The notes under the pieces were generated by a model. It made no database searches, was not told the DNA's origin, and was given only the letters and a program-made list of their open reading frames with translations. A stretch of DNA of 64,000 bases, taken from Heterodontus francisci (Eukaryota). A program made the position numbers and the translations under genes. The stretch spans positions 57,971,247-58,035,246 of the forward strand of contig NC_090392.1 in NCBI RefSeq assembly GCF_036365525.1, read 5' to 3'. Below are positions 1 through 64,000 of the stretch, one piece after another (within the stretch, counting starts at the first letter, position 1; each line of letters starts with the position of its first letter).

Positions 1-384
1 ATTTAAAACTTATCTTTCCAGGGCATCTTTGACATTATTGGCTGAGAAACTGATTGGATAGTATGTGGTGCATGTTCTTACCAGGTCTTTCCTAAATGAG
101 CAATGTCTCCTCTCTACATCAGAGCACCCTTATTTGCATATTAAAATGGTCTACTCTTTGGAACAGACAGGTGCTTTGGCCGCCCAGCAATTGGCCCCAG
201 TAAAAGTGATAGTGGGCTGATCACTGGCATTAACATGATGGTAAACCTACTAGCTCCACTTTGAAGTCATTACCCCCCACGCCCCCTTTAATGATGCTCT
301 TGTTAGGAAGTTAAAATCAGTGCCAATATTGATTCCACAAAGACTATAATGCTTTCTAACATAATGGGAGTGGAGTGTTTTTAA

Positions 385-985
385 ATTCATTTTCGGGATA
401 TGGTGTCACTGGCAAGGCCAGCATTTATTGCCCATCCCGAGTTGCCCTTGAGAAGGTGATGGTTTGCTTTCCACTCAAACTGCTCCAATACATGTAGTGA
501 AGGTACTCCAACAATGTTAGGTAGGGAGATCCAGGATTTTAACCCAGCAACAATGAATGGCCAGCAATATCTGTCGAAGTCAGAATGTGATAGAGGGGAA
601 CTTGGAGGTGATAGTATTCACATGCACCTGCTGCCCTTGTCCTTTTAGGTGGTGGAGGTCACATGTTTGGGAGGTACTCCCAAAGGCACTTTGGTGAGTT
701 ACTCTTGTGCATCCTCTAGATAGTACCTACTGCAGCCAGGGTCACTAATGGTGGAAGGAGTGGATGTTCAAGTCAGTGGATGGGGTGTTGATCAAAAGGA
801 TTGCTTTGTCATAAATAATGTTGAGCTTCTTGAGTATTGTTGGGGCCGCACCAATACCCAGCCAGAAAAAAAGGGAGTAACCCATCACACTCCTGACTTG
901 TGCCTTGTATGTGGTGGAGAAGGATTGGGGAGCCAGTAAGTGAACCAGCTGGTGCAGAATACTCAACCTCTTGCCCCCTGGATGT
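385..985 (-). mobile_element. Old CR1/L2-group LINE 3' fragment
   Basis: YKAQVRSVMGYS-like RT C-terminus and 3' tail. The same family occurs at 3070-3245, 6660-8776, 11151-11600, 48975-49330 and 54130-54575. Confidence 0.65.
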
Positions 986-3329
986 TCATGGAACATAGGA
1001 GCAGGAGTAGGCCATTCAGCCCATCGAGCTTGCCCTACTATTCAATATGATCATGGCTGATCATCCACTTCATGCCTTTTTCCCACACTATCCCCATATC
1101 CCCTAATGTCATTTGCATTTAGAAATCTATCAATTTCTACTTTAAACATACTCGATGACTGAGCTTCCACAGCCCTCTGGGGTAGAGAATTCCAAAGATT
1201 CACAACCCTCTGAGTAAAGAAATTTCTCCTCATCTCTGTCCTAAGTGGCTTCCCACTTATTTTGAAATTGTGTCCCCTGGTTCTAGACTCCCCAACCAGG
1301 GGAAACATCTGAGCTGCATCTAACCTGTCTATCCCTTTAAGAATTTCATAGGTTTCAATGAGATCACCTCTCATTCTTTGGAAGTCGAGAGAATACATGC
1401 CCAATTTCCCCAATCTCTCTTCATAGGACAGTCCCGCCACTGTGAAAACAAGTCTGATGAACCTTTGTTGCACTCTTTCTATGGCAATAGTATCCTTCCT
1501 AAGGTAAGGGGACTAAAACTGCACACAGCACTCCAAGTGCGGTCTAACCAAGGTTCTATACAATTGAAGCAAGACTTCACTACTCCTATACTCAACTCCT
1601 CTTGCGATAAATGCCATTAGCCTTCCTAATTGCTTGCTGCACCTGCATGTTAGCTTCCAGTGACTTATTGACAAGGACACCCAGGTCCCTTTGTACATCT
1701 ACAGTTTCTAATCATTTACCATTTAAGAAATACTCTGCACATCTATTCCTCCTACCAAAGTGGATAACCTCACATTTATCCACATTATATTCCATCTGCC
1801 ACTCACGAAGTCTGTCCAAATCCCCTTGAAGCCGCTTTGCATCTTCCTCACAACACACATTCGCACCTAGATTTGTGTCATCGGCAAACTTGGTAATACT
1901 ATATTTGGTCCCCACATCCAAATCATTGATATATATTGTGAACAGCTGCGGCCCAAGCACTGATCCCTGTGGTACCCCACTCGTCACAGCCTTCTGAGCG
2001 AGAATGACCCGTTTATTCCTACTCTTTGCTTTCTGCCTGTTAACCAATCCTTAATCCATGCTAGTATATTACCTCCTATCCCATGTGCTTTAATTTTGCT
2101 AGCCAACCTCCTGTGGGGGATTGTATCAAAAGCCTTCTGAAAATCCAAGTATACCATGTCCACTACTCCCCTTTATCAATTCTGTTAGTAACATCCTCAA
2201 AAATCTCCAACAGGTTTGTCAAACATGATTTCCCAATCATAAATCCATGTTGACTAAGCCCAATCAGATCATTATTATCCAAGTGTCATTTATCACATCC
2301 TTTAGAATAGATTGTAGCATTTTCCCAATGACTGATGTAAGGCTAACAGGTCTGTAATTCCCTGTTTTCTCTCTCCCTCCCTTCTTAAATAGTGGGGTGA
2401 CATTTGCGACCTTCCAATCTGTAGGAACCGCTCCAGAATCTATAGAATTTTGGAAGATGATCACCAATGCCTCCATTATCTCCATAGCTATCTCTGTCAA
2501 CACTCTGGGGTGTAGAATATCAGGTCCTGCGGACTTATCAACCTTCAGCCCCATTAATTTCTCCAATACAACCTTCTTACTAATACTAATTTCTTTCAAT
2601 TCCTCATTCCCCCTAATCCTTTGGATCTCTAATTCCGGGAGATTTCTTGTATCTACCTCAGACACAAAGTAATCATTTAGCTTCTCTGCAATTTCTCTAT
2701 TCCCCATTATAAATTCTCCTGTAATGGACCCAGATTTGTCTTAGCCAAATGTTTCCTTTTTACGTACAGTTTTTATATTTTTTGCTATCTTCCATTCATA
2801 TTCTATTCTCCCTTTCTTTATAAGTTTCCTTGTCCACCTTTGCTGTATTCTGAAATCCTCCCAATCCTCAGGTTTACAACTATTTCTGGCAACTTTATAG
2901 GCCTTTTCTTTTAATCTTATACAATCCTTCCTTTGTTATCCACAGTTAACTGCCTTTACATTTGGGGTTTTTTGCCTTGAAAGTATGTATAGTTGCTGCA
3001 AACTATGTAATATTTCTTTAAAGACTATCCATTGCCTATGTACTGTCATACCTTTTAATGTATTTTCACTGTCGCTGTGTCAAAATTCTGGAACTCCCTT
3101 CCTAACAGCACTGTGGGTGTACCTACTCCACATGGACTGCAGTGGTTTGAGAAGGCAGCTCACCACCACCTTCTCAAGGGCTTAGGGTTGGGCAATAAAT
3201 GCTGGCCTAGCCATCGAAGCCCACATCCCATGAATGAATTAAAAAATATATATATAATTAGATCTAAAATAGCCTGTTCTCTAGTCAGTTCCTCAACATA
3301 CTGCTCTAGAAAATCATTTATTTTATTAT

Positions 3330-3648
3330 TTAGAGATTCAGCACTGAAACAGGCCCTTCGGCCCACCAAGTCTGTGCCGACCACAATCACCCATTTGTAC
3401 TAATCTTACATTAATCCCATATTCCTACCACATCCCCACAATTCCCCTACAACCTACCTGTACAACAGCAATTTATAATGGCCAATTTACCTATCAACCT
3501 GCAAGTGAGAGGAAATCGGAGCACCCGGCGAAAACCCATGCAGTTATAGTGAGAACTTGTAAACTCCGCACAGGCAGTACCCAGAATCGAACCCCAGTCG
3601 CTGGAGCTATGAGGCTGCAGTGCTAACCACTGTGCCACTGTGCCGCCC
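3330..3648 (-). mobile_element. HE1/V-type SINE
   Basis: Matches the 25601-25947 SINE. Confidence 0.9.
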
Positions 3649-4533
3649 TAACACACGCCTGAAACTCGTCCTCTACAGCATTAGTGCTCATTAGGTTTAC
3701 GCAGTCTATATGCAGATTGAAGTCATCCATGATTACTGTATTACCCATGCCACATGCTTCTCTAATCTCCTGATTAATGCCATGCCCCACACGACCACTA
3801 CTGTTGGGTGGTCAAAAACAACTCCTATAAATGTTTGCTGCCCCCTGCTGTTCCTTAGCTCCACCCAAACAAATTCCACATTTTGTTCTTCCGATCTGAG
3901 ATCCTCCCTTGCTAATGTACTGATCCCATCCTTTATTATCAGCGCAACACCACTTCCTTTTCCTCTTTGCCTATCCTTCTGAAATGTCGAATATCATTCA
4001 ATATTCAGTTCCCAGTCTTGGTCACCCTGTAGCCACGTTTCCGTTATGGCAATTAGATCATACCCATTTACCTCTATTTGTGTCTTTAAATCATCTACCT
4101 AGTTGTGAATGCTGTGCACATTCAGGTAGAGTCCTCTTAACCTTGTCTTCTTGACAATATTCTGCATTCTAAGCCTAGTTGATGCTCGCCTTTGTTTCAC
4201 CTGCCTTCTAATGTCACTTGCTACTTTTCTACTTTCTGTTACCAGCTTTGCTTCCTTCCAATTTGAGCTACCCCTCAGGTTCCCATCCCCCGACTGGCTA
4301 GTTTAAACCCTCCTTAACAGCACTAGTAAATCTCCCTGCGATGATATTAGTTCCGGTCCTGTTCAGGTGTAGCCCATCCATCTTGTACAGGTCCCACCTG
4401 CCCCAGAACCGGTCTCAATGCCTCAGAAATCTGATGCCCTCCCTCCTACACCAATTCTCCAGCCACGTGTTCAATCCTCCTATTCCTTTGCTCAATAGCA
4501 TGTGGCATTGGGAGTAATCCTGAGATTACTGCT

Positions 4534-5651
4534 GCTCTCACATGCGTTCAAGTCTTCAGAAGAAAGAATTGTCCTTCACACAAGATCAGATGGCAGGTTG
4601 TTCAACCTTGTCCGTCTAAGAGCAAAGACCAAAGTACGGAAAGTCCTCATCAGGGAAGTCCTCTTTGCTGACGATGCTGCATTAACATCTCACACTGAAG
4701 AGTGCCTGCAGAGTCTCATCGACAGGTTTGCGGCTGCCTGCAACAAATTTGGCCGAACGATCAGCCTCAAGAAAATGAACATCATGGGACAGGATGTCAG
4801 GAATGCTCCATCCATCAATATCGGCGACCACACTCTGGAAGTGGTTCAAGAGTTCACCTACCTAGGCTCAACTATCACCAGTAACCTGTCTCTCAATGCA
4901 GAAATCAACAAGCGGTTGAGAAAGGCTTCCACTGCTATGTCCAGACTGGCCAAGAGAGTGTGGAAAAATGGCGCACTGACACAGAACACAAAAGTCCAAG
5001 TGTATCAAGCCTATGTACTCAGTACCTTGCTCTATGGCAGCGAGGCCTGGACAACGTATGTCAGTCAAGAGCGACGTCTCAATTCATTCCATTTTCGCTG
5101 CCTCCGGAGAATCCTTGGCATCAGGTGGCAGGACCGTATCTCCAACACAGAAGTCCTCGCGGCGGCCAACATCCGCAGCATATACACCCTACTGAGCCAG
5201 CGGCGCTTGAGATGGCTTGGCCATGTGAGCCGCATGGAAGATGGCAGGATCCCCAAAGACACGTTGTACAGCGTCACTGGTATCAGATCCACCAGCCATC
5301 CATGTCTCCGCTTTAAGGATGTCTGCAAACACGATATGAAGTCCTGTGACATTGATCACAAGTCGTGGGAGTCAGTTGCCAGCGATCGCCAGAGCTGGCG
5401 GGCAGCCATAAAGGCGGGGCTAAAGTGTGGCGAGTCGAAGAGACTTAGCAGTTGGCAGGAAAAAAGACAGAAGCGCAAGGGGAGAGCCAACTGTGTAACA
5501 GCCCCGACAACCAATTTTATCTGCAACCCCTGTGGAAGAGTCTGCCACTCTAGAATTGGCCTTTATAGCCACTCCAGGCGCTGCTTCACAAACCACTGAC
5601 CACCTCCAGGCGCTTACCCATTGTCTCTCGAGACAAGGAGGCCAAAGTAGA
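4534..5651 (+). mobile_element. 5'-truncated RTE-clade LINE inserted in the CR1, ORF still open
   Basis: RSDGRLFNL..LFADDAAL..LLYGSEAW..RWLGHV and C-terminal CxxC..SRIGLYSH. Candidate TSD ACTGCT at 4528-4533 and 5652-5657. Confidence 0.9.
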
Positions 5652-7157
5652 ACTGCTTTGGAGTTCCTGTTTTTTAATTTCCTTCCTAACTCCCTAATAT
5701 CTGCTTTCAGACCTCATCCCTCTTCCTACCTATGTCATTGGTACCAATGTGGACCACGACCTCTGGCTGTTCATCCTCCCTCAGAAGGATGTCCTGCAGC
5801 CGTTCCATGACATCCTTGACCCTGGCACCAGGGAGACAACACACCATCCTGGAATCACGTTTACTGTCGCAGAAATGCCTGTCTGATCCCCTAACTATCG
5901 AATCCCCTATCACTATTGCTCTTCCATTCTTCTTCCTCCCTTTCTGTGCAGCTGAGCCACCCATTGTGCCACAGACTTTGCTCTGGCTGCACTCCCCCAA
6001 GGAACCATCGCTCTCACCATTATCCAAAACGGAAAACCGTTTCGGAAGCAAGATAGACTCAGGGGATTGCTGCACTGTCTGCCTGGCAATCACCCATTCC
6101 CTCTCTGCCTGCATGCTCCTAACCTGCGGTGTGACCCTAAACATGCTATCCATGTAGTCCTCTGCCTTGCAGATGCACAACAGTGATCCAGCCGCTGTTC
6201 GAGTTCCGAAACCAGGAGCTCAAACTTCTGCAGCCGGTGACACTTCCTGCAGATGTGTTCGTCTAGGACATGTGATGCATCCATGACTTCCCACATGCCG
6301 CAAGACGTACATTCCACTTGGCCAAGCTGACCTGCCATAAAATAACTTTAAAACCTTTTTATTACAATAAGAAGTAAAATAACTTACCAGTTACTCACCA
6401 ATCAACCTCTTCCCCTGTACCGAAGAGAAAGGCAGCTACTGGAGGCTGAGAAAACATAGAAGAAAGAAAGTAACAAAGAAAGAAAGGAGCCCTTCCCTCA
6501 TGCACCAAATTCCCACTTTACACTCTATGCACTCAAATTTATTTTCTTCTTAATTTACCGACCTCCCTCCTTACCGAACTCCTGCAATTACCAAACTCCC
6601 TTCTTAACACTCTGTGGCCTCCAGCAGCATTGAGTGCAGACAAGCAGCACTGAGAGTTCACTGAATTCATATGGTGGGGGATTCAGTGATGGTCATGCCC
6701 TTAAGTGTCCAGGGGAGATGTTTAGATTCTCTCTTGTTGGAGAAGGTCAATGTCTCACACTTGCGTGACACAGAGGTTATCAGCCCAAGGCTGGGTGTTG
6801 TCCAGATCTTCTGCATGCAGGCATTGACTGCATTATCTGAGGAAATGGAGCTGAATATCATGCAATCATCAGCGAACCTCCACCCCTCTTCTGATCTTAT
6901 GATGGAGAGTAGGTCATTGACGAAGCAGCTGAAGTTGGTTGGATCTAGGACTTTGCTCTGAGGAACTCCTTCAGTGATGTCATGGAGCTGAGGTGATTGG
7001 CCTCCAACAACTGCAACCATCTTCCTTTCTGCTTGATATGTTTCCAACCACCAGAGAGTTGTTTCCCCCCACCACCCCCATCCTTATTGACTTCACTTTT
7101 ACCAGGGCTCCTTGGTGTCACACTCAGTGACAATCTCACCACTGGAATTCAGCTCTT

Positions 7158-7961
7158 GGGCTGAATTTTCAATCAGAAGGTGTCACTGACTCCCTAAGCC
7201 TCAGTGACACAATTACATTTTCAACGGGGGTGTGGTGGCAACCCACCCGCCTCCAATTAATTGCTTGTTGAGCTTGCTAGGAGTATGGGGAGCAACAGTT
7301 AGCAATTTTCAAATGGCAAGCACGAGGAACACAGAGGGCCTGAGAGACATTTGAGCATAGCTGTCAGGAACAGAGTGGGAGCCATTGGTGCTCGTGACTG
7401 TAGAGTGTAAAAGTTGTATAAAGTGGCGATTTAAACTCAGTTGCTCATGCAGTGAGACAGATTTGCCATTGATGGAGCTGAGAGGCTTAATTTTGTTTGT
7501 AGAAAGTGTTTGGACTCTTGAGACGGACATGAGGCTGCTGACATCCGTAGCCACCTTTAGACAAGTCTGCTTGGAATGGCTCACTGCAGCTCTTCTTCCC
7601 GATGGAGGGAAGCTCTCCTAACTGCCACAGCCTCAATCAGGGCCTCGGGAGGAAACAGAAAGCTGTGGGGCCGCCCAGGGATAGCTGCCCAAACCACTCC
7701 TGGTCCTCTGCTCTCGCTGCTCATCCATTTCCAAAAGCAAGCTCAATTATGGCTGTTTACCTGTTAAATTAGCCCTCTGTGTTTAAATCCCACCTCCTGC
7801 CCAGGATGACACCCCTAAGTGGGCACTGAACTCTGCTCCGGGCCAATTAGTGGCTGATACTTTGAAAATTGTGTTGTGTCACTGATGCTGACGCAGCACG
7901 GAGTCAGGACCTGGAAATGTTCCGGGAGCCAGGTTCCCGATGGCGGAATGAAAATTTGGCC
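7158..7961. mobile_element. Harbinger-type non-autonomous element
   Basis: Imperfect TIRs GGGCTGAATTTTC ... GAAAATTTGGCC, resembling the 8777 element. Confidence 0.55.
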
Positions 7962-8776
7962 TCTCGTATCTATGTTCAGCCCAAGGCTGTAGTGAGGTCT
8001 GGAGCCGAAAGGTTCTGTAGGAACCCACGCTAAGCGTTGGTGAGCAGATTATTAATGAGTGCATGTTGCTTGATCGTACTGTTGATAGCTTTTTCCATCA
8101 CGTTGGTGGTTGGGAGTAGGCTGATGAGTCAGTAATTGGCTGAGTTGGATTTGTTCTGCTTTTTGTGAATTGGAGATGACAGGGCATTGTCGAGTAGATG
8201 CCAGTGTTGTACGAAAACAGCCTAACTAAGGGGGCGGTTAGGTCTGCAGCACCTGCCTTCAGCGCAGCAGCTGAAATATTGTCAGGGACCATAGCTTTTG
8301 CCATGTTCAGGCATTTGGCCATTTCTTGATTTCACATGGAGTGAATCAAATTGGGTGGAGAAATTGAGATGGCTGATCCACTCTGCACTTTTGGCAGAAG
8401 ATGGTTTTGAACTCTTCAACTTTGTCAACCTTGTCTTCTGCAATTGCATGCTGGGGCTCCACCATCATTGAGGATGGGGATCTTCATGGAGCCTCTTTCC
8501 TGTTTCATATACTGATGTTGTTCCTGGCATGCTCTTCTCCAGTCTTCATTGAACCAGGATTGGTGCTTTAGCTTAATGGTGATGAAGAAGGAAGAGATTT
8601 GCCAGGCCATGAGGTTACAGATTATGGCGGATTGCAATTCTGCTCTGCTCATTCCCACAGCACCTCATGGCTGCCAGTTTTGAGTTGCTAGCTATATTAT
8701 TAATCTATCCCACTTTGCATGGTGACAGTGTCACATGATACGATGGAGGGTGTCCTCAGTGTGAAGATGAAACTTA

Positions 8777-11150
8777 GGGCAGAATTTTCCCAGCCTGGTG
8801 GAGATGGGTTCCGGTGCACTCAGAGCTGGAAAATCCCAGAAATTGATATTGGGTTGCAATCCTGACGTCAATCCACTCTCTTCCACCTTTCCCCAGGATG
8901 GGATTGATGGTGAGTGGGAAGTGCCCTTGGATCTGTCACATAAGTAATTAAGAAATGGTTGAGGTAGTTAAGAAGACAATTAAGATCTGTTTTCACTCTG
9001 AATCTTGGCTTTCCCAGTCAGGGGACCTATTTCCAGGATCACTGAGGTGATTGCACACCGGGAAACTGACAAACTGGAAAGGCTTTGATCAGTTACACTG
9101 AAGTGCTTTCACTGCTTGACTGGTGATTGCCATATTCTTGAAAGTCACTTCACCTGTCTAGCACTTCCCTGCTGGCGACTTCAACATGACATATGAGCAG
9201 CCTATGTAGTTCCACATTCCACCTCTGCTGAGGGCAAAGACCAAAGGCCACACCACCAACAATAGCTCCAGCCGAAGTAAGAGCAACACCAGCTGTCACC
9301 TCCTTAACTGCATACGCCTGCATAGGGCAGATAGGATGGACACCGAGATCCAGCTGGAAGAAGCAAGACTCCCAACACAGGGTCTACGGGCAGGGGAACA
9401 GCTCTCTCAACATGTCTGAGCACCAATGCATCAGGAGGCTCAGGATCTCATCGCAAGATGCTGTTAACATCTGCAGCCTCCTGGGACAAGACCTCTTTCT
9501 CAGTGTACCAGGTAGACACACATTGCAATTGGCCAACAAGGTGCTGTCACTGTAGGGCCAACCACCACTCCCCACCCCCTGCACAACCAGATCTCTGCCT
9601 CTTGCCAAGTTGTGTGTTTTCTTGTGCAAGGAGAAAAAGCAGAGACGTGTGAGTGTTCACAATAACTTTGTGTGAAGAGGAGGAAAGGACAGCACGGGCC
9701 GGATTTTGTTCTCATTTGGATGGCGGATTTCATGGCGATGGGGGGGTGGTGGGGGGAAGTGCTGGAGAATTGGGGCAGAATCGCCCACCACTGAACCCAA
9801 TTCTCCTGGGAGCAGGATAGGCCAACGACAATCTTTCTGCCCAGAGGCCAATTAAGGGCCTCTTCTCGCTGCCACTGGGATCTTACCAGCAGCAGGGGTG
9901 GGGTGGTGGGTGGGTCCTCTACCACATGGGGATGATGCCGTATAAAATAAGGCACCCTCCCTGCGGGCTTGGGGACGTCCCTCCTTTGTGGGCAATTTGT
10001 GGCCCTCAGAGGACCACCCACCAGGAACATCTGTAACCCCTGGGACACCCTCCACCCGGACCAAACGCCCATCCCCCCACTCCCCCTCGGCAGGGATCTT
10101 CCAGACAGGCCCTGGCGACCCCGCCTCATCTACCTCTTCTCCAGGGTTCCAGTGCTGGGCCTAGGTCTGAAGCCTCTGCAGTACTGGTAGTGGCCACCAC
10201 TCCTGGCGATGCTGCTGAGCTACCGGCATTGTGATTGGCTGGAAGCTCTTGGAAGCATGATCCCCCTCCTGATACAGTCTTTCAAGGGACAGGGATCACA
10301 CCTCCTTAAACCATGACCCCAAAAGACAGGAGAATCGCTCTGGGGGTTTGAAAAAATGCAGAGGTGGGGTGTCTCCTGGCATTTTGGCCTGATGCCGGGA
10401 GCCCTGCTCCCTGCACAAAATCCAGCCCCTTTGTGGAGAGTGACTGTGGGGTATTGGTGTGAGATGGCAAAAGGCTGAGGATGAGTGTGAGTGCTGCCTT
10501 TTCGGTTGAGGATGTGAGGTGCCTGCAGTGAGAGGAATGAGTGGAGCTGCAAGGTGTGTTGTCCTGAGGAGTGCTCTCCAGGAGAATGTTGACCAAATAG
10601 ATTGTGGGGCTTGGCACCTGAAAGTGGTATCTAGCTCACATGTCATGCCCTCCTGAGGTCCTGGATTGTCTTGCTGTATTGTCTCCAGGATGGAGAGGCC
10701 ACAGTTCTGCTGCTGACTTCCTCGGTTACTTCCATCGTGGCTGCTTTTGAGAGTGGTCGTCCTCTTCCTCCCTTCCTTGGGCGAGCTCACCTCACTGCAG
10801 CCCCTCAGATCCCACTGCAGGACCTCCACATAAGAGTGAGAGACTTGTGGGAGCAGCCTTCCCAGGTGTCCTCTCCATTCCTGCAGTTGCTGTAGCAACA
10901 AAATTCGAAGTGTGGGTCAACCCTTCTAACCCATGCCAGGTTCCCTTTAATTAGAAATCCTTCCTTTGACAGAATGGGCATGTCATCCCATCCATTCTCT
11001 CTGATTGGTTGGGGAGCTCAGAGAGGTAGGAGGATAATTAGTTTGCTCTAGGAAAGGTCAACGGCAGGGCATGCCAATCAGTGAGTCAGGCTCCTGACTT
11101 GAAAATGGTCCCGCTGTTTCAGCAGGGACTAAGGTGTGAAGATTCTGCCC
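8777..11150. mobile_element. PIF/Harbinger deletion derivative with TIRs and TTA TSD
   Basis: TTA|GGGCAGAATTTTC ... GAAGATTCTGCCC|TTA. Nuclease 5' remnant on + (~9200-9560, similar to 47400-47560) and a likely Myb/SANT remnant on - (~10650-10850). Confidence 0.85.
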
Positions 11151-12021
11151 TTAGGCTTCATGAGGACTGTGTGGTGGTCACCCCAGCAAAACTGCCATGG
11201 ACAGAGGCATCTGTGACAGGTAGATTGATGAGGATGAGGTCAGGTTGGTTATTCCTTGTGGCGCCTCTCGCACCATCTGCTGCAGGCCCAGTCTGGGAGC
11301 TATGCCCTTCAGGCTTTGGTCTGTTCAGTCAGTTGTGGTACTGCTGAGCCACTCTTGGTGTTGGACCTTGATGCACCCCACAAGGAGTACATTCTGTGCC
11401 CTTGCTATCCTTATGCCTTTCATGCTTGTTTCCGCCAAGTGGTATTCAACCGGGAAGACTATTGGTTATTAGCTCATCAGCTGAGAGAGAGGGCGGTCAA
11501 CGATAATCATCAGTTAATTTCCTTGCCCATGTTTTATCTGAACCCATGAGATTTCATGGGATCGGGAGTCAACATTGAACACTCCCATAGCCATATTGCT
11601 TTTAAACAGATACTAAAAGTAACTCTTTTCTAAACCTGCTCATTGTAAATATTATCCAAAAAAACCTAAAGCGTGACAGCACCAAAGATAACAGTAAATT
11701 TGCAGCAATGTATGTAAATGTCATTGTTTCTTCTGAAACAGCTATATCGCCTCAGAAAAAAAAAATCGAAGAGCCACATTTCCTGTATGAAAGGTTGTCA
11801 CAAAAGCTGACCTAATTACATCATTTTACATGGAATTCTCTTCCCCTACCACCCCACACACCTTCCCTCCACCTCTGATGGCTTCAAAAGTACTTACGAG
11901 TTAGGTCAAGCCTGCCTGAGATATAAGTCACATCCAAAAGCAAAGGAAATCAAATATGTATCACTCATGATTGTGTAAGGCTGTTCGACATCCATAAGAT
12001 AGCAAACGCAAGAGAGGTCTG

Positions 12022-12394
12022 TTAGTTATTGTAACATCTTCCACCCAATATGGGGTAGAAATTGGACCTCATTGTCCGTATTTTACAGATATAACATGCG
12101 TGTAATGAAGGCCATTTTAAGTGACTAATGTCTGACCCTATATTGGGTGGTGAAATAAATATTGTTTTTTTATGGCAAGAGTAGGATTCACGTGGGACAT
12201 GAGTCTCTGAAAGGGGTTCAGCATAAACGAGCCTCTGGACTAAATGGTACTTTGTAAACAAACAATTAACAGCTTGTGGATGAGAATCCCAAGATGCTCA
12301 AAATTTTGATGTTATTTTGTCCTGATGGGCATCAACATCTTCTATCGTGTCACTTCCACCTGATCTCCCTTGGTTTGCAGGTTCTTTTGAATTC
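12022..12394 (-). CDS. Terminal cytoplasmic exon with in-frame TGA, followed by Tyr motifs
   Basis: Acceptor tgttttttcttattag|G at 12394 (phase 2). NSKEPANQGRSGGSDTIEDVDAHQDKITSKF, TGA (12298-12300), then the same frame stays open to 12022 through TKYHLV and LVYAEP. Confidence 0.6.
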
Positions 12395-12996
12395 CTAATA
12401 AGAAAAAACAAGGCAAATCTGTAAGGGATGATTCTATCATTCAGCTGCAGTGAAGCTCATTTAAGATCAACCTATGAAAATAAAACACGGAATGAGCAAG
12501 GTAATATAATTTATTGAATCAGCTTCTTCCACAGACATTGTACAACCTATCCTGTTGATTCCACCGAATCCATTTAATCTTTACTCCGGCAATGATGAGT
12601 TATATCAATAGACTGTAATTTGCTGCCAATATTGCTCACGAGGTAACGAGCTTTCATGTCAAAAGATGATTGGCTATGTCTTTGACATGTCCACATTTTG
12701 ATACTAAAAAGCTCCAGGACTAGATTGGCTGAAAAAGTGGCTTTATGGCAATCCAATCAAGTTATTGCCCTGTCCTGTAATTATTAAAGCCTCCCAGAGG
12801 TCTGGTAAATTTGAGGATGACATATTGCTTTTAAAACCATGATGCCCAATACGACTGCATTTGCATTATCCATGAAGCTGAGTGGCCTGTACTCTGTGGG
12901 GAAGGAAATGAATATTATTTATGGTCGTGTGTTTGGGAGGATTTTTTTTTGCAGTTTTTGTGACTTATTCTACAGTCTCCATTGATAGTGTGATTT

Positions 12997-14495
12997 CATA
13001 GAGTCATAGAGTCATACAGCATAGAAACAGGCCCTTCGGCCCACCGCGTCCATGCTGACCATAATGCCTATCTATACTAATCCCACCTGCCTGCATTAAT
13101 TTTATATCCCTCTATGCCTTGCTCATTCAAATACCTGTCCAGATGCCTCTTAAATGTTGCTCCTGTGCCTGCCTCCACCACCTCCTCTGGCAGCTCATTC
13201 CAGATACCCACTATTCTTTGTGTGAAAAATTTACTCCTTTGATCCCCTTTAAACCTCCTCCCTCTCACCTTAAATCTATGCCCTCTAGTTTTAGTCACCC
13301 CTACCATGGGAAACAGACTCTGGCTATATACCCTATCTATGCCTCTCATAATTTTATATACCTCTATCATGTCCCCTCTCAGCCTCCTTCACTCCAGGGA
13401 AAACACACCCAGCCTTCTTCACCACCCTGTCTACCTGTGTTGCCACTTTCAGGGAACTATGTACTTGCACCCCAAGGTGTCTCTGCTCAACAACACTCCC
13501 CAGGGCCCTGCCATTCACTGTATATGTCCTACCCTGGTTTAACTTCCCAAAATGCATCACTTCACACTTATCTGCATTAAATTCCATTTGCCAATCCCTT
13601 TCCCACTTTCCCAGTTGATCTATATCCTGCTGTAACCTTAGACAACCTTCTTCACTGACCACTATTCCACCAAGTTTGGTCTCATCTGCAAACTTAGATT
13701 AGATTAGATTAGAGATACAGCACTGAAACAGGCCCTTCGGCCCACCGAGTCTGTGCCGAACATCAACCACCCATTTATACTAATCCTACACTAATCCCAT
13801 ATTTCCCTACCACCTACCTATACTAGTGACAATTTATAATGGCCAATTTACCTATCAACCTGCAAGTCTTTTGGCTTGTGGGAGGAAACCGGAGCACCCG
13901 GAGAAAACCCACGCAGACACAGGGAGAACTTGCAAACTCCACACAGGCAGTACCCGGAATCGAACCCCTACATGCCCCTTACTAATCATGCCCCCTACAT
14001 TCTCATCCAAGTCCTTATATATATGAAAAACAATAGAGGGCCCAGCACCGATCCCTGCGGCACACCACTGGTCACCGGCCTCCAATCCGATAAACAACCC
14101 TCCACTACCACCCTCTGCCTCCTATCACCAAGCCAATTTTGTATCCAATTGGCTAGCTCACCCTGGATCCCATGTGTTCGAACCTTCCGGACCAGCCTAC
14201 CATGCGGGACCTTGTCAAAGGCCTTGCTAAAGTCTATGTAGACAACGTCCACTGCCCTGCCCTCGCCAATCCTCTTGGTCACCTCCTCAAAAAACTCAAT
14301 CAAATTCGTGAGACATGATTTCCCATGCACAAAGCCATGCTGACTATCCCTAATCAGATCTTGCCTTTCCAAATGCATTTAAATCCTATCTCTCAGAATC
14401 CCTTCCAATAACTTTCCCACTACTGATGTAAGGCTCACCAGCCTGTAATTCCCTGGCTTATCCCTGCTGCCCTTCTTAAATAAAGGCACAATATT
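12997..14495 (-). mobile_element. CR1 LINE 3' part with nested SINE
   Basis: RT motifs [25 protein letters not shown], and tail gtcatacagcatagaaacaggcccttcggccc. Confidence 0.9.
13697..13967 (-). mobile_element. HE1/V-type SINE (5'-truncated)
   Basis: Matches the SINE core and tail; (TTAGA)n on the + strand. Confidence 0.9.
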
Positions 14496-14639
14496 AGCTC
14501 TGCAGTGTGCTTTGTTAGTGTGAAGTTCCAGCAAGGAGCCACATCCCAGATGTATCATTTGTAAATTTAGATAGGCTGGGTATGGCCTTGAAATGCACTT
14601 GTCCTGTGTTCATGTTTAGTTTATATACTTCAGTATATA

Positions 14640-15900
14640 GACGGTATTCAATTCACTTTTCTTTTCCACACTACCAACAATTTCCTAAACCCCATTCACC
14701 CTCATCTTCAACAAGTGTGGGGAGGTCACAGAGTCCTTTGTCACCAAGATTGAGACCATCCTTTCAGCTGCTTCTGCTATTTCCCTTCCTCTTGCTTATC
14801 AACTGAACCACCCCCCAGGCTCCCCTGCCCTAAACCCCCAGCTTAGTCTAGTTTCTCTCACACCCCCCCTCATGTCTTCTCGGAGCTCATCTCATCCATG
14901 AGACCCATCATTTTCTACCTTGACAATGATCTCACTAAATTGATGACCATCCAATGTCCCTTCTTGATCTTCAAGCTAGCTGACATTGTAAATGGTTCCA
15001 TCCCCTCAAGTACTTTCCCTCTTTGTTTCAAAACCATTGCTATTACCCTCTCCTCAAAAAAATCACCCTTGATCTCTCTGTCCTTACAAATTATTACCCT
15101 ATCCTACCTCCCTTTTGCTACCAATCTCCAAAATCTGTGCCTTTCTTTCCTGTTTGAATCTGTCCCCTCTGCCATAGCACTGAAACAGCCCCATCCGAAG
15201 TCACAAATTACATCTTCTGTAACTGTTACCAAGATGTACTATCGCATTTCAAGCCTTTTGATCCCTCTGCAGTCTCTTTCGCATCATCCTCTTCTAAAGT
15301 CTCTCCTAGCTCAGTGGTTCCACTCTTACCTATCCAATCTTAGACAGAGCATCTCCAGCAATGTCTTCTCTTCCAATCCCATAACTTTCCTTCCAGACTC
15401 CTCCAGGAATCTATCTTTATGACTGGATTTTAACTTATCTGACCTGCGCAGAGTGGTGTGGTCATCAGGGTGCGGGAAACCCGGATGTCAGGTTTCCACC
15501 ACGTGCTGTAGAGTTTTAACTCCAGAGTGCGTGTGATATCACCCAACAGGTTCCCCGCCCAAAATCCATCCTGATTGACAGGCTTAGCTTACAGTCAGAT
15601 GGCAAGCAGTCTGGAGGAGGCCATAGGCCTCACACTCTGGGGGTTGGGCGTTGGTTAATGGGAATTGACCCTTGAGGGTGGTGTCGATTCTGAGGGTGGG
15701 CTGATGCTGGGACCCTGGTGCGGTGTGGTTGGAGGCCTCGGTGGGGGGGATGTGGGCAAGGTGTGGAGACAAAGTTTGGTGATGTACTAGAGGGGTTTGG
15801 AAGACTTTTGCCACTTCCAGACTAGATTATTTCAATGCTCCCCTGGCAGGCCTCCCATGCTTTACTCTCTGAAATCTTCAGTTCATCTAAACTCTGCTGT
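14640..15900 (+). mobile_element. Decayed L2-like LINE with an internal Harbinger-type MITE fragment (~15420-15810)
   Basis: L2-like RT remnants (WFHSYLSNLRQ). GACTGGATTTT TIR-like start at 15421. Confidence 0.55.
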
Positions 15901-16117
15901 AGGGCATAGTGTAAAAGGAAGTCAGAGTCTGAGGTTTAGAACTTCCTGAACTGTACACTGCAATGATTAAGATTTGTTGCCTGGTATTTGTAAATGTGCA
16001 TGTTGTTTGGCACAAACAGTGCTGTATCAGTGCTGTATCTCTAATCTAAAAAAAATCATCACAGTTGTTTATTCCATCATTTATACTAAAAGGGTAAGAG
16101 GGTATGTTATGACTTAC

Positions 16118-16142
16118 CTACAGTTGCAAGGGCAGTACCAAC
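16118..16142 (-). CDS. 25-nt cytoplasmic micro-exon (G)WYCPCNC(R)
   Basis: Acceptor ttcttcttatttcacag, donor AG|gtaagt. Phase 1 in and phase 2 out match the TM exon and the next exon. Confidence 0.65.
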
Positions 16143-17223
16143 CTGTGAAATAAGAAGAATTATGCATTGTTAAGAATATTCTGCAATGTGAGTTTTTTTT
16201 CAATCTGGACACTTCTTAAGTGCTTCATTGTTGTGGCATTTGGGAAGATATTTCTAAAGCTCTATATTTGATTATTATTGTATTGAAGGCTTTCTTTTGT
16301 GCACTTCCTCTTATTTGTTTCTTCATTGTCTTTATGTATTTGGTGTTTGGTGGTTTTTTTGTTTGCATTGAAACACTATTGCTGCAGAATCCTTTGCCCA
16401 CCGCACATTTACTGGCTGCTACTGTTTTACTGGCAGAGTGCTAATTTTTTAGCATGGGTATTCCCTTTTGGGATTCCTACTGTGCTCCTAGATTTAGAAG
16501 AGGTGAGCAGGCATAATTTCACCTGAGGCATTTGGTACCCTCTTGCCTTTGCCACAGGAGCTACATGTTCAGGATCTACTTTTACTATCTATAGTTTGCG
16601 GGTGAGACTGTAAATAATTATGTGATTGCCTTGACCAGAACTTACACATGCAGGGACAGCTCTGCTGGGCTGTGAAGGTGACCACAGCATTACATTTCAT
16701 TGCTACCATATCCTGCCAAGCTCTTGACTCTGCAGTCCTGATAAAATCTCAGAATTCTTTATTGAAATATAAATACAGCACTTAGACAGCGCATTGCTAA
16801 TAATTTTCAGACATGTATATTTTTATGATCTTATTTCTGCTTAAGCCTCTGTATTTCAGAAGAAATCGAATGTCTACATCTTTCCATATAGTTCCACTAA
16901 TATCTGTGTTTCCCGTCATCCTTTTAAATTACCATTGTTTTCGATTCTGAGATTCAATACTGAATAGCATGCTCATTTATAATTTGCAACATACTATCTC
17001 TCTGACACTTCATTTACTACATCATGCACCCGATCTATATAACAGTTATAATGGTGCTATCATTTTCTCATGATCAATCATTGTAGGAACACTTTATTGG
17101 TGATTTGTTTTCTTTCTTATTCCAAATTCTCTGAACTAAATCACATCAAGCAGTGATTAAGTCAATGCCTATTAAAACTGTCACTTCACATTTGTGCTTC
17201 ACGTCAGCTGTTCGCTAATTTAC

Positions 17224-17307
17224 CTTTCCGTTTACTGCCCCAGATCAGTAATAAAATGACAGAGACCACAAAGATTGGCACTGATATAGATCGGACAGGA
17301 AAGCTAC
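17224..17307 (-). CDS. Transmembrane exon SSFPVRSISVPIFVVSVILLLIWGSKRK
   Basis: 84 nt, strong acceptor ttttctgtcccttcacag and donor G|gtaaat. Hydrophobic stretch followed by a KRK stop-transfer cluster. Confidence 0.82.
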
Positions 17308-17799
17308 CTGTGAAGGGACAGAAAAGTAGTTTGAGCTTCTCATGATCTGCTTCAGTGTAAAAGAATGGTGACAAACACAAGGTAAATGCATTCCTTGTTT
17401 ACTGGCTTAATATAGTATTATCATTACCACTTCTGAATTAAATTTCATTTTCTCCATTAGTACCAGTAGAGGATCTCAGTTCCACCGTGCAAGAGGTAGG
17501 AATATGTATGTCAGTCCTTATTTCTATAATTCAGTGCACCTTGGTAACTGAATATTACTGTTTTAAGCTTAGTACAATCCATTACAGATAAGGGTATTTT
17601 ACTATTACTCCAACCTATCTGTTTATAAGTTGCTTTCTATCAACTTCTATATTTTTCTCAAGAAATGATAGATCAGCTAAAATGTTGCGTTCAACTCTTG
17701 TGACATTTGTCCTGGTGATTTATGACATTTATATCCATATTATAGAATCTTGGGTATGATACACACTTCATGTATCAAGATATTGAATAACACTTTTAA

Positions 17800-18340
17800 T
17801 ATAGAATGAATCATAGAATGGTTACAGCACAGAAGGCGGCCACTCGGTCCATCATGCCTGTGCTGACTCTCTGAAGGAGCAATTCACCTCGTGCCACTCC
17901 ATCACCTTCTTCCCGTAGCCCTGTACATTCTTCCTTTTCAGATAATAATCCAATTCTCTCTTGAATGCCTTGATTGAACCTGCCTATACCACACCCTCAG
18001 GAGGTGTATTCAGATCCTAACAACTCATTCTGTGAAAAAGTTTTTCCTCATGTCGCCATTGCTTCTTTTGCCAATTATCTTAAATCTGTGCCCACTTGTT
18101 CTTGATCCTTCCACCAATGGGAACAGTTTCTCCCTATCTACTCTGTCCAGAGCCCTCATGATTTTGAATACATCTATCAAATCTCCTATCAACCTTCTCT
18201 TCTCTAAAGAAAACAGTCCCAACTTCTCCAATCCATCTACGTAACTAAACTTCCTCATTCCTGGAACCATTCTTGTGAATCTTTTCTGCAACCTCTCTAA
18301 CGCATACACTTAAGTGTGGTGCCCAGAACTGGATGCAATA
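17800..18340 (-). mobile_element. CR1 3' fragment (intronic)
   Basis: ALERLQKRFTRMVPGM..LFSLEKRRL. Confidence 0.85.
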
Positions 18341-19127
18341 CTTGACAATCCCTGTAAAATATTTATACTGGAAGTCAACATTTATAATGACAAAACTTTA
18401 TCTAAATATGAGCAATTCACCATTAACAATTTGTTATGAACCAATCAAATATTTCAAAATGCTTCTTGAAAAATAATTTCATCCACTTGTTTTCCCTATA
18501 ACTAAAATTTCTAATGTCCAAAGTTAGGTTTAAAAGCAATGATTTTTCTTTTAAATTATATATTTCACAATGACAATTAAATTTACTCATTGAGTTGTTT
18601 TTTTTGATACCTCATTTAAATTTTACTTCAAGACCTCAGTCTGCCTCCAAAGCTTGAGAATCAACTGGATTTTTAAAAAATTTTATCTCATGACAGATGG
18701 AAAAAGTTTCAACCACATCTGTGCATTCTGAGCAAGAGCAGTTTGCAAAATTTTCCAGCGTGCAATCGGTGCATCAACATGACTGAAGCAGTTCATTTTG
18801 TCAGGATTTTAGAGTTTGTCAGTTAACTTATATGTAAGTTAAGCTTTTGAGAACACAAGCAAGGTTAGTGCTGTTGAGAAAGAATGAGGATGAAATACGA
18901 TGATGGCAGAGATTAATTATGGCATCAGTGAGGCCAGCAGAAGCAAGAGAGGTGACACCAACAATTCTGTTATTTTGTTTATAATTTATAAATTTATATA
19001 AGATCTAGGAATATTTGTTAAATTGCGAGCTTCTCAGCAATAAAACGGAATTAATTAGTCTTAATATATCTGACATACTGTTTGCACCTTTATATGAAAT
19101 CTAACCTAAAGAAACCTTGCTGACTTT

Positions 19128-19856
19128 GGGCTGAAATTTAAGTAATGGCAGCCCGCACGCATGAGCCTAGCTTCGTGGAGCTGCCGTGATATTAAATGCG
19201 GTGGCTCATTTAAATGATGTGAGGGGCGGGCGGTCTGTCCCTGGCAACGGCACAGGTGCCACTGCGCAGGCGCCGATGCCATTTTTAAAGGGCTTCAAAC
19301 CCTTCACTTCAGTTTAAGTATTTAAAGATATCGGCAGTGTAACTTTATTTTAACAAATTAAATATATGTTTCCAGCCCCTCTCCTACTAGACAGCTCCTT
19401 GCACTCTCCCCCACCAAAATACTTACCTTATGTACCTGACCTTTGCCCCCCGAAAGTTCATCAACTTTAACTTCAACCCCTTCCCACCATTCCCTACACC
19501 AATCAGATTAGTTTAAACCCACTCCTCCCTGCCTTCTCCCGCAATGAGATACTTAACTGCTCCCCCCTCACCACCAGTGTTCCACATCGGATCTCCATAT
19601 GGCCTCAATATCAAAGTGGGACAGACGGCGGGAGTGGGTAAGTAATTAATTTGTTAATTAGCATTTTTAAAAATATGTAAATTCTGCTCCTGTCGCTGAG
19701 TGGTGGGGGGGCCGCCACTAGGCATCGCTGCCACTGCCAATATCAGGCTGGGCCTTCCCGGCGTCCTCTGCCGGAGGCATTTTCTGGCCCCCCTCCCACC
19801 ACAACCCCCGAAGTCGGCGGGGTGGGGGGGGGGAGGGGTGCTGTAAAATGCGCCTC
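19128..19856. mobile_element. Harbinger-type MITE (intronic)
   Basis: GC-rich island bounded by GGGCTGAAATTTA and an imperfect TAAAATGCGCCT. Confidence 0.5.
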
Positions 19857-20532
19857 ATTATGTCAATTTTAGACCATAAGTATAATATCAACTTTTAATA
19901 AGTAAAGCCCAATTTATATTAATTTACTGTGATCTGTTCAAACTACCATTGTCACCTCAGATACGAAGTGTCAGTTATTAACATCTACTTGAGTACCTTG
20001 TATACTTACGTTTAATATTTAAAATGCTGCTAATTGTATTATCATAAAGATCTGTTAGTTCATGATTTCATCTCCTGGATGTCTGTTTGAGGTTAACTCC
20101 TTCTCTCAGCAATGTACTGGTCATTTGAAGGATTATTGGCCACAAACAGATTAATATTCTTCAGACTGGTTAGTGTTCGATGGTTCAAGTGAGGAAAAAT
20201 TAGGTATCTAGTAATCCTCTAGACATAGATGGTAAATCCCTAGTTATTATTGTGATGGGGAATTAAGGTGAAGAAGTTCAGCATTCACCTGGTCTTTAAG
20301 TACTGCACCTTGCATTGTTTATGGCCTTATTAGTCACAGGATTATTTTACTTACAGGGCTGAATTTTAGAGAATCAAATCATTTTGGTTAGGCATGTGAA
20401 AAGGCATTACAAGGATAAAAGATGAGTTAGTGCTTTAAGTTTATAATAAATTACTCTTGTCTTAGTTTGTTCTACACCAAGAATTTGTAATGAAGAAATA
20501 TTCCCTTGTGCAGGTAATATCATTGCACTTAC

Positions 20533-20850
20533 TTCTGAAACCAGATATTATGTATATCCCTACAGCATATTCTTTTAAGTCATATGCATTGTGTGCTCTG
20601 CAAATATAATCTCCACAGTCTGAATCATCAACACTTATTTCCTTCCAGACTGAACTGTTTACTCCAGAAGCCAACTGTGCACTTCCACTTTGCCCCCAGG
20701 ATTTCTTTTTCCAGATAGATGCTGGGTTACTGTCCACTGTACAGTTCAGTTCAAGGAACGACTGGGGCGTAACGTGGATGATGTCGTGGAGCAGTGGATG
20801 GAGCTGATCTGAGTCAGAAGTCCTGTAATATATGACTGGCTGTGGATCAT
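20533..20850 (-). CDS. C2/I-set Ig domain exon
   Basis: 318 nt, phase 1-1 (gattcag|AT ... A|gtaagt). YDPQPVI..LELNCTVDSNPASIW..DCGDYICRAHNAY. Confidence 0.88.
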
Positions 20851-21070
20851 CTGAATCAAAACAACGGAAATGGAAAGTAATTAGTCATATAGGCAGCTTC
20901 AATAAAGCATTGTAGAATTGTGTACACCCGATCAGAGACTAGACAAAACTGACTGGAATTAAAAGCACCAATTGTAGGTATGTCCTTTCTGTAAAAAGAT
21001 AGATATCTTGTATTGTAATAGTTATCTAAGGCCACAGAACAGTTTTAGAAAAAACTACTGGCGTAATACA

Positions 21071-21395
21071 GGCAGTGCAGTGGTTAGCACCGCAGCCTCA
21101 CAGCTCCAGCGACCTGGGTTCAGTTCTGGGTACTGCCTGTGCGGAGTTTGCAAGTTCTCCCTGTGTCTGCGTGGGTTTCCGCCGGGTGCTCCAGTTTCCT
21201 CCCACAGCCAAAGACTTGCAGGTTGATAGGTAAATTGGCCATTGTAAATTGCCCCTAGTGTAGGTAGGTGGTGGGAGAATGGTGGGGATGTGGTAGAGAA
21301 TATGGGGTTAATGTAGGATTAGTATAAATGGGTGGTTGTTGGTCGGCACAGACTCGGTGGGCTGAAGGGCCTGTTTCAGTGCTGTATCTCTAAAT
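21071..21395 (+). mobile_element. HE1/V-type SINE
   Basis: Matches the other SINE copies. Confidence 0.9.
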
Positions 21396-22009
21396 AATTG
21401 TTCTTCTTGATTACACTTACGGAAGGATTGATTGTTAAAATAGAATTCTATTTACATTCATTTTATTCCTAAGCAAATGACAGGCAGACAAACCGCTCTC
21501 AAGTTGACACCTCACAAACCAATCACCAAAAATGTGCAAGAGGAGCACAGATTGACCTACTCTTCAATTTCCCTTCCCTTCCCTGTTGTGGTGGTATCTC
21601 TCCTGTTCTTGTTTTTGTAATCAGGACCTTGTGAAGCCACACATATAAAACTACATTCTACCACTCTGACCCAGCAAATAGGTCAGTCCTTGACAGGAAG
21701 TTTTGTGAATAGGAAAAAGCCCAACTAACCAGCAGCATTATCGTAGTTAAAGCTCGCTTTCTCAAGATCTCCCTCAATCTATTTGTCTTCAGAAACACAT
21801 CGAATAGATTCTTGAATCACTTGTTATAATTCAGAAGTCTTTTCTTGTATTTTATTTCATAAATTTATACCCCTAGGTTTAAAATGTCCCAGTAACCTTT
21901 ATTCCTTTCTTGCTCATTTTTAATCTTGATCCCAAATGATTTGAACCTTTCACCATGTTGAATAATTTGCACAGATCAGATTTATTATTTTTACTAATAA
22001 TGTTGAACG

Positions 22010-22550
22010 TATTATAGAATCAAGGAGGTCATTTTGGCTCATCTCACACATGTGCCAGTTCTCAGAAACAGATGTCCAATTTACTTCCATAGCCCAGCAT
22101 TCTCCCCATAGCCTTGCAAATTAGGCCTCTTCAGGTAAATTGCAAGTCCAATTGCTTTTTAAAAGGTCCTAAAGAATCTGATTCCACCACCCTTTAAGGT
22201 GGTGCACTGAAGAGCTTAACAGCCCTCTGTCTCAAGAAATGTCTCCTCATTTCCACTCTAGTTCTGCCAATTATTTTAAATCTCTAGATACTGACCCACT
22301 TGCCAGAGAAAATAGATTAACATTACTTGCTTTATCAAAACACCTCATCATTTTGAATACCTCTATTAGGTCTCCCTTTAATCTTCTCTGTTCTAAGGAG
22401 AATAATCCAAGCTTCTCTAATCTTTCCACATAACTGAGCTCCCTCATCACTGGCATCATCCTGGTAAACCTCCTCTTTACCCTCTACAAGACATCCTTCC
22501 TAAACTGTGATACCCAATATTATACACTATGCTCCAGCTGAGGCCTAACC
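22010..22550 (-). mobile_element. CR1 3' fragment (intronic)
   Basis: LSYVERLEKLGLFSLEQRRLKGDLIEV. Confidence 0.8.
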
Positions 22551-23306
22551 ACTTAAACTACTTTGAAAATTAAGCATAAAGTGCTGAAACCTGTTAACAA
22601 TTTAGAGTGTCATTTGCCAAAGTGAGATCCTTGGATTATAAGTCTACATTGAAATCAACAATTTCTACAAGAGAAGATTGCCTCAATGAGCAGCCTGCTC
22701 GGTTGTAATATATTCATTAAAGAGAAAGTATATGCCACTAAAAAGTGCATCATCTTAAGTACTAAGTTCATCTTAAATGTTGTAAAAGAGCTTTCTACAT
22801 GTGTGTTTCTTACTTGTTCCTTTTACTGTGTTTCCTTTGATCCCCCAAATTGGTTTGGTGAATCTTCTGTGCTGACTTCCTGCAATCACTGTCAGCTTCA
22901 AGCACCCCAATTCATGTATAGCACAGTTAAATTCTGATTCAAACTCTTCCTACTCTGCTTTTGATCCAAACACAAAAGAGCAACTCTCCCTGAAGGGCCA
23001 GTATCATTGAGATTGCCCAATTTAAGTAAGACTATTCTATCATTGAGGCCTTCAGCACAACCATCTGAGCTGGATTTCAGACCCAGATCCCAGAACTGAA
23101 AGGACAGTGAGTGAACTTGGATATTCCAAACGCAGCTTGCCATTCATATGTACATACACTCCAGCCTGATACTGCCCAATTGCTTTTTAATGCTTCAGTG
23201 AAGCAGTCAGTATCTAGGCCACCTCAGATTTCTGTTAGAAGTCTGTAAGGAATTAAAAATCAAAAACAAAAGACCATCAAAAAACATATTAACTTAAAAT
23301 ACTGAC

Positions 23307-23654
23307 AGTTCACATTTAGTGTTATCTGTTTTATTATCCACTCCTTACTTGTCATATGACGGACCTGACAGGTACAGATTGTCCCATGGTCTTGCAAAGT
23401 GGAGATAAAGGTTAATTGACTGGTAATGTTAAATGTGCCATCTGAGTTCCTGAAGGTGGACAGTCTAGTCGTATATCTCACCACAACATCTACTTGTGAA
23501 GATTGAGCATTTTGAGAAATGGTTTGTTCTTGGTGCAGCCATTTAATGGAGATATTCTGAGGATAAAATCCCCCAGCGAGACAGTACAAAACAGATTCAT
23601 TCCCCACCAGTAATTCCTCCTGAGTAATGGAGATTGCTGGAGGAGATGGCGGGA
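23307..23654 (-). CDS. C1-set Ig domain exon
   Basis: 348 nt, phase 1-1 (ttacag|TC ... T|gtcagt). Translation VPPSPPAISI..VLYCLAGGFYPQNISIKW..NSDGTFNITSQLTF..GTICTCQVRH has the C1 signatures CxxxGFYP, W, DGTF and CxVxH. Confidence 0.9.
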
Positions 23655-24262
23655 CTGTAATATACAATGCAAAATATAGCTATGTTGGATGTAAATGCTA
23701 AAGAAAGCAATAACAAAACAACGTCAAGCAAGCTTTACACACTCAATACGTATAACAATTCCATTTCAATAAAGGAATTGCACAGCAGATATTTAGGGAA
23801 TGTAATTTGTATCTCAATCTTGGAAGATCACCTAACCCATTGACTGGCAGAATCACATAAAAACCCTTCCCATTAGTGATAAAAATAGTACTTCAGTTAT
23901 TTATTCTTATGTTTTTTGTCTAAAATGTCAAATTTTGCATGCGGTCCAATGTTGTTTTCAAAGGGATTTTCAGGATTTCACATCTTTCAGCCCAAATTCA
24001 GCAGATGCACATCAATCTGGACCTTACCTCTTCCTGTGCCATGGATCACTGCTGTTATGATAAATGTGCAGTACGTATCTATACTCTCCTTATATTGTAG
24101 TGATGCTTTTTGATTTATGTTGCTACTCTCAGCTGCCAATAGATACCCTGAAATTTCAGAGGATTTATGGCACAATGCCAAAAAGATGTTACTGGATTTT
24201 CAAGCAATGAAAGAACTGAAATTACTGGATTTGTTTGCAAGACTTTGTGAAGTTGAATTATT

Positions 24263-24938
24263 GACTGGAAATTTATGCCCCACCCCCCAGGCTGGGAAGC
24301 AGGGGTGCACAAGATCGGATGGAATAGTGGGGGATGCTGTGCTCATTACCTACCCGCTGCCAGGGAGGTAGCAGCTGGCCTGCCACCCTTTTTCCGCCGT
24401 AGCTATAATTTTACCAGCGGCGGATGGGCACCATAGCCTGGGGAGGCCACCCAGTAAAATATGGTGGCTTCCTTGTGGGCTGGAGAGGGCCCTCCTGATG
24501 GGGCACCCCATTCCCCAAGGAGGACCCCACAGCAGCATGGGCTTACTTGGCTGGAAGACCATGCCCCCTAGTCCGCCCTCACGATCGACACATCCTCCCC
24601 GTCACAAGGCTGGGCTGATTGGTTGCGGCAAGCCCCGACCCCACTTACCTTATTTTCTAGCCTCCATCGCTGGCTGGGTCCGGGGACTATTGCAGAATCA
24701 GCAGTGGCCACCACTCTCAATGGTGCTGCTGGGACTGAGGAGCTGCCGGTCCTCTGATTGGCCGGCAGCTCTTGGAGGCGGGACATCCTGCCTCAGAGGG
24801 CTGGAAGGCAAGACATTATGCAATTAATTGCCTGAGCTATGCAAAATAGCATTGTGGCTTCCACAGCCAGCGGAGGCAGGCTTGCCCCCAGCTTTCCAGC
24901 TGCTGGATGTGGCCACCGCCTCACTGTTAAATCCCAGT
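24263..24938. mobile_element. Harbinger-type MITE with 3-bp TSD
   Basis: ATT|GACTGGAAATTTA ... TAAATCCCAGTC|ATT. Internal similarity to ~9940-10290. Confidence 0.7.
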
Positions 24939-25359
24939 CATTATTTATGACTGGGGAAAAAAAAAGAATTAGAACTGAAGAACCTGAATTATATGTATAT
25001 TACAGTTGCACTAATATTATAAGATGACGGAATGGAATTATTGCAGCTAACGTTGACATTTTCTAAGAAGCTTCATGTAAATTTCCATGTAAAATCTGCA
25101 TTCTCCCAGTGAGGTGCAAGTACCATTAATGTAGATCTCTAGACTACGTATCCTACCTTATATCCAACATTCTTCATTCTTGAACAATTACCTTCCATTG
25201 AATTGCACTTTCATGGTTTCAGCCATTCAGAAGTGATCACATTGGACGGGGTATTCTATTATTTTTATCTCTAATTATACTATTAAATCCTTTACATGTA
25301 ATTATAAGTAGTTTAAATAAATATATATATACATTTATGACAATATATGCATAATTTAC

Positions 25360-26061
25360 CATCAACATGCAATCGTGTTCCAGGTCCACATTTCTCGAAT
25401 GGTGGGTAGACAGTTGGTACCTTCATCTCACAGGTACAATTACTATCAGAGATTTGGAAAGTAACATTTTCAATCTTCAGGAATATAGTACGGCGGCTAA
25501 GAACACCTGCAGCAATGTCAAGGATGCAGGTCGGATTAATGCTTTCACTGAAAATATCAGGGATCCCCGGAGAGCTCTTGTACCAGATTGCACAGATCCA
25601 CAGTGGCGCAGTGGTTAGCACTGTAGCCTCACAGCTCCAGCGACCCGGGTTCAATTCTGGGTACTGCCTGTGTGGAGTTTGCAAGTTTTCCCTGTGTCTG
25701 CGTGGGTTTCCTCTGGGTGCTCCGGTTTCCTCCCACATGCCAAAGACTTGCAGGTTGATAGGTAAATTGGCCATTATAAATTGCCCCAAAGTATAGGTAG
25801 GTGGTAGGGAAATATAGGAACAGGTGGGGATGTGGTAGGAATATGGAATTAGTGTAGGATTAGTATAAATGGGTGGTTGTGGTCAGCACAGACTCGGTGG
25901 GCCGAAGGGCCTGTTTCAGTGCTGTATCTCTAAACTAAACTAAACTAAGATCCAATCACTGTCATTTGCGATGTAATTAAATGTACAGTTTAATGTGACG
26001 GATTTTCCTCGCAGGACGCTGACTAGATGTGGCTGAGTTACCTCCTCAATCACTGGATCAC
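25360..26061 (-). CDS. V-set exon with germline-joined J-like G strand, interrupted by a SINE
   Basis: Acceptor ttccattag|GT at 26061, donor G|gtaaat at 25360. Removing 25601-25954 leaves 348 nt: DPVIEEVTQPHLVSVLRGKSVTLNCTFNYIANDSDWICAIWYKSSPGIPDIFSESINPTCILDIAAGVLSRRTIFLKIENVTFQISDSNCTCEMKVPTVYPPFEKCGPGTRLHVD (B-strand C, C-strand W, F-strand C, GxGTxLxV). Confidence 0.85.
25601..25947 (+). mobile_element. HE1/V-type tRNA SINE inserted in the V exon
   Basis: tRNA-like head, V-core, CR1-like tail and (TAAAC)n end. TSD AGATCCA at 25594-25600 and 25948-25954. Confidence 0.95.
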
Positions 26062-26899
26062 CTAATGGAACAAAATGTATCAATTGCCAATGTAATCTCC
26101 GAACCAATCAGACTGATCTACAAATGATGGAGAAGATTTATTATTTATTTGAAGATGTGTATAATTCACATGTTCACAATTTTGCTATGAAGAGAGGATG
26201 TCTGCAATAAGGAAAATTACAGAGAAAAATATCCTCCAACTCATTTGGTGAATTTAACAGTGTGTAAATGGTAGTGTTAATCCCCTGATTTATTAATGTG
26301 CATTTAGCTTATCTAACTGTGATTAGAATATTCTTGTTTACAGTATATTGCAGTAGTGCAAAAGGGTAGATCCATTAAGTGAGAAGCAGTATCTTCCTGA
26401 TGTGTTGAGTTACTTTAAATAGTGTGTGTTGTGCAGAGGAAGAGATGTATTACCAATAAATGTATTCCAGATGCAGACAGCTCTCAGGTTCAGGGAATTC
26501 AAGTTGTTCCCCTGGCTTGGACAGTATGGAAAGGGTAATATAATAAAAGCAAAATACTGCAGATGCTAGAAATCTGAAATAGAAACAAGAAATGCTGGAA
26601 TACACAGCAGGTCTGGCAGCATCTGTGGAGAGAGAAGCAGAGTTAACGTTTCAGGTCAGTGACCCTTGTTGATCCATCTCTTGTCATTGAAGAATCCCTT
26701 GTAGGGGTGCAGCAATAAATACAACACTGTTTCCATAGGTTTGTAGGCAGGAGAATTTGCCTACAGTGCAAGTCCTGCATACAGATGTTTATGAGGACCA
26801 GATGACCCAGTCTGATGACAGAGAAGCATTTTCCCCACTCCCCTCAGTTATGTGGGTGAGTTATATTCCCACCTACAGCTGGACAAAACTATGTGTCTC

Positions 26900-29800
26900 G
26901 AAAAATTCAATCAAGTCTGTTAGACACGATCTCCCCCTAACAAAGCCATGCTGACTATTCCTGATTAATCCCTGCCTCTCCAAGTGGGGATTAATCCTGT
27001 CCCTCAGACTTTTTCCAATCGTTTCCCAACCACTGATATTAGACTCAGCAGCCTGTAATTACCTGGATTATCCCTGCTACCCTTCTTGAATAATGGTACC
27101 ACATTCGCTGTCCTCCAGTCTTCTGGTACCTCTCCTGTGGCCAGAGAGGATTTGATAATTTTTGTCAGAGCCCCTGCTATCTCCTCCTTTGCCTCACATA
27201 ACAGCCTGGGATACATCTCATCTGGGCCTGGGGATTTATCCACTTTTAAGCCCGTTAAAACAGCGAATACTTCCTCCCTTTCAATGCTAATTTGTTCAAG
27301 TATATCACAATCCGCCTCCCTGATCTCGACACCTACATTGCTCTTCTCCATGGTGACCACAGAGGAAAAGTAATCATTTAAAACCTCACTTATGTTAATG
27401 TTCTGCAAAGGAAACCCGACCGAGCCCAAATGCTGAACCCAGAAGTGCGATCCGACCTGTCCTGATCCCGACACATGTCGTTGGGTCCCGTCGGTGTCGG
27501 GTCGGGTAGTAGGCCTTTACATCAGTACATGGGTATTAGCTGTTTTAGCGTATTCTTAGTAGTTTTAACTAAATTAGAGTTTTAAGGTTAATAAACTTAC
27601 ATCTTTCTTGTGTAAATCTAAGAAAACCTGTCTGGTTGATTTCTTTGCATTATAATTGGAGAGCAGTGAACAAGGATTCACTGAGGGGAAGCTAAAAACA
27701 CCATGTTTTAAAAATTAAGCCATGTTATGGTCAAACCAGGAAAAGGCTCAGAGGGAACCCTTAGATCCCTTTCTCACCTGGTCGTAACATAACACTGAGC
27801 CAACTTTGTATCTTTACTGCCACTTTCCCCTTCATTTCATGGACCTCTATCTTCTGAATAAACTTCCTGCTTGGTACTTTGTCCAATGTCTTCTAAGTTC
27901 CATATATCCAACATCTACTGCATTATTTCAATCAACCTTCTCTGATACCTCATCAAAGAATTCAGTCGAGTTAGTCAGATATGATTTACCTTTAACAAAA
28001 TCATACTCTCAAGTTTCTCCTTGATTAACTTTGATTGCCTTTTCAAACAAAAGTTTATTTTGTCCCTGATTATGGTTTCCAATAATTTCCCTACCACCAA
28101 TGTTAGGCTCACTGACCTGTAGTTTCCTGGTTTATTCCTCTCCCCTTTCTTGAAGAGTGGTATAACATTAGTAACTCTCCAGTCCTCCAACACTATTACC
28201 ATATACAATGAGGATTGTGAAATTGTGACCAATATCTTTGTTGTTTTTACCTTTGATTCTTTCAACAACTTAGGATGGATTCCATCTAGACCAGGTGACT
28301 TACCAACTTTCAGTAATGTTAATCTTTAGTATGTCTTCACTGTTGATTATTATTCTGTCCATAGCCTGTCTTTCCTCTTTTAATGTAAAATTCACATCAT
28401 CTGCTTCCTTTGTGAAGACAGATACAATGTACTCATTTAATACTTTTATCGTGTGCTCCTGCTGTACATGACAGTTTCCTTTTGCGTCCTTAATAGGCCC
28501 AACATTTTCCTTAGCGAACCATTGGCACTTTATGTGTTTATAAAATAGTTTATAGTTCAATTTAATGTTGCCTGCTATTCGTTTCATATAACCTCTCTTT
28601 GCCTCTTGTTTTAACGTTTACAATTCTCTTCTGTGCTTTCTATAATCTTCCTGGTTATTAGTTGAATCTTGCTCCTGACATTTGTCGTGAGCTTCCTTTT
28701 TCTGTTTTATTTTAACTCTTTTTTCTTTGTCATCCAGTGTGCATTATCTTTGGATGTTCTACCTTATGCTTTTAAAGAAATGTACCTCATTTGAAACTAT
28801 CTCTTCGCTGAATGCCCTCCATTTCTGCATGACTGCTGTACCCTGCAATCTCCTTTTCTTATCTACCTGTGCTATGTCCTTTCTGAAATTATTGAAGTTG
28901 GCTCTTCCCCAGTTAAGCATTCGCACTTCTGAAACTTTCTGGTCTCTTTCCATAATTACTTTAAACCTAATTAAGTTGTGGTCACTGTTAGCTAAATGAT
29001 CTCCTATTTTTGCACACTCCCCTTGCCCTACTTCATTTCCTAGAACCAGATCCAACACTGCTTCCTGCTTTATTGGACTGGAGACATATTGATCAATAAA
29101 GTTCTCCTGTGCACATATCAGAAATTCTTCTTTTTCCCCACTCTTGGTACTATGTTTTCTCTCAGTTTATATTAGGGTAATGAAAATCTCCTAATATTAC
29201 CACTCTATTTTTGTTACACACCTTTGAAATTTGCCTACAAATTTGCTCATCTATCTCCTTCTCACTGTTTCGACCTCTATAAAAAAAACTCCCAATAATG
29301 TACCAACTGCCCCTTTGAATCAAGAAACTCAGTCCTAAAACTTGGAGGAAATCCTTTCTATTTAGCGTTGTAACATCTCCTTAATCAACGCTGCCATGCC
29401 CTGTCCTCTTTTTCCTTCTCTATCATTCCCGAATACTTGGTAACCAGGAATATCAAGAACCTATTCCTAGCCTTGTTTGAATCATATAGCAATTCATGCC
29501 TGCAGCTCATCAACCTTAATAGTTACACATTAATGTGCATACAATTTAATACCTCCTTCATCACTTTTGCTATTTTCCTCAGTCTGGTCCCTGCAATTTT
29601 TGGAATATTTCAAATGTTACTGCTGATTATATCACTCTGACCGTGATCTAATTTCTGCTCCTTTCTGCTAATTTCTGGTCCCCCCACCCCCTGCCAAATT
29701 AGTTTAAACTCTCTCCAACAGTACTAGTTACCGTCTCAGTGAGAACATTGGTCCTGGCTTTGTTCAGGTGGAATCCAACCATCTTGAACAGGTGTCCCAT

Positions 29801-31120
29801 CCCCCAGAACCAGTACCTATGTCCAAATACACTTCCTCTTGCACCACATCTCCAGCCACGCATTTACATGCACTATCATCCTGTTTCTATACTCTACCAA
29901 AACTGAGAATAATCCTGAGATTACTATCTTTGAGGTCCTGTTTATAATCTTTCCTAGCTACTGAAATTGTGCCTGAAGGACCTCAAAATCTTTTTTACCT
30001 ATGTCATTGGCTCCAATGTGGACTATGACTTCAGGCTGTTTCTGTTCTTCTAGAAGAATATCCTTCACACGTTCAGTGATACCCTTTACCCTGGTACCTG
30101 GGAGACAACAGACCATTCGGGAATCATGATTGTTGTTGCAGAACAGCCTTTCTATGCCCCTTACTACGGATACACCTACGACTACTACATTTCAACTATT
30201 TCCTATTCCTTTGTCTGCAGGCAAATTTTCCATGCTTACTACATTCCTCCAGGGAATCTTCACCCTCTCCTGTATTCAAAATGAAAAGTGGTTAGCGAGT
30301 GCCACTGGCTTGGCAGATTCCTGCACACTACTTGTGTCTTCCCCCTACCAGAAACACAGAATCACAGAATCGTTACAGCACAGAAAGAGGCCATTTGGCC
30401 CATCGTGTCTGTGCTGGTTCTCTGAAGGAGCAATTCACCTAGTGCCACTCCTCCGTCTTCTCCCTGTAGCCCTGCACATTCTTCCTTTTCAGATAGCAAC
30501 CCAATTCCCTCTTGAATGTCTTGATTGAACCTGCCTCCACCACACTTTCAAGTAGTGCATTCCAGCTCCTAACCACTTGCTGCGTGAAATGTTTTTCCTC
30601 ATGTCGCCATTGCTTCTTTAGCCAATTACCTTAAACCAGTGCCCTCTTATTCTCAATCCTTCCATCAATGAGAACAGTTTTTCCCTATCTACTCTATACA
30701 GACCTCTCCTGATTTTGAACACCACTAACAAATCTGCTCTCAACCTTCTCTTCTCAAAGGAAAAAGTCCCAACTTCACCAACCTAACCACATAACTGTAG
30801 TTCCTCATCCCTGAAACCATGCTCATGAACCTTTTCTGCACCCCCTCTCTAATGCCTTCACATCTTTCCCTATGTGTTGGTCACCCATTATCTCACCCCC
30901 GTACCTTCTGCAGCTGTGTGGTGACAGCAGCCTTGAACATATTCTGCAGAGCTACTCTCAGATGCACTGCAGCAATTCCAGCCACTTCTCAAGTTCTGAG
31001 CATGAGCTCGAGCAACTGGTGGCACTTGCTGCACATGTGGTTATCCAGGATGCATGAAGTGGCCTGGAGTTCCTGCATAGAACAGGATATGAGTGCAATG
31101 GGTTCCAGCTGGCCTACCAT
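26900..31120 (-). mobile_element. Nested CR1 remnants (RT fragment 26900-27390; old long CR1 27800-31120 with a CR1 3' piece at 30350-30870)
   Basis: KSPGPD..EDWRTANVVPLFKKG, LDLVLGNE..SDHN, and decayed ORF1 similar to 5700-6340. Confidence 0.8.
27530..27789 (+). mobile_element. Gypsy LTR 3' fragment
   Basis: Near-identical to ~59095-59340 and ends ctcacctggtcgtaaca. Confidence 0.85.
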
Positions 31121-32510
31121 GGTAGTCAATTTACTGACCACTAACACTGAAATCTAAAAAGCTAGCATCTACAACACTGAGATATTGATCTATAAAATTC
31201 TAAGAAACTGACCACTGAAAAACTGAATGCTAAAATAGTACTCAGTTAATAAAAGGCACTGGAGATTATACCTATCAATCTAAAACACAATGGGAATCAT
31301 AATCAAGTGCATTTCAATGGTGAAAAATGAACAATTTAAACAAACTAAGACTTGCCTTTAACCCTCCAATCTGTTCACTCCATGGCAGTGACATCACTTT
31401 TGAGAATTTCTATTTTTTTAATTTCTGCTTTCAACATGATGTGCTTTAACTCTGCCTGATCACTCTCAGTGACTCTCCTCCGCCGGTTCTCCTGTTTTTT
31501 CTCTGTTGTCCTCTTGCGCTGTTTTCTCTCAGGCTTACTCTCTCTGCTCTCACTATTTAAGGTCAACTAATTCAAAATAAAGTCTTTGCTGAAAGAGTGG
31601 GCCGGGGGCTTCAAGTGATTGCCTTCGCTGAAGTAGAGGATAAAAAAAATCTATCGCCACACAAGACGATTTCATCCATATGTGTCTTTCTGGTTATATT
31701 ACCAACAATTTTCCACCAAGATATAAATATTATTATTGTTGTTGAGAATGTTCCTAACTTCATAAAATAACCATGTTAGGACTCTGGGTACATAAAGTCC
31801 CTAAAATTCGAATGGATTGTTCAAGTCTCCTACTTTGTCTCCGATGGGAGACTGATGGAATTCCAAGAGAAAAAAAAATTGCTTTATTCAACCATTTACA
31901 CTGTTTCTCTGAGGTTTTAGCAGAATTACAGCAGGAGATCCTTTGGAATTTCATTATTATCTCACCCATTCTGCATTATCTGAATCATCTAATACCACGT
32001 TTTTTAAGAAGACAGTAACTTATACATGACAGACATCTTGGGGTTTTAAATTGTACCCTACAACATTTTCTTTTTAATATTTGTGGCTGTAAGTCACCAC
32101 AAATGTTAATTTGTAAACTTAAAGAATGATGTAGCAAGACACAATTGTTTTATCAATCTGTTTTGTTTAAACTGTAACACTGATGATGGATTAAACCACT
32201 GATCAATACATGTTGATAGATTTTTGTTGCATAAGTGCATCAAAGGATATGGAGAAAAGGCAGATAAATGAAATAGAGTTGCAGATCAGCCAGGATCTAA
32301 TAGAATGATATTTGTATAGATTTGAAGGGTTGAATGGCCTACTCCTGTTCCCATGTCAATGTATAATTACACTATCAATTTTACATCAAAAGAGAAATGA
32401 TTTTAGAGTGTAACAGCACAAAAATAGATTGGTTTGGATGAGCAATCTGACTGCCTATCAAACTAAACAAGAATTGAAACACGTCAGTCAGTAGTCACAG
32501 ACTGTTTGGA

Positions 32511-35500
32511 CACAAGAACACAAGAAATAGGAGCAGGAGTAGGCCATTCAGCCCCTCGAACCTGCCCCGCCATTCAATAAGATCATGGCTGATCTGTCCC
32601 AGGCCTCAACTTCTCTTTCTGGCCTGCTCGGCATAACCCTCAACTCCCCGAGATTTCAAAAATCTATCTACCTCCTTTTTAAATATTTTTAGTGATCTAG
32701 CCTCCACAATTCTCTGGGGTAGAGAATTCCAGAGATTCACCACCCTATGAGAGAAGAAATTCCATTGCATCTCAGTTTTAAATGTGTGACCCCTTATACT
32801 GTAACTATATCTCCTAGTTCGAGATTCCCCCACCAGTGGAAACATATTCTTAACATCTACCCTGTCAAGCCCCCTTAGAATCTTATATGTTTCAATAAGA
32901 TCACTTTTCATTCTTCTAAACTCCAATGAATAAAGGCCTAACCTGTTTAGCCATTCTTGATAAGAGAACCCCTTCATCCCAGGAATCAGCCTAGTGAATC
33001 CTTTCTGAACTGCCTTCAATGCCAGTATATCCTTCCTTAAATACAGGGACCAAAACTGTACACAGTACTCCAGATGTGGCCTCACCAATACCCTGTACAG
33101 TTGTAATAAGACTTCCATATTTTTAAACTCTAACCCCCTAGCAATCAAAACCAAAATTCCATTTACCTTTCTAATTACCTGTTGCACCTTAGAGATACAG
33201 CACTGAAACAGGCCCTTCGGCCCACCGTCTGTGCCGACCATCAACCACCCATTTATACTAATCCTACACTAATTCCATATTCCTACCACATCCCCACCTG
33301 TCCCTATATTTCCCTACCACCTACCTAAACTAGGGGCAATTTATAATGGCCAATTAACCTATCAACCAGCAAGTCTTTGGCATGTGGGAGGAAACCGGAG
33401 CACCCTGAGGAAACCCACGCAGACACAGGGAGAACTTGCAAACTCCACACAGGCAGTACCCAGAATTGAACCCGGGTCGCTGGAGCTGTGAGGCTGCGGT
33501 GCTAACCACTGCGCCACTGTGCCGCCCACTGTGCATGCTGACTTTTTGTGTTTCCTGTACAAGAACACCCAGATCCCTCTGTACTGCAGTGTTTTGGAGT
33601 CTTTTTCCATCTAAATAATAATCTGCCTTTTTATTCTTCCTACCAAAGTGGATTACCTCACACTTTCCTACATTGAACACTATCTGCCAAGTTTTTGTCC
33701 ACTCCCTTAACCTATCTATATCCCCTTGCAGATTCTTTGTGTCCTAATCACAACATGCCTTCCCACCTATTTTTGTATCATCAGCAAATTTGGATACTCT
33801 ACACTCTGTCCCTTCCTCCAAGTCATTAATATTGATAGTAAATAGTTCAGGTCCTCGGACTGCTCCTTGTGTCACCCCACTAGTTACGGCTTTCCAACCT
33901 GAAAAAGACCCACTGATCCCGACTCTCTGCCTTCTGTGTGTTAGCCAATCTTCAATCCATGCCAACACATTACCCCCAATACCCTGAGCTCTTATTTTGT
34001 GTAATAACCTTTTATGTGGTACCTTATCGAACAGAATCACAGAATAAGACAGTGCAGAAGAGGCCCTTCGGCCCATCGAGTCTGCACCGATGCATTAAAG
34101 ACACCTGACCTGTCTACCTAATCCCATTTTCCAGCACTTGGCCCATAGCCTTGAATGTTATGACATGCCAAGTGCTCATCCAGGTACTTTTTAAAGGCTG
34201 TGAGGCAACCCGCCTCTACTACCCTCCCAGGCAGTGCATTCCAAACTGACACAACCCTCTGGGTAAAAAAGTTCTTCCTCAAATCCCCCTTAAATCTCCT
34301 GCCCCTCATCTTAAACTTGTGTCCCCTAGTAACTGCCCCTTCAACTAAGGGGAACAGCTGCTCCCTATCCACCCTGTCCATGCCCCTCATAATCTTGTAC
34401 ACCTCGATCAGGTCACCCCTCAGTCTTCTCTGCTCCAGCGAAAACAACCCCAGCCTATCCAACCTCTCTTCACAGCTTAAATGTTCCATCCCAGGCATCA
34501 TCCTGGTGAATCACCTCTGCACCCCCTCCAGTGCAATCACATCCTTCCAATAATGTGGCGACCAGAATTGCACACAGTACTCTAGCTGTGGCCTTACCAA
34601 AGTTCTATACAACTCCAACATGACCTCCCTCCTTTTGTAACCTATGCCTCGATTGATAAAGGCTAGTGTCCCATATGCCTTTTTCACCACCCTATTAACC
34701 TGCCCTTCTGCCTTCAGAGAACGCCTTCTGAAAATCCAAATACATTACATCTACTGGTTCCCCTTTATCCTCTCTGTTTGTTATATCCTCAAAGAACTCT
34801 AACAAATTTGTCAAACATGATTTCCCTTTCATAAAACCATGTTGGCTCTGCTTGATTGCATTATGTTTTTTTTAAATGTCCTGTTATTTCTTCCTTAATA
34901 ATGGACTAGCATTTTCCCAATGACAGATGTTAAGCTAACTGGTCTATAGTTTCCTGCTTTCTGTCTCCCTCCTTTCTTGAATAGGGGCGTCACATTAGCA
35001 GTTTTCCAATCTGCTGGTACCCTACCGGAATCCAGTGAGTTTTGGTATATTATGACCAATGCCTCTACTATCTCTGCAGCCACTTCTTTTAAAACCCTTG
35101 GATGCAGGCTATCAGGTCCTGGCGACTTGTCTGTCTTTAGTCCCATCAGTTTTTCCAGTACCTTTTCCCTCATGATAGAGATTGTTACAAGTTCCTCCCT
35201 CCCATTTACACCTTGCTCATCTATTATTATTGGGATGTTTATAGTATCCTCCACCGTGAAGACCGATGCAAAATATTGGTTAAATTATCTGCCATTTCCC
35301 TGTTCCCGGTTATTAATTCCCCAGTCTCATCCTCTAAGCGTCCCACATTTACTTTAGCTACTCTCTTCCTTTTTATATACCTGTAGAAGCTCTTACTGTT
35401 TGCTTTTATATTTCTTGCCAAATTACTCTCAATCAATTTTCTCTCTCAATTAGTTTTTCAGTCATCCACTGCTGGTTTCTAAAAAATTCCCAATCCTCTG

Positions 35501-36350
35501 GCCTACCACCACTTTTCGCCACTTTATACGCCTTTGTTTTTGATTTGATATTCTCCTTAATTTCCTTTGTTATCCACGGGTGGTTCATCGTTTTCTTCGA
35601 GTCCTTCCTTCTGATTGGAATAAATGTTTTCTGAGTGTTATGAAACATCTGCTTAAAAGTCTGCCACTGCTCATCGACTGACTTCGCCTGTAGTCTATTT
35701 TCCCAGCCTGCTTTAGACAACTCTTTCTTCATACCTCTGTAATCGCCCTTGTTTAAGTTGAAGACACTGGTTGAGACCCGAGTTCCTCACCCTCAAACTG
35801 AATTTGAAATTCTACTGTGTTATGATCGCTTCCCCCAGAGGATCCTTAACTATGAGATCTCTTCTTAATCCTAAATCATTACACATTACCAAGTCTAAAA
35901 TAGCCTGTTCCCAGGTAGGTTCTGCAACGTATTGTTCTGAGAAACAATTCTACAAATTTGTCTTCCATGCTACCCTTGCCAATTTGATTTGTCCAGTCAA
36001 TATGCCGATTAAAATCACCCATGATAATTGCAGTGCCCTTTTTACATGCCTCCATTATTTCCTGATTAATATTTTGTCCTACAGAGAGGCAAATCATCGG
36101 GGGCCTATAGACCACTCCCACCCGTGATTTCTTCCCCTTGCTATTCCTTATTTCCACACAAACTGTTTCTACATTATGATCTATTGCACCTATATCATTA
36201 CTCACAACTGCATTGATCCCTTCCTTTAATAATAAAGCTACCCCACCTCCTTCTCCTTTCTGCCTATCCTTCCGGAACATCGAATATCCTTGAACATTGA
36301 GATTCCAGTCTGGGTCATCCTGCAACCACGTCTCTGTGATAGTTATCAAA
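32511..36350 (-). mobile_element. CR1 LINE ORF2 (endonuclease and RT) with a nested SINE and a nested CR1 3' fragment (~34030-34720)
   Basis: ITETWL..GGGVAL..YRPP..MGDFN endonuclease motifs, RT motifs, and 3' tail at 32511. Confidence 0.92.
33190..33527 (-). mobile_element. HE1/V-type SINE nested in CR1
   Basis: Full-length match to the other copies. Confidence 0.9.
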
Positions 36351-36474
36351 TCATATTTATTTATTTTTATCTGCTGTCACTTTAAATTGAACAGATATAT
36401 GTAGAACATGCTCCTTGAAACTAAGTCAATTATGTTAAACAAAAATAATCAAGAGTATCAATAGAAGTAATTAC

Positions 36475-36813
36475 CCAACACATTTTGCCTGTTTGATTCA
36501 GTTTCTCCATTGCTGGCGTTAAAATGAACCAAAGGCGAGTTATTATCCACCGCGCCAAGCACTGGCCGCAAATAGCTTACGGAGACCTGCTCAATGAAGG
36601 ATATGCCGTACTTCCGAAAATACCACCACTCAAATATCTGATGGTGCAAGTGCAAAGAACTGTCTACCTGCAAATCAGTTCCAACACAAATAGAAACAAA
36701 CTGCTGGGATGGTCTATACATCACGTACAATTCAAAGCCAGGGCAATGTAACAGTTTGGCAAACTTGTCACCTCACCAGCTCCTTGCCACTGTCTTTGGG
36801 GATTCATTAGAAA
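36475..36813 (-). pseudogene. Possible degenerate Ig-like exon
   Basis: 339-nt phase 1-1 segment (ttacttcag|TT ... G|gtaatt) with one stop in the main frame. V-like fragments in shifting frames (QTVTLPW; SFIEQVSVS..GQCL). Confidence 0.35.
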
Positions 36814-37269
36814 CTGAAGTAATGCTCGGATTAGAAAAAAGTAAACATAACACCAATATTTAAAAGGGTCCAGCCAGGTGAAACATCGATTTTAAAGGTT
36901 CTCAGGCCTTTCATTGAATCGACTAGGACCTTCAGAAACATTTTTCTAAAATCTTGTTAATGTCTTGAAGATGTTGGCTACCCTGCCCTTGCTCTTATAA
37001 TGTTAAGATCAGCCATGATCTCATTGAATGGCAGAACAGGCTCGAGGGACTAAATGGACACCTGTTCTTATGTTAAATATGAATCATCCATGAACAGAGC
37101 CCTGTGCATGCATTCAAGCATATGTGCACACAGCTCCAGTGTAATGAATTTACAATGTGAAGTGCAGTCAGCAGTGTATCTCAGATCTGTTAGCTAATCA
37201 TCACACCCGATAGATAATAGTTTGAGTGCTATGTGTGGTATTCCAGCACCCTCTAATGTTAACTATATA

Positions 37270-37626
37270 AACAATTGTCTAATTGTAAATTTCTAGTCAG
37301 TCCTGTTTCATCTACAACCAGGACATTGATTATCATCATCACACATTGTAAATATAATGAGTCTTGGATACAAACAGTATCACATTTCAACAATCCAACA
37401 CAGCTGCGATAAAAACACTTCAATGTCAGAAATGTAGCTAATGCTATTCCCCTTTAAGATAGGTGGCAGCATAATTGTTAGTTGTTATGTCATGGTCAAA
37501 GTAAAGCCCCTGTATCAGTCTGTGTGGATCCAGTCAGTATATTTAAATATACAGTTCAATGTGATGAACTGAAATCTCAAGGCCACTGACTAGACGCTGT
37601 AAAGACACCGCCCCAATAAGGGACAC
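37270..37626 (-). pseudogene. Decayed paralogous V exon (copy 1)
   Basis: Same acceptor (ttccattag|GT) and visible nucleotide similarity to the 26061 V exon. Encodes ITLNCIFKYTDWIHTD*YRG with frameshifts. 3' end approximate. Confidence 0.7.
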
Positions 37627-39299
37627 CTAATGGAATAACGTGTCTCGTCTGCTGAGCATAACCTGAGATCTAATCACACACTTTTACCTGTGGTATTATA
37701 AAGAAAACCCATTTCAACAAAATGAAAGAAAAAGCAAGGAACATCATGAGCACATGGGGGGTGGGGGGGGGGGGGGGGGGGGGCGTGGTGCGGGGGCAGA
37801 ATTTTAACCTGGAAGAGCATGAGGGTTTGGTGCAGGTGAAGTTTAAAACCAGCGTAAATTTGAGCACGTCAGAAGCCAGCTCCAACCTGCCAACTTCCAC
37901 ATTTGACTCCAGCATGTGAGGCAGCTTGCACATAACCCTCTTGGGAGTATTGAGTTACCTATTAACATATGGTAATTGCTCAATTGGAGTGACATTTCAA
38001 CTCACTTTCAAATTTAATGGTGCATCCATGCATTGCCTGATCTTCCTGAAACTTATCATTGAAAACAAAATGAGAACACAACAGCAATTGAAGGGGGTGA
38101 TTAAAACTCATGAAAATACTACAATGAATAATCAGTACACCCAGCTGCTTTCTTATCTACTAGTCAGAAAAGGTTTGTTCATGGCGTTTTTACTGAGAGT
38201 TTTATTTCTACACTTTGGGGGTTTTCTGAATTCAAACAGGATGGCACCTCAGCAACTTTAGATTGGACCTCAGACATAGAGAAATACTAGGAGTATCAGC
38301 AGCAGCATGCTGTTAAAAGACAGCATCTAGACATCAGAGAGGGGAGCAGCAGAGGGGTGCTGCTTGCAGGAGGCACTAGCCACAACATAGAGTATACAGG
38401 AAGAGGCTGGGTTTTTGATATACATTTTTATTTAATATTTGTGGCTGTAAGTCACCACAGATGTTAATTTGTAAACTTTAAGAATGATGTAGCAAGAAAC
38501 AATTGTTTTATCAATCCATGTTTTGTTTAAACTGTAACATTGATGATGGATTAAGCCACTGATCAATACATGTTCACCAATTTTTGTTGCGTAAGAGCAT
38601 CAAAGGATATGTAGAAAAGGCAGATAAATGGAGTCAAGTTGCAGATCAGCCAGGATCCAATAGAATGACAATTCTACAGATTTGAAGGGCTGAATGGCCT
38701 ACTCCTGCTCCTATGTCAACGTATAATTATACTATCAATTTTACATCAAAACAGCACAAAAATAGAAGTATAATTTTGGTATAGATAAGCAATCTGACTC
38801 CCTAATGAACAATACAAGAACTGAAACACTGCAGTCAGTAGTCACAGACTGTTTGGAGTTTACCTGAGTTGCAGTATAACTCCAGCCAGGTGAAACATCT
38901 ATTGAAAAGGTTCCCAGGCCTTTCATTGAATCTCCTGGGAACTTCAGAAACATCTTTCTAAAATCTTGTTAATGTTTGAAGATGTTGGCTACCCTGCCAT
39001 TGCTCTTATAATGTTAAGATCAGCCATGATCTCATTGAATGGCAGAACAGGGTCGAGGGACTAAATGGCCTACTCCTGTTTGTATGCTCCTTTGTTAAAT
39101 ATGAATCATCCATGAACAGAGCTTTGTGCATGCATTCAAGCATATGTGCACACAGCTCCAGTGTAATCAATTTACAATGTGAGGTGCAGTCAGCAGTGTA
39201 TCTCAGATCTGCTTGTTGATCATCACACCCTATAGCTAACAGTTTGAGTGCTACATGTGGTATTCCAGCACCCTCTAATATTAACGACATAAACAATTG

Positions 39300-40561
39300 T
39301 CTAATTGTAAAATTCTAACTATGTCCTGTTCCATCTACAACCAGGACATTGATTATCATCACCACACATTGTAAATACTGTTACGACCAGCTCAGAAAGG
39401 TCGTAACAGAAAGGGGACCCTCTCAGCCTTCATCTGGTCTTATCGTAACACGGTTTAATTTTAAACACAGCTTGTTTTTAACTCCCCCCTTGGTGAATCC
39501 TTGTTCACCACTTTCCAATTATAAGGCAAAGAAACCAGCACAAACAGGCTTTCTTAGGTTTAAAGAAGAAAGATTGAAATTTACTAAACTTAAGCTTAAA
39601 CTCTAATTCCTTTGCCTCCTACGGATACACAATGTGCCCACACTAGCATGCATACGCGATGCACACATGCAAATAGAGACAGAAAAGAGCAGAAGAAAAA
39701 TAAAATGGAAAGGTTTAAGGCAATAGCTGAAGAATTTTTGTTACAGTTCTTCGAGCTCACTGTAGAGTCCTTGATTGTAGGTAGATCCTGCTTTTCATTG
39801 GGGCCCAGTATTTTTCTTAAACTTTGTTTGCTGTAGGAGACTTTTCTCTCTTGGGGTTCATGTGTCTTCAGTCGATTCAGAGGCTTGTGAGAAAGAGATG
39901 GAAGCAGACAGGAGAGATCTTCTCAGTCCAGGAGCAAACAGCCACTCTCTGTTCAAACTGTTTGTACAATTCAGAAAAACCCAAGTTGCCAAGCAAGTTA
40001 GTCATGTGACTAACTGGTCTGACCACGTCTTAGTTCGTATCACCTTAGCAGTCTCTGGAATGCTCCTCTTACACACAATACCTGATGATCAAGGACTATT
40101 GTGGGTTGAATGTGTCAGGGAATGGTCCTTTGTCCTTCCAAGCGCCAACTGTTAATAAGCAAATGTCTTTTCCAGCCACAGCTGATCTGTTTAACAAGTC
40201 CTTTCTTCACTCCAGTAACAGTTTAAAATCAATGTTCATGATAAAATTAAAGTGCCTCATTCATGACAGGTGGGGGCCGAGCATGACAATATAATGAGGT
40301 TTGGATATAAACAGGATCACATTTCAACAATCCAACACAGCTGCTAGAAACACTTCAATGTCAGAAATGTAGTTCATGCAATTTCCCTTTAAGATAGATT
40401 GATGCAGAATTGTTAGTTGTTATGTCATGGTCAAAGTAAAGTCCCTGTACCAGTCTGTGTGGATCCAGTTAGTATATTTAAATATACAGTTCAATGTGAT
40501 GAACTGAAATCTCAAGACCACCAACTAGACGCGATAAAAACACTGCCCCAATAAGGGACAC
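39300..40561 (-). pseudogene. Decayed paralogous V exon (copy 2), split by a solo LTR
   Basis: Duplicate of 37270-37626; reads ITLNCIFKYTNWIHTDWYRD. LTR at 39379-40288 lies inside it. 3' end approximate. Confidence 0.7.
39379..40288 (-). mobile_element. Gypsy solo LTR
   Basis: TGTTAC...ATGACA termini, imperfect 4-bp TSD (ATAC/ATAT), absent from the duplicate at ~37350, related to the LTR at 58339. Confidence 0.88.
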
Positions 40562-40768
40562 CTAATGGAATAAAGTATCTCCTCTGATGAGCATAACCTG
40601 AGACCTAATGACACACTTTTACCTGTGGTATTATAAAGAAAACCATATCAACAAAATGAGAGAAGAAACAAGGAACATCATGAGCACATGGGGTGGGGTT
40701 GGGGGTGGTGGTGGTGGGGGGTGATGGGGACAACCGGGTTTGGGGAGCGGTGGTAGTTTGGTGGTGGG

Positions 40769-43700
40769 GGGTAGAATTTTAACTTGGAAGAGCATGAGGG
40801 TTTGAGTGCAGGTGAAGTTTAAAACCAGCAAAAATGTGAGCACGTCCAGAAGCCAGCTCCAACCTGCCAACTTCCACATTTGACTCGAGCACGTGAGGCA
40901 ACTTACACATAACCCTCTTGGGAGTATTGAGTTACCTATTAACATTTGGTAATCCACCAATTGAAGTGAGACTTCAACTCACGTTCAAATTTAATGGTGC
41001 ATCCATGCATTGCCTGATCTTCCTGAAACTCAGCATTGAAAACAAAGTGAGAACGCAACAGCAATTGAAGGGGGTGTTTAAAACTCATGAAAATACTACA
41101 ATGAATAATTAGTACTCACAACTGCTTTCTTACCTACTCGTCAGAAAGGGTTTGCTCACAGCAATTTTGCTAAGAGTTTTCTTTCTACACATTGGGGGGG
41201 TTTTCTGAATTCCATCAGGCTGGCACCTCAGCAACTTTAGATTAGACCTCAGACAGGGAGCAATATTAGGAGCATGCTGTTAAGAGACAGCATCTAGACA
41301 TCAGAGAGGGGAGCAGCAGAGGGGTGCTGCTTTCAGGAGGCACTAACCACAACACAGAGTTTACAGGAAGAGGCTGGGTTTCATTGACATAACAGAGCAG
41401 CAATGCTTGAGGAAACTCAGGTTCTCATGTCAGGTGGTCTCAGACAGCTGCAGCCTCCTGGAAGAAGACTTGCTTCTGCTGGACCTGGTGGCCACACTTT
41501 ACCAGTGGTTGTGAAAGTTGTCACTGCGCTCACCATTTTTGCCTCTGGATTCTTCTTGGGCTTTGCTGGGGACACAACCAGGATGTCTCAGTCAATGGTC
41601 CACAGATGTATGACAGAGGTGACTAATAGGTTGTTTGCCAGGGCTGGGAGGTATCTGAATTTCACTTGTGATGACATCGGTCAGGTTTTCATGTCTGTCT
41701 GGCTTTCCATGGAAGCAGTGTGTCATTGACTACACACATGTGGCAATCCAGGCACCCCCACATCAACCAGGAATATTCATCAACTGCAAGGGTTTCCATT
41801 CCATCAATGTGCAGCTGGTGTCCAACCACAAAAAGTGATTTCTGCAGGTTGTGGGCAAGATACATGGGGAGCTGCCATGATGCTTTCACACTGCGGTGGT
41901 CCAAATTCCTTAACTTCTTTGGAGCTGGAAGCAGGCATGAGGGGTGGCTGCTGGGAGACAAAGGATACCCACTTCAAACTTAGCTGATGATGCCCATCAG
42001 AAATCCGACCAATGAAGCCCAAAAGTGCTACAATGAATGCCATATGACCACCAGATGTGTGATCAAATAAGCCATTAGCATGCTGAAGTTGTGCTTCAGA
42101 TGCCTAGACAGACCCTTCAATCCACACCAGCCAGGATATGCAAAATGGTCATGATGTGCTGCATTCTGCACAACATCGTTCTTCAGCAAGGTTTGGTCCC
42201 ACAGGAGGAACAAGTCACAGAGCAAAGGAACATAGGAACATAGCAGATCATTGGCAGATGATTTGGAGTACGAGGAAGATGAGGAGGAAGGTGATGAGGG
42301 AAATGCAGCACCAGCTTCTCACATTGCTGTCTGGGATTTTGGTGATGCCCTTATTACTGCAAGGTTTATTTAGGTTGCATCTATGGACCAATATCAGAAC
42401 TACATGGAATGGCCACTCTCTGGACAACTGCCACCACCCCCATGCTACTGAGATAAAGCAGTCCTGCAAACAACCAACCACCCCTTACACATTCACCTAT
42501 TGGTCACTGTCTATTCAAGTCTTCCCATTGATTATCAAGCAAGTTGAAAGGCAACTTGCTACCGAGCAACCAAGAAAGGGCAGGATGGGAAAGCATTGGA
42601 AAATAATAATCTTCATGTGATTGAATTAAAGAACACATACATAACATTTTCTCATTCATCCATGTGCATTCTCTTTATGACTATAAAAATTCACTCTTCC
42701 ATTTCCTGCTGTTCCTATGTGGTGCAACCCCTGTCGTTTCAGCACAGGTAGAGGCAGGCTGCTCAGATCCCTGATCTGACTGCTCCGCTACTCCTGGCCT
42801 ATGACCTCTGGGTTTTAGAGCCTGTGAAGGCCCTGCCAAAGATTGCCCCACTTGCTCCATTATAGGGGCAGACTTGACCATCAGGATGAGGCAGCATGTC
42901 GGCTACTGACTGGAGGGGAGCAATAAGTGAGAAGTAGAAATGTTTTTAGTGGAGTCCCCACTTCTATGTCACCTTTTGCCATCATCACTGCTACCACTGT
43001 GCTGGAGAACACTCTGATGCAGGTCAGTGCAGCACTGTAAGGCCAAAGTTAAGGTAGCTGTTTGAGATGGCATGATGTTGGCATCCAGACTGTGCACAAC
43101 CCCGGTCAATGCATCCACTCATTTGATTGTTGCATTTGATGATCCATGGAGTTGGCCACTCTATCCAGACAAGAACACATCATTGCAATGCCCTGCAACA
43201 TTAACCCACTCATGCTTGAGGTGGACTTCTCGACTCTCTCTGTGATCATGGTCAGTGCGCTTGGAAGGCCTGTCAGGACATCACACATTCTCTGTTGCTG
43301 CTCAATGCTTATTCTTTTTATTGATGGCCCCCTGGATATTGGATCTGCATCCAGCTGAGCAGAGCTTGGAGACGGCTGAACCCTCTGCAAGCGAACTTTC
43401 CAAAGCTGTGCCAATCATCACCATCTGCTCTTGCTCACTTGTGAAGTGTGAAACCCCAGTTGAAAACCCAATTATCTGTCTTAATGAAATATGAGTATCT
43501 GTGCTGAGATAGCAGATGGATAGCTGGGAATTTGAGCAAGTGCATAGGAAGCGAAGGATGTGTTCGCTTGCAAGGTAAGTAGATTTGATGTGATGGAGAA
43601 TGCTTGACAAGGCAGACTTGGGGTGCTGCTAACAGCAGGATGTCGGTGAATATGCAACTGATTCACATTTTCTGACCTGGTTATGGCATTAAAACACTTT

Positions 43701-44120
43701 CTGTATTGAAGCCAGGAGTGCAGCACAATTCTGATCTCCTGGGCCACCTTCAGCCACACCTTCTTTATGACAGCAGTAGGTTTCTTCCTCAGGCTGCTGG
43801 CACAGCACATCTCTCATTTGTTGGTCACAGCCCCCAGCAATACATCAAGGGAGGCATCACTGAAGCAGGACACAGCCTTTGAGCATCCTGAATCCATTGT
43901 CACAACTTAACTTCAGTTGTTTCAAGCTCTTAACACCTCTGAATTGCACTTTTGGACTGGCCGTCCAAATACTAGAGTTAAGATTGCATCATGTGTGTCT
44001 TCATCACAGAAGCTGCCATGCAATCAACACTAAACTGGAAGTAAAATAATAATGAGCTGGCTGTGTTAAAGTGCCACTGACAGATGCATTGAACTTACTT
44101 TGGGATTTCCCACATGATAT
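40769..44120. mobile_element. Decayed autonomous-type PIF/Harbinger transposon (nuclease on +, Myb/SANT gene on -); truncated duplicate at ~37794-38415
   Basis: HARBI1-like VVVKVVTALTIFASG, GSCHDAF and LLGDKGYP. Myb-like KKVWLKVAQEI..WLQYRKCFN on -. Right end approximate. Confidence 0.85.
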
Positions 44121-44282
44121 CAGGATTTTTTTTCCGTTGAAGCAAGGAGGCTGAGGGAGATTTATTTGATAGATTGATAGGAAGGACCTATTTCCATTAG
44201 CAGAGAGGTCTATAACCAGGGGGGTGTAGATTTATAGTAATTGTTGGAAGGAATAGAGGGGAGTTTATTTATTTATTTTTAT

Positions 44283-44623
44283 TTAGAGATACAGCACTGA
44301 AACAGGCCCTTCGGCCCACCGAGTCTGTGCCGACCATCAACCACCCATTTATACTAATTCTACACTAATCCCATATTCCTACCACATCCCCACCTGTCCC
44401 TATATTTCCCTACCAAAAACCTATACTAGGAGCAATTTACAATGGCCAATTTACCTATCAACCTGCAAGTCTTTGGCATGTGGGAGGAAACCGGAGCACC
44501 CGGAGGAAACCCACGCAGACACAGGGAGAACTTGCAAACTCCGCACAGGCAGTACCCAGAATTGAACCTGGGTCGCTGGAGCTGTGAGGCTGCGGTGATA
44601 ACCACTGTGCCACTGTGCCGCCC
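44283..44623 (-). mobile_element. HE1/V-type SINE nested in a plus-strand CR1 3' fragment (~44135-44870)
   Basis: Full-length SINE; the flanks are CR1 3'-end sequence. Confidence 0.9.
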
Positions 44624-45469
44624 ATGATGTTGAGAAGTTTTTTTCACCCAGAGGGTGGTGGTGGTCTGGAACTCACTGCCTGAAAGGGTTGTAGAGGCAG
44701 AAATCCTCATCGCATTCAAAAAACCACTTGGATGTGCACTTGAGGTGCCTTAACCTACAGGGCTATGGACCAAGTGCTGGATGTTGGGATTAGGCTGGAT
44801 AGCTGGATAGCTGTTTTCCGGACAGCACAGACATGATGGGCCAAATGGTCTCCTTATGTGCCATAAATCTTTCTACCTTTCCATATTTCTATGGGACATC
44901 CCCCACTCCCAACATGCTTCTGAGTTAACATTAAGGCCCGAGCGTTTAAGTGAATTTTATAGTATATGATCTCAATACGGAAACTAAATCATTGTTATAA
45001 CATGACATGTTAGAAGTTAAGTAATAAACTAGTATACATTTTCACCATAAAAATTCTATACAGCTGCAAAATGTTACATTTTGAACTGTTGTATGTTTGT
45101 TTGGTACAAACATTGTGAACATTATGGATTTCAGTGCCCAATCCTCCTTCTGAACTTCAATCCACAAGAAGATTCCAGCAAAATCTGCACACTATAAAAG
45201 TTGGGCAAAGCTGTAATATATATTAGTAAGGAATTTTTGCATTACTTTATTCTATTTAAGCATGAAGCATTTAAGGACCTAAGTGGAAACTTTGTATCAA
45301 AATAATACATTTAAATTATATTAATTACCATAGAATTTTATTTGTATGATTCAATAGTGTTACTCTTAACTGTTTAGCATTCAGCATTAGCAAACATTTT
45401 CAGTAAGTCGGAATCGGAATCAGATCTATAATAGAGATTGGATTAAAGGAGTTTAATCACAGCACTAAC

Positions 45470-45527
45470 CTGCTACACAATTCCATGTTAGAAGGAACAC
45501 CATCAGCTGCAGTAACATGCTCTCCAT
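45470..45527 (-). CDS. Signal-peptide (leader) exon MESMLLQLMVFLLTWNCVA(G)
   Basis: ATG at 45527, 19 codons with a hydrophobic core ending CVA-G, phase-1 donor G|gttagt at 45470/45469. Confidence 0.7.
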
Positions 45528-46199
45528 TCGATGTCCAGTTAGAGCTGTTCAGTTTATTTTTATCCAAAATATCTTATTTATGCACAATTCCTTAGTATGT
45601 AATCCTGTATCATGAATGGTGTCTCCTCCTCAGACTGTACTTATTTCAGTGTAAGAGTTTGAAGTGACAGATCTGAACACTTTAATCAACTAGGTTTGAT
45701 GAAGGGAGGAAGGAAATGCATGCGTTTCTTTGGGGTGTGGTGATGATTTGTAACTAGCCCATATAGTGTGGTGGAAATATTCAAGATACAGCTTCTACAC
45801 AGAAACCACTGATTTTGTGTGGACTGATTCATTGTCCATTGAATCAGAGTAATAGTAAACCATTTGGGTGAATTAATTTATTTGCATAGAATTAATTTTA
45901 AAAACTGACATTTATTTTATACCTTTTTTCTATCATGAAACAGTAATCAGGCAAAAATATTCTTCAATCACCTGCCTGTTATTGCTAACTAATAATTAGT
46001 CTGCTTCTAAAGACTCCCCCAGGAAACGCTCGATGAGAGAAGACAAAGATCCATCTCATTTGTCTTCCACCCTCATGGTTGTCATGTGAAATAGCAGTAA
46101 TGGAGTTTTGACTAATCATGAAAAAGAATCTTTATCAATTAGTCTACAACAGACCCAGACAGGAGGCAGAGACCACCCCCCACCCCAGCGGTGGAAAGC

Positions 46200-46960
46200 T
46201 TTGAGAATCATAGGTTGTGTTTCTTTTCCCCCAACCGAGGATTCCCTTCCACTGTGGTTGATAGGGCTCTCAACCGTGTCCGTCCCATTTCCTGCATTTC
46301 TGCTCTGACCTCTTCCCCTCCCTCCCAGAACTACATTAGGATTCCCGTTGTCTTCACCTTCTACTCCACCAGCCTTCACGTTCAATGGATCATCCTCCGC
46401 CATTTCTGCCCCCTCCAGCACGATGCCAGCACCAAACCCATCTTACTCTTTCCTCCTTTTTTAGCAGTTGAAAGGGACCATTCCCTGTGTGACACTCTGG
46501 TTCATGCTTCATTACCTCCAACAGCAACCCCCCTTGCCATGCTACCTTCTTGTGGATATCATGCTGGCGATGTAACCCCTGCATTTTTATCTCCTCCCTT
46601 CACACTGTCCAGGGTTCCAAACACTCCTTTCATCTGAAACAGTAATTTACTTGTACTGCTTTCAATTTAGTATACTGTATTTGTTGCCCACGATGTGGTC
46701 TCCAATACAATGGGGAGACCAAAGGTAGATTGAGTGATTGCTTTGCAGAACACCTCTATTCAGTGCAAAAGCTTCTAGTCTCTTGTCATTTTTTAGTTCT
46801 CTGCCCAACTCCCACTCTGACCTCTCTATCCTCGACCTCCTACGCTATTCTAATGAAGCTCAATGGAAACTCAGGGAACAGTACCTCAATTTTCTACTTA
46901 GCATTTTACAGCCTTCCAGACTCAACACTGAGTTTGACAATTTCAAGTCATAATCACTGC
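46200..46960 (+). mobile_element. Penelope-like element fragment (GIY-YIG)
   Basis: NLVYCICCPRCGLQYNGETKGRLSDCFAEH at ~46664-46752. Confidence 0.8.
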
Positions 46961-46984
46961 TCCCAATGTTTTGGACTGTTTTCT

Positions 46985-48370
46985 GGAACTCACCAGTGAA
47001 AGCAAGGCAAGAACACAGTGACAATTGAGGAGGCTGAAGACATGACAGGGAAATATTCCACTGAGCACTCAGTACTCAAAGCTGCTTTCTTATCTGCTTG
47101 TGGGGGAAGAGTTTGTTCATAGTGCTTCTATTCAGAGGGAAGTCTAAACACACTTTTGAGGTGTCATCGATGCTTTGGAGGTTTGGAGGTCTGATCTGCA
47201 CTTGGGAGTTCTGATCTATCAGATCCTCATGGGCGCTGCTAACGCTACCTTATATTGAACATCAGATGAGGATGAAGATGACCAACACCAGCAGCAGCAC
47301 CAGTAACAAGGCGCTGTCTACAGATCTGTAGCTTCACAGAAGAGAGAGAAGCATCAAAGAGGTGCAGCTCACAGGAGGCCATTCCTGGCACACAGGCTCT
47401 ACAGGCAGAGGATAAGCTTCCTCGACATGCCTGAACACCAGTGTCTCAGGAGGCTCAGGGAGTTGTCTCAAACAGTGGCAGACATTCATTACCTACTGGA
47501 ACAAGACCTGTGCCAACTGAACCTGGTGATCATCCTTTACTAGTGGCTGCCAAAGCCATCACTGCCCTATTTTGCCTCTGAATCCTTCCAGGGATCTGCA
47601 GAAGATATTTGCAGGATCTTGCAGTTGGTGGCCCACAAATGCACAGGTCACTGATCTATTGGCCAGGACCAACAAATATGTCTGCAATTACACCAGTCAC
47701 AATGAGTGGATGCTCAGGTTTGTGGCTTTAGCTGTCTTCCCAAAGGTGCAGGGCATCATCAATTGTGCACTCCCAGATCACCCAGGAGTCTTCATCCACC
47801 GTAAGGGCTTCTACTTCATTGATGTACAGCTGGTGTGCAACCACAGAAAGATTTTTATGTAAGTGTACATAAAATTCTGGGGGAGTTGTCATGATGCTTT
47901 CGTCCTGCAACAGCCCGCCCTCCCTGATCTCTTCGGACCTCAAAGCTGACTTACTGCTTGGAAACAAAAGTTACCCACTTAACAATGGCACCTCTCAGAA
48001 ACCTGGGGAATGAGGCCCAGGAGTGGGCGGGGAGTAATATAATGAACGGCATATCTTCACTGGATGTGTCATCGAACAAACCATCAGCATGCTGAAGATG
48101 TGCTTCAGGTGCCTGGGCAGATCAGGAGGTGCCCTACTGTACGCACCAGCCAGGGTCTCCAGAATGGTTGTTGTGTGCTGTGCTCTGCAATACATTACAC
48201 AGTAGTAAGGATTGGACCTGCAGGAGGAACATGATGCACAGAGCTTGTTCAGAGAATTATGAGGAGGAAGAGAAAGAGGAGGAATACGAAGCGGCAGAAG
48301 GTGATGTGGGAATATCACCAGCGGCGCAGGTTGCTGCCTGGGATGCCCTCATTATTGCAAGGTTTTCACA
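46985..48370 (+). mobile_element. Harbinger nuclease remnant
   Basis: FPKVQGIINC..RKGFYFIDVQLVCNH, GSCHDAF and IEQTISMLKMCFRCL. Confidence 0.85.
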
Positions 48371-48374
48371 TGTA

Positions 48375-48975
48375 CGCTAACAACACCCAGCTTGACCCCT
48401 CCACTATCTGCAAATTGTCAAACTGCTTTTCAAACATCCAGTACTGGATAAGCAGAAATTTTCTTCAACTAAATATTAGGAATATCGAAGTCCCTGTCAC
48501 AAATTCTGTTCTCTAGCCACCAACACCACTCCTCTCCCTGGGAGGTATCTGAGGTTGAACCAGTCTTTTCGCAACCTTGGTGTCATATTTGACCCCGAGA
48601 TGAGCTTCCGACCTCTAATCTGCGCCATCACTAAGACTGCCTATTTCCAAGTCTGAAACATCACCGACTCTGACCCTGCCTCAACTCATCTGCTGCTGAA
48701 ACCCTCATCCATGCCTTTGTTACCTCTGCATATGACTATTCCAGTACACTCCTGGCCAGCCTTCCATGTTGTACCCTCCATAAGCTTGAGGTCATACAAA
48801 ACTGCTGCCCATGTCCTAAATCTCACAAAGTCCGGTTCACCTATCACTCCTGTGCTCTCTGACCTACATTGGCTCCTGGTCAAACCACACTTTGATTTTA
48901 AAGTTCTCATCCTTGTGTTCAAATCCCTTCATGGCCTCATGCCTCCCGATCTCTGTTATCTCCTCCAACCCCATA
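48375..48975 (+). mobile_element. L2-like LINE 3' fragment
   Basis: ITPVLSDLHWL..FKVLILVFKSLHGL. Confidence 0.8.
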
Positions 48976-49958
48976 GGTGAGGTTAGAGTACTTCCCTTGA
49001 CATCAAAGCAGCATTTGACCGAGTGTGGCATCAAGAAGCCCGAGAAAACTGAAGCCAATGGGAATCAGGGGAAAATTCTCCATTGGTTGGAGTCATGCCT
49101 AGTATAAAGGAAGATGGTTCTGGTTGTTGGAGCCCAATTATCTCAGCCCCAGGATATCACTGCTGGAGTTCCTCAGGGTAGTGTCCTAGGCCTAACCACC
49201 TTCAGCTGCTTCATCAATGATCTTCCCTCCATCATAAGATCAGAAATGGGGATGTTCACTGATGATTGTACAGTATTCAGTGCCATTCACAGCTGTTCAG
49301 ATACTGAAGCAGTCTGTGCCCACATGCAGATGAGTGGCTTCAAAGTCTGGGTTTATTTACTTTTTAAACATTATTTGTGTGCTTGCATGATCCTGATGTT
49401 CTGATAAAAGAGTGGATGAGGAAATATGCTCCTGACCAGTACATATGGAAGTGGATGGACATGGAAATTGGGTCCTTGCTCTTCTTATTACGTATATGTA
49501 CTTAATATCCAGTGTAACATTGCCAAGATAATCAGTCTGAACTCTGCTTGCGGTATATCATTTATGGTAGTGGATTCAGCAATGTGAATTGTTCTGCCGA
49601 GCACTGAACAGCTTGCTTTGATTTGGGCTTCTGTTACACCACCATCTGGTGCACAACTTGTGCAATTACCTGTGTTTTTACATTATTGCAGGTCAGGCTG
49701 GAGTTAAACCAACTGCTGGTCATATTATATGGATAATTACATTCTCAATCTATGGCCTACAAGAAGATACAGCTTAAATGATCTGCTCAAGCCTCCATCC
49801 TGAGATCAGATAACAAAACAGCCTTTTCAATGAAATCGGACTTGCGGTTTCAATTCTTTTGTTAGATATGCTTGCTTAGAACAAAAGAGAAAGATGCAAA
49901 TTTGTTTCTCAGCAGATGACACTGGGACAACACACTGTTGTCTTTATGGATCAGTTAT

Positions 49959-50300
49959 GGGCGGCACAGTGGCGCAGTGGTTAGCACCGCAGCCTCACAA
50001 CTCCAGCGACCCGGGTTCAATTCTGGGTTGCTGCCTGTGTGGAGTTTGCAAGTTCTCCCTGTGTCTGCGTGGGTTTCCTCCAGGTGCTCTGGTTTCCTCC
50101 CACATCCCAAAGACTTGCAGGTTGTTAGGTAAATTGGCCATTATAAATTGCCCCTAGTAGAGGTAGCTGGTAGGGAACTATAGGGACAGGTGGGGATGTG
50201 GTAGGAATATGGAATTAGTGTAGAATTAGTATAAATGGGTGGTTGATGGTCGGCACAGACTCGGTGGGCCGAAGGGCCTGTTTCAGTGCTGTATCTCTAA
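49959..50300 (+). mobile_element. HE1/V-type SINE
   Basis: Full-length match with an A-rich tail. Confidence 0.9.
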
Positions 50301-53300
50301 AAGAAAAAAAAGGGAAAAAAAGAGGCAACTGGAGCTTCTCCTTCTCTGCAAACTCCACAGGCAAATAACAAGGTGAATGCCATCAGCAGATAAGGTTAAA
50401 CCTGAAAAGGATGATGATGAATGAAGATCACAGGAAGTTGTGACCAGATCCATGAGGCCAATTCACCTGAAAAATTTTATTGCTCATTTGAAATGTGTCT
50501 TTGCTCATTTCATTTTGAGCTAAAAGTATATGATATTTCAGAAGAGAATAATAGTTTGTACAATGGAAAGGGGTTTGACTCAGACAAGATAAACTTTTGA
50601 GGGACAATGGTCAATTTGAAAAAAAAAGAAAAGAATATAACAAAGGGATACCCAACATTTGGATTTCTAGAACAGCATCAGCTGGTACACAGGCTGAGCA
50701 GTCAACTTGATCCCTAAGTATCATATATAGTGAACCAGCTCATACTTAGATAGTATTTAACTAGCAAAATGTCCCTTAGTGATTCAGAGACCAAACAGGA
50801 AGTGGTAGAAGGAAGTTAGGGTGGCAAAGAAAGGCGAAGAATGGGTAACTTTTTTTGTGCATTCATAGGATTTTGGCAACGCTGACAAGAACAGCATTTA
50901 TTGCCCATCCCTAACAACTGGGTAGCTTGCTAGGTCATTTCAGAGGGCAGTTAGGGCTTAACCACATAGTTGTGGGTCACATGTAGGCCAGACTGGGTAC
51001 GGGTGGCAGAGTTCCTTCCTGAAGGATATTGGTGAACTAGTTGGGTTTTTATGACAATCCAGCATTTTCATGATCACCATTACTGGCACTAGCTTTTTAT
51101 TCCAGATCTATTTTAATTAACTGAATTTAAATTCCCCAGATGCTGTGGAGGCATTTGAACTCATACCTTTGGTTCATTAGTCCAGTTTAAAGACCTTTTG
51201 AAGGTGAACTGAGATGTATAAGTGGAGGAATTTAGAAAGAACATTTCAGTGTATCCAGCCATGATGCCTCAAGGCTTTGCCATCAATGGTAGAATGAAGG
51301 AAAAGGAGAATGCACAAAAATTAATCAACGTAGGGTATATGGATTCACAGAAGACATTCAGGAAGGAGTTTCACGAGAGGAATGTGAGAAAAAATCAGGA
51401 TCATGGTACAAGTGAAAAGATTAAAAGTTGGTTGATAGGTAGAAAACCAAGAATTAGGTTAAATGGTATTTTCAGACTGTTTGGGTGTGGTGTAACCAGG
51501 GGTGAGTGACAAGTCCTCTTTTGTTCTCAGTATATATGGATAATTTGGACATTTGGATGTAGGAAACAATTTTGAAATTTACTGATGGCATAACATTATG
51601 AGATTTGCAAAGATCAGTGAGAACTATAAAACTTCATTTAGGAAGATGTACTTCGATTAGAATAAGGTTCTAGTCACCAGCGTCAGAAAAAGGCTATTCT
51701 AAAGTGACTAAGTGTTTCCTGCCCATTCTTGTTTGTTGCATTTTTAGGGCAGGGGATTAACAAAATCATCTGCTAGAAATTCATTGGAAGAGCCACAGAA
51801 AAAGGCTGGAAAAGAGGTGTAAATTCCTAAGCAGAAGTTATGATGGACAAATGAGAGAAACTTGTGGAAACCCACTCCCTTTTTCTTAAGTTAATAGATG
51901 AGCCTATTCTTCTGGTAAATAGACAAACTAGTAGCGAAGATATCAAAAGCTGCAGTTAAGGTACAGTTATTTCATCCTGCTTGCCCTGCTTTCTGTTCCA
52001 TAAAGAGAGATGCCTGCACACATGTACAAACAACAGCGAGATGGAGTTAAGCTACAGATCAACTGTGATCTAATTGAATGGTGGGACAAGCTTAAGGGGC
52101 TGAATGGCCTACTCCTGTTCCTATGCTCACAGCTGTGTCAACACCAGAAGAAGTCTTACATCTTAGAGAAGAGCAACCAAAGTGAATCTAATCATTGGGA
52201 AAGTTCTCATCCCATCCTGAACAATGATCAGAACATGTTGCTCAGGGACTCCTGGACAAATTAACCACTGAGTCAATGAGAGGCTGCAAACAACTCACAG
52301 ACAGTTCAAAAAGCAGTTGTTGAGGGGCAATTTCTTGCCCGCAGTGGGAATTTTACAATAAGGCCGCTTAAACATGCAGCAGCACAGCTTACAGGAAACC
52401 CCATGGGCTAATACAACTTGCAAATACAGAGACTAATTATTGCTAGTTTATTTTCAAATTGTTCACTGAAATTGAGAAAAAAAACTCCAGAAATAGTATT
52501 AAGTTGTTAATGTTTCATTTACAGAGTCTAATCATGACTGTTTATCAGGGATGGCATTGAAAGATACAGTGAAGCTAATTTGGTTCTCAGTCAAATCCAT
52601 TATTTTGGGCAGGTCTAACAACCAAATCAGGCCCATAATATTTGATTAATATAATCACTAAAAACAGTCAAACTGTTGCAAAAGCATATGGGACACTTGA
52701 CTTAATAAATAGAAGCATAGAGTAACAAAAATAATAATATTATGGTAAACCTTCAGCCTCAGCTGTAGTAGTGACCAATTTTGGACACCACACTTTAGGA
52801 AGGATATCAAAGCCTATGACAGGGTGCAGTGGAGATTTACAAGAATGGTACCAGGGATGAGGTACTTCAGTTATGTAGAGAGACTAGAGATGCTGGGATT
52901 ATTCTCCTCAGAGCAGAGAAGGTTAAGGCAAGATTTCATACAGCTGTTGAAATTTATATGTGGTTTTGATAGAGTAGAAAGGGAAAAAACTTTTTTCACG
53001 AGCAGGACAGTTGGTAACCAGAGGACACAGGTTTCAGATAATCAGAAAACGAACCAGGGGGTAGTTGAGAGAATTCATTTTACATGGCAAATTGTTATGA
53101 TTTGGAAAGCACTGCCTGAAAGGGTGATGGAAGCAAATTCAATTCTTTGCTTCCTCCCTCCCACTCCTCTGTCCCTGCCAATTTATCATGCTTGGATAGA
53201 GTGCAGGATATAAATTTAAATACAATGATGCATAACTGAGGTCTCTGCTTATATAATGTCTGAAAATACAGACTTCTAAAGAATGATATTCCATGATCAC

Positions 53301-54599
53301 TATTACAAAATAATGTTTGCTGCGCTTTCATTGTTAAATTGGTGACATCATTTAAGAATGTATACTTTGGAGAGATATACACATTCTTTTGTCAATATTT
53401 TACCCTCAGAAGTGCCCCGATGCAAACACATAATGCAGAAGAGGGTATTGCCAATATTCACAATTAGCTGCCGGCAAGAGGTGGCAATGGCAGTCATGGT
53501 GCAGTTATTCCATGTGACCACCTCTGTCTCTATCCTTCTACATATGAGTCTTTTGGCACAAGCCTTCTCAGGTCTTTCTGTCCCACACACGATTCCACAA
53601 CTAAGAGCACAGGGTATGTCAATGTTCTCGTGCATAGTGGCAATAAAAATCTTCAAAGAACCATTTTAAAATGTGCAAGAGGAAAGATGCTTAAGCTGAT
53701 CCTCCACATTCTTGCCATTTCTATAGCTTCATACAAGTGTCAGAAATGGCTGAATGCTGGAGGATGAGTGAGACTTTGAATATCCTCAGGGCTTCCCAAA
53801 GTGTTTCACACCCAATCAATTATTTTTGAAGTTGCAATCACTTCTTTTTTACACAGCAACCAATTTGTTTGTCCACCGCAAAGTCTCCCGAATAGCAAAT
53901 GAGACAAATGACCAATTGATCTGTTTGGCTGATGTTGATTGGTGTAAATGTTAGTCATGACACCAGGTGAATTCCCTGCTCTTCCTCAAATGGTGCCATG
54001 GGCTCTTTTACATCCACCTGAAATGGTAGATAGGATCTGGGTTTAATATTGTCAACAGTGTTATCAAGAGGCACATTCCTGTTCCTGAACTAATAACCTG
54101 TTCCCTGATGCTCACACTCAGTTTTGCTGGAACCAGATGACTCCAGACCTCATTACAACCTTCAAACATGAACACTGACCACCAGACCTGTATTCCAGAG
54201 GTGAGGGGAGAGTGACATCAGACAGTATTTGACTGAATATGGCACCACAGAGCCTTAGTAAAACTGAAGTCATTGGGGATCAGTTGATGGAGACTTGCCT
54301 GGCACAAAGGAAGATGGTTATGGAAGCCAATCACCTCAGCCCTTGAATGTCACTACAGGAGTTCCTCAGGGCATCATTCTAGACCCAACACTTTTCAGCT
54401 GTTTCATCAATGACTTTTGTCCATACAGTCAGAAGTGGAACTGTTTGCTGATAGCTGCAGTGTTCCATTCACATTTTCTCAGGCAATGAAGTGGTCCATG
54501 CCCACAGGCAGACAATAACTAGGTTTGAGTTGATAAGTGGCGAGATGCTTTCATGGCACACAAATGCCGGGCAATGAGTGGGGGTGTGGGGGGTTAGTG

Positions 54600-55330
54600 G
54601 GAGGGAGTTAAATTCAGAAGCTCCTGAAGAGAGGGATGCAAAAGGCAGGGACCAGAGAGCTGCAATGCCTGAAGTACAGTTGAGAAGTAGGGGAGAAAGC
54701 AGCTGGATGGGGATCTGCACCTGGAGAGAACGGCTGGATGGAGAGGGCCAGAAGCGAGAGGCCGTAGAGAGCCACGGGGAGCGAGCGGCCGAAGGCCTTG
54801 GTGTTGCCGGGTGCGGGTAAGTTTGGTAAGTCTTTTGCCGTTGCAAATTTATGGCGCATGCGTAGAAAAACGCACCCACCCCCCTCACGCTGCTGTCTCC
54901 GGCTGTTCCGCTTCACTCCGTCACTGGGCCGTTCGCTTGCCCACTCGCCGACCGCTCCGCTCCTACCAGGCCCGCTCCACTCCCCCCACCCACTCCCCCC
55001 CTCCCTCCCCGGCTCGCTCCCCCTTTCCCTCCCTCCCTCCCCGGCCCGCTCCCCCCCCTCCCTCCCTCCCTCCCCGGTCTCCTCCCTCCCTCCCCGGCCC
55101 GCTCCCCCCGGCCTGCGCCCCGGCCAGCTCGTTCGCTCTCTCACTCCGCCATTGTGTGCTGACATGTGCTGGTTAGGTTGCCTCTGTGTCATTATTTGAG
55201 CAGCGCCATCTTTAGTCCTGGCAGCTGCCTAAAGTTGCAGTCTGTGACGTTTTAGTGGCACATGCTGCATTTGCGCATGTGTCACAACAGCGCCCCCTAG
55301 TGGTAGCTTTGTCAGCAAATGCAGTCTTTT
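54600..55330 (-). mobile_element. Terminal fragment of the same unclassified element as 59543-62231
   Basis: Reverse-complement match to ~59541-60140, including the terminus AAGACTGCATTTGCTGACAA. Confidence 0.8.
55288..55303 (-). promoter_or_regulatory. CTCF consensus-like motif CCACTAGGGGGCGCTG carried by the TE end
   Basis: Motif match only; binding not shown. Confidence 0.45.
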
Positions 55331-58300
55331 CACAAAGATTTCAAAGGTTATGAGTCATTCCAGGCCACAGCAGGGTGGGGGCGGGGTGGTGGTGGGGGGG
55401 GGGGGGGGGGGGGGGGGAGGGGCGGGGTGGTTGTTCCAGACATATCAATACATTGATCAATATTGGCTGGTGAAAAATCGATGGGTTTTGGATATATATG
55501 GAGCCGGTGCTGGCTTGTCTCTCTTAGAATCATACAGCACCAAAAGGAGGCCATTCAGCCCATTGTACGTTTGAAAGAGCTATCCAATTAGTTCCAATAC
55601 CCTGCCCTTTTCCCAGGTCCTACAAATATTTCCTTCTCAAGTATAAATGCCAAATTACTATTGAATTTGCTTCCATCACCCTTTCAGGCAGTGCTTTCCA
55701 AATCATAACAATTTGCCATGTAAAAAAAATTTTCTCAACTATCCCCGGTTCGTTTTCCGATTATCTTAAACCTGTGTCCTCTGGTTACCAACCGTCCTGC
55801 TAGTGAATAAAGTTTTTTTCCCTTTCTACTCTATCAAAACCACATATAAATTTCAACAACTGTATGAAATCTTGCCTTAACCTTCTCTGCTCTGAGGAGA
55901 ATAATCCCAGCATCTCTAGTCTCTCTACATAACTGAAGTCCCTCATCCCTGGTACCATTCTTGTAAATCTCCACTGCACCCTGTCATAGGCTTTGATATC
56001 CTTCCTAAAGTGTGGTGTCCAAAATTGGTTACTACTACAGCTGAGGCTGAAGGTTTTCCATAATATTGTTGTTTCTGTTACTCTATGCTTCTATTTATTA
56101 AGTCAAGTGTCCCATATGCTTTTGCAACAGTTTGACTGTTTTTAGTGATTATATTAATCAAATATTATGGGCATGATTTGGTTGTTAGGCCTGCCCAAAA
56201 TAATGGATTTGACTGAGAACCAAATTAGCTTCATTGTATCTTTCAATGCCATCCCTGATAAACAGTCATGATTCGACTCTGTAAATGAAATATTAACAAC
56301 TTATTACAATTTCTGGAGTTTCGCTCAATTTCAGTGAACAATTTGAAAATAAACTAGCAATAATTAGTCTCTGTATTTGCAAGTTGTATTAGCCCATGGG
56401 GTTTCCTGTAAGCTGTGCTGCTGCGTGTTTAAGCGGCCTTATTGTAAAATTTCCACTGCAGGCAAGACGTTGCCCACAGCAACTGCTTTTTGAACTGTCT
56501 GTGAGTTGTTTGCAGCCTCTCATTGACTCAGTGGTTAATTTGTCCAGGAGTCCCTGAGCAACATGTTCCGGAAAGTGTAAGAACACTCCCAATGAGTAGA
56601 TTCACTTTGGCTGCTCTTCTCTAAGATGTCAGACTTCTTCTGGTGTTGGAGTATCAGTGAGCATAGGAACAGGAGTAGGCCATTCAGCCCCTCGAGCCTG
56701 TTCCACCATTCAATTAGATCACAGTTGACCTGTACCTTTACTCCATCTCTCTGTTGTGTATACATGTGCACAGGGATCTCTCTTTATGGAACAGAAAGCA
56801 GGGCAAGCAGGATGAAATAACTGTACCTTAACTGCAGCTTTTGATATCTTTGCTGCTCGTTTGTCAATTTACGAGAAGAATAGGGTTACCTATTTACAAA
56901 AGACTAAGGGAGTGGATTTCCACAAGTTTCTCTCGTTCATCCATCATAACTGTAGCTCAGGAGTCCCTGCAACCTGGAGAAATTGGTGCAAATGGTGTTT
57001 ACACCTCTTTTCCAGCCTTTTCCCTTGGCTCTTCCAATGAATTTCTAGAAGACGATTTTGTGAATCCCTCTGCCCTAAGAATGCAACGAACTAGAATGGC
57101 CAGGAACCACTCCGTCACTTTGGAATGGCCTTTTTCTGAGGCTGGCGACTAGAATTTTCTGCTAATCGAAGTGTATCTTCCTGAATGAGGTTTTATAGTT
57201 CGCACTGATTTTTGCAAATCTCCTAATTTTATGCCATCGGTAAATTTCAAAATTGTTTCCTATATCCAAATGTCCAAATAATATATGCTGAGAACAAAAG
57301 AGGACTTGTCACTCACCCCTGGGTACACCACACCCAACCAGTCTGATAATATCCATTTAACCTAACTCTTGGTTTTCTATCTATCAACCAACTTATTATT
57401 TTTTCAGTTGTACCATATTCCTGATTTTATTTTTCACACTTTCCTGAATGTCTTCTGTGAATCCATATACCCCACATTGATTAATTTCTGTGCATTCTCT
57501 TTTTCCTTCATTCTACCATTGATGGCAAAGCCTTTAGGCATCATGGCTGGACACGCTGAAATTTTCTTCCTAAATTCCGCTACCTATACATCTCAGTTCA
57601 CTTTCAAACGGTCTTTAAACTGGACTAATGAACCAAAGGTATGAGTTCAAATGCCTCCACAGCATCTGGGGAATTTAAATTTAGTTAATTAAATGGTGAT
57701 CATGAAAATGCTGGATTGTCATAAAAACCCAGCTGTTCCACCAAAATTCCTTAGGAAGGACATCTGCCACCCTTATCCAGTCTGACTCCAGACCTACAAC
57801 CACGTCTTTGACCCCTAACTGCCCTCTGAAATGGCCTAGCATGCTATTCAGTTGTTACAGATGGGCAATATATGCTGTCAGCAACGTCCACATCCTATGA
57901 ATGTATAAAAAATAGCAACCCATTCTTTGCCTTTCTTTCCCACCCTAACATCCTTCTACCACTTCCTGTTTGGTCTCTGAATCACTCGGGCAGATTTTTC
58001 TTGTTAAATGCAATATAAGTGCATGCTGCTTCACTATATATGATACTCAGGGATAAAGTTGCCTGCTCAGCCTATATACCAGCTGATGCTGTTCTAGAAA
58101 TCCAAATGCTGGGTGACCCTTTGTTAGATCCTTTTCTCTTTTTTCAAATTGACCATTGTTCCTCTCACGTTAATCTTGTCTGAGTCAAATCCCTTTCCAT
58201 TGTATGAATTATTATTCTCTTCTGAAACAGAATAAGTCACATAAATCTATTTCTAAAACCAATATGTTTGAACAATAGGCACCATACAAAGAGCGAATTG

Positions 58301-58338
58301 AAAGATACCTTACAATGAGTTTATTTGGTTCTGTACTA

Positions 58339-61300
58339 TGTCATGAAGACATCACCAGCCACAAATGAGGCATATTAATTTCATCATATGAAACATTAAT
58401 CTTAAACTGTTGCTGGACTGAAGAGATGAATTGTTTAAAGAGATCAGCAGTGGCTGGAAAATTTTGCATTCTAAGAGACAGTTGCCTGGGAAAAGACAAT
58501 GGAACTGCTCCCTGGTCCAATTAACCCAAATGGATTTTGATCACCAGACATTGAATGTATAACATGCTAGCATTCCATCCACCACCTTCCACCCAACACC
58601 AACCTCCCCGTGCACCCCCCCCCCCACCCCCCCCTACCGCCCCCGCCAACTGAGGGTTGCTGCTAAGGTGGAGAATCCACAAAAACACAGGAGAGTTTGT
58701 TGAAAAAACATAGTCACATGACTAACCTGCTGGCCAACTTGGAGGTTTGAATTGTTCTCACAGGACAGTTTGAAGTCAGAGACTGCTTTGAAGACAACAG
58801 AGAAGGAAGGTCTCTCCCTGCCTCTTTCTCTCTCTCTCTCTCTCTCTCTCAAGAACTTCCAGATCCACTGAAGTCACTTAAACCTCAAGAGAGAAAACTC
58901 CTACATTGAAACAAGTTTGAAAGCGTGCAAACGAAACAACAAGATTTAACGACAATCAAAGACTCTACATTGAACTCAAAGGACAGTAAATGACCTCTAG
59001 CTATTGCTTCAAACTTTTCCCCTTTATTCTTACTACTTTTCTGTCTCTATCTGTGTGTGTGTGTGTCTATCGTGTATGCATGCTATGGTGGTCACATCGC
59101 GTATTCGTAGTAGTTTTAACTGAATTAGAGTTTTAAGGTTAATTAACTTACACCTTTCTTGTTTAAATCTAAGAAAACCTGTCTGGTTGATTTCTTTGCC
59201 TTACCATTGGACAGCAGTGAACAAGGATTCACAGAGGGGGAGCTAAAAACATGGTGTTTTTAAAATTAAACCCTGTTACAGTCAAACCAGGCAAAGGCTG
59301 AGAGGGAACCCCTAGACCCCTTTCTCACCTGGTTGTAACAGAAATTTGGGGGTTAGCGTCCAGATTCGATCCACAGACAATTAACAGAAATTGGAAGTGG
59401 GAAGTCAAATTGATCCCAATCAAAAAGAGAAAAGATTTCAATACAGGTTTTCTTGTGGTTGTGTGCACTAGAATACTGACATGTCTACGACTGAAGTCAG
59501 TAACTCCCTAAGCCAGGGTGAAATAAATTGGGATAAGTTAAAGACCGCATTTGTTGACAACGCGAACGGTAGGTGGCGCTGTTTTGGCACATGTGCAAAT
59601 ACAGCATGTGCCACGAAAACGTCACAGATTGCGACTGTTGCAGCTGCCAGGACTAAAGATGGCGCTGCTCAAAGAATCACAGAGGCAACCTAACGAACAC
59701 GTGGCAGTATACAATGGCCGGAGTGAGAGAGCAGCGCGTGGGCCGGGGAGAGCGGGGGTGGGGGGAAAAGAGAGGAGGGAAGGAGGGGGGGAAAGAGAGG
59801 AGGGAGGGGTGGGGGGAAGAGAGGGAGGGGTGGGGGGGAAAGAGAGGGAGGGGTGGGGGGGGAAGAGAGGGGGTGGGGGAGAGTGGGGGGGGGGGGGCAG
59901 CAGAGCGGAAGAGGTGCCTTTTTCTGTGCATGCGCCAGAAACACAACAGCAAAAGACTTACTGGCCAGTCCCTGCACCCGGCGACACCAAGGTCTTCGCA
60001 CACTCGCTCCCCGCGGCTCTCTACGGCCTTTCCATTCAGCCGTTCCCTCCAGCTGCGGATGCCCAATCCAGTTGCTTCTCCCCTACGTCTCCACAGTACT
60101 TCAGGCATTGCAACTGTCTGGTCCCTGCATTTTGCATGCTCCCTCTCCCCACCCCTCCCTGCTCTCCCCACCCCTCCCCCCTCTCCAGCTACCCCCCTAC
60201 CTCCACCCCTCCCTCTACCCCCCTACCTCCACCCCTCCCTCTACCCCCCTACCTCCACCCCTCCACCACAGTTGAATATCTGAAGTGCAGTTGCAAAGTC
60301 GGGAAAATAGCATGCAAAACAAAGCCTCAACAATTCTGGGGTCAATTATTGAGAAGTTTTATTAAGTTCATTAAGCATCCGAGGAACTGCTGTGCATGGA
60401 TACATGAGTGTTGTGTTTCCAGCATTCCCGTTAGACAGACAGGCCGAGTCTCTGCTATGCACAGCTAAAGAGATTGTTCCTGGAGAGCCTTGTGGTGAAT
60501 GAACGCTTGGCTCTCTATTCCACTGTATTGTCCATGTGAAGAAGACAAAGTCACAAGAGTCTGAGCTCAGTCTATTCTTGTTGAATGTTCCCCAAACGCA
60601 TCCCAATGTGCACTCCCAATTCATCCATAAATGCAACGTTCCTTTCCACATCGTGACCAGCTCCGCAGCATGATCCAGTTGCCTTCATTGCTTGAATGCT
60701 GACCTTAAGTCTCAAGGATCGCGTTGTCAACAAATGCGGTCTTGTTTTCTCGACGGCATGTTTTACATGAAAAGAAATAAAGCAAATCAGAGGCAGAGTT
60801 TGCCTCCCTCCATCCACTGAAATTACTGTTGTGCACACCTTTTAAAGTTCTGCAGTGAAGGCACCAATTGATAACGTCGCCAATGAAGCACTTATTACCC
60901 ACCTCAGCTGTAGGAGGCAGGATGATGTTACTGCCCCTATCTCGTGATGGTTCAATGCTGCTCTTAGGGAAAACATGAATGATGTGAGGGTGCTGGAAAA
61001 GAAGCACATTTCTTTTGGGCTATGAACATAAAGCTGGCCATTTAGCCCAGCAGTTCTCTGCTAGTGGTTATGTTACTCGTGCGTCTTTCCATCCATTCCC
61101 ATTTAATCCTGCCTGCTACTATCACCAGTTGTGTTCACAGCAAGAGCATTCACATTTCTGCTACCACTGGACACGGCATGCTTGTTTCTTTTAGTGCTCA
61201 GTCTCTTCTTGCTGAATGTTCCCCAAGTGCTTGACCCCTTTGGACGCCCTCTCTGCTTGACAGGCAGCAGCTGGCAATTGCGGAGTCTCACAAGGCTCTG

Positions 61301-64000
61301 CATGGTTGTTTCAAAGTCGGATGGGGAAACAGGTGGCTGTGTGCCCATGTGCACTGCTCTGATGGGTGTAGGAGCAGGTAACTGTGTGTCCATGTGCACT
61401 GCCCTGATGGGTGCAGGAACAGGTGACTGTGTAACTGAGCAGCAATGAGAGGGTACCACAGGTAGGGGAAGTGGAGCTTTGAACAGGCAGGCATATGTAT
61501 GGTCCATCAGATCATTAGGCCAGGGGGTGAGACGCTCAGGATCCAGGGTTTGTGACACGTGACTGATGTCCAGCCTGTGGCCACCTCCATCCGAAGGTGC
61601 TTCCGGGCAACTGTTGGGCATAGTAAATGGCTCCATCTCATCAGCCAGTCCTTGCTGCCAGCGGAGAGTCTGTTGCCGCAGCCAGTCCAATCTCCTCACG
61701 GGAAACATGAGATGAGATAAGAAATACAGAATGTACTCCATTAAAACGTTACAAAAACGAAAGTGACCGTTAAGACGGTAGGTTGCAGCACATGTACTGC
61801 CTGCACACAGCAACTCACAACAGGGACTGGAGAACATGCGGTGGCCCAGACAATGGAAATGTTTTCAAAGCAACTTACAAAGGCAGAGCAACTTACCTTG
61901 GAACAATCTCCTGTGTCAAATAAAAATGAAGCAAGTCTCCAAAACGAATAAATAATTCAGATAAAATGCGAGAAAGTGCCCAACGAAACCTCTCCTCCTT
62001 CCACTTTCAAAAAGTCGCGCTGAAGCTTTGACACATGCGCAGAGGCCAACGTGGCGCGTTGCCCGAGGAAGACGACGTAACGCGATGACGTCATCTACGC
62101 ATGCGCAAAGCGGTCCAGGCAAGACGGACCGCAGCGCATGCGCAGAGGGCATGAGACCGTCTGCGCATGTGCGCACTGCGGCGCATCCTGATGACGTCGG
62201 CGATGACGTAGCGTTGTCATGAATTACTTTGTAAGTTAAAAGCACTGTCTATGGAAGAGTTGAGAAACATGGCTGAGCAGTGTGGGATCACTGAACATGC
62301 TAAGGCTAGTAAGTCTGAACTCCTAAGACTAGTGGCCAACCATTTTTCCCTTGAATCTGAAGAAGCAGAAACAGGGTTAGAAATAGACTCCAACAGGGTA
62401 TTGCTAGCAAAGCTATGATTGGAACAGAGGAAACTTGAATTAGAAGACAGGGAAAGAGAAAGGGAAAGAGAAAGACAGGAGAGAGAAAAAGAGAGACAGG
62501 AGAGAGAGAAAGAACCTTTCAGAAAGAACATGAAGAAAAAGAGAGAGAGGAGAGAGAGAAAGAGAGAGCCTTCCAGAAGGGCTGTGAAGAGAGAGAGCTG
62601 AGGCAGCTTGAGTTGACTAGGGGGTGACAGAGTGACCCCAGTGAAAGCGTGGCCAATATGGAGGATCGTAATTCAGGGCTGGGTAGAGAATTGTTACAAA
62701 ACAAGGCAGTTAAATTGGCCAGCTGAAACTTGGACTCTCCTGTTACAAAACAAGCTAACAGGAAAAGCCCATGAAGTTTATTCCCTGTTGCCAGATGAGA
62801 GTTCATCAAATTATGAACTGACAAAAAATGCTATCTTTGGGGCATATGAGTTAGTACCGGAAGCCTTTTGACAAAAGTTTAGAACCCTCAAGAAGCAAGC
62901 TGATCAAATTTACTTGGAGTTTGAGAGAAATAAGCAGGTGGCTTTTGACCAGTGGCTGAGGGCTCTTAAAGTACAGCTCAGCTATGAAAACCTCAGAAGG
63001 TAATTTTGCTAGAGGAATTTAAAAACTCTCTCCCACTCTCCATAAAGACACATGTAGAGGAAGTTCATAAAGCCTGGCAAGTCACAGTTCTGGCTGATGA
63101 GTTTGCTCTCATCTATAAGTCAGTTTCACAGGGGAAAACCTTTCCTAGTCATCCCCATAAATCTGAAAAGGACAAAGGGTGGGAAGGTGATAGAAGCTCA
63201 AGCAGTCCTGGGAGAGAAAGAAAAGAAGGAGACAGAGGGACCCCTCCTCCAGCCAAAAAAAAATGTGCTGTAAGTAGGAGTGAGACCCGGAGACCTGTGT
63301 GCTTCCATTGTAAAAAGGCAGGACATCTAAGAGCTGACAGCTGGAAACTATGGGGAAAGCCTGTAGGGTTCATCAGGGCACACTCACTCAGTGAAGGAGA
63401 AGGGTCCTGATGGAACGCACAGCTGAACAAGCTATAGCTTTAACTGCAGCAGTAGTAAGTCCCAGAAAACATACTGCTGTAGGTGCAGGAAAATTTAATA
63501 GGATTCCTGAAGGTTAGCAGGATTTTGTGTCTGAAGGGAGAGTAACCCCATACTCCTCGAGTGGGGCAAGCAAGCCCATAGTAATCCTCAGGGACACAGG
63601 GGTCACTTGATCCCTTTTACTGGGAAAAAGCCTGACTTTTCCCCCAGAGAGTGCAGTAAGTACCAGAATGGTGGTGAATGGTATTGGAGGGCAGTGTACG
63701 TCTGTACCTTTACATCAGGTGCACGTGGAGCGCAACCTAGTTTTGGGACCGGTGATTGTAGGGATTGTCCCTAGTTTGCCTGTAGACGGGGTTGACCTGC
63801 TCCTAGGTAATGATCTGGCAGGGGCGAAGGCGGTAGCTTCCCCAGTAGTGAAAGCGGGACCGCAGGAGGTCAGAGAGACACGGCAGTGGCAGGAGATGGT
63901 CCCCTGCAGTTCCTCTGCATGTGTAGTGAATCGGGCCATGATCAAACGAGTTCCCCCAGAGGACACTGAATTGGCACTGCAGGCAGATGACCACGAGATT
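58339..64000 (+). mobile_element. Gypsy LTR retrotransposon (5' LTR 58339-59340, tRNA-Pro-like PBS, SCAN-type gag, protease), decayed, runs off the window
   Basis: TG...CA LTR; PBS-like tgggggttagcgtcc; gag MSTTEV..WDKLK|ALSMEEL; WTLLLQNKLTGKA..LEEFK; Zn knuckle CFHCKKAGH; protease LRDTG. Confidence 0.9.
59543..62231. mobile_element. Unclassified DNA-transposon-like insertion in gag, 7-9 bp TSD
   Basis: TAAGTTAAA at 59534-59542 and 62232-62240; removing it restores the gag frame. 25-bp inverted repeat at 59541-59565 and 60719-60743. Minus-strand ORF 61103..61837 has an AT-hook-like QRGRPKGS. Confidence 0.8.

Follow-up and report, generated by a model that had tools for sequence, protein, structure and literature searches.

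A SINE-interrupted gene of Heterodontus francisci as a probable copy of an unnamed shark and ray family with VJ-type V, C1-set and I-set domains

Genes in which a VJ-type V domain is joined to a C1-set domain each serve arguments on what the RAG transposon invaded. To our knowledge, few genes combine a germline VJ-type V with a true C1-set domain, namely SIRP, UrIg/UrIg2 and PRARP, besides Ig, TCR and MHC-related proteins. The PRARPs, reportedly presented by Fu and colleagues in 2019 (cited in PMC10751288), are said to be non-rearranging V(J) membrane IgSF genes of bony vertebrates and to have been proposed as relics of an antigen-receptor precursor; as far as we know they have no membrane-proximal I-set domain. 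In Siglecs, a V-set domain with an essential F-strand Arg and an unusual Cys pattern is followed by C2-set domains only, and we know of no Siglec with a C1-set domain. In a name-based survey of 2026 (PMC13262535), the origin of the SIRP and Siglec families is placed in tetrapods. UrIg and UrIg2 have several C1 domains, nine in the case of nurse shark UrIg2 (Sci Adv 2025, PMC12227049).

The window is a stretch of 64,000 nucleotides from H. francisci (contig NC_090392.1). In an initial annotation, seven exons within 12022-45527 were proposed to form a non-rearranging, antigen-receptor-like IgSF gene with germline VJ, C1, C2/I, TM and signalling tail. The core of this exon series was confirmed, while its 3' end and tail had to be revised. 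The ATG sits exactly at 45527. The count of seven exons stands and is completed by a 25-nt exon at 16142-16118; the exon formerly placed last lies past the stop codon, since homologues put the stop at 12300-12298 and the ORF reaching 12022 follows it. The resulting minus-strand gene consists of leader, VJ-type V, C1-set, I-set/C2, TM and two tail exons, all with canonical splice sites. Its features are as follows.

45470..45527, minus strand: exon 1, ATG at 45527 and signal peptide MESMLLQLMVFLLTWNCVA; phase-1 donor CAG/GTTAGT
~40447-40524: second V-exon remnant, in intron 1 (tblastn, blastn)
37540..37646, minus strand: decayed V-exon remnant (5' part) with stops, in intron 1 (tblastn, blastn, sequence)
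25360..26061, minus strand: exon 2, VJ-type V, 348 nt without the SINE; donor G/GTAAAT
25601..25947, plus strand: tRNA-derived SINE of 347 nt, antisense to the gene; four further copies in the window match it at 90-96% identity
23307..23654, minus strand: exon 3, C1-set (GFYPQNISIKW ... CTCQVRH), phase 1-1
20533..20850, minus strand: exon 4, I-set/C2 (LELNCTVDSNPAS--IW ... GDYICRAHN), Pfam Ig_3/I-set, containing CTVDSNP; donor AGAA/GTAAGT
17224..17307, minus strand: exon 5, stalk and TM, SFPVRSISVPIFVVSVILLLIWGSKRK (homology, canonical splice sites)
16118..16142, minus strand: exon 6, 25 nt, juxtamembrane Cys cluster (G)WYCPCNC(R) (AG..GT scan); acceptor ttcacag, donor GTAAGT
12298..12394, minus strand: exon 7, NSKEPANQGRSGGSDTIEDVDAHQDKITSKF and stop TGA (12300-12298), C-terminus T-S-K-F (homologue alignment)

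Splicing of the model without the SINE, as had been advised, gave a protein of about 425 aa that is collinear with the 408-aa sawshark protein P0005; exons 1-5 are all phase 1. Six window segments align in order to P0005 far above chance, with E values of 1.8e-50 for C1, 6.7e-33 for C2, 9.8e-20 and 9e-14 for the V halves, 4.6e-7 for the TM and 6e-5 for the tail. The leader is separated from the V exon by an intron of 19.4 kb. Three leader-like ORFs were detected by scanning 26062-47500, among which exon 1 alone has an upstream position fitting the gene. As no counterpart of this leader was found in the homologues for comparison, its assignment to 45470..45527 is held with moderate confidence.

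The V domain is encoded by a single exon (in-frame parts 26059-25949 and 25594-25361), the ORF of which runs unbroken into a J-like GPGTRLHV(D) once the SINE is set aside. The motifs WYxxxPG, D-x-x-x-x-C and GxGTxLxV are all found in it, and an RSS scan gave no RSS-like heptamer-spacer-nonamer in or near the exon, in agreement with the germline VJ exon first proposed. With P0005, the two halves share 72% and 49% identity. Taken alone they reach only 15.5 bits for the V-set, against 35.4 bits for P0005, an intact orthologue. Residues 14-229 of P0005 align with an Ig kappa chain across V, J and C, and the top PDB match of this protein is SIRP-alpha. The F strand reads NCTCEMKV in the window copy and NYTCVVVI in P0005. 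Some residues of the window copy are odd: a Cys stands where YxC has its Tyr, another Cys precedes GPG, and DCG is found for DSG.

The presence of a C1-set domain, also part of the initial annotation, was verified with Pfam (PF07654), which scored exon 3 at 53.9 bits (cut-off 21; 2.3e-14) compared with 33.4 bits for the CD80-like C2-set (C2-set_2). Both C1 hallmarks, FYPxxIxIxW and CxVxH, are present as GFYPQNISIKW and CTCQVRH, and the exon is 73% identical to P0005. The AF2 model used as a structural check of this assignment reached a pLDDT of only 49. It is very unlikely that the gene encodes a nectin/Necl (CADM)-type adhesion molecule with a second domain that merely looks like C1. Nectins and Necls resemble the product in the three-Ig ectodomain (V-C-C-TM), the single TM and the short tail with a PDZ-ligand-like end, and they are fold-level neighbours: the nectin-1 and Necl-4 ectodomains are among the top Foldseek matches, and the structural neighbours in the Atlas include CADM1. 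However, the Foldseek result depends on an AF2 model of poor quality in the V domain, the sequence similarity is marginal (CADM3, E 4e-7), and the best 60 PDB sequence matches include no nectin. In contrast to nectins, the gene has a J-like V motif and a true C1-set second domain instead of a CD80-like C2-set, and the V motifs of the PVR family, (V/I)(S/T)Q in strand C and AX6G, were absent when the sequence was read by eye. Membership of the nectin/PVR/Necl group was rejected on these grounds.

Homologues were detected in sawshark, carpet sharks, catsharks and one stingray, and more distant ones in two eels. The V, C1, I-set and TM parts, the CxCN exon and the [S/T]-x-[F/L] end are arranged collinearly in the members P0005, P0009, P0151/P0007 and P0130/P0159, and identity between the window gene and family members amounts to 50-73%. 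With the C1 exon, scores of 125-168 bits were obtained for sawshark, bamboo and epaulette shark, stingray and a Logan contig; all sequences outside the family stay at or below about 51 bits, the closest being a frog 'NCR3 ligand 1-like' protein (51.4 bits). In a C1 tree of 111 columns, the window gene falls into the elasmobranch family (95/93); this group is joined next by the eels (94/89) and after them by B7H6-type C1 domains (86/87). The eel relatives are laid out as VJ-C1-C1-C2-TM, and the restriction to cartilaginous fish assumed at first was abandoned. That the combination belongs to no named family was sustained, as no published description of a VJ-C1-I-set shark/ray family was found in the literature that could be reached.

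By single-domain score, and tentatively by tree, the closest C1-set is that of B7-H6/NCR3LG1 (PDB 6yjp, 3pv6, 4zso); among single PDB domains, the human B7-H6 C1 scores highest against the C1 exon (46.9 bits). B7-H6 also shares the V-C1 order, and the window tail is free of ITIM/ITAM, as expected of a ligand-type protein. From this, the family could be read as the branch of B7-H6-type ligands in elasmobranchs (and eels), whose partners would be the NKp30 (NCR3) genes present in multiple copies in sharks, rather than as a SIRP-like receptor. We consider this unlikely. Whole-protein searches rank SIRP first, the V domain bears a full GxGTxLxV and WYxxxPG and B7-H6 aligns only from residue 70 on, and a support of 86/87 is modest for an Ig tree of 111 columns. 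Furthermore, nothing in B7-H6 corresponds to the additional I-set domain or to the tail: three Ig domains are present here compared with two, the tails are unrelated, and assignment to the two-domain V-C1 ectodomain type was rejected. The window probably contains a copy of a conserved, unnamed shark/ray VJ-C1-I-set family of adhesion/recognition type, split here by a SINE and likely to have relatives in eels.

The nearest named relatives of this shark/ray family are B7-H6 for the C1 domain and SIRP for V-C1, at 26-30% identity. SIRP (SIRP-alpha/beta/gamma; PDB 2wng, 4i2x) is the best named whole-protein match, with 26-28% identity over ~240 aa, and is likewise a type I membrane protein with a non-rearranging V bearing a J-like GxGTxLxV, directly followed by a C1-set domain. 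Membership was nevertheless rejected. SIRPs are V-C1-C1, whereas the third domain here is Ig_3/I-set; neither an ITIM tail (alpha type) nor a charged/basic TM residue (beta type, DAP12) is present, and the C1 tree separates the window gene from the SIRP-like sequence included. UrIg/UrIg2 (Flajnik et al., 2023; PDB 9dmx) were also considered, being like this gene elasmobranch and non-rearranging, with VJ in one exon and a C1-type domain behind it. They were rejected because only one C1 is present here and the match to PDB 9dmx consists of three weak C1 matches (19.6, 9.0 and 16.3 bits); in addition, UrIg/UrIg2 have no I-set domain and a different tail.

The third domain had been described as a Siglec/MAG-like C2. 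This did not hold up, since the resemblance is that of a generic I-set domain and its best PDB matches are titin and obscurin, above MAG (E 0.49). The I-set score is 13.5 bits in the window copy versus 51.2 in P0005, and compared with all homologues the window copy has a 2-aa deletion ahead of the conserved Trp. Database names of the homologues are automatic and inconsistent ("Siglec-10/11", "sialoadhesin-like", "syg-2-like", "MAG-like"). A Siglec identity following the RefSeq names is extremely improbable: MAG and CD22 do occur among fold and sequence matches of domains 2-3, but the V domain has ordinary B-F cysteines, a J-like G strand and no F-strand Arg, and the C1-set domain is foreign to Siglecs. 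The candidate was rejected.

Behind a TM span without charged residue, ISVPIFVVSVILLLIWG, follows a tail of about 40 aa, GWYCPCNCRNSKEPANQGRSGGSDTIEDVDAHQDKITSKF. No ITIM, ITAM or ITSM was found in the tail, nor any YxxL/I/V in ITIM context in the window and homologue tails. The initial interpretation was therefore supported in part only: the VJ, C1, C2/I and TM type was retained and the signalling tail was discarded. The juxtamembrane Cys cluster CxCN[CS] is conserved across the family, the exon 6 peptide pairing with DRYGPCNCR, DRYCPCNSR and GWCGPCNSG of homologues. The C-termini ITEF, TSEF, TSKL, TSEL and TSKF conform to a conserved [S/T]-x-[F/L], a pattern that resembles a PDZ ligand.

The SINE lies between B strand/CDR1 and the invariant Trp of the V domain, flanked by a perfect 7-bp TSD, TGGATCT (25594-25600 and 25948-25954). 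It brings in-frame stops, the first of them two codons into the element, so that the window copy as assembled is unable to make a V-bearing protein. The remaining exons are well conserved: changes at otherwise-invariant positions number 1/50 in C1 and 1/32 in C2, fewer than in most homologues, and the terminal branch of the window gene in the C1 tree is short (0.042). The break of the V exon thus looks recent. These data suggest that the element was inserted recently and either inactivates the gene or is polymorphic. If it is heterozygous or polymorphic, as it may be, other individuals could possess a functional gene. The SINE itself is not brand new, as it departs at several sites from most members of its family.

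The RNA contigs at the locus are dominated by a spliced, polyadenylated antisense transcript. Its plus-strand GT..AG joints, 20977/23964 and 24070/26015, were seen in two runs at a depth of ~110-157, and an AATAAA at ~26543 occurs shortly ahead of the antisense contig ends. With three exons and no long ORF, this transcript is a non-coding RNA. Intact homologues and spliced reads had been named at the outset as the two supports for the gene model. The former exist, as P0005 demonstrates, while the sense junctions L-V, V-C1 and C1-C2 were not seen in the RNA runs examined. The only sense-compatible item is one contig with a depth of 2.8, which stops at the C2 donor, leaves 33 letters unplaced and fits C2-to-TM splicing. 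A functional window gene, still coding for a receptor, is rather unlikely. It would require a polymorphic or haplotype-specific SINE, or in-frame skipping of the V exon, which could yield a V-less product because both exon ends are phase 1. The intact, conservative remaining exons, the perfect TSD and the sense-compatible contig agree with it. On the other hand, a contig of the RNA runs also spans the SINE junction at 25601, an empty-site joint is not listed among the run contigs, and the age of the SINE as well as the unique deletion and low I-set score of domain 3 argue against function.

For the family, the preferred reading remains a shark/ray VJ-C1-I-set molecule of adhesion/recognition type. 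From sequence, its product is predicted to be a type I membrane glycoprotein with a VJ-type V, one C1-set, a membrane-proximal I-set/C2 domain, an uncharged TM helix and a short tail. It may act as a cell-surface recognition or adhesion molecule, as ligand or counter-receptor, a role that would be unlike that of a classical ITIM or ITAM immune receptor. Judged by their motifs, the juxtamembrane cysteines could be palmitoylated and the C-terminus could tether the protein to PDZ scaffolds.

The window copy itself, interrupted by a SINE and overlapped by antisense RNA, adds little biology. The family represents a further architecture among VJ-C1 genes, with an I-set domain and a putative PDZ-type tail free of ITIMs behind VJ-C1; it is conserved in sharks and rays and its C1 appears nearest to B7-H6. 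Since the names in public annotation (Siglec-10/11, syg-2-like) are wrong, surveys based on names would miss it. A further and improbable idea is that the family is an old, unrecognised VJ-C1 lineage that arose before cartilaginous fish diverged from bony fish and has survived in elasmobranchs and eels, with a C1 sister to B7-H6. If true, this lineage would combine VJ-C1 with a PDZ tail and, next to the membrane, a domain of nectin or Siglec style, possibly with a receptor-ligand partner of its own such as shark NKp30, and would be a living intermediate between adhesion-type IgSF and the V-C1 unit behind antigen receptors, SIRP and B7-H6.

The gene was reconstructed by stop-to-stop translation of the minus strand together with direct reading of the sequence. 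Seven exons were obtained, with canonical AG/GT borders throughout:

Exons of the gene in window positions
45527-45470, minus strand: exon 1, leader MESMLLQLMVFLLTWNCVA, phase-1 donor
26061-25360, minus strand: exon 2, V, interrupted by the SINE
23654-23307, minus strand: exon 3, C1, phase 1-1
20850-20533, minus strand: exon 4, third Ig domain, phase 1-1
17307-17224, minus strand: exon 5, stalk and TM, phase 1-1
16142-16118, minus strand: exon 6, GWYCPCNCR, 25 nt, located by scanning for AG..GT with the homologue tails as a guide
12394-12298, minus strand: exon 7, NSKEPANQGRSGGSDTIEDVDAHQDKITSKF, stop TGA at 12300-12298

The summed exon length is 1278 nt, corresponding to 425 codons and a stop, when the SINE (a tRNA-derived element) and one copy of its target-site duplication (TSD) are left out. 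Exons were searched singly and never as a joined protein, and the natural homologue P0005, a 408-aa sawshark protein, was used for whole-protein questions. Pfam assigned exon 3 to the C1-set (53.9 bits, cut-off 21) and exon 4 to Ig_3/I-set. Six segments of the window were matched by P0005 in gene order, with E-values of 1.8e-50 for C1, 6.7e-33 for C2, 9.8e-20 and 9e-14 for the two V halves, 4.6e-7 for the TM and 6e-5 for the tail. The Pfam scores, the close homologues and this collinearity place the gene model beyond chance. The initial annotation, which had described a VJ, C1, C2/I and TM gene, was right in substance, and its start at 45527 coincides exactly with the ATG. Its end at 12022 had to be replaced by the TGA at 12300-12298, which aligns with the homologue C-termini; the terminal ORF previously taken as coding (12261-12022) was rejected because it is positioned past this conserved stop codon. 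The outer parts of the window (1-12000 and 46000-64000) contained no neighbouring gene, their ORFs all being of transposon type. The AF2 model of the C1 exon gave a pLDDT of 49.

Without the SINE, the V exon reads ...SVTLNCTFNYIANDSDWI/CAIWYKSSPG...FLKIENVTFQISDSNCTCEMKVPTVYPPFEKCGPGTRLHVD. The WYxxxPG motif, the F-strand D...C and the full GxGTxLxV all lie within this single exon, and a heptamer-12/23-nonamer scan detected no RSS in or near it, in agreement with the germline VJ exon proposed earlier. The intact V domain of P0005 reached the V-set cut-off (35.4 bits). Residues 14-229 of the same protein gave one continuous alignment to an Ig kappa chain spanning V, J and C, and its top match in the PDB was SIRP-alpha, whose GAGTELSV was aligned to GPGTRLHV. 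A word-indexed search with residues 1-120, the V domain, matched only the protein itself.

The RSS heptamer consensus CACAGTG does occur inside the V exon at 25594-25607 (plus strand), composed of the last TSD bases and the SINE head. No nonamer was found 12 or 23 bp on, and the heptamer is a coincidence of the tRNA-like 5' end of the SINE. An isolated RSS-like match in intron 1 (41722, minus strand; CACACTG, 23-bp spacer, ATGAAAACC) is most likely due to chance. The 19.4-kb intron 1 contains a tandem duplication of roughly 2.9 kb, in which two V-exon remnants lie on the minus strand at 37540-37646 and 40447-40524. Both correspond to the 5' half of a V exon (ITLNCIFKYTDWIH...), are decayed and contain stops, and each is preceded by a ...ttccattag acceptor.

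The most important fact for this copy, missing from the initial interpretation, is that its V exon is broken. A tRNA-headed SINE of 347 nt (25601-25947, plus strand, antisense to the gene), flanked by a perfect TGGATCT duplication, is inserted between CDR1 and the invariant Trp, and translation ends two codons into the element ("...DSDWILV*"). The junction at 25601 is crossed by one contig of the sequencing run X1. Reading of the sequence revealed no usable splice sites for clean removal of the SINE; skipping of the V exon would preserve the reading frame. An Rfam search of the SINE region gave no match. Six further copies of the same SINE family, 82-96% identical to the V-exon element, are present in the window (3317-3640, 13695-13967, 21077-21394, 33189-33519, 44272-44615 and 49967-50301), three of them in introns of this gene (90-96% identity). 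The V-exon element is young but, since it differs at several sites from the majority of genomic copies, not brand new.

The window copy shows no sign of long decay. Of the positions that are invariant in the other family members, 1 of 50 is changed in its C1 domain and 1 of 32 in its C2 domain, fewer than in most homologues, and the terminal branch of the window sequence in the C1 tree is short (0.042). Several oddities were observed in this copy: the Tyr of YxC is replaced by Cys, an additional Cys stands ahead of GPG, and DCG is found where the other shark copies have DSG and the stingray YNG. Domain 3 carries a 2-aa deletion ahead of the conserved Trp and scores 13.5 bits as I-set, against 51.2 bits for P0005.

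RNA at the locus was analysed with Logan contigs of X1 and X2, two runs of uncertain type which come from one sample. Two plus-strand GT..AG joints, 20977/23964 and 24070/26015, were identified with good polypyrimidine acceptors, as well as another plus-strand acceptor around 20647, the sequence upstream of which is unplaced. The following antisense exons were derived from these contigs:

Exons of the antisense transcript in window positions
20649-20977, plus strand
23964-24070, plus strand
26015 to ~26560, plus strand

The transcript has one or more additional exons below 20400. Depth over the exons was ~110-157 compared with 10-28 over the introns, and in X1 it far exceeded any sense signal. 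The three exons contain no long ORF, and an AATAAA is located at ~26543, shortly ahead of the contig ends. The joints, the depth contrast, the lack of a long ORF and the AATAAA therefore indicate that the locus yields a spliced, probably polyadenylated, antisense non-coding RNA, which overlaps the sense gene at two exons, C2 and the 5' end of V. On the sense side, the C1 exon was covered solely by one unspliced contig of 2.6 kb, and none of the joints listed for the runs examined corresponded to L-V, V-C1 or C1-C2. A single contig of X2, with a depth of 2.8, stops at 20531, two bases past the C2 donor, with 33 letters unplaced. As the TM exon starts with GTA, the same as the intron, this contig looks as a C2-to-TM sense splice would, and it could faintly hint at such splicing.

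The window protein ends in ...EDVDAHQDKITSKF, followed by the TGA, and the homologues in ...EDADAHEDKITEF, ...EDVGNQEDKIMTSEF, ...EDADVHEEITSKL and ...EDVDVQKKITTSEL. In the tail of about 40 aa, no tyrosine is placed as in an ITIM, ITSM or ITAM, and the TM is devoid of charged residues; a signalling tail of the usual immune kind, as claimed initially, is therefore unsupported. Three features of the tail are conserved: the CxCN[C/S] cluster next to the membrane, an acidic stretch (EDxD) and the C-terminal pattern [S/T]-x-[F/L]. The last of these fits the class I PDZ-ligand pattern, and a PDZ function may be envisaged.

A HMMER search of the C1 exon against 1.84 billion representative proteins identified five close proteins with 59-73% identity. 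Including their cluster members, these originate from Pristiophorus japonicus, Hemiscyllium ocellatum, Chiloscyllium plagiosum, Hemitrygon akajei, Scyliorhinus torazame and a Logan contig; a member from S. canicula was added by a later profile search. The elasmobranch group is tight, with C1 scores of 125-168 bits, while all next matches remained at or below 51 bits. These were a frog 'NCR3 ligand 1-like' protein, a turtle SIRP-like protein, a mole-rat B7-H6, uncharacterised proteins of lungfish, frog, alligator and coelacanth, and two eel proteins (Conger, Synaphobranchus) with the layout VJ-C1-C1-C2-TM. In an IQ-TREE analysis of C1 domains (111 columns), the window sequence grouped with the elasmobranch family (95/93), the eels joined this group next (94/89), and the combined clade adjoined B7H6-type C1 domains (86/87). 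The initial limit to cartilaginous fish proved too narrow, as eel relatives were found.

Among the public gene models of the family, the RefSeq models P0007, P0009, P0151, P0130 and P0159 have a missing V domain or a spurious N-terminus, P0009 opening with a reverse-transcriptase fragment; the sawshark model is the sole exception. No signal peptide is present in any public gene model of the family. The VJ domain of the family is therefore hidden in current annotation.

The best named whole-protein relatives are SIRP-alpha and SIRP-beta, with 26-28% identity. UrIg2 was rejected, since three weak domain matches add up to its PDB match; both UrIg and UrIg2 contain several C1 domains and lack an I-set domain, unlike the C1 plus I-set of the window gene. 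Siglec membership was excluded because a C1 domain is present, the F-strand Arg is absent and the cysteines are ordinary. Nectin/Necl proteins share the three-Ig layout and the PDZ-type end, but domain 2 of the window gene is C1-set by score and motifs. In the AF2 model of P0005 (five sequences) the V domain was poor (pLDDT 26-42), and Foldseek matches of this model to MAG, nectin-1, CD22 and Necl-4 (rmsd 11-16 Å) indicate only a generic three-Ig ectodomain. Profile A2 against the PDB was dominated by multi-I-set proteins (DSCAM, titin, contactins). No published description of the family was found in the literature searched, which could not take in several key papers; the architecture without an established family name, as initially noted, is upheld, "undescribed" meaning not found in the literature reached. 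The window gene belongs among the known non-rearranging VJ-C1 IgSF membrane proteins.
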